A stretch of 32,192 nt of DNA, from the NCBI GenBank assembly GCA_001784175.1, contig MFPR01000005.1:1-32192 (forward strand), in the 5' to 3' direction. This document shows positions 1 through 32,192 of the stretch, one piece after another. Below the pieces are notes generated by a model. The model did no database searches. It saw nothing but the letters and a program-made list of their open reading frames with translations, and was not told where the DNA came from. Each line of letters opens with the position of its first letter. The stretch's first letter is position 1. Source of the stretch: Candidatus Lindowbacteria bacterium RIFCSPLOWO2_12_FULL_62_27. Its GTDB lineage: Bacteria; Lindowbacteria; 2-12-FULL-62-27. A program made the translations under genes and the position numbers.

Positions 1-209
1 CGCCTTAGATCAATGTTGTCCAAAGACGTATCCCAAAACAGCCGACGGAGTTGGCCCGGCACGGTTTTGACGGCGCGCAGCCGGCGGATTTTCTCTGACA
101 CGCCCGGATCGTCCGCACGGCCCAGATAACGATGCCGCACCCGCCCGCCCTCGCGGTCGACCCGGTACGCGTATGCACGCCGGCCCACCTTGCGAATGAG
201 TATGCTCAT
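1..209 (-). CDS. DUF6922-like putative antitoxin/DNA-binding protein, runs off the left edge
   Basis: Not in the ORF track; translated by hand from ATG at 209: MSILIRKVGRRAYAYRVDREGGRVRHRYLGRADDPGVSEKIRRLRAVKTVPGQLRRLFWDTSLDNIDLR, open to the window edge. The LFWD-x5-D motif is typical of DUF6922. A good promoter lies directly upstream. Confidence 0.65.
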   Translation of the reverse strand, partial: MSILIRKVGRRAYAYRVDREGGRVRHRYLGRADDPGVSEKIRRLRAVKTVPGQLRRLFWDTSLDNIDLR

Positions 210-217
210 CTGGGGGC

Positions 218-246
218 ATTATACACTACAATGTTGTGTAAATCAA
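218..246 (-). promoter_or_regulatory. sigma70 promoter with palindromic operator, near-leaderless
   Basis: TTGATT (246-241), 17 nt spacer, TATAAT (223-218), then 8 nt to the ATG at 209 with no SD. Imperfect palindrome TACACTACAATGTTGTGTA at 222-240. Confidence 0.7.
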
Positions 247-264
247 CGCGGCCACCGCCGCCTG

Positions 265-744
265 CTACTTCTTCAGGCCCCGGCCGAGAATGTCCTGGAG
301 GAACTCGAGGAGGTCCGCCGACGTCACGATCCCGATGAGGCGGGAGGTTTCGGGATCCACGATCGGAACGCTGTTGAACCGTTTGGCGCGCAACAGGCCC
401 GCGCACTCGCGGATGCCGCTGTCCGGCGGAAGGGTGAATACCTCTTTGGTCATGAACGACCGGACCGGCAGGTTCACCGTCTGCCGGTCCCGGGCCGTCT
501 CGATCTTGGAGCCCGCAAACGCGCTGATCACCCGCTGAAGATCCCCCTTCGCCACGATCCCCACCAGCCGGTCGGGCCCGCCGGGACGCTTCTCGGTCAC
601 CGGCAAATGGTGGAACCCGCGCCGCTCCATGATCCGCAGCGCCTCTCCGGCGGTCGCCTCCGGCGTGATCGTCACCGGGTCCGGCGTCATGATCCGATGG
701 AGGGAATACGTTGAATACTTCTTCTTGTCTGATCCAAGCTCCAT
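265..744 (-). CDS. CBS-pair domain protein (AcuB-like)
   Basis: Two CBS repeats: IMTPDPVTITPE..FHHLPV..LVGIV and FMTKEVFTLPPD..FNSVPIVD..LIGIVTSADLL. Start could also be 759. Confidence 0.85.
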   Translation of the reverse strand: MELGSDKKKYSTYSLHRIMTPDPVTITPEATAGEALRIMERRGFHHLPVTEKRPGGPDRLVGIVAKGDLQRVISAFAGSKIETARDRQTVNLPVRSFMTKEVFTLPPDSGIRECAGLLRAKRFNSVPIVDPETSRLIGIVTSADLLEFLQDILGRGLKK

Positions 745-790
745 TTCCCTATTGTACACGCATTGGCTGGGCTTTCAATGCCCAAAAGAC

Positions 791-2059
791 TCAGAACTGC
801 CAGCCGATCCCGGCGTTGAACTTGTCGTTGTCGATCGCCGTCCCGTCGGCGTCCTTGAACGACGTGTAATCGACTTTCACCGCCAGATTCTGCACCGGTT
901 TGAACGTGAAACCGTACACCCACTGCTCCCGGTCCCGGTTGTTCTGCGCCGTGTTCGTCGAATTCGACGGCATCTTCTTGGCGGTGTCGTAATCCTCAAA
1001 GCGCACAAAGGCCGCCAGACCGGCGTCTTGAAGCAGTCCCGCCCGGTCTCCCGGCTGAAACAGCCAGTAGGCGCCCTGCGCGTACCAGCCTTCAAGCTGT
1101 TTGGCCTGGTCGGTGCCGGTCAAGGTGCGGAGTTTGTCGGCGTCGTCGATGTCGAATTGGGCCCACTCTCCCACAAACTCGACGCGGTCCTGTTTGTACC
1201 TCGCGTCAAACGCCAGTCCCGTGATGTCCGGCTTGCCGCCGGAATCACTGACTTTGTCCCCCGCGTCCCCTCCATAATAAGAGAATCCCAGATTCAGCGG
1301 ATAGCGCTCGACGGCGTAATCGAGCCGCGCGGCGATGCCGATGTCAAACACGTTGCCGTTGGACTCCGATCCGAACTGTTTCTGCCGAAGATCGCGGATG
1401 CTGACGGTCCCGAGGTTGATGGCGGGTGTGGTATTGTCGTTCTGGCCGGCGATAAACTGCAGTGAATTGATGCCGTAGACTTGATACTTCAGATTCTCCG
1501 TCAGGCTCCCGAAGAATCCCGCCCCCGCGGCGAACCACGTCGACGGAATGATCAGGTTGTCCACAGTCGGCCGCTCGACCCCATGAAACGCCGGCGGCTC
1601 GTGGAACTGGTTGATCACGCCCATCGGCACGACGATGACGCCGGATCGGATGCCGAAATTCTCCTTCGGCGTGAATTCCAGATACGCCTGCTCAAGCTCA
1701 AATTCCCCCTGGCGGTCCCGGATGAAGGAGTGCTCGAATTCCAGCTCCGAATGAAACTGAATCCAGTCGTTGAACCGGTGACCCACGTACATGACGTAGC
1801 GGTGAAAATCGAGATTCTCGCCGTCCCCGGACTGCGTCGACAGGTAGTGCATCTCCATGTACCCGCCGAGCCTGGTTTTCTGGATCGAGCCGTATTCCAC
1901 ACCGCCGGCGCCCTTGCCCATCTTCTTCAATTCCTCGATCTCGCGGCTCAGGACGTCCACGCGCCGCTCCAGCTCCTCGCTGCTCGCCGCAAACGCGGCG
2001 ACGGCGGACCCGAACAGGATCCACGCGGCGAGGCCCAAATTTGCAAGAACACACTTCAT
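791..2059 (-). CDS. outer-membrane beta-barrel porin (putative metal/ion uptake)
   Basis: Signal peptide (AAFA-A), short coiled coil, GGYMEMHY / DFHRYVMYVGHRF / SELEFEH / ELEQAYLEF strands, C-terminal GIGWQF BAM signal, SD GAGGGAGG. Confidence 0.8.
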   Translation of the reverse strand: MKCVLANLGLAAWILFGSAVAAFAASSEELERRVDVLSREIEELKKMGKGAGGVEYGSIQKTRLGGYMEMHYLSTQSGDGENLDFHRYVMYVGHRFNDWIQFHSELEFEHSFIRDRQGEFELEQAYLEFTPKENFGIRSGVIVVPMGVINQFHEPPAFHGVERPTVDNLIIPSTWFAAGAGFFGSLTENLKYQVYGINSLQFIAGQNDNTTPAINLGTVSIRDLRQKQFGSESNGNVFDIGIAARLDYAVERYPLNLGFSYYGGDAGDKVSDSGGKPDITGLAFDARYKQDRVEFVGEWAQFDIDDADKLRTLTGTDQAKQLEGWYAQGAYWLFQPGDRAGLLQDAGLAAFVRFEDYDTAKKMPSNSTNTAQNNRDREQWVYGFTFKPVQNLAVKVDYTSFKDADGTAIDNDKFNAGIGWQF

Positions 2060-2112
2060 TTGACTGCCTCCCTCTTTGATTTAGACTTCAAATTAACTGC
2101 TGACCACAAAGC

Positions 2113-2152
2113 TAAGTTTGATGTATAAAACTTATTTGGGCAGGCTTGTCAA
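2113..2152 (-). promoter_or_regulatory. -35 TTGACA plus 22-bp palindromic operator upstream of the porin
   Basis: TAAGTTTGATGTATAAAACTTA (2113-2134, 9 of 11 pairs) and TTGACA at 2152-2147. The -10 element is unclear. Confidence 0.55.
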
Positions 2153-2302
2153 GAGGGGGATGCGGAAGATTTGACATCGCTGGATCTCCCGCGCCGGGTC
2201 CCGGGTGTTGGGCCGGAGGATGAGGCGAAGCGGTTTGAGGCCGATACGGCCGTTTTCGAACAGATCGACGAGAAACAGGCGCCCGCCTTTCGGTCATAAG
2301 TC

Positions 2303-2334
2303 AAAAAAACGGGGCGGCCGCAACGTGCCGCCCC
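2303..2334 (-). terminator. Rho-independent terminator of the porin-B-A-D-c554 operon
   Basis: Minus strand GGGGCGGC-acgttgcg-GCCGCCCC-G-TTTTTTT. A second long hairpin (2348-2388) precedes it. Confidence 0.85.
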
Positions 2335-2438
2335 ACCATCCAATCAGCCTCTTTGCCAACGGAAGATCGGACCTTACCGGCAAAGGGGGTTCCTGATCCT
2401 TCACAAATGGCAAACCGGCCAAATGAAAACAGATAGTC

Positions 2439-3068
2439 CTACTTCTTCGCGGGCGCCTCCTTGGGCCTGGGATGCGCGATTTTTTTCCACGCCTCCTTGA
2501 AATTGAATTCCGCGCGGTCGCCCATGCGCGGCGCGGTCTCGTTATGGCACTGCCGGCACATCGCCTCGGTCGGGATGATCAGGCCGTTGGCGACGGATTT
2601 GGCGCGGTCCTTCATGATGGGGACTTTGGCGTAATCGGCGCCCGCGCCGTGGCATCGTTCGCACTGCACGCCGTCCTCGATTTTGAATTTTTCGCCCAGA
2701 AGCGCCGCGTCGGCGCCGAACCCCGCCGTGTGGCACTTGAGACACTCCGGCGCCTTTTGCGGGTCGCCCTTCACGCCGACCTTGGCCGCCAGGTCCTTCG
2801 CCTCCTTTGACGCCAACATCTCGTAGGCTTTCGCGTGTTTGCTCTCCTGCCAGTGTTTGAGTTGGTTGCCCTTGGCGTCGCTCTTGTGGCACATGCCGCA
2901 TTTGGCGACGCCCACAAACCCGTGTTTTTTTGCCGCCGCCGGCTCGGGCTTGGCTTTGGCCGGGCCGCCCGCGGACGCCGCGTCCTCCGACCAGATCATC
3001 ACCGCAACGCACAGAAGGGAGAACACGATGGCGAGAATGACTCCCGTCACGATGAACGTCCGCTCCAT
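2439..3068 (-). CDS. tetraheme cytochrome c554-family protein with N-terminal signal/anchor
   Basis: Four CxxCH (CGMCH, CLKCH, CERCH, CRQCH), FVG-x2-KC and W-x2-SKHAKAY motifs, hydrophobic N-terminus. Alternative start 3107. Confidence 0.85.
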   Translation of the reverse strand: MERTFIVTGVILAIVFSLLCVAVMIWSEDAASAGGPAKAKPEPAAAKKHGFVGVAKCGMCHKSDAKGNQLKHWQESKHAKAYEMLASKEAKDLAAKVGVKGDPQKAPECLKCHTAGFGADAALLGEKFKIEDGVQCERCHGAGADYAKVPIMKDRAKSVANGLIIPTEAMCRQCHNETAPRMGDRAEFNFKEAWKKIAHPRPKEAPAKK

Positions 3069-3087
3069 TAATGTGACTTCCCTCTCG

Positions 3088-3687
3088 TTAAATTCCACCG
3101 CGTTCATCTCCTTCCTCCTTCTCCAAAAAATCCGCGGCCAGATCGGTTACCTGCCGGTAGAACGGCAGGCGCGCGGCGCCGGCCACTTTTCCGGCGAATT
3201 TCGGGAACCACGCGCCCAGATGCTCCGACAAAAATTTCCGCTCCGCCTTGAGGCACTCCTCCGCCATCGCCACGTCTTCCTCCCGGCGCGCCCGCGCCTC
3301 GCGCTCGACGAGCCTCTGCATCAATTCAAATTCGACCGACACGTGGTCCGGGATGAACGTCTCATCGCCGATGGAAAGTCCCATGGCCTCGATGAATCGC
3401 CGGACGGCGGAGGTCTGCGGACCCCACAACAGCGCCGGCTGGCCGGTCGCCGCCGCATGAACCGACTCGTACGGCGAAATATGCGGCCCCGGGCCGAGAA
3501 AAAGGCGGGTGAACTCGACCGCCAATTCCTCCATTCCCTGCCCGCCCGACGGGATGTCCAGCTCCATATCGGCGGCCTTGAGCGCGTCCAAAATCTCGGC
3601 GGTCGGCGCCTCACGATAGAGGCGGGAGAACAGGCCGTAGAGAGCCGCGCGGGACAGCGCTGTCTCTTCCTCGACCTCGGGCGTCAT
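3088..3687 (-). CDS. TorD/DmsD-family molybdoenzyme chaperone
   Basis: RAALYGLFSRLY, EFTRLF, PYESVH, PDHVSVEFELM, FLSEHLGAWFPKF. Start moved to ATG 3687, just after the A subunit stop. Confidence 0.9.
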   Translation of the reverse strand: MTPEVEEETALSRAALYGLFSRLYREAPTAEILDALKAADMELDIPSGGQGMEELAVEFTRLFLGPGPHISPYESVHAAATGQPALLWGPQTSAVRRFIEAMGLSIGDETFIPDHVSVEFELMQRLVEREARARREEDVAMAEECLKAERKFLSEHLGAWFPKFAGKVAGAARLPFYRQVTDLAADFLEKEEGDERGGI

Positions 3688-3701
3688 TGTCGTTTCCGTA
3701 T

Positions 3702-6140
3702 TCAGGCCTTCTCCACCGTGACGACCGTGTCGTTCCAGCGCATCTGGCCGCTGATGTGGTCGGCCTTGTTGGCGATCAGCCAATTGGGATGCTTGCCGAA
3801 CGTGTCCCATGTCGGCTTCTCGCCCTCAACCTCCGGGAAAACCTCCTTGCCCGACGCGTAGCGGCCGTACTCCCAGTGTCCGACGCTCATGGAGATGGCC
3901 ACGACCTGCGGGTGGATGCCTTCTGTCACGCGCGCGGTGGTGACGATTTCGCCGATGGGAGACTTGAGACGCACTTTGTCGCCGTTGGCGATTCCGCGCG
4001 CCGCCGCCGTCTTCGGATTGATCCACATGGGATTGTCGTGATAAATCTCCGTAAGCCACTTGCAGTTCGCCGTGCGGGACTGCGTGTGGAACGCGACCTT
4101 GAAGGTCGTCAGGTGCAGTTCGCCCTCCTTCATCGCCTCATGCTCCGCGATGGGTTCGTAGGACGGCATCGGCTCGTGGCCCTTCATCTTGAGCAGGGTC
4201 GAGTAAATTTCGAACTTGCCGGACTTGTTGACAGCGTCCGGCGCGAATCCGACGTAGACCTTGTCGCCGATCTTCTGCCCGACGTACTTCTTGAATGCAT
4301 CCTTCGTCGTGGTGTAATCCTCGCCTGCCTTGCCCTTCCACCAGACGCCGGTCTTCTCGTCTAATATGGCGTCTTTGAGATCCTCCGGCTTGACCTCCTT
4401 CTCGTGCTTGCGGTACTTGCCCTTGGCGTTCTTGTCGTACCACGCGCCATACTTTTTCATGTACTCAAATCCACCGACGGCCTTGATCTCGGGCGTGTTC
4501 TCGCAGCCGTCCTTGATGAACTCCTCTGACGAATTGAAGGGGAGGTCGATGCCGAGCCGTTTGGCGATGTCGATGCAGACATCCTGGAACTGGCGCGATT
4601 CGCCCAAGGGCTTCACGATGGGCTGGCGGATATACCATTCGGAGATCTGATCGTGCGACGCCATGTCGTCGAGGGTCCAGCGTTCGAGATAGGTGACGTC
4701 GGGCAGGATGAGGTCCGCCAGCGCGGCCGATTCGCTCATAAAGGGCGTGACGGCGACACTAAACGGCAGGAGGGTCTCGTCTTTCATGACGTCGATGTTC
4801 TCCTGGCATTCGCCGTTCACGTAGACCGGATTGTGGCAGTAAAACATGTAGACGTCCGGCCGGCCTTCCTTGCCTTCCTTGATCACCTTGAAGATCTGGT
4901 GGCTGACGTGGTGCGTCGGATAGGCGCAGTGCTCGATGCCATGGTCCAATGCCAGCGCCTTGGGTTTGGCGTCCGGCTTTTTGTAGGAGTTGACCCACTT
5001 GGGTCCGACCGCCCGGGCGCGCCCGCCGGGAACGTCGATGTTGCCGCAGAGCGCCTCCAGCATGAGCGACGCGCGTTCGCCGTCCGCGCCTTCCTGGTGG
5101 GCGACCAATCCGCGGTAGGTGACGCACACGGATGGCTTGGTCGTGGCGAATTCCTTGGCCAGCCGCGTGATGGTGGACGCCGGCACCCCGCTGACCTTCT
5201 CGGCCCACTTCGGCGTGTACTTCTTCAGATGCTCCTTGAGCTGTTCCACTGTCGCGGTCGTCCATGTCTCGATGAAGGCGGTGTCCTGAAGGCCTTCGTC
5301 GAGGATGACCTTGCACATGGCGAGGATGACGGCCTTGTCCGTGCCGGGTTTGATGGGAATCCACTCGCGGGATTTGGCGGCCGTGTTGGAGAGGCGCACG
5401 TCGAAGGTGACGAGCGGGACGCCGCTGCCGAGCGCGGCGGCAAGCCGCTGGGCGAACGGAACGTGATTGGTATGGGCTTCGAGCGGATTGCATCCGAAAT
5501 TGAGGATGAACTTCGAGCGGGACACGTCGAAGACGTCATAGTGTTTTCCCCACGTCAATTCCTGGGCCGTCCATTTGCCGCCTTCGCAGATGGACGTGTG
5601 ATTTCCGATGGTTTTCGTGCCGTAGGCGGGAAGGAAAAAGCCTGTGACGATGGTGGAATCGGAGCCTTTCATGCGCCCGTAATGGAACATGAACTTTTCG
5701 GGCGTTCCGTCGTCGCGGAGTTTTTTGAGGCGCGCCGTCAACTCATCGAGCGCATCGTCCCACGTGATGCGCTTCCACTTGCCTTCGCCTCGCGCGCCGA
5801 CCCGCCGCATCGGGTAGAGGATGCGGTCGGGATCGTAGACCTGATTGACTCCGGCCTGGCCGCGGGCGCAGATGACGCCGCTGGTGCGCAGGAGATTCGG
5901 GTTGCCTTCGATCTTGACCAGCCGGCCGTCCTCGACGTAGCCGATGATGCCGTCGCGGACGACGCACTGCCAGCAGGAGGATGGGACGGCCGTCCGGGCG
6001 ACGCCCTTGAGGGATACGTCGGCCCAGCCGGATTTGAGTTCGACCGCGCCGGCGAGGATCGGTTTTCGAACGCCGATCGTCGCGAGCGTGGCCGCGGCCG
6101 CGCCGAGTTTGAAGAATGACCTTCGCGTCATATTAACCAC
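3702..6140 (-). CDS. Tat-exported DMSO-reductase-family molybdoenzyme catalytic subunit (Arr/Psr/Anr-related, substrate unknown)
   Basis: Tat motif TRRSFFK, FS0 motif CWQC-x3-D-x27-C, DRILYPMRRVGARGEGKW, putative Mo-ligand loop NHTSICE, ADLILPDVTYLER, HTQSRT, 812 aa. Confidence 0.9.
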   Translation of the reverse strand: MVNMTRRSFFKLGAAAATLATIGVRKPILAGAVELKSGWADVSLKGVARTAVPSSCWQCVVRDGIIGYVEDGRLVKIEGNPNLLRTSGVICARGQAGVNQVYDPDRILYPMRRVGARGEGKWKRITWDDALDELTARLKKLRDDGTPEKFMFHYGRMKGSDSTIVTGFFLPAYGTKTIGNHTSICEGGKWTAQELTWGKHYDVFDVSRSKFILNFGCNPLEAHTNHVPFAQRLAAALGSGVPLVTFDVRLSNTAAKSREWIPIKPGTDKAVILAMCKVILDEGLQDTAFIETWTTATVEQLKEHLKKYTPKWAEKVSGVPASTITRLAKEFATTKPSVCVTYRGLVAHQEGADGERASLMLEALCGNIDVPGGRARAVGPKWVNSYKKPDAKPKALALDHGIEHCAYPTHHVSHQIFKVIKEGKEGRPDVYMFYCHNPVYVNGECQENIDVMKDETLLPFSVAVTPFMSESAALADLILPDVTYLERWTLDDMASHDQISEWYIRQPIVKPLGESRQFQDVCIDIAKRLGIDLPFNSSEEFIKDGCENTPEIKAVGGFEYMKKYGAWYDKNAKGKYRKHEKEVKPEDLKDAILDEKTGVWWKGKAGEDYTTTKDAFKKYVGQKIGDKVYVGFAPDAVNKSGKFEIYSTLLKMKGHEPMPSYEPIAEHEAMKEGELHLTTFKVAFHTQSRTANCKWLTEIYHDNPMWINPKTAAARGIANGDKVRLKSPIGEIVTTARVTEGIHPQVVAISMSVGHWEYGRYASGKEVFPEVEGEKPTWDTFGKHPNWLIANKADHISGQMRWNDTVVTVEKA

Positions 6141-6969
6141 GAGCGTTCACCCCCTCGCCGAGCACTTCGGGTTTATCGAGCGCGATGTAGTACGTGTTCG
6201 GTTTTGTTTTTGCTTCCGGTTTCCAGACGCCGGTTTTGGCGCCTTTCAGGCGTTTTGAAATTTCGCTGCCGGGGTCGTTCATGTCGCCGAAGACGATGGC
6301 GCGGCCGACGCAGGTGTTGGCGCAGGACGGCTCGATGCCCTGGTCCAGCCGGTGGACGCAGTAGTCGCACTTGCCGATGCCGTTCTGATCCGGATCGCCG
6401 CCGGCTTTCATATAAGGATGAACGTATCGCGCGCCGTAGGGACAGGCCTCGACGCACTGCTGACAGCCGATACAGCGTTCGTTGTTGACGAGGACAAGGC
6501 CGTCGGGGCGCTTGTAGGTCGCCTTCTGCACATATTCGACGGTCGTGCCGTCGGGCGCGTTGTAGGTGACGGTGATGGGATCGACGGGGCAAGCCTCCAC
6601 GCAGGGCGGCGCGTCGCAGTGATTGCAGAGGATGGGCGCGATGGCGCGGCCTGTTTTCGGATAAGAGCCGTATTCGAGATAATTGACTTTCCGGCGGAAC
6701 ACACCCAAGGGTACATTGTTTTCGCTCTTGCATGCAACCTCGCAGGCCTTGCAGCCGGTACAGCGCGTGAGGTCGATGAGCATGCCGTAGTGAGGCGTTT
6801 TTGTTTCAGCGCCCAGAGCTTCGAGCGGCCGGCCAGTCACCAGAGTTGCGGCGCCGGCGGCGGCCGCAGCCGCGCCAATACCGAGGGTTTTTAGAAAATC
6901 CCGGCGCTCGGCAACCGCTACGGCGCCCTCCTTGCCTTCCCCGGAGGAATCCCTTATTTCCGAATCCAT
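6133..6969 (-). CDS. 4Fe-4S dicluster electron-transfer subunit with its own Tat signal
   Basis: ERRDFLK plus hydrophobic stretch; four Cys groups CTGCKACEVAC, CNHCDAPPCVEACP, CIGCQQCVEACP, CDYC..PSCANTC; overlaps the A subunit start. Confidence 0.92.
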   Translation of the reverse strand: MDSEIRDSSGEGKEGAVAVAERRDFLKTLGIGAAAAAAGAATLVTGRPLEALGAETKTPHYGMLIDLTRCTGCKACEVACKSENNVPLGVFRRKVNYLEYGSYPKTGRAIAPILCNHCDAPPCVEACPVDPITVTYNAPDGTTVEYVQKATYKRPDGLVLVNNERCIGCQQCVEACPYGARYVHPYMKAGGDPDQNGIGKCDYCVHRLDQGIEPSCANTCVGRAIVFGDMNDPGSEISKRLKGAKTGVWKPEAKTKPNTYYIALDKPEVLGEGVNARG

Positions 6970-7008
6970 GCCCCTTCACCTGCCTTTTTCATGTTGTGTA
7001 AATCGCCG

Positions 7009-7044
7009 GGAGAGGAGGGGGCCACCCTCGGCCCTCCTCCCTCC
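7009..7044. other. intergenic stem-loop between porin and B subunit
   Basis: GGAGAGGAGGGGGCC-accctc-GGCCCTCCTCCCTCC imperfect hairpin without a U-tract; possible mRNA stabiliser or partial terminator. Confidence 0.4.
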
Positions 7045-7094
7045 TTCGGCTATAAAAACACTTCGATGCCAACCGCGCGAAAAATGGCCCTGCT

Positions 7095-8228
7095 TCAGAA
7101 TTTCACAGCCACCAGAAGCGACTGAATGTCGTCGTCCGGGTCGGTCAACCCGCTGCCCGACGTGAAGGTGCGCTTGTTGTTCGTGAAGGCGTACTTGAAC
7201 GTCACCCACTCGCCCAGCTGATATGCGATGCCCGCCTCCACGCGCTTCATCTCGTTGACGTTAACTCCCATGCCTCCCGTCCCGCCCGACGGGGCGAGGA
7301 AGTTGGAGCCTTTCAGGTCGATCTTGCTCCACTGCAGGCCGAGATAGACCTTCTCCGTCACATCGTACCGGCCCTCGAGCATCCATACCTTGCCCTCCCG
7401 CTTGCCCTTGTTGCCGTCGGCCGCCTCCGTGTCATCATCGAACTCGCCGTAATAGCCCTTGACCAATCCCTGCTCAAATTTGTAGTCTGCATGAAGCAAC
7501 CAGAGTTCCCGCTCCGCGTTTTTGCCGGCGCCGGTCAGCGTAACGCCGCCAACCGCCGCGGACGACGTGCCGTTCACACCGAGATCGCCGGAATTGTGCC
7601 AACTGCCCCACACCGACAGCGCGTCGGTGAGCTTGCTTCCCAGCCGGAACGTGATCGACTTCTCGCTGTCAACGTCGGGATCGTCGCCAGTCGAGGCGGC
7701 GGCGGCGCTGACGGCGCTCGCCGAGTTGTGCGCGCTGCCCTCCGTGAAGGCCAGGTCGTAGGTGATGCCGTAGTCGGAGACATCGGCCTTGCCGAAAAAC
7801 ATGATGCCTCGATCGTTTCCGTTGAACAGGCCGACCGAGTTGTTCACCAGGTTCTGCTCAATCGAGTTGTCAATGAACGTTTCAACGCCCAGTGGAATTT
7901 TGAATTGACCGACCCGGGCCTTGACGTCCGCCAGACCCACAAACCCAAGCGGAACGTCCAGGAAGGCATAATCCACGCTGCCGAATTCCCCCTCGTTGAT
8001 GTTCATCCGGAACGTCGCCTTGAGGTCGGCCGGCAACTCAAATGTGGTGACCAGCTTGACGTCCGGCACCCGGAAGGTTGCGGTGTCATACACGCCGCCC
8101 TTGTCCGATTGAAAATACCCCATCGCCGAACGGCCGCTCATCGTGATGAACTTGGCGTCGGCCGAAACGGCGAACGCCAGCGACATGGCGATCAACAGCA
8201 TCCAGATTACTGCATTGCGATTAAACAT
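7095..8228 (-). CDS. outer-membrane porin (OprO/OprP-like anion porin)
   Basis: Signal peptide (VSADA-K), DYAFLD, VGQFKIPLGVE, DRGIMFFG, C-terminal VAVKF. First gene after the sigma54-type promoter. Confidence 0.75.
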   Translation of the reverse strand: MFNRNAVIWMLLIAMSLAFAVSADAKFITMSGRSAMGYFQSDKGGVYDTATFRVPDVKLVTTFELPADLKATFRMNINEGEFGSVDYAFLDVPLGFVGLADVKARVGQFKIPLGVETFIDNSIEQNLVNNSVGLFNGNDRGIMFFGKADVSDYGITYDLAFTEGSAHNSASAVSAAAASTGDDPDVDSEKSITFRLGSKLTDALSVWGSWHNSGDLGVNGTSSAAVGGVTLTGAGKNAERELWLLHADYKFEQGLVKGYYGEFDDDTEAADGNKGKREGKVWMLEGRYDVTEKVYLGLQWSKIDLKGSNFLAPSGGTGGMGVNVNEMKRVEAGIAYQLGEWVTFKYAFTNNKRTFTSGSGLTDPDDDIQSLLVAVKF

Positions 8229-8349
8229 GGCTGATACAGCCCCCTTTGCCTCTCGATCCGTTTGCCGGATCGAGGTAGATTTGCTTTTTCGTCTTCACGC
8301 CGCGGTCAACATCCGAAATATGCGGACGACCGGGGTCTTAGGGGAACTG

Positions 8350-8366
8350 TGCAAAGGATATTCCGA
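8350..8366 (-). promoter_or_regulatory. sigma54-type -24/-12 promoter
   Basis: TCGGAATATCCTTTGCA = GG-N10-GC with TTGCA; 16/17 identical to 27299-27315. Confidence 0.7.
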
Positions 8367-8452
8367 TGGGGGGGGACGCCGGCGAAAAAATCGACAAGCT
8401 CTTTGACAACATAGAGATAGCAGGGGCTGTTATGGAATGGAGTGTGGGAAAA

Positions 8453-8490
8453 TGTGTGTCATATCCACGCAGTTGTACTGATTAATTACA
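8453..8490. promoter_or_regulatory. tandem TGT-N11-AC(A/G) putative upstream activating sequences
   Basis: TGTGTGTCATATCCACG (8453-8469) and TGTACTGATTAATTACA (8474-8490); the latter is 14/17 identical to 27423-27439. Confidence 0.6.
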
Positions 8491-8517
8491 TCCTATGAAC
8501 AACTCCAAAAACGGGGC

Positions 8518-8862
8518 CTAACGGCGCGGCTTCAGATCGTTCAGCGTGTCTCGAACCCAGGAAAAAGCGGCGACCGTAGCGGGCATGCCGATCGTGCCGG
8601 CGGCCATGGCCACCACCTGTTCGATATCCCGCCGCGATATGCCCATCTTCGACGCTTTGCGAACGCCTGAATGGATCGCGCCTTCCCGCAACGCGCCGAC
8701 GGAAATTCCCAATTTGATCAGCCGCCGGGTCTTCTCATCCAACCCGCCGGCCGTCTCGCCGGCCCGGTTGATCAGTTCCCAGGCTCGTTCGAGATCCGGG
8801 TATCGCGCACAGAAGTCGTTAAAGGTCTTCGGAGGTTTCGGAAGTTTCGATTTCTTTTTCAT
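8518..8862 (-). CDS. carboxymuconolactone decarboxylase (CMD/AhpD-like) family protein
   Basis: LDEKTRRLIKLGISVGA..GAIHSGVRKASKMGISRRDI..IGMP; no CxxC. Confidence 0.8.
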   Translation of the reverse strand: MKKKSKLPKPPKTFNDFCARYPDLERAWELINRAGETAGGLDEKTRRLIKLGISVGALREGAIHSGVRKASKMGISRRDIEQVVAMAAGTIGMPATVAAFSWVRDTLNDLKPRR

Positions 8863-8920
8863 ATTGCATCCCTATCACGGATATTTCACGATGTACAGCC
8901 GATTTCTAAACCAGATTTCA

Positions 8921-9361
8921 TCATGGTTCTCGACGCGAACGCCGGCTCAACCACCACGCTGCGGCGGCTACCGATAGGAGCGTGATCACGGCGACCAGGG
9001 GTCTGGCCAAGGGCAGGAGCGCAGCGCCGAACAGGTTGAGGTAAACCACGAGTATCGGGGACCCACAGCACCCCAGCAGGTAGCAACCGGCAACAGCCAG
9101 AACCCCGGAGAAGGTGATTCCGCCGATGGCCAGACTGCGCGATCCGCACAACTTATCTTCCCGATACCGTCGCAGCGCCCACACCGCAAAGGCCAGGGAG
9201 AGGGCGTAGGAGAACCCGAGGAAGTAGGATTGGGTTGCGGCGTAGCTCCTCCCGCCTTCCGGGAACAACCCGAGCCAAAGATAGTGGACACCCCAAACAG
9301 CCCAGAAGACCGCAATCGGCAAGACGGACCGCAGCACGAAATGTTTCACCCTCACAAACAT
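8921..9361 (-). CDS. small ~4-TM membrane protein with C-x4-CC motif
   Basis: Hydrophobic segments; AGCYLLGCCGSP; start overlaps the upstream stop (TGATG; GTG at 9364 is an alternative). Confidence 0.7.
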   Translation of the reverse strand: MFVRVKHFVLRSVLPIAVFWAVWGVHYLWLGLFPEGGRSYAATQSYFLGFSYALSLAFAVWALRRYREDKLCGSRSLAIGGITFSGVLAVAGCYLLGCCGSPILVVYLNLFGAALLPLARPLVAVITLLSVAAAAWWLSRRSRREP

Positions 9362-10521
9362 CACAGCAATCGCATGAGGTCGTGACTCGGGTTGGCGGGG
9401 CGCGCTTCCGGCGCACCGTCCTGGACGTATCCGGCTCCGGTCAGAAGGGCTGCCTCGGCGCGGGCCAACTCTCGTCCGAGATAGGCCGCGTGGTCAAGCC
9501 GGGAAACCAGTCCCTTTTCGATGGCCGGTATGTAGAGCTCCGCGGCAGCGCGGCCTTCTATCACCATGTTGAGCACGCCGTTGTTCCCAAAGTGTTCAAG
9601 CGAAAGTGCGCCGCGGACGCGGTCCACGTAGAGGACGAAGTACCCAGCGGGATCACCGGTCATACGTTCCGGCAGATATCCCGTGATGGGGTGGAGTTCC
9701 TGGATAGAGGGAAACGGGTCGGCCGGCCCCGGATCGCGCGCCGCGCAAGCGCGAACACGGCGCAGGATCGCGTTCAAGTCGTCCACGCCGATCAGGTCGG
9801 CAATCTCCACGCTCCGCCGCAAGTGTTCGACCGCCTCGCCGCCAACGTTCTTGAGGATCGGCCGCTTGCCGTTGGCCCCTATGATGCGTCCGCGCTCGTC
9901 GATCCCGGAACGGCCCAGCGAGAGCAGCGACTGGCCCGGCAGGTGTCCGATGGCCTGCCGGGAATCCGCGCCGCAGAGGACGAGAAAGCGGATATTCGGG
10001 TTGGCCAGGACATTCGTGATGATTCGCTCGATGCCCAGATTCTCCGTGTGGAGCGTGCCGACAATTGAGATTGCGTCTTCTCCGCTCCGGACAATCGGTT
10101 CAACGAGATCCCCGGCGTTGAGCGTGCAGACCGCGACGGATGCTCGATACCGGAGGACGGTGTAATCACCCGGGAACGGTGGCCAGCCCGCATGTGCTTC
10201 GGCTGCTTCCGCGGGGCACGGATCAATCTCCAGCTTTGTGCCCGATCCGTTCAGGGCGTTGACCGCCAGCGCGGGGTGGCAGACCTTGCATCCCAAGCAG
10301 TCGTACGTGCGATCGGTGAGTACAGCTTTCCCCGCCTCGATGGCCGATGAGAGCCGATCCGGCCGGGCAGTCGCCGGTATCGCATCCCCAATCGCCTTCA
10401 AGGTGTCGTGGAAGCATCCGCATGGCCGGCACTTGCTGGCGGCGGTGGCATGGTCGATCTGTGCGGCCGCCTCCTCCACGGATGAGGTCGATGCCGCATG
10501 AATGGAATTTTCGCCTTCCAC
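9361..10521 (-). CDS. Cys-rich domain + MtrA-like corrinoid-binding domain + DUF4346 fusion
   Basis: N-terminal CRPCGC and YDCLGCKVC; MtrA signatures GWP..GDY, VAVCTL, HTENLGIERIITNVLANPNIRFLVLCG, GHLPGQSL, GRIIGANG; C-terminal DPAGYF..LDHAAYLGRELARAE. GTG start overlaps the arsR stop (TAGTG) after GAGGAG. Confidence 0.85.
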   Translation of the reverse strand: MEGENSIHAASTSSVEEAAAQIDHATAASKCRPCGCFHDTLKAIGDAIPATARPDRLSSAIEAGKAVLTDRTYDCLGCKVCHPALAVNALNGSGTKLEIDPCPAEAAEAHAGWPPFPGDYTVLRYRASVAVCTLNAGDLVEPIVRSGEDAISIVGTLHTENLGIERIITNVLANPNIRFLVLCGADSRQAIGHLPGQSLLSLGRSGIDERGRIIGANGKRPILKNVGGEAVEHLRRSVEIADLIGVDDLNAILRRVRACAARDPGPADPFPSIQELHPITGYLPERMTGDPAGYFVLYVDRVRGALSLEHFGNNGVLNMVIEGRAAAELYIPAIEKGLVSRLDHAAYLGRELARAEAALLTGAGYVQDGAPEARPANPSHDLMRLL

Positions 10522-10925
10522 TACCGCCGCGCTCCTCGCAGGTCCGACATCAAGGTTCGCGCGCCGCTCGGCCGGTCCTCTGTCAAGCAGAGGCCTTGAT
10601 CGAGAAGACTCACCACGCACGGGTCCACGATGCGGTAGTGCATCTGGGTTCCGTTGCGCCGCGAGGCCACGATCCCCTTGTCCACGAGCCTCCGAAGTTG
10701 GTTCGAGACGGCCTGCGTCTTCACGCCGACAGCCTCCGCAAGGTCCCCCACGCACAGGTCCGGCTCGCGGACCAGGGCATGGAGCATCCGCAGACGGGTG
10801 CCGTTGGCGAGCACCTTAAACGCCGCCTCCATACTTGCGGACTGTTCCGAGCCGATGAGCGGGCGCTTCCCAATCTTCGGCTTCGGCGGGCAACAGGCGA
10901 CCGAAGTTCGCCCGGATCCGGCCAT
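10521..10925 (-). CDS. ArsR/SmtB-family repressor with N-terminal CC
   Basis: ACCPP, FKVLANGTRLRML, DLCVGDLA, QAVSNQLRRL, RRNGTQMHYRI, DPC..GLC; SD GGAAGG before ATG 10925. Confidence 0.9.
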   Translation of the reverse strand: MAGSGRTSVACCPPKPKIGKRPLIGSEQSASMEAAFKVLANGTRLRMLHALVREPDLCVGDLAEAVGVKTQAVSNQLRRLVDKGIVASRRNGTQMHYRIVDPCVVSLLDQGLCLTEDRPSGARTLMSDLRGARR

Positions 10926-10938
10926 GGCTGCCTTCCGT

Positions 10939-10981
10939 TTGGACACTACGACATCATATGGTGTAATAGTGTCCAAGTCAA
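10939..10981 (-). promoter_or_regulatory. sigma70 promoter inside a 38-bp palindromic operator
   Basis: TTGACT (10981-10976), 17 nt, TATGAT (10958-10953). Palindrome TTGGACACTA-cg-ACATCATATGGTGT-aa-TAGTGTCCAA at 10939-10976. Confidence 0.85.
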
Positions 10982-10993
10982 GTATGGAGGCAT

Positions 10994-12313
10994 TCAGAAA
11001 CTGTATCGCATCCTGAAGTAGAGGTTGTCGTTCCCGTCGAGCTGGCCGAACTCGGTATGAGCGCGGCGGCCTGTGAATACGTCGGCGCCGACGACCAGTG
11101 TCCACTCGTCCGACATCTTCCATGAGAGGCACGGCCTGAGATGGGCGTCGCGGTCGGTGGGACTGTAAAAGGCGAACAGGGAGGCCTCGACGGTTTGAAA
11201 CCGGAAGAGCCGGGTCAGCCGCAGGGTCAAGACACGCCGCCGCTCGGCGCGGGGCGGATTGCCGGGCGCGGCGCTTCGTTGAAACGCGCCGAAGTTGCGC
11301 ATCCGCTCGACGTAATATTGAATCCCCACGCGCGCGTCATTCGGAAAATCGCGTTCGTATCCCGCCAGATATTTCATCGCCGAATTCTCGACGAGGCGGT
11401 CCGTGCCGCGGCGGTCGTCGATCGAATCGTACCAGCCGGCCTCAAACCAGCCGATACCGCCGAGCCGCGCCACAGGCCCGCGAATGCTTGCGCCCCATAC
11501 CGCCAGACGCGGATAAAAGAGTTCCCGGCCGCCTGAACTCACAAACCCACGCGGCTGTTTGAAAAACCCGCGGAAGGCGTACAGGGCGCACTCGGCGCTT
11601 CCATACGAGCGCGCGAGGCGCGCCGCCGCTTCCGTGTGGTCCAGGCGCGCAGCAGGCTCGATCAACACGCGCCGCGCGTCGCTCCCCGCGATCCGGCCCA
11701 ACGTGGGATCGAAGAAACTGAGGCGCTCGCCGCGCAGGGGGGCGTCGGGCGCGAAGAACGGAACGAACACAACGTCCAGGGACGCGCCCGGCCCGAACGC
11801 CGAAAATCTGGCGGCGTCGGAAGGCGCTTTGAGATATTCGTCGTCCCGGCCGATGAAGAACGAGACGAAATCTTTCGGAAACAGATCGTTGACGAACAAC
11901 AGGTCCCCCGTTCCCCACGTGAGAATCTGCCGGCCGATCTTGACGTCAAGCCACTCCGCCGGGCTGAACAGAACATGCGCTTCGCGAATCCGCATCTGGA
12001 CGCTCGATGCATTCCGGTCGCCGGCGAGATCGGACTTGGAGAACAGTTCCGCGCGCCATTTGTTTTCCCGGGCGGGCCGCCAGAGGGTTTTCAGTTGAAG
12101 GCGGGATTCGAGGAAGTTGAAGCCGGCGTGCCGGGTCTTTCCCTCGCCGCCGATCTTCGGCCCGAAGGCGGCTTCGGCGAATCCGTGGATTTCGCGGGCG
12201 TCCACGCGCGCCGCGCCCGCCGAGAACGCGGCGATGCAGGCGGCGACGAGAAACGCCCCGTCAGCGAATCCAGGACGCCGGCGGACGGCGGAGACTCCGT
12301 TCCTGAAAAACAT
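10994..12313 (-). CDS. outer-membrane beta-barrel (DUF1302-like) partner of MMPL/LolA-like proteins
   Basis: IREAHVLF, IGRQILTWGTGD, FGQLDGNDNLYFRMRYSF C-terminus, signal-like region ending ARVDA. Start uncertain. Confidence 0.75.
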   Translation of the reverse strand: MFFRNGVSAVRRRPGFADGAFLVAACIAAFSAGAARVDAREIHGFAEAAFGPKIGGEGKTRHAGFNFLESRLQLKTLWRPARENKWRAELFSKSDLAGDRNASSVQMRIREAHVLFSPAEWLDVKIGRQILTWGTGDLLFVNDLFPKDFVSFFIGRDDEYLKAPSDAARFSAFGPGASLDVVFVPFFAPDAPLRGERLSFFDPTLGRIAGSDARRVLIEPAARLDHTEAAARLARSYGSAECALYAFRGFFKQPRGFVSSGGRELFYPRLAVWGASIRGPVARLGGIGWFEAGWYDSIDDRRGTDRLVENSAMKYLAGYERDFPNDARVGIQYYVERMRNFGAFQRSAAPGNPPRAERRRVLTLRLTRLFRFQTVEASLFAFYSPTDRDAHLRPCLSWKMSDEWTLVVGADVFTGRRAHTEFGQLDGNDNLYFRMRYSF

Positions 12314-13067
12314 TGGCTGAAAGGCCGACGTCGTAGGACACGTCGCCGACGGCAATTTCGGTAAACCGCCCGTTGTCGAGGTCGGTCATCATTGCCTTCG
12401 TGATCGTCGGCGTGCCGCCGATCGTCCGGATTTCACGCGTCTCATAGATCTTGTACAGCTTCCCCTGCGGACTGTAGTGCTCGACTTTGAGCGGCAAAAA
12501 CGTCGCGGTGTCCATCCAGAACAGGCGATACGCGAACTCGGACTCGCCCGGCCGTTTCGCCGCGCTCTTCACGACAAACGCCGCGCGATCACCGATCGCT
12601 TCTTCCCGCAAAAACGCGTGGTCGTCCTCATCAATGTCGCGGCCGGAGATGTCCTCGTAGGAGAAATCGGATCCGGCGAAGCTCGTGCGCCGGTCGGCGG
12701 CGGAGATTCGTTTGACGAGGTCGAGCGCGGGCATGTAGAGCCAGCGGTCGTCGTCCCTGCCGACATGCTTGAACACCAGAAAGCTCATCCCCTGCACGTC
12801 CGGGGGCGCGAGGAAGTGGAGATAGTACGATTGTTCGCCTCCGTCTTTCAGATCGCGCCGGAGCATGACGAGCCGCCGTTTGCGTTCCTGTCCCTGCCGG
12901 TTCACGATCCGCATTGTGACCGCCATTTTCGCGTCATCGCGCGGATAGTAATACGCCAGGATCATCCGCTCCGCAATCGCGTGTCCATCCATCGGCGGCC
13001 CGGCGCTGACGCCCCCCTCGACAATGAGAACGGCCGCGAGCGCCGCAAGAATACGTTTCAGTTTCAT
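12261..13067 (-). CDS. LolA-like outer-membrane lipoprotein-sorting protein
   Basis: Signal peptide; FLAPPDVQGMSFL, DDDRWLYMPALDLVKRISA, SFAGSDFSYEDI. True start 13067 forms an ATGA overlap with the MMPL stop. Confidence 0.88.
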   Translation of the reverse strand: MKLKRILAALAAVLIVEGGVSAGPPMDGHAIAERMILAYYYPRDDAKMAVTMRIVNRQGQERKRRLVMLRRDLKDGGEQSYYLHFLAPPDVQGMSFLVFKHVGRDDDRWLYMPALDLVKRISAADRRTSFAGSDFSYEDISGRDIDEDDHAFLREEAIGDRAAFVVKSAAKRPGESEFAYRLFWMDTATFLPLKVEHYSPQGKLYKIYETREIRTIGGTPTITKAMMTDLDNGRFTEIAVGDVSYDVGLSANVFQERSLRRPPASWIR

Positions 13068-15442
13068 GTGTGTTCTCCTCCGATAAGTTGCCGGCGCAGG
13101 AGCCGGATCAGGGCGGGAAGATAAACGAGGCTCATGGCCGACGACAACAGCATGATGGCGGCCATCAATACGCCGACGGTGATGTAGGGCGTGAGGTCGG
13201 CGAAGATCATGACGAGGAATCCGGATGCGAAGAGAATCGCGTTGCAGATAACCCCGCGGCCCGGCCGGGACACGGTCCAGATCAGCGTCTCGTCGATCCC
13301 CGAGGCCGTGTCGATCCCGGCGAGGCGTTGGCGGAACCGGCCGACGAAGTGAATGGCGAAATCGACGGCCATGCCAAGCGTCAGCGTTGAGAGCACCGCC
13401 ACCGGCATGTCGAAATCTTTTCCGATCCACCCAACGACGCCGTAGATCACGGTAATCGTCGCCAGGAGAGGCAGAAAACAGACGCATCCCCACAGCGCCG
13501 AACGCATCTGGATCACCAGCAGAATCCAGACCATTCCCAGTCCCCATAAAAAACTTTCGAGCATGCCCCGGAGGACTTCGTGATTCCACACCGTATTGAA
13601 GTAGGCGATGCCGGCCGGGCGGATTTGCGCCCCGTCCGGAAGCGGATGCGCCGCGAGATGGGCGTTGGCCCGCCCAATCACGCCGTTCATGGCGTCGGCG
13701 TCCCATGTTTTGAGTTGAATCATGATGTTGGCGTTTTTCAGCGGGAAATCGACGACGTTGTCGATGTCGCGCGGTTTGGCGGAGGAACTCAAAAGAAGGA
13801 GAATCTGCCCGACCGCGCCGGCGGATTCCGGGATGCGGTCGAATGAGGGATCGTCGTCGTGGAGGACGCGATTGGCGCGCCGGATGTAGTCCGCGATCGA
13901 AACGGTTTTGCCGACGAGCGGATCGCGTTCGAGTTCCCGCTGAAGACGCTCGATCGCCGTCAGCATCGCCGGATCGCCGATGGCGCCCTCCGACCGGGCC
14001 TGCACGACGATGTAGGCGGTCGACGTTCCGCCGAGATGCTCGTTGAGAATCCGGTCGGCGCTTCGAACGGCGCTTTCCGGTTTGAACCAGTGCACCATGT
14101 TGTTGTTGACCCGGATGCGCGCAAGGCCCGCCCCCGCGACAAGGATCACCGCCAGGCCCACCAGCAGAACGGGCTTGGTCCGGCGCACGCAAAATCCGCC
14201 GAGCCGCGTAAGCCATGCCGCGCCCGCACTCGCGGGATCGTTCTGCCGCCGCGCCAGCCGGTCGACGCATGCGGCCGGTACCAGCATCAGCATCGCCGGC
14301 ACAAGCGTGTAGCTCATGAGGAGAACGACGAGCGTTCCGAATCCGACGACAAGCCCGAAAATTTTCACGGGCACGATGTCTCCCGCCGCCAGCGCGGCGA
14401 ATCCCACCGCGGTCGTGATGTCCGAGTAGAAAACCGGCGGGCCGACGACGGCCATCGTATCGAGCGCCGCCTGCCGCCTGTCGACGCACCCTCCGTCGGG
14501 CACTCGACATCCGTGTCTCGCGCAAACCCCGACTCCGGGTACGGCGACATCCCTGTCGCCGCCCGCGCGAAAGGCGAACTCGTTCAGGATGTGGACGGCG
14601 TCCGTGGCGATGGCCATGAGAAAAACGGGACTCATGGAACTCATGATGTGCACCGGAAATCCAAGTCCGATGAGTCCGCCCATGCTCCAGACGATGCTGA
14701 TCATCGCCACGGCCATGTTGGCCGCGATCACCCAAACATTCCGAAACATCAGCCAGAGCGCCAAGCAGATCACGGCGCCGGCGAAGGGCGAGAAAAACGC
14801 CATCTGGCGGAACATCTCCGCGCCGAATGTGTCGCGGGCGATGGGATCGCCGGCAAGATGGAAGACGTCGTCTCCCGAATTCTGCGGGAAAATCGCGCGG
14901 ATTTTGTCCGCGATTTCCTTGCCGTTGACACCCGGCTCAAGCGGAACGGAGATGACGGTCGCCGTCGCCCGATCCGAGATGAGGCGATTGACGAAAAGCG
15001 GGTTGTCGAGGAGCTGGCGACGCAGGGCCGCCAGTTCCACGTCCGACGCGGGAATGACCGCCAGAGGCGGCTTGACGATCAGGTCACCGTTGGCGCTCGT
15101 TACGTTGTCCGTGGCGGAAAGGCTTGCCACGTCCCGCGCGACGACGCCGGGGATCGACTGAATCGCGCGCGTGAGTTCCGCGACGCGGCCGAGGGTTTGC
15201 GGATTGAAGACGCCATGCGGATTGACGATTCCGACGACGATCACGTCCGCATGAAGGGCGAAATCCCGCTCGACCTGATCGTTGTATCGCCGCACTGGCG
15301 ATGTTTCCGGCAGCATGTGTTTGGGATCCGTGTCGACGGTGACTTTGGGAAACTGCATTCCAAAGAGGACGCTTACCATGGCGACCGCGGCGAGCACGGC
15401 GCGCGGATGGTCGACGCTAAGTTGCGTGAGACGCTTGAGCAT
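13064..15442 (-). CDS. RND/MMPL-family transporter
   Basis: Two repeats of TM - periplasmic domain - TM bundle; IATDAVH and GMAVDFAIH motifs, TTAVGF; 792 aa. Confidence 0.9.
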   Translation of the reverse strand: MLKRLTQLSVDHPRAVLAAVAMVSVLFGMQFPKVTVDTDPKHMLPETSPVRRYNDQVERDFALHADVIVVGIVNPHGVFNPQTLGRVAELTRAIQSIPGVVARDVASLSATDNVTSANGDLIVKPPLAVIPASDVELAALRRQLLDNPLFVNRLISDRATATVISVPLEPGVNGKEIADKIRAIFPQNSGDDVFHLAGDPIARDTFGAEMFRQMAFFSPFAGAVICLALWLMFRNVWVIAANMAVAMISIVWSMGGLIGLGFPVHIMSSMSPVFLMAIATDAVHILNEFAFRAGGDRDVAVPGVGVCARHGCRVPDGGCVDRRQAALDTMAVVGPPVFYSDITTAVGFAALAAGDIVPVKIFGLVVGFGTLVVLLMSYTLVPAMLMLVPAACVDRLARRQNDPASAGAAWLTRLGGFCVRRTKPVLLVGLAVILVAGAGLARIRVNNNMVHWFKPESAVRSADRILNEHLGGTSTAYIVVQARSEGAIGDPAMLTAIERLQRELERDPLVGKTVSIADYIRRANRVLHDDDPSFDRIPESAGAVGQILLLLSSSAKPRDIDNVVDFPLKNANIMIQLKTWDADAMNGVIGRANAHLAAHPLPDGAQIRPAGIAYFNTVWNHEVLRGMLESFLWGLGMVWILLVIQMRSALWGCVCFLPLLATITVIYGVVGWIGKDFDMPVAVLSTLTLGMAVDFAIHFVGRFRQRLAGIDTASGIDETLIWTVSRPGRGVICNAILFASGFLVMIFADLTPYITVGVLMAAIMLLSSAMSLVYLPALIRLLRRQLIGGEHT
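14477..14561. repeat. in-frame palindromic element in the MMPL gene
   Basis: 7-bp direct repeat CCTGTCG at 14477-14483 and 14552-14558 (75 nt apart); perfect 8-4-8 hairpin 14542-14561 with GGGA loop on the minus strand; nested stems CGTACCC/GGGTGCG and GTCGGG/CCCGAC around GACA-CGGA-TGTC. Confidence 0.65.
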
Positions 15443-15462
15443 CGGCGCTCAGGGCCGCCTGC

Positions 15463-16305
15463 TCAGTCTTCAGTCGCGCCGAAGGCTAATTTGTCCGCGA
15501 TGTCGAGGATGGCGCGGGCGGCGGGATCGCCGGGCTCGGCGAGAACGAGGGGAACGCCCTTCTCCTGCGCGCGGAGAACCGCTGGGGATCGCGGCACCCG
15601 GCCGAGCAGAGGCACATGAAATCGCTCGCAGGGTTGTGAGCCGTTTCCGGCCGTCTCTTCGATGGACCGGCCGCAGTGCGGACAGACCGCGCCTGACATG
15701 TTTTCGATCCAGCCGAGAACAGGGGCGCGGAGCTGTTTGAACATCATCAGAGCTTTGATCGTTACGGACTCGGACATGGGGTCCGGGGTGGAGACGAGAA
15801 CAACGCCGGTCAGGGGCAGAAGGCCGCAGATGGAAAGATGCAAATCGCCGGTACCGGGAGGCAGATCGACGAGGAGGAGGTCGAGTTCGCCCCACATCAC
15901 ATCCCGGGCGAACTTGTTCACCGTGTCAATCACCAGCGGCGCGCGCCAGACCACCGGTTCGTCCGGATCGGCGATGGATCCCATCGAAAAAAACCGCACG
16001 TCATGCCGAACGAGGGGGCGGGGACGGCCATCCTCGATTTCCGGGACGTCATCCGAGCCGAGCAGGATCGGGGTACAGGGTCCGTGAAAATCGAGGTCCA
16101 TGAGGCCCACGCGAATTGTCCCTGTCGCCGACCGACTGGCCAATGCCGCCGCAAGATTGACGGCGACGGTCGATTTGCCGACGCCGCCCTTGCCGCCCGC
16201 CACCGCCACGATTTTCCGGACGCCCGGAATCGGCGGGGCGGCCGGCGGTGCGGCCGGTGCGGGCATTTTGATCGGGCAGGCAAACGGTTTCGATGGAGAT
16301 TGCAT
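15463..16305 (-). CDS. mrp: Mrp/NBP35 (ApbC) Fe-S cluster carrier ATPase
   Basis: GGKGGVGKST, DLDFHGP, VDLPPGTGD, IENMSGAVCPHC; start overlaps the upstream stop (TGATG). Confidence 0.92.
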   Translation of the reverse strand: MQSPSKPFACPIKMPAPAAPPAAPPIPGVRKIVAVAGGKGGVGKSTVAVNLAAALASRSATGTIRVGLMDLDFHGPCTPILLGSDDVPEIEDGRPRPLVRHDVRFFSMGSIADPDEPVVWRAPLVIDTVNKFARDVMWGELDLLLVDLPPGTGDLHLSICGLLPLTGVVLVSTPDPMSESVTIKALMMFKQLRAPVLGWIENMSGAVCPHCGRSIEETAGNGSQPCERFHVPLLGRVPRSPAVLRAQEKGVPLVLAEPGDPAARAILDIADKLAFGATED

Positions 16306-17261
16306 CAGCAGTTGCAGTCCTCCTCGGCGGAGATGTTGATTTGCGCCGACGATTTCTGGCCGTTTTCGTCCTCGATGCGCAGGATCACGACGTAGAGACC
16401 CTGCGTGAATGTGTGCTCGGCCTGCCGGCCCGCGGCCGTTGTGCCGTCGCCGAAGTCCCACTCGATCTTTTTCATCTTGCCGCTGCCGCCAGATATCAGC
16501 GCCTTGAACTGAACTTTGTAGGGCGCTGTGCCGCGTCTGGCTCGAACGCCCCCAATCCGGGCCTTCAGCGGCCCGCCGATCTTGCCCTCCTCCTCTTTCA
16601 GGAGGCTCCCGCCCAGATCGTCGGAAACTTTCGCGAGCGCCGCGCGCGTTTGGGCCGACATCGGCGTCTCAACCGCCGTGTCTCTTCCGGCTTTCCGGCT
16701 GACGGCAAGCTGTCGGCCGTCGTCGATCCGCAGTCGCTTGTAATTCACGTCGGTCACAACGCGGCCAAGAATCGTCCAGAGCGTGGCGGACCCGCCGGGC
16801 ACGGTCGGATCATAGGTGAGGGCGAATTCGGCGCCCTGACTCAAAAATTTCCACGCGCCGGCGGCGATCTGAAACTCACAGAACAGATGTTCCGGCACCT
16901 GGGCTTTGACGAACACCCGCCCTTTTTCAAGCGTGATCACCGTCCCTTCCATTTTCTTGTCAAGGTCGAACGTCACGCCTTCGAGGGAAATCCTGCCGCC
17001 CGGATAAAGACGAAAGATGCCTCCGTTGGACCACGTGAGGACGGCGGAGGATTTGTCCGCCGTTTCGATCACGTCGCCCCGCTCGATGATCTGCCCCTCT
17101 TTGGCGCTGACGGCTTTGTCGACTCCGTACTTTTTCACGGTGGCCGTCCCGTCCAGGCGCGTCAGGCGCACCACCGAGACGTCCTCAGCCGCCGACCATC
17201 CGGCGGCGGCGATCACCATCGCAATACATGCAAGACCCCGGACAAATCCGGTTCGCATCAT
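16305..17261 (-). CDS. secreted FecR-domain + PKD-domain protein with C-terminal CxC
   Basis: Signal peptide; GDVIETADKSSAVL (FecR-like); APYKVQF..WDFGDG..HTFTQGLYVVILRIED (PKD); ends EEDCNC. Confidence 0.75.
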   Translation of the reverse strand: MMRTGFVRGLACIAMVIAAAGWSAAEDVSVVRLTRLDGTATVKKYGVDKAVSAKEGQIIERGDVIETADKSSAVLTWSNGGIFRLYPGGRISLEGVTFDLDKKMEGTVITLEKGRVFVKAQVPEHLFCEFQIAAGAWKFLSQGAEFALTYDPTVPGGSATLWTILGRVVTDVNYKRLRIDDGRQLAVSRKAGRDTAVETPMSAQTRAALAKVSDDLGGSLLKEEEGKIGGPLKARIGGVRARRGTAPYKVQFKALISGGSGKMKKIEWDFGDGTTAAGRQAEHTFTQGLYVVILRIEDENGQKSSAQINISAEEDCNC

Positions 17262-17280
17262 CCATCACCTCTCAAGTTGT

Positions 17281-18852
17281 TCAGTACTTCAGCTCCGTTC
17301 CGATCACAATCTCATGGGCGCTTCTTGGATGCGCTCCCGACGGAAGGGCATAGACATCTTTGGGTCTGAAATACCCGAAATTCAGAAATCCTTCAAGCCG
17401 CTCAAGAATCGGAAACGTGGTGTTCAGGTCGAATTCCCAGCCGACCTCGTTTGTCGTGGCCGTTGATGTTGCCTGACCCCCGCTCCAGTCGCCGACCACC
17501 CCGCGGCCGCGGTATACATCCTCGGTGGTCCGGAGCAGCATAAACGACGGCGTGATGACAACCTTCTTCGCCGGCGACGCCTCCATGAATACCTTATAGA
17601 CTGTCAGGTTGGCGAGGTTCGATTCCCAGAGAAAAAATCCCGCCCGGACGTCCTCCGTAAAAATGTTTCCGAATTTTTTGCGGTCCCGGCACGTGAACAG
17701 CGCGTTGAAATCCTTGACGTCCCCGGCCGCCGGATCGGTGACTTTGTTGCCGCTGCCGCGGGCGTATTCGAGGCCGGCAACCAGACGCGCAAGGGCCGAC
17801 GATTTCAGCGGGGCGCGCGCGGAAACGAAAATGGCGTTCGCGTCGGCATTCCGGCCTCCGGCGTACGACCCGCCGAGGCGGATACCCTCGAACTCCCAGT
17901 CCACCCCGCTTGTTGTTCCCTTTCCAGCGATGCCGATCCAGAGCGGCTCGAATTCGCCGTCGCGCCTCACCGTGCCGGCGTCGAAATCCTTGTCGAGATT
18001 GAGATCGGCGTCCCCGGTGTCGCCGTTGTCCAGAACCTTGACGGCATACAGCTCCAGACGCGACATCCCCGACGGCGGGCGGACCGTGGCGCTGAAAAAA
18101 GCGCCGTTGAGGCGGTTGTCCGCCTGAAACACCTGCTGGCGGTCGCCGGCGGGCGGACCCGTCTTGCGGAAATCGGAGTAGGTATTGTACCCGCCGGAGA
18201 GGGCCGCATACCCCAGAGAAAAATTGCCGGAGCCGAACGCCGCCGATTTCATCGGGACGGAGACTTTCACCATATCCGTCGGGCCTTCCATCACGATGTC
18301 GTTTCCGAACGTCAAGTTGGTCCGGCCGATCTGCACGGCGAAGGGTCCCGTATATTGCACATATAAATCCCTGAACAGCGCATATCGCACGGTGAGGAAT
18401 TCTCCCCAGCGCTCAAGCGTTCCTTCGCCGTCCTCCTTCCAGTCGAACGTGAAATTGCCCTTGTCCATCAGGGCGACGACCTGCCAGGACTGCCAGAGGG
18501 ATTCGATCCTGAGTTGCCAGCGGTAGTCGACAAAGGCGCGGTTGTCGAATTTCCAGCGCATGCCGGCGTGGTCGAAGTTGAAGTTGTCGCGGACGTTGTA
18601 TCGGATTTTGTATTTGCCCGACAGGTCGAACTTGAATTTGCTCTCTTTCTCCTCCTCAGCCTTGGCCTCGCGGGCCTCCATCTTCCGAATTTTTGTTTCC
18701 AGCTCCGCGATGCGCCGTCGCGCCTCCTCGTCCCGCCCGGTCTGCGGCGCCGACGCCACCTCCGGCTCGGTCCATTCCTCCTGCGCAGACGCGGGATGAT
18801 TGAATAGCGCCGCCATGAGAAACCACGCCGCAAAAACGCCCGCCCATTTCAT
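17281..18852 (-). CDS. outer-membrane beta-barrel (alginate-export/porin-like)
   Basis: Signal peptide (ASA-Q), coiled coil, amphipathic strands, EYARGSG, VGWEFDL, C-terminal GTELKY. Confidence 0.7.
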   Translation of the reverse strand: MKWAGVFAAWFLMAALFNHPASAQEEWTEPEVASAPQTGRDEEARRRIAELETKIRKMEAREAKAEEEKESKFKFDLSGKYKIRYNVRDNFNFDHAGMRWKFDNRAFVDYRWQLRIESLWQSWQVVALMDKGNFTFDWKEDGEGTLERWGEFLTVRYALFRDLYVQYTGPFAVQIGRTNLTFGNDIVMEGPTDMVKVSVPMKSAAFGSGNFSLGYAALSGGYNTYSDFRKTGPPAGDRQQVFQADNRLNGAFFSATVRPPSGMSRLELYAVKVLDNGDTGDADLNLDKDFDAGTVRRDGEFEPLWIGIAGKGTTSGVDWEFEGIRLGGSYAGGRNADANAIFVSARAPLKSSALARLVAGLEYARGSGNKVTDPAAGDVKDFNALFTCRDRKKFGNIFTEDVRAGFFLWESNLANLTVYKVFMEASPAKKVVITPSFMLLRTTEDVYRGRGVVGDWSGGQATSTATTNEVGWEFDLNTTFPILERLEGFLNFGYFRPKDVYALPSGAHPRSAHEIVIGTELKY

Positions 18853-18864
18853 CGCAAATCAACC

Positions 18865-19626
18865 TTACCGCCCTACGCCGCCCAGCGAATGGCAGCTCAT
18901 GCAACGCCCCTCATCCGGCAGAGATTTCATGTATGCCACAAGCGACTCGCGCTCCTCCACCAGCATGTCAATTTTGGGCATGACCGTCCCGGGGCTGACC
19001 TCGCGCGGCTCCTTGAAGTGTTCCTCCAGCCATTTGGCGTCGCGCCGGAGGCCCACGTCGCTCAGGTTGGGGCCAACCGTGCCGCCTTCTCCGAAAACGG
19101 AGTGGCAGTTGCCGCAGCCGAATGTGGCGAACAGGAGCTGTCCCTCGGTGATTTTCGGATCGGTCCGGATGGCCCGGTTGATCATCGGCGTTTGGGCGCC
19201 GTACCAGGTCAGAACAACCACGGCCGACAGGGTCGCCATCCCCAGCGCCGTCCAGCGGGGCCGATCCCACGGATGGCGCGAGATCGTTCGATCGAGCCGT
19301 GGGACGAGAAGCAGAGCCATGACGCCGACGAGAGGCACGCCCACCGCCGCCAGCGCCTCCAATTTTCCCGGAAAGAGTTTGAGCATCTGAAACAGGAAGA
19401 GAAAATACCATTCGGGCCGGGGATTGTAGGTGGTGGAGGCCGGATCGGCCATTTCATCGAGTTCCGCGCCAAGCGTCAACGCGAGAACGAGGACGATGAC
19501 CGTCAGCGCCGCCATTGCCACCAGGTCCTTGAAGACCGCATACGGGTAGAAGGATTTCCCGCGTTCTTTGGCCTGCCGGTACTCATCAAGAATTTTCTCG
19601 CGGTCCCGGTCCATTCCGGCGCTCAT
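18865..19626 (-). CDS. qcrC: Rieske/cytochrome b complex subunit IV fused to cytochrome c (QcrC-like)
   Basis: FYPYAVFKD, PRPEWYFLFLFQ (Qo PEWY), CGNCH..GPNL..MP heme domain, extra terminal CMSCH. Confidence 0.88.
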   Translation of the reverse strand: MSAGMDRDREKILDEYRQAKERGKSFYPYAVFKDLVAMAALTVIVLVLALTLGAELDEMADPASTTYNPRPEWYFLFLFQMLKLFPGKLEALAAVGVPLVGVMALLLVPRLDRTISRHPWDRPRWTALGMATLSAVVVLTWYGAQTPMINRAIRTDPKITEGQLLFATFGCGNCHSVFGEGGTVGPNLSDVGLRRDAKWLEEHFKEPREVSPGTVMPKIDMLVEERESLVAYMKSLPDEGRCMSCHSLGGVGR

Positions 19627-20297
19627 GGCTTTCTCTCCGGCGGCGCGGATATGCCATGCCAGACGACCAGAAAGAGGTGGACGACGACGAAAATGAGAAG
19701 AAGGGCGGGAAGAAGCAAAACGTGAAATGAGTAGAACCGGGTGAGCGTTCGGGCGCCCAGCACCTCGCCGCCCTTCAACACGCTTGCCGTCGCCGGCCCG
19801 ATGAGCGGAACCTGTTCGGCCATTTCAGTGCCGACTTGCGTTGCCCAGTAGGCTTTCTGATCCCAGGGCAGAAGATAACCGGTAAAGCCGAACCCGAGGA
19901 CGATGACGAAGAGAAAGACGCCGGTCGCCCACGTCATTTCGCGCGGGTACTTGTACGCGCCCATGAAAAAAACGCGAAGAAGGTGCAGGGTGACCATGAT
20001 CACCATGAGGCTCGCCGCCCATTTGTGTACGGCGCGCAGGAGACCTCCCATGGGCGTCTGGTCGATGAACTGGATGGACGCGTAGGCGTGGTCCGGCGTG
20101 GGAGCGTAATTCATCGCCAGAAGGATTCCGGTGAAGACCTGCACGAGGAACAAAAAGAGCGTGGCGCTGCCGAAGGTATACAGCCACGAGACCCGCCCGG
20201 AAATCTCCGGGATTTTTCGATCGAGGAGCGCGGCTTTGACCCGGCGCCAACCGCAGCGCTCATCGAGTTCCTGAAGCAACGATTCGTAACGGCTCAT
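19623..20297 (-). CDS. qcrB: cytochrome b6-type N-terminal subunit (QcrB-like)
   Basis: TGILLAMNY, RAVHKW..LHLLRVF, GYLLPWDQKAYW, RFYSFH..VHLFLV with four heme-b His; true start ATG 20297. Confidence 0.92.
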   Translation of the reverse strand: MSRYESLLQELDERCGWRRVKAALLDRKIPEISGRVSWLYTFGSATLFLFLVQVFTGILLAMNYAPTPDHAYASIQFIDQTPMGGLLRAVHKWAASLMVIMVTLHLLRVFFMGAYKYPREMTWATGVFLFVIVLGFGFTGYLLPWDQKAYWATQVGTEMAEQVPLIGPATASVLKGGEVLGARTLTRFYSFHVLLLPALLLIFVVVHLFLVVWHGISAPPERKP

Positions 20298-20298
20298 G

Positions 20299-20811
20299 CT
20301 ACACCCCCGCCCTTTTCTGAGCCACCGGCATGACATGCAGGCGGCCGTCCACCAGACGCGTCGGATACCGGTCCAATGGCCTCGGCGGCGGGCCTTCCAC
20401 CACCGCGCCGGTTTTGTCAAAGACGCCCATGTGACACGGGCACAAAAATTTCTGCCGCTGGGCGTCCCAGCGGAACGGACAGCCGAGGTGCGGGCAGTGC
20501 GGGTCGAATGCCTCGAAGGCCGATTCGGCCGTCCGGACAACCCAAACCGTCGCCCGGGATTGCGCGACGATCCACCCGTCCCGTTTTCGTTTCGAGATTT
20601 CGACTCTCTGGGGAACGCCGATTTTGAAGCCGTCCACGTCTCCGACGTCCGACCAGTCCGCCTCCCGTTTTCGCAAGAGGGGCGCAGAAAAAACCGTTCC
20701 ACCCACGCCCGCGAAAACGATGGCGATGAATCCGCCCATATAGTTGATGGCGCGGACAAACCAAGACCGGCGGGTCAATTCCGCCTCTTTGGGACAGGGT
20801 TGATCGCTCAT
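20299..20811 (-). CDS. qcrA: Rieske iron-sulfur subunit (QcrA-like)
   Basis: TRRSWF Tat anchor, CPHLGC and CPCHMGVF boxes, GPPPRPL; start 20811 forms an ATGA overlap. Confidence 0.92.
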   Translation of the reverse strand: MSDQPCPKEAELTRRSWFVRAINYMGGFIAIVFAGVGGTVFSAPLLRKREADWSDVGDVDGFKIGVPQRVEISKRKRDGWIVAQSRATVWVVRTAESAFEAFDPHCPHLGCPFRWDAQRQKFLCPCHMGVFDKTGAVVEGPPPRPLDRYPTRLVDGRLHVMPVAQKRAGV

Positions 20812-21248
20812 GGGTTGCCTCCCTTGGCGAGGGGCGATCCGTAGAGCACTTTGATCTTGCTGTCCGGGCCGTGGCATTTCACGCAGACGAGTTCCTGAAG
20901 GTTCGGTTTGAAGAGATGGGGATTTCTCAGCATGACAGCCTCCGTGAATATCGGTTCGCCCTCCGACCGCCGGGGCCGAACGATGATCCTGGACATGGTC
21001 TTTTTAAACGAGTTGGGGTGCAGAACCGTTCCCTCGTTGAAGTAGCCTTCCCTCTGATCCCCATCGCCGCCGGCCATGCGAAAACCGGCGTGGCAGGTGA
21101 TGCACGAATGGTTTTCGTGATTGTAGGCCGGATTGGTCGACCGGATGTGTCGCTCGTGGAGCGGCGCCGGCGCCTTTTCTCCGCAGGCCGAGCAGAACAC
21201 CGCCACGGCGAATACGGCGCAAATCCCGGCAGGTTTTGAGAAACGCAT
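20808..21248 (-). CDS. diheme cytochrome c lipoprotein
   Basis: Lipobox-like FCSA-C, CITCH and CVKCH, extra His residues, SD GGGAGG. Confidence 0.75.
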   Translation of the reverse strand: MRFSKPAGICAVFAVAVFCSACGEKAPAPLHERHIRSTNPAYNHENHSCITCHAGFRMAGGDGDQREGYFNEGTVLHPNSFKKTMSRIIVRPRRSEGEPIFTEAVMLRNPHLFKPNLQELVCVKCHGPDSKIKVLYGSPLAKGGNP

Positions 21249-21261
21249 TCCGGATTCCTCC

Positions 21262-21939
21262 CTATCCGGCGGCGGCGCGCGCGCCGGCCAGCCGAGTCTG
21301 TTCTTCGGACATGAAATCCTCCGTCATCAGCGCCACTCCCGCATAAAAACGGGACTGGCTTTCTTTCCGGATGTATCGGCAAAGATCGAATATCCATCGG
21401 AGCAGATGTTCCTTCAGAAAATCGTTTTGAATGACCCGGCATTTCTCCACCTCGGCCGCAAGACCCCGATCCATGGCGTCAACTTCTATACCGCACAGAA
21501 ATTGCATGAACTCCATCTCCACCCCGACGTGATCCGGGTGCTCGTCGCAATTTTTTCCGAGAACCGCGCCGGCGTAGTCGTAGAAGCGTTTGACGCCGAT
21601 CGTCACCTTGCCGCCCAGACGCATCTGGGGGTCGGTGAAAACCGATTCGTGGGGGCGTATGGGCGGGCCTTTGCGGCCGAGGGGAAGAACAAAGAGGCGT
21701 GTGTATTCCGCCGTGAGATCGCGCTCCAGGCCGGGGTCAGCGGCCGATTCGTCCAGAAACGCCGCCAGTTCCGCCCGCGCGGGGGAATCGTCCGAAAGCG
21801 ACAATTCGTCCAGCAAGCGCCGGGACCGGATCAGTTCAACGATACCGGCCGGAGGCGGCTGGGAATAGACGGACGAGAGAAACACATACAGATCGGCCCG
21901 GCGGCGGGATTCGAGAGATTCCGTGGACAACTCAGCCAT
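21262..21939 (-). CDS. TorD/DmsD-family chaperone
   Basis: RADLYVFLSSVY, EYTRLF, PHESVF, HPDHVGVEMEFM, FLKEHLLRWI. Confidence 0.9.
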   Translation of the reverse strand: MAELSTESLESRRRADLYVFLSSVYSQPPPAGIVELIRSRRLLDELSLSDDSPARAELAAFLDESAADPGLERDLTAEYTRLFVLPLGRKGPPIRPHESVFTDPQMRLGGKVTIGVKRFYDYAGAVLGKNCDEHPDHVGVEMEFMQFLCGIEVDAMDRGLAAEVEKCRVIQNDFLKEHLLRWIFDLCRYIRKESQSRFYAGVALMTEDFMSEEQTRLAGARAAAG

Positions 21940-23233
21940 TGCCGGACAACACCCATCGGCGCGCCATGGCGCGGCGCTTGCGTTCCTGATTCATGCAGAG
22001 CGGACAGTAAGGATCATCCGCCTGTTTGGAAACAAACGACGCGCGGCATGCACGGCAAATCTGACGGCGGCTTTCAATGAGTTTGCGCTCTCCCGCAAAC
22101 AGTATCGCGGGGTCGGCCGTCCGCGAAATCGTTATCGCCTTCGGCAGACACGCCGCGGCACAAACGCCGCAGGCGGTGCATGATTTCGGATCAAAATACA
22201 GCTCGAAGACATTACCCGATTCTACGCGCCGGATCGCATCGGTCGGACACAAACTCTCGCAGACGTTGCATCCCATGCAGGATTGCGACACGGAAATCCC
22301 GGCGAAATTTGCCGGATTTGCCGCGGGATCGGCCGTGACCGTATTCAGAGAGATCGTGTCGGCGGGCGTTTGGGTGGTCGCCCCGTCACTGTCTCGGAGC
22401 GATTCGATAAGTTCCAGAAGATGTTGCCGGCGGGGTGACGGGATTTTCCTCAATATTCTTTCACGGAACTTCTCCCCCACGCTCTTTTCTTCCCTTGTCG
22501 CATCCGGCTCGGGCAGAATCGCGGCGGCCTGGCCGACCGCCGATTTCAAGAACGTCCGGCGGGACGACAGGGGCGCCGGCAGGCCGGCCGGCTCAGGACA
22601 AAACGGCGCGGCGACGACGGACAGGCGGTCCGGCTCAATTCCGGCAAACTTCATGACCCGCCGCGCAATCTCCACCGTTCTTTCCATGCCGGCGCCGGCG
22701 CTTCGCATCGGACAGGTTTCACACGACGGCTTCAGAATCTCCACGCGTGCCGCTCCGTGACGGAATGATTCGAGAATGACGGGAACTGTGAGGCGGCCCA
22801 GACACACGAGCACGGCATCCGCCCCCGCGGAGTGACTGCAGGAGATGTTGAGAATCCGCGGAGCCGGCGGACGGGTATCCAGCAGGCGGCGGAATTTGAG
22901 GCCCCATTGCCTGTCGGTGGCGCAAACGGCGTCGAACCCTCCGTTCAAATCGGGAGACGCCGCCCCCGACTTGAGCGAACGGCATCCCTGCCGTTCGGGG
23001 TCGGGGACGGCTGACGTCCATGTCGCCGATCCCCTCATTTCAATCGCGCCGTTCGGGCAGGCCGGCACGCAAGCTCCGCAGGCGATACAAGCGTCGCTGA
23101 CGCGCGCGCCCTCCGCGCCGATCTGGACGGCGTCGACCGGGCAGGCCCGCGCGCACAGATCGCAGTCGGATTTGGAACAGAGGTACCGGCTGCAAAGCCC
23201 CGATTCGACGGCGACCGGGATTTGCGTCAGCAT
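21932..23233 (-). CDS. polyferredoxin (multiple 4Fe-4S), molybdoenzyme-associated
   Basis: CDLCARACP, CIACGACVPACP, CMGCNVCESLCP, CTACGVCAAACL, terminal CRAC..CPLC. Confidence 0.85.
   Translation of the reverse strand: MLTQIPVAVESGLCSRYLCSKSDCDLCARACPVDAVQIGAEGARVSDACIACGACVPACPNGAIEMRGSATWTSAVPDPERQGCRSLKSGAASPDLNGGFDAVCATDRQWGLKFRRLLDTRPPAPRILNISCSHSAGADAVLVCLGRLTVPVILESFRHGAARVEILKPSCETCPMRSAGAGMERTVEIARRVMKFAGIEPDRLSVVAAPFCPEPAGLPAPLSSRRTFLKSAVGQAAAILPEPDATREEKSVGEKFRERILRKIPSPRRQHLLELIESLRDSDGATTQTPADTISLNTVTADPAANPANFAGISVSQSCMGCNVCESLCPTDAIRRVESGNVFELYFDPKSCTACGVCAAACLPKAITISRTADPAILFAGERKLIESRRQICRACRASFVSKQADDPYCPLCMNQERKRRAMARRWVLSGNG
22933..23027. repeat. second in-frame palindromic element, in the polyferredoxin gene
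   Basis: Perfect 9-4-9 hairpin 22976-22997 (GGGA loop on minus) inside outer stem 22959-22970/23000-23011; GCGACATGGACGTC at 23026-23013; shares ACGGAGGGT-n-CG with the MMPL element. Confidence 0.6.
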
Positions 23234-23237
23234 TTCA

Positions 23238-23858
23238 TCACATCGAATACATCGTGCTGGGCTTTGTGCCGCTCTCGATCGAGAGCTTCACTTCCTTCGC
23301 CCGCTTCTGCCGAATCAGCGCGGTGAGGTCGTTGACCTCGCCGAAAAACCGCGTGCGGGCAATGCAGGCCGTCACGCAGGCCGGCAGAAGCCCCTTATCA
23401 ACCCGGTGGACGCAGAGCGTGCATTTTTCCATCGTCTGCGTGTCGGCGTTGTACTGCGGCGCGCCGTAGGGACAGGCCCAGGCGCAGTACCGGCATCCGA
23501 TACATTTGTCGCCGTTGATGAGGACAATGCCGTCCTCCTCGCGTTTGGTGATCGCTCCGACCGGGCAGGCGGCCACGCACGCGGGCTTGCCGCAGTGCAT
23601 GCAGGGCATCGGCACGAAATAGACACGCATGTCCTTCGCGGGCTTCGAAGGGTCGGTGAATTCTCCCTCTTCCACGGTGATCACGCGGTTGTAATCGACG
23701 CCGACCTGCGTGTTGTTTTCAGCCTTGCAGGCCATCGAGCAGGAGTTGCACCCGACGCAGTATTCGAGATCGATCCACAGGGCGAACTGTTTCCTGCCTC
23801 GCTTCTTAAAACTGGCGTCCAGAACTTCCTGCGAAATAAACGCGCCGCGCTCAGCCAT
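23238..23858 (-). CDS. 4Fe-4S dicluster B subunit (DmsB/NrfC-like), no Tat signal
   Basis: CVGCNSCSMAC, CMHCGKPACVAACP, CIGCRYCAWACP, CTLC..PACVTAC. Confidence 0.92.
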   Translation of the reverse strand: MAERGAFISQEVLDASFKKRGRKQFALWIDLEYCVGCNSCSMACKAENNTQVGVDYNRVITVEEGEFTDPSKPAKDMRVYFVPMPCMHCGKPACVAACPVGAITKREEDGIVLINGDKCIGCRYCAWACPYGAPQYNADTQTMEKCTLCVHRVDKGLLPACVTACIARTRFFGEVNDLTALIRQKRAKEVKLSIESGTKPSTMYSM

Positions 23859-23873
23859 GTCTCATCACCCCCC

Positions 23874-26810
23874 TCAAAGTCTTTCGACGCGCAGGGGCGT
23901 GCCGTAACTCTGCGTGCCCCCGGCGACGGGATCCATCAGGATCCGGTCCTTCAGAACCGGATCGGCCATGTAGAGGGGGTTGATGTGGAACCCCGCGCCG
24001 ATGCGGTCGTCCTGATACTGCGGCTTGCCGTTCACATACCACATGCGCGCGCCGGCGCCCCAGCGGCCGTAAGACTGCGAGACGGAGAATACGCCGGGCC
24101 GGACGCGGCTGGTGACGCGGACCTGAAATTTGTACCAGCCGTCGCCGAGCGAGTTGGCGTACTCCTTCACGGGGATGCTGCTGGGCGATTTCACCCTGAC
24201 CCAGTCGCCCGTGACGACGCCGAGTTTGACGGCCTCGGCCGGATTGATCTCGGCGAAATTCTGCGGCTGAATGGACATGAGCCACAGGTTCTGGGCGGTA
24301 CGCGACTGCGTGTGCCATGCGTCCTTGTGCGTATGCAGCGCGAAGGGATACTCGGCCCAGAGTTTCGGGTCGAGCGGCTGTTCCGTGCAGTCGAAAATTC
24401 CGCGATAGGTCGGCAGGCCGTCGAAGAACGATCCGGTCATGCAGTTCTTGGTCGTCGCGACTTTTTGCTGATAGGCAAACAGCGCCCGGACCGGCCGGCC
24501 GCCCGGGAACCGGCAGTACTCGCCGTCGTATTCCTTGGTGGGATTTTCGAACTTCCCGCCCATTTTGACGAAGTCGCTGTTCGGATCGAGTCCGTCCTTG
24601 AAGTCCTCATGCTTGTAGTACTCGTTCCAGTAGTCCCAGGAGTTCATGAGGTCGATGCCGTCTCCGCCGCCGTTCTTGCCGAATCCGGGCAGACCGCACC
24701 GGATGCCGATCTCGATGAGCACATCATCGGCCATCCGCGCGTCCGGATGGACGCCCCGATACTCGTGCGTCTTCGGATCCAGCTCGCCGACGACGGGCTG
24801 GCGCAGTCCCCAGACCTGGGTGTTGACCGGCGGATAGGTTTTGAATCCGCCAAACCGCTCGAGGTACTCGGTGTCGGGCAGGATGTAGTCGGCGAGGGAC
24901 GAGGTTTCGCCCATGTAGGCGTCGATGCTGAAAAGCAGTGGGACGAGGTCGGTGTTCTTCAAGTTCTCGATGACGGGCGCGTTGTAGGGCATGGTGTAGG
25001 CCGGGTCGTTGTAGTAGTTGAGAATCGCCTTGATCTTGTACGGATACCCGTGCTTGAGGTTGGAGAGAAAATTCGGTGTGACGGTGCGCCGCGCCAGCGG
25101 ATACCAAGGCCGCGTCGGAACCGGCTTCTTGCCTTCATACTTCTTGGCGCAGTCGACCGGAACGCCTTCGGGCTTGCGAAGCGTCCCGCCGACCTTGCCC
25201 TTGTAGGCGGCGTGGCCGGGCGAAAATCCGCCGCGCCGGTCGATGTTATCGACGAGCATGTTGATGATGCATAGCGCCTGTCCATTCCACCAGCCGTTGG
25301 TCTGCTGGACAGGCCCGCGGAACATTTCGATGACGGGCGTTTTGGCCGACGTAAACTCCCTTGAGAGGCGCGCGATCGTTCCCTTGGGAATGTCGCAGAG
25401 CCTGTCGCACTCCTCAAGCGTTTTCTCCCGCGCGCGCTCTTTGAGCATCCGGAACACCGTCTTGCACGGAATGCCCTTGATCGTGACCGACGCGTCGAGA
25501 TCCGCCGGCCCTTCGGCTTCGTGAAACGCCGTGGGACTCCCTCCGGCCATGACGACATAATCGGCCTGAACCGGGAGGCCCGCTTCGGCCGCCGTCAAAT
25601 ACGTCTTCGGCTCCGTCTGCTTGACGAGGTACGTCATGTCGGTCCAGTTGCGCCGGCCGGCGGCCTTGGCCGATTTTTCGTTCGGCAGGCGCAGGTATTC
25701 CCGGTTGAATTTTTCGTTGTCGATGATCCAGCGGATCATGCCGACCAAAAAGAACGCGTCGGCCGCGGGTTTGATGGGAATCCATTCGCCCTTGCCGTTA
25801 TGAGTCGCCTTGGCCGCGCCCGACGAAAGCCACGGATCGACGACGACGTGTTTGAACTCCTTGGCGTATGGCCCCAGCCGTTTGGCCCATTTCTGGAGTT
25901 TGCGGGTGCGAAGCTGCATGGGATAATCGGCGGCGGTGATGTTGGAGCCGATGGAGATGAGGTACGAGGTGAACGGGAGATCGGCGTAGGCGCCGATTTC
26001 ATACGGGGGAAGATTCAGAACGTCTTCGATGACGTTGTAGAACGTGCCGGCGCATCTGGCGCAATGGTTCAGCATGTGCGGCACGCCGCAGACTTCCTTG
26101 ACAAAACGCGGCGTCAGGGGCGACTGCTCGTTTCGGCCGTGCATCCAGACGAACTGATTGCGTTTGGGGCCCCAGCCGGCCGGCGGCGCCTCGTCCATGT
26201 AGGCCGAATCCTCCGGGCCGAGCGGCGAGTTGTCGTTGAGGATTTTGTTCAATCCGTCGACGTGGCGTTTCTCCTCGCCGGGAACGTCCTTGAACAGGCG
26301 GCCCCCGTTCAGGATCTCCTCCATGGCCTCTTCCCACGAGATCTTTTTCCACTGGCCCGACCCGCGCGGTCCGACGCGTTTTAAGGGATGCGTGAGGCGG
26401 GCGGGATTGTAGAGCGCAAAGACGCCGGCGTTGCCTTTCGGGCAGAGCGACGCGACGTCCTTGCCGGCCGGGCCGCCGTCGAGGTCGGATTCGGCCGCGA
26501 GGTCGCCTTTGGCGGAATAGTCATAACAGTTCGGATGAAAGGGATTGCCGTCGAGCTTGATAAGCTCGCCGCCTTTGATTTTGGCCTGAAGGCCGCATCC
26601 GCCGTGGCACATGAGACAGACGCTCCGCACGATCCGGACGTCCTCGCTGATCGGATCGGGTTTGGTGCCGCGCGATCCGAGCTGGTCGCGCCATTCGGCC
26701 GCGCTCGCCGGTTTGATCCGGCCAAGCACGCCGGCCGCCGCCGTCAGAGCCGCGCTCACCTTCACGAACGACCGCCGCGTGATAGAATTTTGTGTCAGGG
26801 TTGAAATCAT
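23874..26810 (-). CDS. Tat-exported TtrA/SrdA-family molybdoenzyme catalytic subunit
   Basis: SD GGAGGAGG; TRRSFVK; SVCLMCHGGCG..DGNPFHP..long insert..LCPKG; EILNGGRLF, PWYPL, ADYILPDTEYLER, NPL..DP features as in tetrathionate reductase A family; 978 aa. Confidence 0.85.
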   Translation of the reverse strand: MISTLTQNSITRRSFVKVSAALTAAAGVLGRIKPASAAEWRDQLGSRGTKPDPISEDVRIVRSVCLMCHGGCGLQAKIKGGELIKLDGNPFHPNCYDYSAKGDLAAESDLDGGPAGKDVASLCPKGNAGVFALYNPARLTHPLKRVGPRGSGQWKKISWEEAMEEILNGGRLFKDVPGEEKRHVDGLNKILNDNSPLGPEDSAYMDEAPPAGWGPKRNQFVWMHGRNEQSPLTPRFVKEVCGVPHMLNHCARCAGTFYNVIEDVLNLPPYEIGAYADLPFTSYLISIGSNITAADYPMQLRTRKLQKWAKRLGPYAKEFKHVVVDPWLSSGAAKATHNGKGEWIPIKPAADAFFLVGMIRWIIDNEKFNREYLRLPNEKSAKAAGRRNWTDMTYLVKQTEPKTYLTAAEAGLPVQADYVVMAGGSPTAFHEAEGPADLDASVTIKGIPCKTVFRMLKERAREKTLEECDRLCDIPKGTIARLSREFTSAKTPVIEMFRGPVQQTNGWWNGQALCIINMLVDNIDRRGGFSPGHAAYKGKVGGTLRKPEGVPVDCAKKYEGKKPVPTRPWYPLARRTVTPNFLSNLKHGYPYKIKAILNYYNDPAYTMPYNAPVIENLKNTDLVPLLFSIDAYMGETSSLADYILPDTEYLERFGGFKTYPPVNTQVWGLRQPVVGELDPKTHEYRGVHPDARMADDVLIEIGIRCGLPGFGKNGGGDGIDLMNSWDYWNEYYKHEDFKDGLDPNSDFVKMGGKFENPTKEYDGEYCRFPGGRPVRALFAYQQKVATTKNCMTGSFFDGLPTYRGIFDCTEQPLDPKLWAEYPFALHTHKDAWHTQSRTAQNLWLMSIQPQNFAEINPAEAVKLGVVTGDWVRVKSPSSIPVKEYANSLGDGWYKFQVRVTSRVRPGVFSVSQSYGRWGAGARMWYVNGKPQYQDDRIGAGFHINPLYMADPVLKDRILMDPVAGGTQSYGTPLRVERL

Positions 26811-26835
26811 TTGCAGGCCTCCTCCATATTTATAT

Positions 26836-26854
26836 TTGGAACCTGGTGTTCCAA
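26836..26854. promoter_or_regulatory. inverted repeat between arsR and the A subunit
   Basis: TTGGAAC-ctggt-GTTCCAA in an AT-rich gap just upstream of the SD; operator or RNA hairpin. Confidence 0.4.
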
Positions 26855-26877
26855 TCCGCAATCTATTATCCAAAAAC

Positions 26878-27240
26878 TCACGATCTCGTTCCACCCACAA
26901 TTTGCGCCTGCTTTCGGATTCGCTCAGAGAGGATGTCCCGAATCAGGTCGAACGCCTCCAGCATGCGCGGCGCGGCCAGGCGGTAGTAAATGCGGTTCGC
27001 ATCCTTTCGGGAGAGCAGCACGCCGCGCCGTTTCATCATGAGCAGATGGGGCGATACGGTTCCAAACCCCACGCCAAGTTTTCTGGCGATCTCTTTCACG
27101 CACTCCTCCCCGTCCCGCAGCGCTCCCAGAATGCGCAGGCGCACCGGATGCGAAAAGATTTTGCACATGTCCGCATGAAGTTCGCACAGCATTTCGTCGG
27201 ACGATCGAGAAACCCCACGAACGGCTTTCCTCCTGCCCAC
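26878..27240 (-). CDS. ArsR/SmtB-family transcriptional regulator
   Basis: CELHADMCKIFSHPVRLRIL, GEECVKEIA, TVSPHL, RKDANRIYYRL; GTG 27240 after a purine-rich SD-like stretch. Confidence 0.88.
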   Translation of the reverse strand: MGRRKAVRGVSRSSDEMLCELHADMCKIFSHPVRLRILGALRDGEECVKEIARKLGVGFGTVSPHLLMMKRRGVLLSRKDANRIYYRLAAPRMLEAFDLIRDILSERIRKQAQIVGGTRS

Positions 27241-27266
27241 CTCACGCCCCCCTTCGCTTGCGAGTA

Positions 27267-27292
27267 TTCTACAGAACTCAAGAACTGTAGAA
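27267..27292. promoter_or_regulatory. 8-10-8 inverted repeat over the predicted +1, putative ArsR operator
   Basis: TTCTACAG-aactcaagaa-CTGTAGAA, directly downstream of the -12 element. Confidence 0.55.
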
Positions 27293-27298
27293 CGACAT

Positions 27299-27315
27299 TG
27301 CAAAGGGTATTCCGA
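27299..27315 (-). promoter_or_regulatory. sigma54-type -24/-12 promoter
   Basis: TCGGAATACCCTTTGCA = GG-N10-GC; 16/17 identical to 8350-8366. Confidence 0.7.
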
Positions 27316-27402
27316 CAAAGACCAAGGGGAAGAAAAAGGCGGCAACTACTTTGAGGGCATTGAGTTGGTTATGGGGAAGCCATGATGTCCTGAAGGGGGG
27401 TA

Positions 27403-27439
27403 TGTATTGGATCAAAACAGTATGTCCGGATTAGTTACA
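27403..27439. promoter_or_regulatory. tandem TGT-N11-ACA putative upstream activating sequences
   Basis: TGTATTGGATCAAAACA (27403-27419) and TGTCCGGATTAGTTACA (27423-27439), 20-bp period. Confidence 0.6.
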
Positions 27440-27472
27440 GAAAGTGAATCGGTGGGTGAAAGCGGAGAGGAT

Positions 27473-27495
27473 CACGACGGCGGCGCGCCGTCGTG
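27473..27495 (-). terminator. GC-rich hairpin downstream of the secreted-protein gene
   Basis: CACGACGGC-ggcgc-GCCGTCGTG perfect 9-bp stem; no clear U-tract. Confidence 0.35.
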
Positions 27496-27534
27496 CGACT
27501 CCATTTCATAATGCGCTGTCCGCGCGAGTTGACC

Positions 27535-28602
27535 TCAACCTTCCGGCACGGGACGGAGCGGATTCAGGTACAGTCTGGTTTTCTTCCCTGCCGGTTCGAC
27601 GAGTGGGAGGACCCAACGGTTGCGCCACATGGCCACATTCGGGATGGTGCCCTTGAGCCGGTCCGTTTCCCAAAGCACGACGGCCCGGCGGCCTTTCACG
27701 TCGAAGGCGGTCACCTGGGAGCGGTCGTATCGCCGGCCGAGGATTTGCTGTTGGATGGGAGCGGGGATGTTGGAGAGCGCGAGAAGTTCCAATTCCGGAT
27801 CATCGTCGAGGTTGACGGGGACCGGTCCTCGGGACAGTTCCTCGCCCGGGCGCTTCTCGAACATCTCCCGATCGACGCCTGCGACCAGCAGGAGACTTCC
27901 GCCAAACGCGCCGTCGGCCTCCCACACCGCCTCCCAGCCTTCGCCATCGGGCCGGTAAAGAACGAGCCGCCGGTCGTCTCCTTCAATCCTCGCCACGCCC
28001 AATCCGCCGTTCGGCCAGAACGCGCCACGGGCGAAGGCGTACAACCGCGTATGTTGCGGCAGGGGCAAACGAGACGCCTCTTTGGCCCGGCCCTTCTTCA
28101 GAACGCAGACGGAGATGTCGTTCTTAAAAGGCCCGCCGCGGCCGACATCCTGGCGCAGAAGGACGCCGTCCATGGAGCGAAAAAAGGACGAGGAATCGTA
28201 GCCGGCGCGTTTGATTTTGCCGCGAGCGAATTCATAAAAATAGGTGTTGATGTCGCGTCCGAACGCCGACACGACGTAAAACAGTATTCGATCCGCGGCG
28301 GATTCACGAACGAATCCGCAGGCCAGCCCCTGTCCGCGGACTTTCACGGACGCCCTTTCATCGAGCTTCGGAAGAGAAAGGATTCTCAGGCGGGATTTGG
28401 AGAGGGCCAACAGGAGGTCGGCCGGCTCCTGGGTCGCGATGTCCACGATTTCATCGTTCAGGACGAATCCCTCGGCAAGCTCCGCCGTCATCCCGCGATC
28501 AGGCCGATGAACGGGAATCGGGTCCGCCGCCCTTGACGCCGAACTGAACGCTCCGCACAACAGGCAGAACAGGATGAACCATCGCCCGCTGGTATGTGTC
28601 AT
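27535..28602 (-). CDS. secreted hypothetical protein, FG-GAP/VCBS-like
   Basis: SD GGAGG, signal peptide (SASRA-A), NLDDDPELELLA motif, beta-rich sequence. Confidence 0.6.
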   Translation of the reverse strand: MTHTSGRWFILFCLLCGAFSSASRAADPIPVHRPDRGMTAELAEGFVLNDEIVDIATQEPADLLLALSKSRLRILSLPKLDERASVKVRGQGLACGFVRESAADRILFYVVSAFGRDINTYFYEFARGKIKRAGYDSSSFFRSMDGVLLRQDVGRGGPFKNDISVCVLKKGRAKEASRLPLPQHTRLYAFARGAFWPNGGLGVARIEGDDRRLVLYRPDGEGWEAVWEADGAFGGSLLLVAGVDREMFEKRPGEELSRGPVPVNLDDDPELELLALSNIPAPIQQQILGRRYDRSQVTAFDVKGRRAVVLWETDRLKGTIPNVAMWRNRWVLPLVEPAGKKTRLYLNPLRPVPEG

Positions 28603-28643
28603 CTCATCCTCCAACGACCTCATGTTCGGAAGGAAAATCCGTT

Positions 28644-29084
28644 TCATGCGCCGGCACAGGAGGTGAAGGGGTTGACGACGGTCGTGCGGTCGAACTCCTC
28701 GCCATCTTTGAGATCTTCACTGTAGACGACACGACAGGACAGTCTGGTGGCGGCGTGAATGATTAGAGCGTCCCAGAAGTTCATGTTTCGACTGTCCTTT
28801 AGGGTGAGCGCCGGGCCGATATCCTCCACAAGGTTGTCTACATGATGGAGATGGGCGAATCTGAGGACTCTCGTTTTCGCTGTTGCGGGATCAAGCGGGG
28901 TCGAAATTTTCCGAGTGACGTTCCAATAAAACTCGTGCAACACTTGGGTGCTGATCCAGTAGTCATGGGCAAACGCGTGCTCGACCAGCGCCGCCGCCGT
29001 TTTCTGTTTGACCCGGTCCGCCTGGTCAAACGCGTAGATCAGGATATTGGTGTCGAGAAACGCCCTATCGCTCGTGAAGTTCAT
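28644..29084 (-). CDS. vapC: PIN-domain toxin (VapC family)
   Basis: FLDTNILIY, ISTQVLHEF, FWDALII, YSEDL, VNPF; overlaps the antitoxin. Confidence 0.92.
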   Translation of the reverse strand: MNFTSDRAFLDTNILIYAFDQADRVKQKTAAALVEHAFAHDYWISTQVLHEFYWNVTRKISTPLDPATAKTRVLRFAHLHHVDNLVEDIGPALTLKDSRNMNFWDALIIHAATRLSCRVVYSEDLKDGEEFDRTTVVNPFTSCAGA

Positions 29085-29298
29085 CTCTGGAGACTCTCCG
29101 ATCCACACGGTAGAGACCCTTGGCGAAGTCCTGCCGAAGCAGGCGGAGCGCCTCTTCTTTGGTGTCAGGACTCTGGGTTACCAGGCGCCTCAGATAATCC
29201 CGTACCAGTTCGGAGAGACTCTTCCTCTGCTTTGCCGCCATAATTTTGGCTCGGTACATGAGGTCGTCATCCAAACGCAGGGTAAGATTCTGCTTCAT
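29065..29298 (-). CDS. ribbon-helix-helix antitoxin (DUF6364-like)
   Basis: MKQNLTLRLDDDL..AK..AA..KSLSELVRDYL..SRDELHER, 77 aa, upstream of the PIN gene. Confidence 0.85.
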   Translation of the reverse strand: MKQNLTLRLDDDLMYRAKIMAAKQRKSLSELVRDYLRRLVTQSPDTKEEALRLLRQDFAKGLYRVDRRVSRDELHER

Positions 29299-29300
29299 TT

Positions 29301-29333
29301 GCACATTATAATGTGCGGCACATAATTTGTCAA
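29301..29333 (-). promoter_or_regulatory. consensus sigma70 promoter, leaderless, with overlapping palindromes
   Basis: TTGACA (29333-29328), 17 nt, TATAAT (29310-29305), 6 nt to the ATG. Palindromes GCACATTATAATGTGC (29301-29316) and ATGTGC-G-GCACAT (29311-29323). Confidence 0.9.
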
Positions 29334-29341
29334 CGGGTGTT

Positions 29342-30880
29342 TCAATACAATTCAGCGCCGCCCTGATGACATTCATGACAGGCGGTCTCTTTCCACATGT
29401 CGCCCACGTCGCCCGGATGCTCAAACCCCGGCGCCTCGATATAGCTTCGCGCCTGCCAGCCACCGCTCGTTTCAGGTTTCAGGAACGTGTGGCAGGTCTT
29501 GCAGTCTCGCGTCATCGTCTTGCCTTTGGTCGACACCATGTCGTCCGTGTGGCACCGGAAACACCCAGGGGACTCGAGATGGCCGATGTGGTCGGGATAG
29601 GCCTTCCACCGGACCCGCATTTCGGGGAACTGGCTTTTGTTGTGCATGTCCTGCACGGCCAAAATGGCGTCGGTGATGCGGCGCGGGTTGGTTTGTTCAA
29701 TCGCCGGATATTGTTCGGAATAAAAATCGTGGAGGGCGGCGGCGATCCCGGCCATGGCCTCCGACCGGCTCGCGTACGATTTGTCCAGCGCCCGCACCGC
29801 CTCCCGCTTGATATAGGGAAGCGTCCGGTCCAGCGTGCCCGCCTCCAGCGCCTCGTTCACGATTTTCTGCGGCGAGAGAAATTTGTGCGAGGGGCGGTTG
29901 TGGCAGTCGATGCAGTCGACGCGGCGCGCCGGTCGCGCGAAGAGTTCGGAGTCCGAAATCGTCAGGGACTTCGACCGGTACTCGGAAATCTCGCCCGTGA
30001 TGCGGTCCGTCGCGCGCACCCAGGCGATGGCCTCCCGGGTGTCGTCATAGGGGATGTACTCGATGACATGGTTGATGTTCATGTGCAGATGAATCCCCGT
30101 CTGGCCTTTTCCGACGCGGCCGCCGCCGACGTTGACCATGAGCCGGACGGGAACGGGCGTGTTTTTCTCATCCGACAGGAAATGCGGCGACGTGCGCTCC
30201 TTGGGCGAATAGAAATGCTGGGGCCAGTGGCATTGCTCGCACGTCTCCTGGGCCGGCCGCAGATTTTTGATCGGCGCCGGGATGGGTTTGGGATAGTTGT
30301 CCGTGAGAACCGCGTAAATCTGGTAGCTCCCGGTAATTTTGGATTTGGCGAAATAGCTGGCGCCGGCGCCGATGTGGCAGGAAGCGCAATTGATGCTGGC
30401 GTGCGGAGAGGTCTTGTAGACGGTGAACTGCGGCTCCATGACCTTGTGGCAGACCTCGCCGCAGAAGGTGGACGATTCGGTGAAGTGATACGTCTGATAG
30501 ATGCCGGCGGCGCTCATCACCAGGATCACCATGCCGCCGAGGATGAACGCGAATGCGGTGTTGCGGTGGACCGGATTGGCGAAATCGATATGAATGTGCT
30601 TGGTGACGGCCGTGCCGGGACTGCGCCGGAGCCGGCGGCGCGTCCACCATGCGCCCGCCGGAATCAGAAGGATCCCGAGGCCGAAAAACGGCGGGAGAAT
30701 CAGATACAGGACGAGACCGAAATAGGGCGATTCGACGCCGAGAAACATCTCCGTCGCCCACAGGACGGCCTCCACGACGAGAACCAGGACCGACAGGATC
30801 ATCCCCGCCAGCGTGACGGGATTGTAAAAATAATCGGCAAACTTGTGCCGGACCGCCGCCTCCGGCTGTCCTTCGTTCAT
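29342..30880 (-). CDS. imcH: ImcH-like NapC/NirT-family inner-membrane 7-heme cytochrome
   Basis: Three N-terminal TM helices; TES..FCGEVCH, CASCH, CEQCH, CIDCH, CFRCH, CKTCH, CHECH; true start ATG 30880 with ATGA overlap. Confidence 0.82.
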   Translation of the reverse strand: MNEGQPEAAVRHKFADYFYNPVTLAGMILSVLVLVVEAVLWATEMFLGVESPYFGLVLYLILPPFFGLGILLIPAGAWWTRRRLRRSPGTAVTKHIHIDFANPVHRNTAFAFILGGMVILVMSAAGIYQTYHFTESSTFCGEVCHKVMEPQFTVYKTSPHASINCASCHIGAGASYFAKSKITGSYQIYAVLTDNYPKPIPAPIKNLRPAQETCEQCHWPQHFYSPKERTSPHFLSDEKNTPVPVRLMVNVGGGRVGKGQTGIHLHMNINHVIEYIPYDDTREAIAWVRATDRITGEISEYRSKSLTISDSELFARPARRVDCIDCHNRPSHKFLSPQKIVNEALEAGTLDRTLPYIKREAVRALDKSYASRSEAMAGIAAALHDFYSEQYPAIEQTNPRRITDAILAVQDMHNKSQFPEMRVRWKAYPDHIGHLESPGCFRCHTDDMVSTKGKTMTRDCKTCHTFLKPETSGGWQARSYIEAPGFEHPGDVGDMWKETACHECHQGGAELY

Positions 30881-32100
30881 GCGCCCGCCTCCCCCCTGCC
30901 TTCTCCCTCCTTCTGCCATGGCGGGAAGAGTTTGACAAGAACGGCGAGAATCACAAACGGAAGCACCATGATGACCGCGGCGCTGAAGAGCCCCTCGCGG
31001 CCGGCGATGCCCAATTTGTAGGTGGTCAGGCCCCGGAAACTTTTCGAGACGAACTGGCCGCCGATCACGACGTTCCAGCGCATCGCCAGAACGCCCAGCA
31101 AAATCAAAAGGCTGCTGATGGTGTAGACCGCCTTTCTCACCCGCTCGTGCACATGGGCGACGCGGGCGAATCCCAAAAGCAGCATGGGCACGATCGATCC
31201 CAGAAAAACCTGCACGACCAGCATGCTGAGATAGAGCATGCCTTCCAGCATCACCACCGTGATGTCGTAGTGCTCCTCGGCCTCGTAGGATTTCTGGATC
31301 ATCTCGAGCGCCTCGAGGCTGAAAGAGACGATGAGGGCGACGAGGAGGTACCGGGCGATGGTGTCGACGCAGTCCATCCGTTCGCCGACGACCTGCTCGC
31401 CGCGCAGCCAGCACGAGAACATGTAGATCACCATGACGGCGGCGATGCCGGACACCATCGCGGAAAAAAGAAAGATGATCGGCATGAGGGCGGTCGACCA
31501 CCAGGGGATGGCCTTGATGGAGCCGAAGATGAACCCGACGTATCCGTGCAGGAGGACGGCCGACGGAATGCCGACGACGGTGATGGCGCGGCCGATCTTG
31601 TCGTCGAGTTTGAGGGATTCGGGCGAGAGGTTGTCGGCGCCGAGCGTGAGGATTTTGTAAAACCAGCGAAGCGGCGCGGGTTTGGTTTTCGACAGGGTCA
31701 CGATGTCCTTGCGATAGTCGAACCAGAGTTCCAGCAACAGAACGATCGTCAGATACCAGAGATAGACGAACCCGAACATGGCCATGGCGGACGTGGGATT
31801 GGGCGTCACCAGAATTTCCCATGCGCGTTCCGGCCGGCCCAGGTGCGCGTTGAGCGGCATGGGCGCGACGAGCAGAAATGCCAGCGAGGTCAGGAGCGAC
31901 AGCCGGTAGGCGGGCGCCATCGCGCGCACGTTGAAGACGCGCACGAGGGACGCCAGAATGAACGCGCCGGCCACGAGGCCCGTGATATACGGATAGAGGA
32001 CGATCAGCACGCTCCACTGCAGCTCCACTTCGTTCGGATAAATAAACCCGGACACCCGCTCGAGCGCCTCGTAGAATTCCTCGATCAGATGCGGATCCAT
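30877..32100 (-). CDS. NrfD/PsrC-family membrane anchor (CbcU-like)
   Basis: FIYPNE, IVLYPYITGLVAGAF, HLGRPER, LHGYVGFIF, MRWNVVIGGQ; multi-TM, 407 aa. Confidence 0.88.
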   Translation of the reverse strand: MDPHLIEEFYEALERVSGFIYPNEVELQWSVLIVLYPYITGLVAGAFILASLVRVFNVRAMAPAYRLSLLTSLAFLLVAPMPLNAHLGRPERAWEILVTPNPTSAMAMFGFVYLWYLTIVLLLELWFDYRKDIVTLSKTKPAPLRWFYKILTLGADNLSPESLKLDDKIGRAITVVGIPSAVLLHGYVGFIFGSIKAIPWWSTALMPIIFLFSAMVSGIAAVMVIYMFSCWLRGEQVVGERMDCVDTIARYLLVALIVSFSLEALEMIQKSYEAEEHYDITVVMLEGMLYLSMLVVQVFLGSIVPMLLLGFARVAHVHERVRKAVYTISSLLILLGVLAMRWNVVIGGQFVSKSFRGLTTYKLGIAGREGLFSAAVIMVLPFVILAVLVKLFPPWQKEGEGRGEAGA

Positions 32101-32101
32101 T

Positions 32102-32192
32102 TTATCTCACCTCCTTGTCCAGACCCTTGTAGACCAGTTTGGGCTGGGTGCCCAGATGAGGTTTCAGGACGTTGACGCGGTTTTCCTGCGAG
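32102..32192 (-). CDS. C-terminus of an NrfC/CbcT-like 4Fe-4S subunit (partial)
   Basis: Hand translation ..SQENRVNVLKPHLGTQPKLVYKGLDKEVR*, stop 1 nt before the NrfD start. Confidence 0.7.
   Translation of the reverse strand, partial: SQENRVNVLKPHLGTQPKLVYKGLDKEVR

Follow-up and report, generated by a model that had tools for sequence, protein, structure and literature searches.

A five-gene porin–molybdoenzyme operon from a Lindowbacteria genome: placement of its catalytic subunit and a possible role in arsenate-type respiration

The operon and its host genome

The window analysed here is a whole contig (C5, 32 192 nt) of the 4.39 Mb, 94% complete genome of Candidatus Lindowbacteria bacterium RIFCSPLOWO2_12_FULL_62_27, for which a genome search returned three relatives from its own family and otherwise matches at the level of 'same domain' only. 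Its reverse strand carries a five-gene operon, which is real and intact: a porin, an Fe–S subunit (B), a catalytic subunit (A), a chaperone (D) and a tetrahaem cytochrome c554, followed by a terminator-like hairpin (Table 1). All five ORFs stand in the order given by the initial annotation. From B onward the genes are closely spaced or overlapping; the ATG of A lies one base past the stop codon of B, and D and the start of c554 share 20 nt. Upstream of the porin, neither a sigma-70 nor a sigma-54 consensus was found, and terminator-like sites are no commoner than in shuffled sequence (9 found versus 8.1). The stem-loop between the porin and B may act as an mRNA stabiliser. Neither an X-type binding protein nor a sensor or ars gene lies beside the operon, and no NrfD/PsrC gene occurs within it. 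The earlier statement that the system has no membrane anchor therefore holds for an integral C subunit and does not extend to c554, because this cytochrome carries a 22-residue hydrophobic helix.

Table 1. Features of the operon and their positions in the window.
Feature	Position	Strand	Basis
Porin, phosphate-selective O/P-like, 377 aa, signal peptide, C-terminal Phe	7095..8228	-	PF07396 E 7e-4, under cut-off
Intergenic stem-loop porin/B, without T run	6970..7094	-	RNAfold -49.6 kcal/mol, no shuffle control
B: four-cluster Fe–S electron-transfer subunit	6133..6969	-	Fer4_11 and TtrB/DsrO-like matches under cut-off; Cys motifs
A: Mo/W-bisPGD catalytic subunit, GRMK clade, Tat motif, Cys182 metal ligand	3702..6131	-	PF00384/01568/04879
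FS0 motif C53-x2-C56-x3-D60-x27-C88, Asp for third Cys	5868..5975	-	Aligned with third Cys of 6cz7 and 2vpw
Active-site segment HYGRMKG, NHTSICEGGK, Y198	5538..5684	-	Conservation in 120 homologues
D: TorD/DmsD-type maturation chaperone, 199 aa	3088..3687	-	PF02613 E 3e-25
Tetrahaem c554-like cytochrome, four CxxCH	2439..3107	-	PF13435 E 2e-19
Intrinsic-terminator-like hairpin at operon end	2308..2337	-	11-bp stem and T run; consensus match only

The view that the operon has its own porin is supported: against Porin_O_P-like clusters, the Atlas feature matches reach 0.98 and the TM scores 0.71–0.83. Profiles of three porin subfamilies from related loci miss this protein, which belongs to the same O/P-like superfamily. 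Subunit B has four Fe–S Cys motifs with 16 Cys residues, and the Tat motif RRDFL at residue 22. The initial annotation assigned the Tat signal to B and missed the one that A itself carries, TRRSFF. In related loci, a strict Tat pattern occurs in 48/72 A, 26/66 B and 0/60 D proteins, and a loose pattern, applied with no control, in 66/73 A and 62/68 B proteins.

The cytochrome has a long acidic N-terminal region, the 22-residue helix (KD 2.93) and an A-x-A site; apart from the signal peptide of the porin, this helix is the sole stretch above 1.5 KD. The closest homologues share this N-terminal arrangement of acidic region, helix (KD about 3) and P-x-x-A-x-A, in contrast to 108 more distant ones, whose signal peptides are short and mostly basic. 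The A-x-A site favours a cleaved signal and the unusual N-terminal region favours an anchor, and the helix may be either. Since no c554 orthologue was found in 79 loci related to A and two paralogues occur elsewhere in the host, c554 is a local, host-specific recruit. A role as a conserved family partner is thereby rejected; as an electron donor, the function first proposed for it, c554 is plausible in this host only. One paralogue, 62% identical, lies on contig C4 ahead of cytochrome b/Rieske-like genes. Directly after a c554 paralogue, the genome also encodes a 1059-aa cytochrome with 42 CxxCH motifs (G000:C30:134905-138084).

The remainder of the window holds several other genes. Downstream of the operon, a CBS-domain gene and a second porin (265-2059) form a pair that is paralogous to one at G000:C8:1883-3780, the two porins being 74% identical; an NrfD/NapC-like gene (29342-32017) has a C8 match too, at the same score. 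An MtrA-like corrinoid protein fused to DUF4346 (9361-11132, reverse strand; NF002128, 459 of 568 bits) sits behind an ArsR regulator and upstream of a CMD gene, and CMD genes are also present in 5/78 of the family loci described below. A second exported molybdoenzyme operon (18865-27345, reverse strand) comprises an ArsR-type regulator, a 1008-aa catalytic subunit of Ttr lineage (TtrA model, 352 of 1750 bits), B, an FlpD-domain polyferredoxin, TorD, a dihaem cytochrome c, cytochrome b6 and a PetD–cytochrome c fusion; no Rieske or NrfD gene was seen in it.

Active site and placement of the catalytic subunit

Subunit A (809 aa) belongs to the Cys-ligand Psr/Arr/Ttr group of the DMSO reductase (Mo/W-bisPGD) family, having the molybdopterin domains, the N-terminal Fe–S motif, the Cys ligand and a four-cluster B partner. 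No NCBIfam model reaches its cut-off (PhsA, NF012032, 382 of 694 bits; ArrA, NF041714, 224 of 1600; TtrA, 143 of 1750). The AF2 model, with a pLDDT of 92, gives TM scores of 0.77 to ArrA (6cz7) and 0.75 to PsrA (2vpw) at 24–25% identity. The two active-site segments that had been read from the sequence were located at A150–156 (HYGRMKG, window 5684-5664) and A177–186 (NHTSICEGGK, 5603-5574). Among 120 homologues, H150, Y151, G152, R153, K155, H178, T179, C182, E183 and K186 are kept in every one, M154 in 118 and Y198 in 119.

Residues R153, H178, C182 and Y198 of A, which are near-invariant in the homologues, align with R165, H189, C193 and Y210 of ArrA. These ArrA residues reportedly contact arsenate. 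The Tyr at ArrA position 166 is replaced by Met, and the active site of A adds an invariant Lys relative to ArrA; K186 corresponds to ArrA K198 in the pairwise alignment and is off by one in the profile alignment. ArrA positions 165, 189, 193, 198 and 210 and the RGRY motif (163–166) are those given in the available text of PMC13685797. At the FS0 cluster, the third ligand position is Asp in 102 of the 120 homologues, Cys in 17 and Ser in one. A 3Cys/1Asp FS0 is known in nitrite oxidoreductase, where the Asp is at the second position (PMC8387239, as far as its accessible text goes). The split between Asp and Cys offers a natural switch at this cluster.

At least 119 relatives of A share 57–68% identity with it; at E 1e-20, a cut-off loose enough to let in other families, the count is 2710 proteins. 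Of 481 matching stretches in GTDB, 79 loci were examined, and the carriers include Nitrospirota, Omnitrophota, Planctomycetota, Marinimicrobia, Gemmatimonadota, Nitrospinota, Desulfobacterota, Alphaproteobacteria and others. The trees were computed under LG+G4, with no mixture model, one PhsA row and no SrrA, SoeA or AnrA rows; their Arr rows are RGRY proteins of 1080–1155 bits, themselves under the NF041714 cut-off. In the 47-row tree, 12 GRMK rows form one branch (100/100). At 100/99 this branch joins the GRNR clade typified by Azoarcus KH32C, together with a Thermomicrobium roseum enzyme that has a large B and no Tat signal and with some relatives that lack the ligand. Arr/Arx, Ttr and a second unnamed family branch apart from this group, and PhsA is the next branch after it (80/97). 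A common clade of GRMK with Arr/Arx is rejected (AU p 1.25e-34), as is one with PhsA (AU p 1e-5, with a single, long PhsA row). The initial annotation had called the enzyme neither ArrA nor ArxA and left its clade unassigned, and both statements stand: A lacks RGRY (YGRM/V in 120/120) and GRGWG, and the GRMK clade lies outside Arr/Arx, Ttr and PhsA. Placement inside the PhsA clade, which would have spoken against the annotation, was not seen.

Known systems share some of these features. ArrAB of Shewanella ANA-3 resembles the operon enzyme in its fold, its Cys ligand and its R165, H189 and Y210 equivalents; it often has no C subunit, and XSR sensors of the same types accompany GRMK relatives. 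It differs in sequence (24% identity), in having RGRY for GRMK, in its A–B rather than B–A gene order and in lacking the FS0 Asp, and a common clade is rejected; on NF041714, A scores 224 of 1600 bits. ArxAB has XSR control, the Cys ligand and a TorD gene in common with the family, yet is only about 30% identical, and its sensor loop is missing from the family sensors; an ArxA identity was rejected, the GRGWG motif and the arxB2ABCD order both being absent. PsrA/PhsA/SrrA have a similar fold and give the best NCBIfam score, but they show an A–B–C order with a membrane C subunit and other active-site residues. A PsrA/PhsA identity was rejected on gene order (B–A or (B)–C–A in 76/78 loci), topology test and model score. 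The gene order and the Tat signal on B resemble Ttr; a TtrA/SrdA identity was rejected, as A branches apart and scores far below the TtrA cut-off.

The GRMK clade matches the uncharacterised Unk group of Duval et al. (2008; PMC2500031, branches UnkA_AzoEb and UnkA_DecAr in the part available), a match of descriptions rather than of the sequences YP_160703.1 and YP_285805.1. Both have a B–(C)–A order and fall outside Arr, Psr/Phs and Ttr, and GRMK, GRNR (41% identity) and the T. roseum enzyme together resemble Duval's three Unk types. Duval's anchor-less cases differ in having no Tat signal and a 60-kDa B, whereas both subunits of the window operon carry Tat signals and its B is normal. Among titles and abstract openings, no printed description of the GRMK clade was found, and it is unnamed in the accessible portions of PMC7331816, PMC10100899, PMC6620896, PMC12949373, PMC13685797 and PMC8032467; PMC10100899, to the same extent, has unnamed Cys-ligand branches near these lineages. 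At ten loci (L097, L099-L104, L107, L166, L167), the Cys segment that ligates Mo is missing from close relatives of the GRMK/GRNR enzymes, whose NrfD and multihaem gene neighbours recall Qrc scaffolds. At L164 (G048:C31), an ArxA operon and a GRNR-clade B–A pair lie in tandem on one contig.

Gene neighbourhoods and sensors of the relatives

Synteny was counted over 78 loci, one (L078) having been dropped as its A was not picked. The order is B–A in 59 and (B)–C–A in 17, with D within two genes downstream in 62. Of the 59 B–A loci, 29 have an 11-haem cytochrome ahead of B and 11 a porin. A phosphate-type porin directly before B (11/59) is found in 0/20 Psr/Phs control loci, all from one class, and 14/46 long loci have neither an NrfD nor a multihaem gene; thus, the anchor-free, porin-bearing layout recurs in the family, whose porins fall in at least three subfamilies. 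Genes for acr3 or arsC occur in 8/78 family loci versus 0/20 controls.

An AioX/ArxX/ArrX-family binding protein, X, is encoded in 24/78 family loci (22/48 of those with at least 6 kb upstream) and in 0/20 controls. L020 shows the order X-S-R-B-A-D, as do L001, L018 and L019 with an additional porin between; near relatives of the operon (L002, L061, L009, L021) have no X in the DNA examined. For one X, the best PDB match is the arsenate-binding ArrX (189 bits), with AioX at 159. We typed 22 full-length X proteins; the sensor tree left out those shorter than 230 aa (L033, L046, L055) and duplicate loci. Eighteen show the MxSP/FIC pattern of Chrysiogenes ArrX with its Cys present, and the remaining four, without the Cys, group (SH-aLRT 100) with the X of 13/13 arrABD loci. 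The PVFL loop, which we infer to be the Val56-Phe57 loop of PMC5908839, is found in none of the 22, versus both ArxX rows (2). According to the available text of that paper, ArrX binds arsenate and phosphate while AioX and ArxX bind arsenite, each sensor binds the substrate of its own enzyme, none of the three binds antimonite (antimonate was untried there), and the evolution of the sensor cluster was separate from that of the enzymes. As 13/22 X proteins come from one Desulfobacterota subclade, the sensor evidence amounts to about eight independent lineages. The two PF12974 proteins of the Lindowbacteria host lack the Cys. The X proteins preceding arrABD operons in the class sample (13 loci of L201-L219) and those of L010, L013, L020 and L068 form an RYNP subfamily without the Cys, which is remote from Chrysiogenes ArrX and apparently a second kind of arsenate-reductase sensor.

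Possible substrate and respiratory role

The operon itself has no sensor or ars neighbour, so its substrate must be borrowed from its relatives; these often lie beside arsenate-type sensor genes, and the operon may therefore encode an overlooked arsenate-respiring enzyme. In our judgement, the enzyme belongs to a large uncharacterised clade that would work like Arr and is not an Arr member. At a probability of roughly 45%, judged from sequence, it would act in the periplasm as a respiratory reductase, fed by c-type haems, whose substrate is a pentavalent oxyanion of arsenic type, namely arsenate or possibly thioarsenate; the metalloid-oxyanion part of the original proposal gains support. In such a pathway, D would mature A, and AB, with Tat motifs on both subunits, would be exported as a soluble periplasmic dimer, while the phosphate-type porin would admit the anion through the outer membrane. 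Electrons would leave the menaquinol pool via a quinol dehydrogenase or cytochrome b complex whose genes lie elsewhere, reach c554 and then move through the B clusters and FS0 to Mo, which would remove an oxo group from As(V). In this host, c554 would take the slot filled in relatives by the 11-haem cytochrome or an NrfD subunit.

The X sensors, of types found with arsenate reductases, point to As(V), and the near-invariant equivalents of the four ArrA residues and the acr3/arsC and porin neighbours argue in the same direction. So do the host's futalosine menaquinone genes, as menaquinone goes with Arr rather than Arx (PMC13685797, in its accessible part), and an arsR gene followed by a 506-aa ArsC–Acr3 fusion ORF (G000:C4:48295-50167), on a contig other than that of the operon. 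Against As(V) stand the bare surroundings of the operon, the Cys-less PF12974 proteins, the lost Tyr166 and the position of the clade, which is not sister to Arr/Arx and has a Soe/Sre-like protein as its nearest named neighbour. The limited number of sensor lineages, the single class of the controls and the separate evolution of the sensors described in PMC5908839 weigh on the same side.

That Soe/Sre-like neighbour, the T. roseum protein, together with PhsA on the next branch and as top NCBIfam match and PsrA as top PDB sequence match, would suit an oxidoreductase for sulfur or selenium oxyanions (thiosulfate, tetrathionate, sulfite, selenite), with the arsenic sensors confined to some sub-lineages. 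Many carriers are sediment Desulfobacterota, and the window copy is unflanked by arsenic genes. We consider this unlikely, as the joint clade with the one long PhsA row is rejected, Psr/Phs lack the Arg/His/Tyr set and none of their 20 loci has X, acr3, arsC or a porin. An As(III)/Sb(III) oxidase of Arx type, with c554 carrying its electrons towards the respiration of oxygen or nitrate, appears improbable. The host encodes oxidase- and nitrate-reductase-like genes, which leaves room for the oxidation direction. Furthermore, Arr/Arx enzymes are bidirectional in vitro (PMC13685797) and the potential of FS0 changes with an Asp ligand (PMC8387239), both according to the accessible text; the c554 paralogue precedes cytochrome b/Rieske-like genes, and a PVFL-type sensor accompanies the sister GRNR enzyme of Azoarcus KH32C. 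The absence of the ArxX loop from all GRMK sensors typed, the missing GRGWG motif and the menaquinone genes oppose it.

Membership of the AnrA antimonate-reductase clade is similarly improbable. AnrA is reported to reduce Sb(V) and to be induced by Sb(III), and the cluster of Geobacter sp. SVR is reportedly named anrXSRBAD, an order with which the B–A–D arrangement and XSR sensors of GRMK relatives agree. The X-S-R-B-A-D order of L020 keeps the antimonate idea alive, since the other XSR-linked families examined (Arr and the HGHGK family) use A–B; the window operon itself has B–A–D and no XSR, and gene order alone is no test of membership. AnrA exists as a DMSO-reductase-family enzyme in the accessible parts of PMC13284237, PMC12183865 and PMC11521347, and the portions of the citing literature available gave no usable motif, accession or gene order. 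Only 1/401 sampled genomes of a class with eukaryote-type citrate synthase, inferred to be Desulfuromonadia, which would include Geobacter, has a GRMK enzyme, in the cytochrome layout; the sample shows no absence. The published anrA primers give no placement above chance: 'Desul-anrA' has six exact metagenome matches, none in a molybdoenzyme, its best paired DNA match is 27/40 versus a mean of 24.4 (sd 1.0, 150 genes) with later loci no better, and its peptide placements are ambiguous for two families. The sensors are of types found with arsenate reductases, and a distribution across many phyla of marine sediment and groundwater would better suit arsenic. A second unnamed XSR-linked family, HGHGK (L159-L161, L169), was also considered as a candidate for AnrA. 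It has A–B–dihaem–D order, some of its members carry Asp at the position of the first FS0 Cys, and none was found in the 401-genome sample.

Returning to the arsenate-type reading, the GRMK clade may represent one more family of reductases that respire arsenate (or thioarsenate), separate in evolution from the others and spread over many phyla of marine sediment and groundwater, with a 3Cys/1Asp FS0, exchangeable electron-input modules (NrfD, 11-haem cytochrome, here c554) and its own anion porin. Its members are mostly labelled thiosulfate reductase or generic molybdoenzyme and would probably be missed by arrA surveys; the arrA-CVF1 primer reads H-S-A-I-C-A where the family has H-T-S/A-I-C-E. 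Some arsenate respirers do lack arrA (Duval et al., 2008; PMC2500031, in the part available). The present analysis adds sensors typed as arsenate-reductase type with a negative control, topology tests and the host-specific c554. If AnrA falls in the GRMK clade, the gene pool for antimonate respiration is far wider than known. Surveys use arrA to count arsenate respiration, a process that mobilises arsenic in aquifers and sediments; a second widespread reductase family, if real, would change inventories of arsenate respiration.

Follow-up and report, generated by a model that had tools for sequence, protein, structure and literature searches.

Why would a bacterium encode a relative of MtrA, a corrinoid protein of methanogens, directly behind the gene for an ArsR-type metal sensor? 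To our knowledge, MtrA-type B12 binding is known solely from methanogen energy metabolism. The question is raised by a locus in the 32,192-nt stretch of DNA analysed here (hereafter, the window), which a first-pass annotation had described as a dedicated ArsR-controlled module containing an MtrA-like protein and a vicinal-Cys membrane protein. All of the elements that it described were present on the minus strand, and they are arranged as follows.

10953..10981, minus strand: promoter-like site, TTGACT (-35), 17-nt spacer and TATGAT (-10), matching at 10 of 12 positions
10939..10976, no strand assigned: 38-bp palindrome, likely the ArsR operator, with spacer-free 19-nt arms of 84% complementarity
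10521..10925, minus strand: arsR, encoding an ArsR/SmtB-family repressor of 134 aa
9361..10521, minus strand: MtrA-like gene, encoding 386 aa in three domains (7-Cys, MtrA and DUF4346)
10207..10521, minus strand: helical 7-Cys domain, residues 1-105 (C31-x2-C34-x-C36, C75-x2-C78-x2-C81, C102-P)
9694..10203, minus strand: MtrA-type corrinoid-binding Rossmann domain, residues 107-276 (PF04208), in which His193 is the axial-ligand equivalent
9418..9654, minus strand: PterinBD-DUF4346 domain (PF14251, 2.4e-21) with invariant E309, H310, D343, H344 and Y347
8921..9361, minus strand: membrane protein gene, encoding 146 aa with a C-x4-CC motif and about four long helices
8518..8862, minus strand: CMD/AhpD-family gene (PF02627, 2e-12), 58 nt downstream on the same strand

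The arsR gene starts with ATG at 10925, with GGAAGG upstream. The GTG start of the MtrA-like gene shares one base with the TAG stop of arsR, and the ATG start of the membrane protein gene shares one base with the TGA stop of the MtrA-like gene, so that the proposed translational coupling of the three genes was found at both junctions. The promoter-like site was the sole sigma-70-like match within 8200-11400 and sits inside the palindrome, as the first-pass annotation had stated. Since 0.9 such sites are expected from shuffles of this region, the match is weak and non-significant when taken alone, and the weight for a putative regulatory site lies with the comparison of operators rather than with the promoter match. 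Four close inverted repeats of at least 16 nt were found in the whole window, and the palindrome was the only non-overlapping one. Its outer arms are TTGGACACTA and TAGTGTCCAA, and its inner part (10949-10966) differs from the family core TTACA-N8-TGTAA by two mismatches. This core occurred in exact form 15 times in the 833,501 nt of 80 genome loci, and all 15 occurrences were located just upstream of arsR genes of the window type. TTGAC was also found just 5′ of the operator in related loci. The window locus shows this feature of the ArsR/SmtB family, a palindromic operator at the gene's own promoter.

The MtrA-like protein matched at least 2,749 proteins, and a relative was encoded in 183 genome loci and 311 metagenome loci, of which 80 and 77, respectively, were sampled for neighbour analysis. 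In 62 of the 80 genome loci and 56 of the 77 metagenome loci, the gene immediately upstream, in the same orientation, belonged to the ArsR family, and this pairing, together with the conserved core operator, supports the view of the locus as a dedicated ArsR-controlled module. The CMD gene, which had been counted with the module, had no relative in the related loci (0/80 and 0/77, or 0/157 in all). Its translation contains a single Cys and lacks the CxxC redox motif of CMD/AhpD proteins despite the Pfam CMD match, and the gene is probably a local addition outside the conserved system. The named carriers of the family include aerobic genera such as Methylomonas, and the cultured carriers include Anaeromyxobacter oryzae (Red232), Dechloromonas strains (among them sp. 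ARDL1, with two copies) and Methylomonas methanica (NCIMB 11130). Four plasmid records were matched; in one from Planococcus, a 458-aa DUF4346 protein is encoded next to a transposase, and this context was uninformative.

The central domain of the 386-aa protein matched PF04208 with an E-value of 1.5e-41 (142 bits against a cut-off of 25) and the sequences of PDB entries 5L8X and 5LAA with E-values of about 1e-36. The whole protein was modelled with a pLDDT of 86. In Foldseek comparisons, the MtrA domain of this model resembled the solved structures of MtrA and its cytoplasmic homologues (TM-score on target, 0.84-0.87; rmsd, 1.8-2.1 Å; identity, 41-42%), with the same Rossmann-type fold, and the whole model gave no match beyond this domain. 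The His of GHLPGQ aligns with that of GHITGQ/GHIVGQ in 5L8X and 5LAA, in agreement with the earlier assignment of the His in GHLPGQS as the equivalent of the cobalt-ligating His of archaeal MtrA. PMC4915002 gives Tyr18, Thr53, Glu54, Asn55, Asn64 and His84 as the cobalamin contacts of M. fervidus MtrA, and these residues align with Y120, T159, E160, N161, N170 and H193, respectively. Among 56 sequences, T159, E160, N161, N170 and H193 were invariant and Y120 was conserved in at least 90%. The axial His, its Glu partner and the tail-pocket residues are, in other words, common to methanogen MtrA and the window protein, and the alignment is consistent with the prediction of an MtrA-like corrinoid protein. 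The meander motif of MtrA (GAIPF/Y-x-EN) was kept only in part, as G218, P221 and N225.

The protein differs from MtrA of the MtrA-H complex in several respects. It ends in DUF4346 instead of a C-terminal membrane helix, no mtr genes adjoin it, and a search for MtrH in the 94%-complete genome gave no match, so that the missing membrane anchor and the lack of other mtr genes noted in the first-pass annotation were both confirmed. The genome contained one PF04208 locus. Furthermore, the 7-Cys domain, DUF4346 and the metal-sensor control are additions relative to MtrA, and the protein is bacterial, with named aerobic genera among its carriers. Against NF002128 (PRK00964.1-6), a full-length 390-aa model named MtrA, residues 9-375 scored 460 bits and did not reach the cut-off of 568; judged from this comparison, the protein is a divergent member of NF002128 with the same architecture. 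DUF4346 comprises only about 85 residues and has no solved relative, its best profile match against PDB sequences being non-significant (E = 0.34), and thus nothing indicates that it binds a methyl donor. A search for longer fused forms (677-2000 aa) found none, which is weak evidence.

The N-terminal domain had been described as a Cys6 domain and proved to contain seven conserved Cys, each of which was retained in at least 97% of 78 sequences. It was modelled as four helices with a pLDDT of about 90. When its profile was compared with PDB sequences, the best match was a ferredoxin-type CxxCxxC stretch at a non-significant E-value of 1.2. Searches for stand-alone proteins of this domain (30-211 aa) found none, and a search of a protein atlas with the domain gave no usable match. 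No in-frame TGA that could encode selenocysteine was present at the Cys columns across the 80 genome loci; in the sole match flagged for a TGA (G058), the codon follows the last conserved motif, at the expected gene stop.

The membrane protein contains C93-x4-C98-C99-G-S-P102, which was invariant in 10 sequences. It thus has, within a transmembrane helix, the vicinal Cys pair with a subsequent Pro that defines Mer transporters. Pfam searches with E-values up to 0.01 assigned it to no Mer family (MerT, MerC or MerF), and its structure model was poor (pLDDT, 54). Relatives of this protein follow the MtrA-like gene in 9 of the 80 genome loci and 16 of the 77 metagenome loci. More generally, a Cys-bearing membrane or periplasmic partner was present in 52 of the 80 genome loci and in 47 of the 56 metagenome loci having enough downstream DNA. 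The partners included DsbD_TM proteins with an invariant NPCC, Trx-like proteins, C-x4-C periplasmic proteins and membrane proteins of the window type. The link to a vicinal-Cys membrane protein thereby extends to the family, which is consistently tied to metal sensing and Cys-bearing membrane proteins. Homology between the window membrane protein and the DsbD_TM partners was rejected (hhalign probability, 1.6%); they share the motif only. In L001, the nearest relative, tblastn found no relative of the window membrane protein, which indicates that the membrane protein is dispensable.

The window regulator is a winged-helix protein of the ArsR/SmtB family (Pfam HTH_5, 6.8e-10; NF033788, 81.9 bits against a cut-off of 55) and reached none of the NCBI equivalog models. 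Its cysteines are Cys11, Cys12, Cys58, Cys103 and Cys113. Among 23 regulators of the window type, Cys103 and Cys113 were each present in all and Cys12 in 18. These regulators form a group of their own, in which the motifs C-x-PKP, DPC and G-L-C are conserved. About half of the family regulators (26/51) were CadC-like, with C-x3-C and ELCVCD. The ELCVC motif, which lies in helix alpha-3 and together with an N-terminal Cys characterises CadC/ArsR alpha-3N sensors, was present in these 26 proteins and missing from the window type, the window regulator having LCVGD instead.

The first-pass annotation had called for a tabulation of neighbours, and metal-resistance genes did recur: 32 of the 80 genome loci and 18 of the 77 metagenome loci had one or more efflux or mer genes. 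The recurrent neighbours were genes for ZntA-type ATPases, CzcA/CusA RND pumps, CDF, MerC, MerT, MerA and MerR-like proteins; the ZntA-type ATPase, CusA/CzcA RND pump and MerA assignments were each made from one scanned representative per cluster. Among 149 further neighbour ORFs, CDF was found in five, MerC in three and MerT in two. In L079 (Pfam) and its cluster-mates L062 and L076, a MerC gene separates the gene of the CadC-like regulator from the MtrA-like gene; MerC also occurred in L183 (tblastn). The window's own flanks contained no metal-resistance genes. Judged by the family regulators and neighbours, Hg, Cd, Pb or Zn-type cations are more likely substrates than As or Sb.

Our best guess for the function is a corrinoid-dependent transformation of soft metals. 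Specifically, we tentatively favour a metal-induced, self-regulated operon in which the membrane protein feeds metal to the Cys domain and the corrinoid transforms it, likeliest by methyl transfer, and we put the chance of this full scheme somewhat below even. The ArsR-type repressor would occupy the palindrome overlapping the -35/-10 region, and a thiophilic metal would switch on the operon under its own repressor: binding of the soft metal to repressor cysteines, most likely Cys12, Cys103 and Cys113, would release the repressor from the palindrome. The operon product would be a cytoplasmic three-domain protein, whose 7-Cys domain can be read as combining a [4Fe-4S]-type cluster site with a tri-thiolate metal site, whose MtrA-type domain may bind a corrinoid base-off/His-on via His193, and to which DUF4346 may contribute a conserved Glu-His/Asp-His set. 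MerT and MerC are vicinal-Cys mercury transporters that pass metal inward, and by analogy the coupled membrane protein, with its vicinal Cys pair and Pro in a transmembrane helix, may transfer metal inward to the Cys domain. The corrinoid would act on the bound metal, the likeliest reaction being methyl transfer to or from the metal and Co(I)-driven reduction the alternative chemistry, and the product would be less toxic or volatile.

Several observations count against this best explanation. Methylation of Hg, Cd or Pb is no obvious detoxification. The family has no linked methyl-donor enzyme: the recurrent neighbour clusters included none of the MtrH, pterin-binding or MT2-type enzymes, and MtrH is missing from the genome. 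The short DUF4346, which lacks a solved relative, gives no sign of binding a methyl donor. The resemblance of the N-terminal domain to ferredoxin is at E = 1.2, the meander motif is partial, and the flanks of the window are without metal-resistance genes. The membrane protein is dispensable, as in L001, and has neither a Pfam Mer match nor profile homology to DsbD_TM.

We consider it unlikely that the system only buffers or chaperones metal, with the 7-Cys protein holding metal or passing it to exporters and the corrinoid domain being structural or regulatory. The model for such a role is SmtA, the SmtB-controlled metallothionein. The seven invariant Cys would suit it, as would L001, where arsR was the only gene that tblastn found beside the MtrA-like gene, and exporters often adjoin: a CDF gene is directly downstream in L069 and L078, ABC exporters were present in 7 of the 80 loci, and ZntA-type ATPases and RND pumps recur. 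However, the cobalamin contacts and the axial His show little or no variation from phylum to phylum, a conservation beyond the needs of a mere scaffold. DUF4346 has invariant polar residues as well, and uptake-type partners such as MerC favour processing within the cell.

The DsbD_TM proteins, which follow in 33 of the 80 loci, the Trx-like proteins in 23 of the 80 and the TlpA-like genes in some loci would fit a thiol-redox relay, in which the MtrA-like protein would be the cytoplasmic electron donor to the DsbD_TM/Trx-like pair or the CC membrane protein and would maintain the thiols of the envelope in reduced form during metal stress. We regard this as quite unlikely, because dithiol exchange needs no corrinoid, and the single conserved Cys of the Trx-like partner and the extra CC pairs of the DsbD_TM proteins look more like metal handling than disulfide exchange. 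Moreover, ABC, CDF or MerC partners take their place in many loci, and L001 shows no cluster member of either the DsbD_TM or the Trx-like kind.

The first-pass annotation had proposed a system that methylates, demethylates or traps As/Sb/Hg/Se species; the emphasis on As, Sb and Se was not supported, and a system specific to methylation or demethylation of As or Sb appears very unlikely. The ArsR of Corynebacterium uses an N-terminal CC plus alpha-3 Cys type of site, and the window regulator has both elements, which had been taken as its sensor site; but only 3 of the 23 window-type regulators had the CC doublet and 15 had the alpha-3 Cys, so that this site is not the conserved one, and about half of the family regulators are CadC-like. 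A reported response of hgcAB to arsenic also speaks for such a system. Against it, no arsenic gene family was among the recurrent neighbours of the 80 loci, where ZntA, CzcA/CusA, CDF and Mer genes recur, and eight MtrA-only relatives (227-255 aa) in one class had no recurrent ars or metal neighbours.

The host uses corrinoids: 12 B12-binding domains scored over the cut-off in its genome, which also has one cobalamin riboswitch. Co sensors typically use N/O sites, and CzcA and CDF-type transporters also move cobalt. Corrinoid or cobalt housekeeping, in which B12 would be stored, protected or re-loaded when soft metals attack B12 enzymes, could draw on this corrinoid use, the conserved corrinoid site and the cobalt-moving transporters, but is highly improbable, since neither the neighbour clusters nor the window region showed a cob, cbi or btu gene or a cobalamin riboswitch (the genome's one riboswitch is on another contig) and the regulators have thiolate sites.

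Besides MtrA, the favoured system, a corrinoid-dependent transformation of soft metals, would resemble three known ones in part. In HgcA, the corrinoid domain is of the CFeSP type, its ligand is a Cys of the cap helix, and a transmembrane domain is present. HgcAB and the window protein are alike in that a corrinoid protein would act on a soft metal with a possible Fe-S partner function, and hgcAB is reported to be under ArsR-type control in at least one organism. The two are not homologous, as the first-pass annotation had held: MtrA and DUF4346 were the only domains found in the window protein, its ligand position is His, it appears soluble, and no HgcB-type ferredoxin gene accompanies it. 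As in mer operons, a metal-responsive regulator is combined with a vicinal-Cys membrane protein or a small Cys protein of the periplasm, and the cytoplasmic protein carries a Cys domain at its N terminus; some related loci contain genuine MerC, MerT and MerA genes. The window regulator, in contrast, is of the ArsR/CadC type, the membrane protein is without a Pfam Mer match, and the cytoplasmic protein is of the corrinoid type, whereas that of mer is a flavin disulfide reductase. With ArsR/SmtB and CadC units, the locus shares a winged-helix repressor encoded first in its own operon, a palindrome over the promoter and Cys sensor residues; it differs in that the window-type regulators are a separate group below the NCBI equivalog models.

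A literature search covering DUF4346, MJ0107, a link of MtrA to ArsR, and cadmium in connection with 'methyltransferase subunit A' gave nothing relevant, in line with the earlier statement that no characterised system of this architecture is known. Bacterial relatives of MtrA are merely noted to exist in PMC4915002, whose supplementary homologue lists may name bacterial members. The pairing of ArsR, MtrA-like and Cys membrane proteins across many phyla, near heavy-metal resistance genes, points to an undescribed B12-linked handling of toxic metals. The MtrA relative emerges as the product of a conserved, widespread metal-sensor operon among Zn/Cd/Pb/Hg resistance genes, and the cultured carriers allow the function of the MtrA-like family to be tested directly. 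If metals are transformed, the protein would represent a new enzyme class for metal detoxification and for environmental mercury and metal cycling, DUF4346 would gain a function, and a new metal-responsive promoter/operator pair would be at hand. Possible, though doubtful in our judgement, is that the family adds a third, B12-based route to the two by which bacteria transform mercury-like soft metals, MerA/MerB and HgcAB. In this route, a corrinoid bound His-on and re-reduced by a built-in Fe-S cluster would methylate, demethylate or reduce a metal at a three-Cys site; the system would be fed by vicinal-Cys importers, induced through Cd/Pb/Hg-type sensors and spread horizontally over more than 10 phyla, including named aerobic genera. 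Were such a route to exist, it could account for mer-independent mercury reduction or unexplained turnover of methyl-metals in the environment.

The module of arsR, MtrA-like and membrane-protein genes that the first-pass annotation had noticed was confirmed, and comparison with related loci strengthened it. Its genes, like the CMD-family gene that follows, lie on the minus strand. Upstream of arsR, the neighbouring gene stops at 10994, which leaves the module a control region of its own. The protein collection contains an identical entry (P0001; 386 aa, 100%) whose ends coincide with those of the MtrA-like gene product.

Features of the module and its flanks
2439-6969, minus strand: PhsA/Psr-like molybdoenzyme set, on the lower-coordinate (downstream) side of the module
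7095-8228: porin-like gene, downstream of the module
8862 to 8518, minus strand: CMD-family gene, beginning 58 nt past the membrane-protein gene
9361 to 8921, minus strand: membrane-protein gene, 146 aa; its ATG overlaps the TGA of the MtrA-like gene by one base
10521 to 9361, minus strand: MtrA-like gene, 386 aa; GTG start, overlapping the TAG stop of arsR by one base
10925 to 10521, minus strand: arsR, 134 aa; GGAAGG precedes the ATG
10939-10976: palindrome, 38 bp, with 19-nt arms of 84% complementarity
10981 to 10953, minus strand: sigma-70-like match TTGACT-17-TATGAT, the only such match within the 3.2-kb region
10994-15442, minus strand: gene trio bordering the module on its upstream side, for an outer-membrane protein with weak DUF1302 likeness, a LolA-like protein and an MMPL/RND transporter

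The window has just four close inverted repeats with a length of 16 nt or more, and the palindrome is one of them. Shuffled sequences yielded 0.9 sigma-70-like matches, so the promoter call is weak by itself. When the regions 5′ of window-type arsR genes (relatives of the window's own) were taken from related loci, a common core, ATTACAC-N6-GTGTAAT, was found, usually right behind a TTGAC box. Across the 80 genome loci (833,501 nt), the exact sequence TTACA-N8-TGTAA was found at 15 sites, each just upstream of a window-type arsR. Most of these sites were 357 to 425 nt ahead of the MtrA-like start, five were 924 to 943 nt ahead, and that of locus L037 was farther off, at -2429 nt. In four of the five loci with the 924-943-nt spacing, a V4R ORF separates arsR from the MtrA-like gene, and in the fifth (L073) it lies directly upstream. 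The window's copy (10949-10966) has two mismatches and is flanked by perfect 10-bp outer arms. In the standard ArsR/SmtB layout, the operator lies over the promoter, 5′ of the repressor's own gene. The related loci indicate that the putative operator is real. V4R ORFs that separate the regulator from the MtrA-like gene, or stand right ahead of the two, were seen in L041, L046, L050, L051, L055, L073, L157, L165, and L189; the scanned representative (L050, 178 aa) is rich in Cys at its N-terminus and shows a weak match of the MsvR kind.

Alignment of 51 regulators gave 23 of the window type, 26 CadC-like ones, and 2 of other kinds. The CadC-like regulators are marked by ELCVCD on helix alpha-3 and by C-x3-C close to the N-terminus. 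All 23 window-type regulators have Cys103 and Cys113, compared with Cys12 in 18/23, Cys58 in 15/23, and Cys11 in 3/23; the sensor of a CC pair plus an alpha-3 Cys proposed earlier is thus not the conserved site. Sites of the CadC type are sensors of Cd, Pb, Zn, and Bi, and As(III) and Hg(II) are also well accommodated by three-thiolate sites.

In Pfam searches, the MtrA-like protein matched MtrA at 1.5e-41 (residues 109-272 of a 387-aa query with one extra N-terminal residue) and PterinBD-DUF4346 at 2.4e-21, and it scored 460 bits, below the cut-off of 568, against a full-length 390-aa NCBI model of the same architecture. Its MtrA part matched the solved MtrA proteins 5L8X and 5LAA with E about 1e-36, and an AlphaFold model built from 56 sequences (pLDDT 86.1) superposed on them with TM (on target) of 0.84-0.87, rmsd of 1.8-2.1 Å, and identity of 41-42%. 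Wagner et al. (PMC4915002) describe His84 of MtrA as the axial ligand, bonded by Glu54, with Asn55 holding a propionamide, Thr53 and Asn64 the nucleotide tail, and Tyr18 and Val61 sandwiching the base; they also state that some bacteria have MtrA homologues with His84 mostly conserved. These residues align with H193, E160, N161, T159, N170, Y120, and I167, respectively. H193, E160, N161, T159, and N170 were invariant in the 56 sequences from many phyla, Y120 was conserved in at least 90%, and the MtrA meander motif was partly kept (G218, P221, and N225). The prediction that the protein binds a corrinoid is well supported by its sequence.

The N-terminal domain (105 residues) folds into four helices, and each of its seven cysteines (31, 34, 36, 75, 78, 81, and 102) was conserved in at least 97% of 78 sequences. 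No selenocysteine form was seen in the 80 genome loci, where no in-frame TGA coincided with a Cys column. The resemblance of the stretch Y-D-C-L-G-C-x-V-C-x-P to a ferredoxin cluster motif was without significance (E = 1.2). In DUF4346, E309, H310, D343, H344, and Y347 were invariant; structure and PDB sequence comparison found no solved relative, and the literature searched made no mention of DUF4346 or MJ0107. A search for longer fusions of the MtrA-like protein and for free-standing N-domains found none.

At least 2,749 proteins matched the MtrA-like protein at E up to 1e-5 among the 8,000 scored candidates sharing most words, and each of the best 120 matches had both Pfam domains. In species-representative genomes, 183 of the 288 pattern matches encoded a relative, as did 311 of the 486 in metagenome contigs. 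Carriers include Acidobacteria, Nitrospirae, Planctomycetes, Chloroflexi, Myxococcota, several proteobacterial classes, Ignavibacteria, Elusimicrobia, and cyanobacteria. In the window's class, the gene was found only in the window's own genome (1/4), and in another class, 24/83 genomes matched at E up to 1e-20, 11 of the 24 with a full-length copy of >540 bits. Resolvase genes were present in 6/80 genome loci. The Dechloromonas sp. ARDL1 chromosome carries two cassettes of ArsR, MtrA-like, Trx-like, and DsbD_TM genes about 1.4 Mb apart (L036 and L071), whose shared downstream neighbours suggest a duplicated or mobile segment. The resolvase genes and the two copies are compatible with a mobile accessory gene. 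On a small, mobilizable Planococcus kocurii plasmid (L081; NZ_CP013660.2, 464-1840), a 458-aa DUF4346 protein adjoins an ISL3 transposase, and two further Planococcus plasmids gave the same match. One class of sulfate-reducer-like genomes has a separate group of MtrA-only proteins of 227-255 aa without DUF4346; in the 8 loci examined (L107-L114), neither metal nor arsenic genes recurred as neighbours.

Neighbours were analyzed in 80 genome loci by crude ORF calls (longest non-overlapping, GC3-weighted; the MtrA-like ORF was overlooked in 3) and BLAST clustering, and in 77 metagenome loci by tblastn with 70 representatives of named clusters. L115-L117, 99-100% identical to the window, were excluded from the latter; the MtrA-like gene recurs in L116 (100%) and L117 (99%), on contigs from two other metagenome records, indicating that the organism was sampled more than once. 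A same-strand ArsR-family gene was directly upstream in 62/80 genome loci (75 with >400 nt upstream; one more scored divergent), and an ArsR gene in 56/77 metagenome loci (65 with >400 nt upstream). This regulator linkage is the firm part of the neighbour evidence.

A Cys-bearing partner was found in 52/80 genome loci (7 had <1.2 kb of downstream DNA) and in 47 of the 56 metagenome loci that had 1.2 kb or more on the downstream side. In the genome loci, the partners were DsbD_TM proteins (PF02683; 33/80) with an invariant NPCC, PC-x-TP, and a second CC pair (at least one Cys conserved in at least 90%), membrane-anchored Trx-like proteins with one conserved Cys (23/80), small secreted C-x4-C proteins (9/80), and window-type membrane proteins (9/80). 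The last were found in 16/77 metagenome loci, each preceded by a C-x4-C protein, and CMD relatives in 0/77 and 0/80; the window thus lacks the small periplasmic protein and has gained CMD.

A further partner is MerC, whose gene lies between a CadC-like regulator and the MtrA-like gene in 3/80 genome loci (L079 by Pfam, 1.1e-10; L062 and L076 as cluster-mates) and likewise, by tblastn, in L183. These insertions are the family's clearest tie to mercury-type uptake. Raw counts for clusters with one representative scanned were 10/80 for a ZntA-type P-ATPase and 15/80 for a CusA/CzcA-family RND protein; MerR-like genes, whose representative scores below the NCBI MerR cut-off, were in 6/80, MerA was in 3/80, and a CDF gene was directly downstream in L069 and L078. 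Of the 309 other ORFs nearby, 149 were scanned, and the families matched more than once were Cation_efflux (5), MerC (3), MerT (2), and, with 2 matches each, TauE, HATPase_c, TrbC, ZT_dimer, and five overlapping SAM-methyltransferase models; no arsenic family was among the 25 of 105 neighbour families listed for these ORFs. The fetched flanks of 32/80 genome loci contained one or more efflux or mer genes, a raw count without a matched random-gene baseline, and such genes were in 18/77 metagenome loci, also a raw count.

In the window, annotation placed no metal-resistance gene among the flanking genes. The catalytic subunit at 2439-6969 was nearest PhsA (381 bits, below the cut-off of 694) and scored 223 bits for ArrA, far below its cut-off; the set also holds a TAT-signal Fe-S subunit, a TorD-like chaperone, and a multihaem cytochrome. 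A second, TtrA-like molybdoenzyme (18865-26900, minus strand; 352 bits, far below cut-off) is accompanied by an Fe-S subunit, an FlpD/ferredoxin protein, a chaperone, and a split cytochrome b/cytochrome c pair. The genome has one copy of the MtrA-like gene, and a search of it for MtrH found none. That the host uses corrinoids is indicated by a single cobalamin riboswitch, located on another contig, and by 12 B12-binding domains that score over cut-off.

The earlier interpretation as an As/Sb/Hg/Se methyl-transfer system was partly supported: the module stood, and the proposed sensor site did not. The module follows the logic of mer operons, in which a sensor is combined with uptake parts lined by thiols and with a cytoplasmic protein that has a Cys domain at its N-terminus. 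Import of a toxic metal pays only if the metal is then changed in the cell, and the corrinoid site is invariant, which favours a corrinoid-dependent transformation. The likeliest reaction would be transfer of a methyl group to the metal or from it, with Co(I) reduction as the alternative. The Cys domain may be divided between two roles, that of an Fe-S re-activator of the kind present in corrinoid iron-sulfur proteins and that of a metal site like the Cys triad of ArsM. Counting against such a transformation are the lack of a linked methyl-donor enzyme, the small DUF4346 without assigned function, the absence of a window-type membrane-protein relative from the related locus L001, which makes the membrane partner dispensable, and the doubtful benefit to the cell of methylating Hg, Cd, or Pb.

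Metal buffering, in which the conserved cysteines might simply hold the metal, is unlikely beside an invariant corrinoid site. A thiol-redox relay to the envelope, to which the DsbD_TM and Trx-like partners could belong, is less probable still, with MerC standing in some of the loci. An As/Sb-specific system, for which the N-terminal CC and alpha-3 Cys of the window's ArsR might speak, is improbable given 26 CadC-like regulators among 51 and no arsenic family among the recurrent neighbours, and B12 housekeeping, in a host that uses corrinoids, is just as improbable for a gene linked to regulators with thiolate sites.

In the text retrieved by the literature search, the combination of MtrA, corrinoid, and ArsR matched a methanogen genome paper, archaeal MtrA-like and MtrAH proteins were treated in an Asgard paper (PMC11291895), and an ArsR-like regulator was described as controlling hgcAB (bioRxiv 10.1101/2022.10.17.512643). 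Within that text, hgcAB under its ArsR-like regulator is the nearest functional precedent of the module. By analogy with mer operons and from the conserved sequences, we favour the reading that the module would carry out a corrinoid-dependent transformation of an imported metal.

Follow-up and report, generated by a model that had tools for sequence, protein, structure and literature searches.

A molybdenum enzyme of an unnamed clade near the tetrathionate reductases, encoded with Rieske/cytochrome b genes in a candidate operon of a Lindowbacterium

NapC-type, bc-type and NrfD-type modules are all known as quinol dehydrogenases for periplasmic reductases. Shewanella ArrAB, for example, is fed by CymA, and perchlorate-reduction islands combine a NapC-type quinol dehydrogenase with moaA and sigma-54 regulators. 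In Thauera selenatis a quinol–cytochrome c oxidoreductase is said to pass electrons via cytochrome c4 to SerABC. The Bacillus-type QcrABC complexes are marked by a split cytochrome b, fusion of subunit IV with a cytochrome c domain and a low-potential Rieske signature. Qcr of Campylobacter jejuni is reported to feed both Nap and Tor (PMC6195509), and the nap cluster of Caldithrix abyssi contains Rieske/cytochrome b genes (PMC5317091). As for the molybdenum enzymes themselves, true tetrathionate reductases are recognized by the ttrBCA gene order, TAT leaders on both A and B, a nine-helix cofactor-less TtrC and the absence of a GR motif (PMC12949373, section 3.3, 2026). The Ttr-like arsenate reductases of Pyrobaculum, Anaeromyxobacter PSR-1 and Melioribacter, along with SrdBCA, are placed by PMC10100899 and PMC12949373 in a broad ‘TtrA/SrdA/alternative ArrA’ group with a changed substrate; the Melioribacter locus has a solute-binding protein (SBP)/kinase/regulator trio and arsR nearby (accessible part of PMC5492636). 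Wells et al. 2023, in the portion available, mention a ‘seemingly novel lineage’ sister to this family.

The window analyzed here, a 32,192-nt stretch of contig MFPR01000005.1 from Candidatus Lindowbacteria bacterium RIFCSPLOWO2_12_FULL_62_27, carries on its minus strand 15 genes running from arsR (27192) to the last barrel gene, bar2 (10994), with gene models taken from ORF lists and start-codon contexts and domain content from Pfam and NCBIfam profiles (Table 1). As the initial annotation had claimed, all genes from A to the last barrel are separated by at most 20 nt or overlap: A–B 15, B–Fd 4, Fd–D overlap 8, D–c2 13, c2–Rieske overlap 4 (ATGA, the Rieske start over the c2 stop), Rieske–cytochrome b 1, cytochrome b–IV-c overlap 4, IV-c–bar1 12, bar1–FecR/PKD 19, FecR/PKD–Mrp overlap 1, Mrp–MMPL 20, MMPL–LolA overlap 4 and LolA–bar2 overlap 53 nt, the last of these assuming ATG 12313 as the bar2 start; the arsR–A gap is 67 nt. 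The stretch was found in no RNA run, and co-transcription is predicted from gene spacing. A simple, weak scan gave 19 terminator-like sites against 20.0 +/- 4.5 in shuffled sequence, and the sole minus-strand promoter-like site, of a kind no commoner than in shuffled sequence, lies at 10981-10953, just beyond the last gene. An assembly chimera was ruled out as the source of the arrangement because Logan contigs from other runs span both junctions with 0 differing letters: X5 record 11 (17196-20219) and X6 record 21 (18184-19553) cover IV-c/bar1, while X6 record 22 (19565-21887) and X5 record 13 (20610-22226) cover c2/Rieske.

Table 1. Genes of the candidate operon and of the neighboring NrfD and NapC/NirT-like pair in the window
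Gene	Product	Coordinates	Strand	Evidence and remarks
NrfD	NrfD	30877-32100	-	Pfam; outside unit
NapC/NirT-like	Membrane-anchored NapC/NirT-like cytochrome, 512 aa, six CxxCH	29342-30880	-	Outside unit; contig ends here
arsR	ArsR/SmtB-family regulator, 104 aa from ATG 27192	26878-27192	-	Pfam HTH_5 3.9e-10; NCBIfam HTH_metalloreg 69.2 bits (cut-off 55)
A	Mo/W-bisPGD catalytic subunit, TAT signal, 978 aa	23874-26810	-	Pfam, TtrA model, tree, motif alignment
B	Four-cluster [4Fe-4S] electron-transfer subunit, 206 aa, 16 Cys	23238-23858	-	Fer4_11 2.2e-30; DmsB and TtrB models under cut-offs
Fd	Cytoplasmic polyferredoxin, 433 aa	21932-23233	-	Pfam Fer4 and FlpD
D	TorD/NarJ-type chaperone (TAT proofreading, cofactor insertion)	21262-21939	-	PF02613 9.2e-25
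c2	Small c-type cytochrome lipoprotein, 146 aa, 2 CxxCH	20808-21248	-	Sequence; no Pfam family
Rieske	Rieske [2Fe-2S] subunit, 170 aa	20299-20811	-	PF00355 1.7e-11; start context GGGAGG
cytochrome b	Cytochrome b, b6-type N-terminal half, 224 aa	19623-20297	-	PF00033 3.1e-51, 174 bits
IV-c	Subunit IV plus one cytochrome c domain, 253 aa	18865-19626	-	PF00032 and PF00034
bar1	Outer-membrane beta-barrel, AlgE (alginate-export) type, 523 aa	17281-18852	-	Atlas features, predicted structure
FecR/PKD	Secreted FecR and PKD protein, 318 aa	16305-17261	-	PKD_4 3.4e-12; FecR 3.1e-4
Mrp	Mrp/ApbC/NUBPL-type Fe-S cluster carrier ATPase, 280 aa	15463-16305	-	PF10609 6e-72
MMPL	MMPL/HAE3-type RND transporter, 792 aa	13064-15442	-	PF03176 3.6e-24; TIGR00921 167 bits, under cut-off
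LolA	LolA-like periplasmic carrier, 268 aa	12261-13067	-	PF17131 3.2e-55
bar2	Putative outer-membrane barrel, 439 aa, faintly DUF1302-like, unit's last gene	10994-12313	-	PF06980 8.5e-4, under cut-off

By Pfam, A combines a TAT signal (RRSFVK; PF10518) with an Fe4S4 domain and molybdopterin domains, and it carries the motifs HGR and NHCARCAGT, the second Cys of the latter aligning with the Mo-ligand Cys of ArrA. TtrA is its best-scoring named family: on the model NF011567 it reaches 352 bits against a cut-off of 1750 bits, a strict threshold that the Shewanella TtrA references (1314-1418 bits) also miss, with A still four times lower. With TtrBCA of Salmonella and Shewanella sp. ANA-3 (PMC12949373) it shares a Cys-ligated Mo-bisPGD site, an N-terminal FeS cluster, the TAT signal and a four-cluster B. 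However, the locus departs from the tetrathionate reductases in all four diagnostic features, having an A–B order, a B (starting MAERGAFISQ) with neither a twin-arginine leader nor a signal peptide of its own, no TtrC and a GR motif. HGR of A aligns where the Shewanella TtrA references show NAG, and its active site reads NHCxRCAG against their HGSYCG. In the tree, A lies in a clade (SH-aLRT 100) separate from the Ttr references, though on the same large branch. On these four features and the separate clade, a bona fide tetrathionate reductase was rejected, and the ‘Ttr-family’ label of the initial annotation holds in the broad sense only. The respiratory arsenate reductase ArrA was likewise rejected, as A scores 71.5 bits on NF041714 (cut-off 1600), where ArrA references give 1733-1746 bits, and falls outside the Arr clade, these references forming the outgroup of the tree.

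In the tree, A is a member of a tight, unnamed clade, sister to the Ttr group, which may be the ‘seemingly novel lineage’ of Wells et al. 2023. Its members share 62-80% identity across phyla. Of the 63, 47 matched a motif at this site, every one of them H-C-x-R-C-[AS]-G-T, and the 16 without a match include the short clusters P0049-P0063. Among more distant relatives (P0064-P0120), the usual forms are H-[TW]-x-[IV]-C-E and H-T-T-V-C-Q. The GR motif is kept as in the Ttr-like arsenate reductases and SrdBCA, whose sequences lie outside the set in our tree and which, unlike A, are described with membrane C subunits; it also occurs in the Psr/Phs-like A2 of the window and is hence not arsenic-specific. 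By record titles, lithoautotroph-type lineages make up many of the clade hosts, namely Sulfuritalea, Sulfurisoma, Sedimenticola, Hydrogenophilales, Muproteobacteria and Nitrospira. In the genome of Sedimenticola hydrogenitrophicus, a near-canonical TtrA (1255 bits) occurs alongside an A-clade gene (296 bits), which implies that the two enzymes are non-redundant. In the source genome A-clade genes were found on one contig only (C5), and the A gene was not found in three other genomes of the same phylum (completeness 81-91%).

The conserved core of 32 related loci reads A–B–polyferredoxin–chaperone–heme protein–AlgE-type porin–FecR/PKD; it extends through bar1 and FecR/PKD, each found in 30 of the 32, with the other two loci lying on short contigs. 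The polyferredoxin, in which two 2x[4Fe-4S] modules flank an MvhD/FlpD-like domain, was found by tblastn in all 32 and is probably a maturation factor, and c2 was detected in 26. The window keeps all seven core genes in order, with Rieske/b/IV-c inserted after c2. The quinol module, in contrast, differs among these relatives of one molybdenum enzyme: NapC/NirT accompanies a c554-like cytochrome in 15/32 loci (a c554-like cytochrome being present in 18/32), a c7–FeS–NrfD set occurs in 4/32, and Rieske/b/IV-c genes in none, making 1/33 with the window. A link seen in one of 33 A-clade loci gives no ground for speaking of a conserved partnership, and it may be young and still unrefined; among these loci the Rieske/b wiring is unique to the window, a swapped-in module rather than a trait of the enzyme family. 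What does seem to hold across the clade is that AB and c2 make up a cytochrome-fed module, as the initial annotation had suggested for AB, since the relatives pair the AB–c2 core with NapC/NirT and c554 or with cytochrome–FeS–NrfD. Thus, electrons would reach AB via cytochromes and not, as in TtrBCA, from a direct NrfD anchor.

Those relatives that bear NapC/NirT, with AB lacking a membrane subunit, a multiheme cytochrome, moaA and a sigma-54 two-component system, match the Shewanella ArrAB–CymA system and the perchlorate islands; the window differs from both in having Rieske/b for the NapC module and ArsR in place of the relatives' SBP/kinase/sigma-54 regulator trio, which lies near A and resembles AioXSR/ArrTSR. 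No PF03916 (NrfD) protein is encoded between 27192 and 10994, the NrfD outside the unit scores 36.7 bits on the TtrC model (cut-off 314), and no NrfD gene abuts B, in agreement with the earlier claim that the unit has no TtrC/PsrC gene. The accompanying claim that Rieske/b stands ‘instead of’ NrfD is correct for the operon, but not necessarily for the cell: NrfD modules occur in 4 to 5 relatives, and at locus L010 the A operon is flanked by c554, an FeS gene and then an NrfD gene whose product shares 47% identity with the NrfD of the window.

The Rieske/b6/IV-c set sits between c2 and bar1 as near-touching or overlapping genes. The Rieske protein has an RR-containing N-terminal anchor, with CPHLGC and CPCHMGVF providing the cluster ligands and disulfide cysteines. 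Cytochrome b has the four heme bL/bH His residues in helices B and D, spaced H-x13-H and H-x14-H (HKWAASLMVIMVTLH and HVLLLPALLLIFVVVH), and scores 238 bits on the cytochrome b6 model and 229 bits on the ExtP model, both under cut-off; subunit IV has the Qo-site PEWY within NPRPEWYF and is fused to one full CxxCH domain. With all of these cofactor motifs present, the complex is complete at the sequence level, and together with the Pfam matches they bear out the qcrABC-like genes that the initial annotation had placed after the chaperone. The complex resembles Bacillus-type QcrABC in the split between the b6-like protein and subunit IV, in the IV–cytochrome c fusion and in the low-potential Rieske signature, but helix A reads YTFG, without a Cys at what we take to be the heme ci-binding position. 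Unlike its nearest homologues, IV-c is 3'-truncated, stopping 7 residues past the CxxCH of a second, cut-short cytochrome c domain when aligned to the 412-aa homologue of locus L058; 33 of 48 complete homologues, mostly 320-370 aa, have two CxxCH motifs. Similarly, 26 of the 28 c2 homologues examined carry 3 CxxCH against 2 in the window's c2, which seems to have lost one of three heme motifs; a profile search gave no solved structural relative for c2. The IV-c truncation and the c2 heme-motif loss suggest that the electron chain may be impaired rather than adapted.

The source genome has 4 cytochrome b loci and each of three phylum relatives 3. The operon's cytochrome b is at most 50% identical to its paralogues in the source genome and at most 53% identical to any cytochrome b of that genome or the three relatives; it is an extra fourth copy and, on account of this surplus, the complex would be dedicated to the operon. 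None of the 79 nearest cytochrome b loci carries an A-clade gene. Hence the refuting outcome that the initial annotation had named, qcr genes not syntenic elsewhere, is what the loci show, these genes being absent from all 32 A loci too. Members of the Rieske/b/IV-c family occur instead in a mixed cytochrome supercluster (L058) and near other molybdenum enzymes, with B–NrfD–A2-like genes upstream (L123 and L128). Rieske box II, CPCHMGVF, lacks the Ser and Tyr typical of high-potential Rieske proteins, in which these residues raise the potential. Source-genome profiles gave two MqnA/D matches of the futalosine route above cut-off and no UbiH-type hydroxylase or MenD above cut-off; menaquinone is thus the likely quinone of the cell. 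Given a low-potential-type Rieske and menaquinone, a very high-potential acceptor such as selenate, for which the initial annotation had argued, is not required.

We propose that the operon encodes a laterally acquired, periplasmic oxyanion oxidoreductase of an uncharacterized clade fed by its own Rieske/b complex, a proposal whose chances we see as evenly balanced. In the scheme that we infer for co-transcription, carrier order, direction of flow and substrate, A (Mo-bisPGD and one FeS cluster) would, going by the protein families, leave the cytoplasm through TAT and carry B (four FeS clusters) along with it, assembly being aided by the TorD-like chaperone and probably by the polyferredoxin and the Mrp Fe-S carrier. 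Menaquinol would be oxidized in a Q-cycle by the operon's own Rieske/b6 complex, conserving proton-motive force; electrons would then pass from the Rieske center to the single intact cytochrome c domain of IV-c, and on via the diheme lipoprotein c2 and B to the Mo site of A, where an anionic substrate (a chalcogen or metalloid oxyanion) entering via the AlgE-type porin bar1 might be reduced. The FecR/PKD protein and the MMPL–LolA–barrel trio would be accessory envelope parts that may handle a poorly soluble product. The complete embedded complex gives partial support to the route first suggested, quinol to Rieske/b to cytochrome c to B to A, albeit as a one-off swap and not a family property.

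Such wiring is similar to that of Thauera selenatis, where a soluble periplasmic molybdenum enzyme without a quinol-oxidizing subunit receives its electrons from a bc-type complex and a c-type cytochrome; however, SerA is a type II (Asp-ligated) enzyme and its bc1 complex is general and encoded elsewhere, whereas here an extra copy lies in the operon. Campylobacter and Caldithrix are likewise reported to drive periplasmic molybdenum reductases electrogenically through a menaquinol:cytochrome c reductase, the Caldithrix Rieske/cytochrome b lying inside the molybdenum-enzyme cluster, but their enzyme is NapA without a B subunit, and in Caldithrix no cytochrome c is described as fused to subunit IV, in contrast to the full three-gene Qcr-like set found here. 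The window would thus present an extra Rieske/b inside a laterally acquired operon of a barely sampled phylum.

The system might instead run backwards, with A oxidizing arsenite, antimonite, thiosulfate or a sulfite-like compound, B passing electrons via c2 and cytochrome c to heme-copper oxidases, and the Rieske/b complex reversed, as has been proposed for the petI bc1 complex of Acidithiobacillus ferrooxidans, so as to refill menaquinol and NAD(P)H for autotrophy. The lithoautotroph-type lineages of many clade hosts fit such a flow, as do the two heme-copper oxidases of the source genome, which also make an oxidase role feeding cytochrome c feasible. Further, the c554-like plus NapC/NirT pairs of the relatives resemble the c554/cM552 pair supplying electrons to quinone in ammonia oxidizers, where c554 and NapC/NirT pairs also run oxidatively, and the sensor trio resembles AioXSR/ArxXSR of arsenite oxidizers. 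Nevertheless, we consider reversal rather unlikely: uphill transfer to menaquinone (about -74 mV) through a low-potential Rieske would be costly, each of the two Sedimenticola genomes has a Crp/FNR-type regulator after the cluster, a conserved type II alpha–beta–delta–gamma enzyme near the A operon in 7/32 loci has the Ser/Clr/Ddh architecture of what are mostly reductases, and the best-known role of all three quinol-module types is to supply electrons to periplasmic reductases. It is also conceivable, though unlikely, that the Rieske/b genes are passengers in a common transcript, or act as a shared hub, supplying a general cytochrome c pool in the periplasm that also serves the window's second molybdenum operon (6969-2439, B2–A2–D2–c554), with no specific docking to c2 or AB. 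The non-conserved link in both locus sets and the family's presence in the supercluster and near other molybdenum enzymes would suit this, as would the second operon's equal lack of an NrfD or other membrane subunit; yet the insertion is placed exactly between c2 and bar1, joined by an overlap on one side and a short gap on the other, and an extra copy beside three native cytochrome b loci argues for a purpose tied to the operon. Moreover, electrons would still reach AB, the difference being one of specificity and not of route.

The NrfD and NapC-like pair at 29342-32100 is a possible alternative quinol module, and we regard it as very unlikely that this pair, joined by an FeS partner encoded past the end of the contig, is the actual quinol link of AB while the in-operon Rieske/b is secondary or inactive. 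The kinship of the window's NrfD to that of L010, the NrfD modules accompanying the clade in 4 further loci and the truncated IV-c speak for such a link. Against it, the pair lies 3.5 kb upstream, with a PIN/antitoxin pair and a 370-aa gene between it and arsR; its NrfD shares only 19% identity with the one encoded upstream of A in L008; and another copy of the NrfD (96% identity), next to a cytochrome of 48% identity, stands at the end of contig C8, not on C5 with the A-clade genes, and in the part examined has different downstream genes, such that the module is not tied to AB. Finally, the high rank of TtrA among named families, the many sulfur oxidizers among the clade hosts and a tetrathionate/thiosulfate potential (about +198 mV) that would suit cytochrome feeding might suggest a divergent tetrathionate reductase that lost TtrC; given the low model score, the gene order, leaderless B, missing nine-helix TtrC and GR motif, the separate clade and the coexistence of both enzymes in Sedimenticola hydrogenitrophicus, we hold this to be highly improbable.

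With regard to the substrate of the proposed oxidoreductase, we rank a selenium or sulfur oxyanion first, followed by arsenic or antimony. The contextual hints conflict: ArsR regulators and the AioXSR/ArrTSR-like trio are of arsenic type, whereas rhodanese, DsrE and a SerABDC/ClrABDC-like neighbor are of selenium/sulfur type. In the selenate respirer Sedimenticola selenatireducens and the 7/32 loci, the A operon either adjoins the type II enzyme and an oxyanion sensor trio or lies no more than 18 kb from them, and relatives encode rhodanese, DsrE, a Cys/Met PLP enzyme and a methyltransferase near the A operon. From the type II enzyme and trio, these neighbors and the clade-specific second Cys beside the Mo ligand stems a speculative reading, to which we lend limited credence: the clade could be the missing Gram-negative dissimilatory selenite (or other chalcogen-oxyanion) reductase, taking the step after a SerABDC-like selenate reductase within a single regulated island. 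If so, the oxyanion would enter by way of the AlgE-type porin and the hydrophobic elemental product would be removed by the MMPL–LolA–barrel trio, and the window, having the module uncoupled from NapC and plugged into the proton-motive Rieske/b of a menaquinone organism, would be a natural experiment on the energy that can be conserved.

Among the envelope genes, bar1 has a coiled coil near its N-terminus and no Pfam match at E <= 0.01, PF13372 included; an Atlas feature score of 0.98 and a predicted-structure TM of 0.67-0.70 to PF13372 clusters, rated by the tool as a lead, make it a candidate AlgE-type anion channel. The Mrp gene is found in the window operon and in 0/32 related loci, while MMPL and LolA-like genes each occur near A in 5/32 and bar2 in 7/32.

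The window has a G+C content of 58–64% with abundant shadow ORFs; gene starts were set by start-codon contexts and domain content was assigned with Pfam and NCBIfam. The resulting models give 15 co-directional genes, from an ArsR regulator through a terminal barrel (see table). A gap of 67 nt separates arsR from A, the gene for the Mo catalytic subunit, and from A onward the successive spacings are 15 and 4 nt, an 8-nt overlap, 13 nt, a 4-nt overlap, 1 nt, a 4-nt overlap, 12 and 19 nt, a 1-nt overlap, 20 nt, and overlaps of 4 and 53 nt. No NrfD protein was detected inside the unit by Pfam or NCBIfam. Further, both junctions of the Rieske/b block are crossed by contigs from other public runs with 0 differing letters; hence, the arrangement is real DNA and not a chimera. 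Among the public runs listed as containing this stretch, none is an RNA run. Thus, the initial annotation was right in describing a tightly spaced 15-gene unit that lacks NrfD/TtrC and includes Rieske/b genes. In a consensus scan, promoter- and terminator-like sites were no more numerous in the window than in shuffled sequence, and the sole minus-strand promoter-like site lay just past the last operon gene. A predicted complex of B with c2, run without controls and with the fold of the partner uncertain, scored 0.00 and counts neither way.

Features of the contig MFPR01000005.1 (C5), in order along the minus strand
Feature	Coordinates	Strand	Description
NrfD	32100-30877	-	outside the unit
NapC/NirT-like cytochrome		-	512 aa, six CxxCH; follows NrfD
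Toxin–antitoxin-like pair	29463-28644	-	RHH/DUF6364 antitoxin-like gene and PIN-domain gene, flanked by the NrfD/NapC-like genes on one side and a gene for a 370-aa secreted protein without family match on the other
arsR	27192-26878	-	ArsR regulator, first gene of the unit
A		-	Mo-bisPGD catalytic subunit with TAT signal, 978 aa
B		-	four-cluster ferredoxin (FeS subunit), no signal peptide
Fd		-	cytoplasmic polyferredoxin, 433 aa, MvhD/FlpD-like middle
D		-	TorD/NarJ-type chaperone
c2		-	haem lipoprotein, 146 aa, two CxxCH, no family match
Rieske, cytochrome b, IV-c		-	Rieske protein, cytochrome b N-terminal half, and fusion of the cytochrome b C-terminal half (subunit IV) to cytochrome c; consecutive in that order
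bar1		-	barrel, 523 aa, no family match
FecR/PKD		-	FecR + PKD protein, after bar1
Mrp		-	Mrp/NUBPL ATPase, after FecR/PKD
MMPL/HAE3		-	transporter, after Mrp
LolA-like		-	after MMPL/HAE3
bar2	12313-10994	-	barrel, faintly DUF1302-like, last gene of the unit
Promoter match	10981-10953	-	sigma-70-like, directly upstream of the second arsR
Second arsR and MtrA-like gene	10925-9361	-	134-aa ArsR-family regulator (Cys-Cys pair near the N-terminus, DLCVGDL in the helix), then an MtrA-like protein of 386 aa that carries the pterin-binding domain DUF4346 (PRK00964.1-6, 460 bits, below cut-off)
Porin	8228-7095	-	faintly OprO/P-like, ahead of the second Mo operon
Second Mo-enzyme operon	6969-2439	-	TtrB/DsrO-like FeS protein (278 aa); A2, a Psr/Phs/Srr-like catalytic subunit (812 aa; PhsA model 381 bits, below cut-off); TorD-like chaperone; c554-like multihaem cytochrome

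Among the named models, TtrA (tetrathionate reductase, Ttr) scores best against A, at 352 bits versus a cut-off of 1750, followed by PhsA (168) and ArrA (arsenate reductase, Arr; 72), and its best solved relatives, the Thermus PsrA and the Shewanella ArrA, are partial matches only. Our tree, from a quick LG+G4 search without bootstraps, comprised 49 rows after the mis-framed L007 was left out; its references were the Shewanella ArrA, which scores above the NCBIfam cut-off, the Shewanella TtrA and one TtrA-like protein of Sedimenticola, with SrdA and sequences from Pyrobaculum and Anaeromyxobacter absent from it. In this tree A falls in a monophyletic clade of 18 rows (SH-aLRT 100), hereafter the A clade, whose sister group consists of five unnamed proteins of 36–41% identity; TtrA lies apart. 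Sedimenticola hydrogenitrophicus codes for a near-canonical TtrA (1255 bits) together with an A-clade protein (296 bits). The earlier assignment to the Ttr family holds only broadly: no other named model scores higher, yet the score is far under the cut-off and the clade is a separate one. True Ttr systems are recognized by features including their gene order, a TAT leader on B, the presence of TtrC and the absence of a GR motif (PMC12949373, section 3.3); the A system, in contrast, has a different gene order, no TAT leader on B, no TtrC and a retained GR motif. We rejected this motif as an arsenic marker, since it is also found in the Psr/Phs-like A2.

By alignment, the Mo-ligand Cys of ArrA (HSSVC) corresponds to the later of the two Cys residues in the NHCARC stretch of A. 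Of the 63 clade members, 47 carry the motif H-C-x-R-C-[AS]-G-T (the 16 without a match include the short clusters P0049–P0063), and the farther relatives P0064–P0120 mostly display H-[TW]-x-[IV]-C-E or H-T-T-V-C-Q. The A system extends over at least 63 protein clusters of 57–100% identity, with related loci in records whose titles name Nitrospirota, Rokubacteria, Planctomycetota, Betaproteobacteria and Gammaproteobacteria; cultured Sedimenticola strains account for two of these loci. Cluster source names further give Alphaproteobacteria, Armatimonadota and Thermodesulfobacteriota. One relative, P0002, is 80% identical and lies on a contig of just 5.3 kb. A lineage mentioned by Wells et al. (PMC10100899) as sister to the TtrA/SrdA family may be the A clade. 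The A proteins of L035, a MAG labelled Nitrospirae (RBG_16_64_22), and L010, a Muproteobacteria MAG, are near-identical in the tree (end branches 0.03–0.04), which points either to a transfer not long ago or to faulty binning.

The comparison of neighborhoods drew on 32 genome loci (L006–L037) with an A gene product 65–70% identical to that of the window. Gene order was read by tblastn with defined queries; greedy gene callers, based on ORF length or codon-position GC, were dropped for this use because of shadow frames in GC-rich DNA, and homology clusters from them served as Pfam pointers only. The conserved order is A-B-Fd-D-c2-bar1-FecR/PKD, with bar1 and FecR/PKD found in 30 of the 32 loci and the two exceptions being short contigs. 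Against this core, the Rieske/b block reads as complete by sequence, yet as an insertion into the operon. Its completeness is seen in the CPHLGC and CPCH motifs of the Rieske protein, the H-x13-H and H-x14-H pairs of cytochrome b, and the PEWY motif and one full cytochrome c domain of IV-c. Its status as an insertion is seen from both sides: tblastn recovered no Rieske, cytochrome b or IV-c gene near A in any of the 32 loci, and when metagenome contigs were taken for the 79 closest relatives of the operon cytochrome b (identity at most 67%), nearly all of them kept the Rieske-b-IV-c trio and 0 of 79 had an A-clade gene. The recurrence of the qcr genes with A elsewhere, on which the initial annotation had staked its proposal, is therefore not seen.

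The phylum is represented in the collection searched by four species-level genomes, all of one family. The Lindowbacteria genome under study (G000) has four cytochrome b loci and the other three genomes have three each, matching three of those in G000; the extra one is the operon copy, with at most 53% identity to any of the rest. A recent duplication of a native gene was rejected as its source, the best paralogue being 49.5% identical. No A gene was found in the three other genomes, which are 81–91% complete. IV-c breaks off within a second cytochrome c domain, 7 residues past its CxxCH (33 of 48 complete homologues have two CxxCH, and these are mostly of 320–370 aa), and this truncation, 12 nt from bar1, is positioned as expected of a recombination breakpoint. 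A search for repeats flanking the insert gave only short chance-level matches. The c2 protein has two haem motifs as against three in 26 of 28 homologues, and the Mrp gene is present in the window and in none of the 32 related loci. In sum, this is a single case of a laterally acquired, truncated Qcr-like set spliced into the operon.

The relatives link the same core to the quinone pool by other means. A NapC/NirT tetrahaem quinol dehydrogenase follows FecR/PKD in 15 of the 32 loci, often with moaA next (12 loci); a c554-like multihaem cytochrome comes directly after FecR/PKD in 18; in four loci, from Nitrospirota and Rokubacteria, A is immediately preceded by genes for a c7-like cytochrome, an FeS protein and NrfD; and in L010 alone FeS and NrfD genes follow c554. 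Within the sequence examined, 12 loci have none of these modules, and no orthologue of the relatives' NapC was found in G000. The AB-c2 core is thus a soluble module, and the quinone:cytochrome c device that couples it to the quinone pool varies among lineages, the Rieske/b solution being peculiar to this genome. Hence, the central idea of the initial annotation, namely cytochrome-mediated feeding, gains support from the relatives. Taken together, the gene neighborhoods provide evidence that three unrelated quinol modules, NapC/NirT, NrfD-FeS-cytochrome and Rieske/b, would serve the A clade. In the Nitrospirota loci L013 (13176–16815) and L036 (14989–18767) a second B-A pair lies directly after FecR/PKD, its A being 29–30% identical to that of the window.

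As to energetics, G000 has two MqnA/D matches above cut-off, i.e., futalosine-route menaquinone genes, while the searches for a UbiH-type hydroxylase and for MenD gave nothing that passed theirs, making menaquinone the likely quinone. In the Rieske enzymes of ubiquinol and plastoquinol systems, a Ser and a Tyr raise the potential; box II of the operon protein, CPCHMGVF, is without both. For a Rieske centre of the menaquinol type, a potential near +100 to +150 mV would be expected. A menaquinol-type complex needs an acceptor that is only moderately positive; thus, a high-potential acceptor such as selenate, as earlier proposed, is not required. Regarding direction, we prefer to see the A system as a reductase, a reading to which we give about an even chance: each of the three kinds of module is a classic electron source for periplasmic reductases, the Sedimenticola clusters are followed by a Crp/FNR-type gene, and the uphill flow of electrons to menaquinone that an oxidase would demand is costly. 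These same points weigh against the converse scheme, in which electrons pass from the substrate via AB and c2 to an oxidase with the Rieske/b complex running in reverse; the two haem-copper oxidases of G000 make it feasible, and we regard it as unlikely. G000 also codes for six Mo-bisPGD proteins; nothing in it scores above the DsrA cut-off.

The hints as to substrate conflict. Pointing to an arsenic-type compound are the two ArsR genes flanking the operon, and a sensor kinase and sigma-54 regulator in 20 of the 32 loci, joined in 16 by a PhnD-like binding protein; this trio has the layout described for AioXSR/ArxXSR/ArrTSR (PMC5492636). The binding protein itself is closest to the phosphite-binding PtxB (95 bits), followed by ArrX (62) and AioX (32). 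Pointing to selenium or sulphur are ArsR-rhodanese fusions in 8 loci, DsrE in 5, and one conserved type II enzyme after the cluster in 7 of 32, with copies 84–100% identical to that of L006. The sources annotate this enzyme as chlorate reductase or DMS dehydrogenase; perchlorate reductase was rejected, the PcrA score being only 508 bits. In both Sedimenticola genomes it lies 17–18 kb from A. Its genes there form an operon (alpha-beta-delta-gamma) that runs divergently from the sensor trio, and a methyltransferase, a redoxin and a PLP enzyme of the Cys/Met type are encoded close by. On the Sedimenticola selenatireducens scaffold L159, this DMSO-reductase-family operon, with an EB_dh-type gamma subunit, stands at the same distance from A and is divergent from genes for the PhnD-like binding protein, kinase and sigma-54 regulator; it likewise occurs in L006, L019, L022, L031, L032, L034 and L037, and S. 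selenatireducens, a selenate respirer, has two copies. No orthologue of the type II enzyme was found in G000. The resemblance of bar1 to alginate-export anion channels, graded as a lead by the tool itself, would fit uptake of an anion.

The feeding of periplasmic Mo enzymes by bc-type complexes is known, and thus not new in principle. In Thauera, Ser receives its electrons by way of QCR and cytochrome c4. In Campylobacter, Qcr is the donor for both Nap and Tor (PMC6195509), and the Caldithrix nap cluster includes Rieske and cytochrome b genes (PMC5317091), the latter being the sole genomic precedent in the literature searched for Rieske/b genes in a Mo-enzyme operon. It is rare for such an operon to carry a Rieske/b complex of its own that was laterally acquired, and a limited search of open-access text found no papers on the A clade, on its core gene set or on the link with Rieske/b genes. 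What we consider new is: (i) an unnamed, widespread Mo enzyme clade with a seven-gene core spanning the envelope to the outer membrane; (ii) the evidence for three unrelated quinol modules serving one clade; (iii) the single truncated Qcr-like set within the A operon. One AB-cytochrome module combined with three devices is a clear-cut example of modularity in the evolution of respiration and allows direct comparison of energy yields for one terminal reaction, and the Rieske/b insert bears on when Q-cycle coupling pays for anaerobic acceptors. The cultured Sedimenticola hosts make the system open to bench tests. Were it an ordinary reductase with a passenger complex, the finding would shrink to a useful annotation.

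Several other neighbors deserve mention. The window's NrfD was rejected as a member of the family found upstream of A in Nitrospirota (19% identity); it is 47% identical to the NrfD of L010. The contig ends at 32192, just upstream of it, and another G000 contig, C8, carries at its own end (8917–10134) an NrfD copy 96% identical to it, followed by a cytochrome only 48% identical to the window counterpart and by different neighbors; the assembly was probably interrupted at this point by a repeat. For the operon cytochrome b, the nearest relative (67%) lies in L058 (5607–20655), inside a large cytochrome supercluster with a multihaem-cytochrome b561 fusion, NapC-like and c3-like cytochromes, and a Rieske-b-IV set fused to three cytochrome c domains, after which comes a Qrc/ACIII-like set of c7, molybdopterin-like protein, FeS protein and NrfD. 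Finally, the second Mo operon of the window, which is without an NrfD membrane subunit, may for that reason draw on the same cytochrome pool as the A operon.
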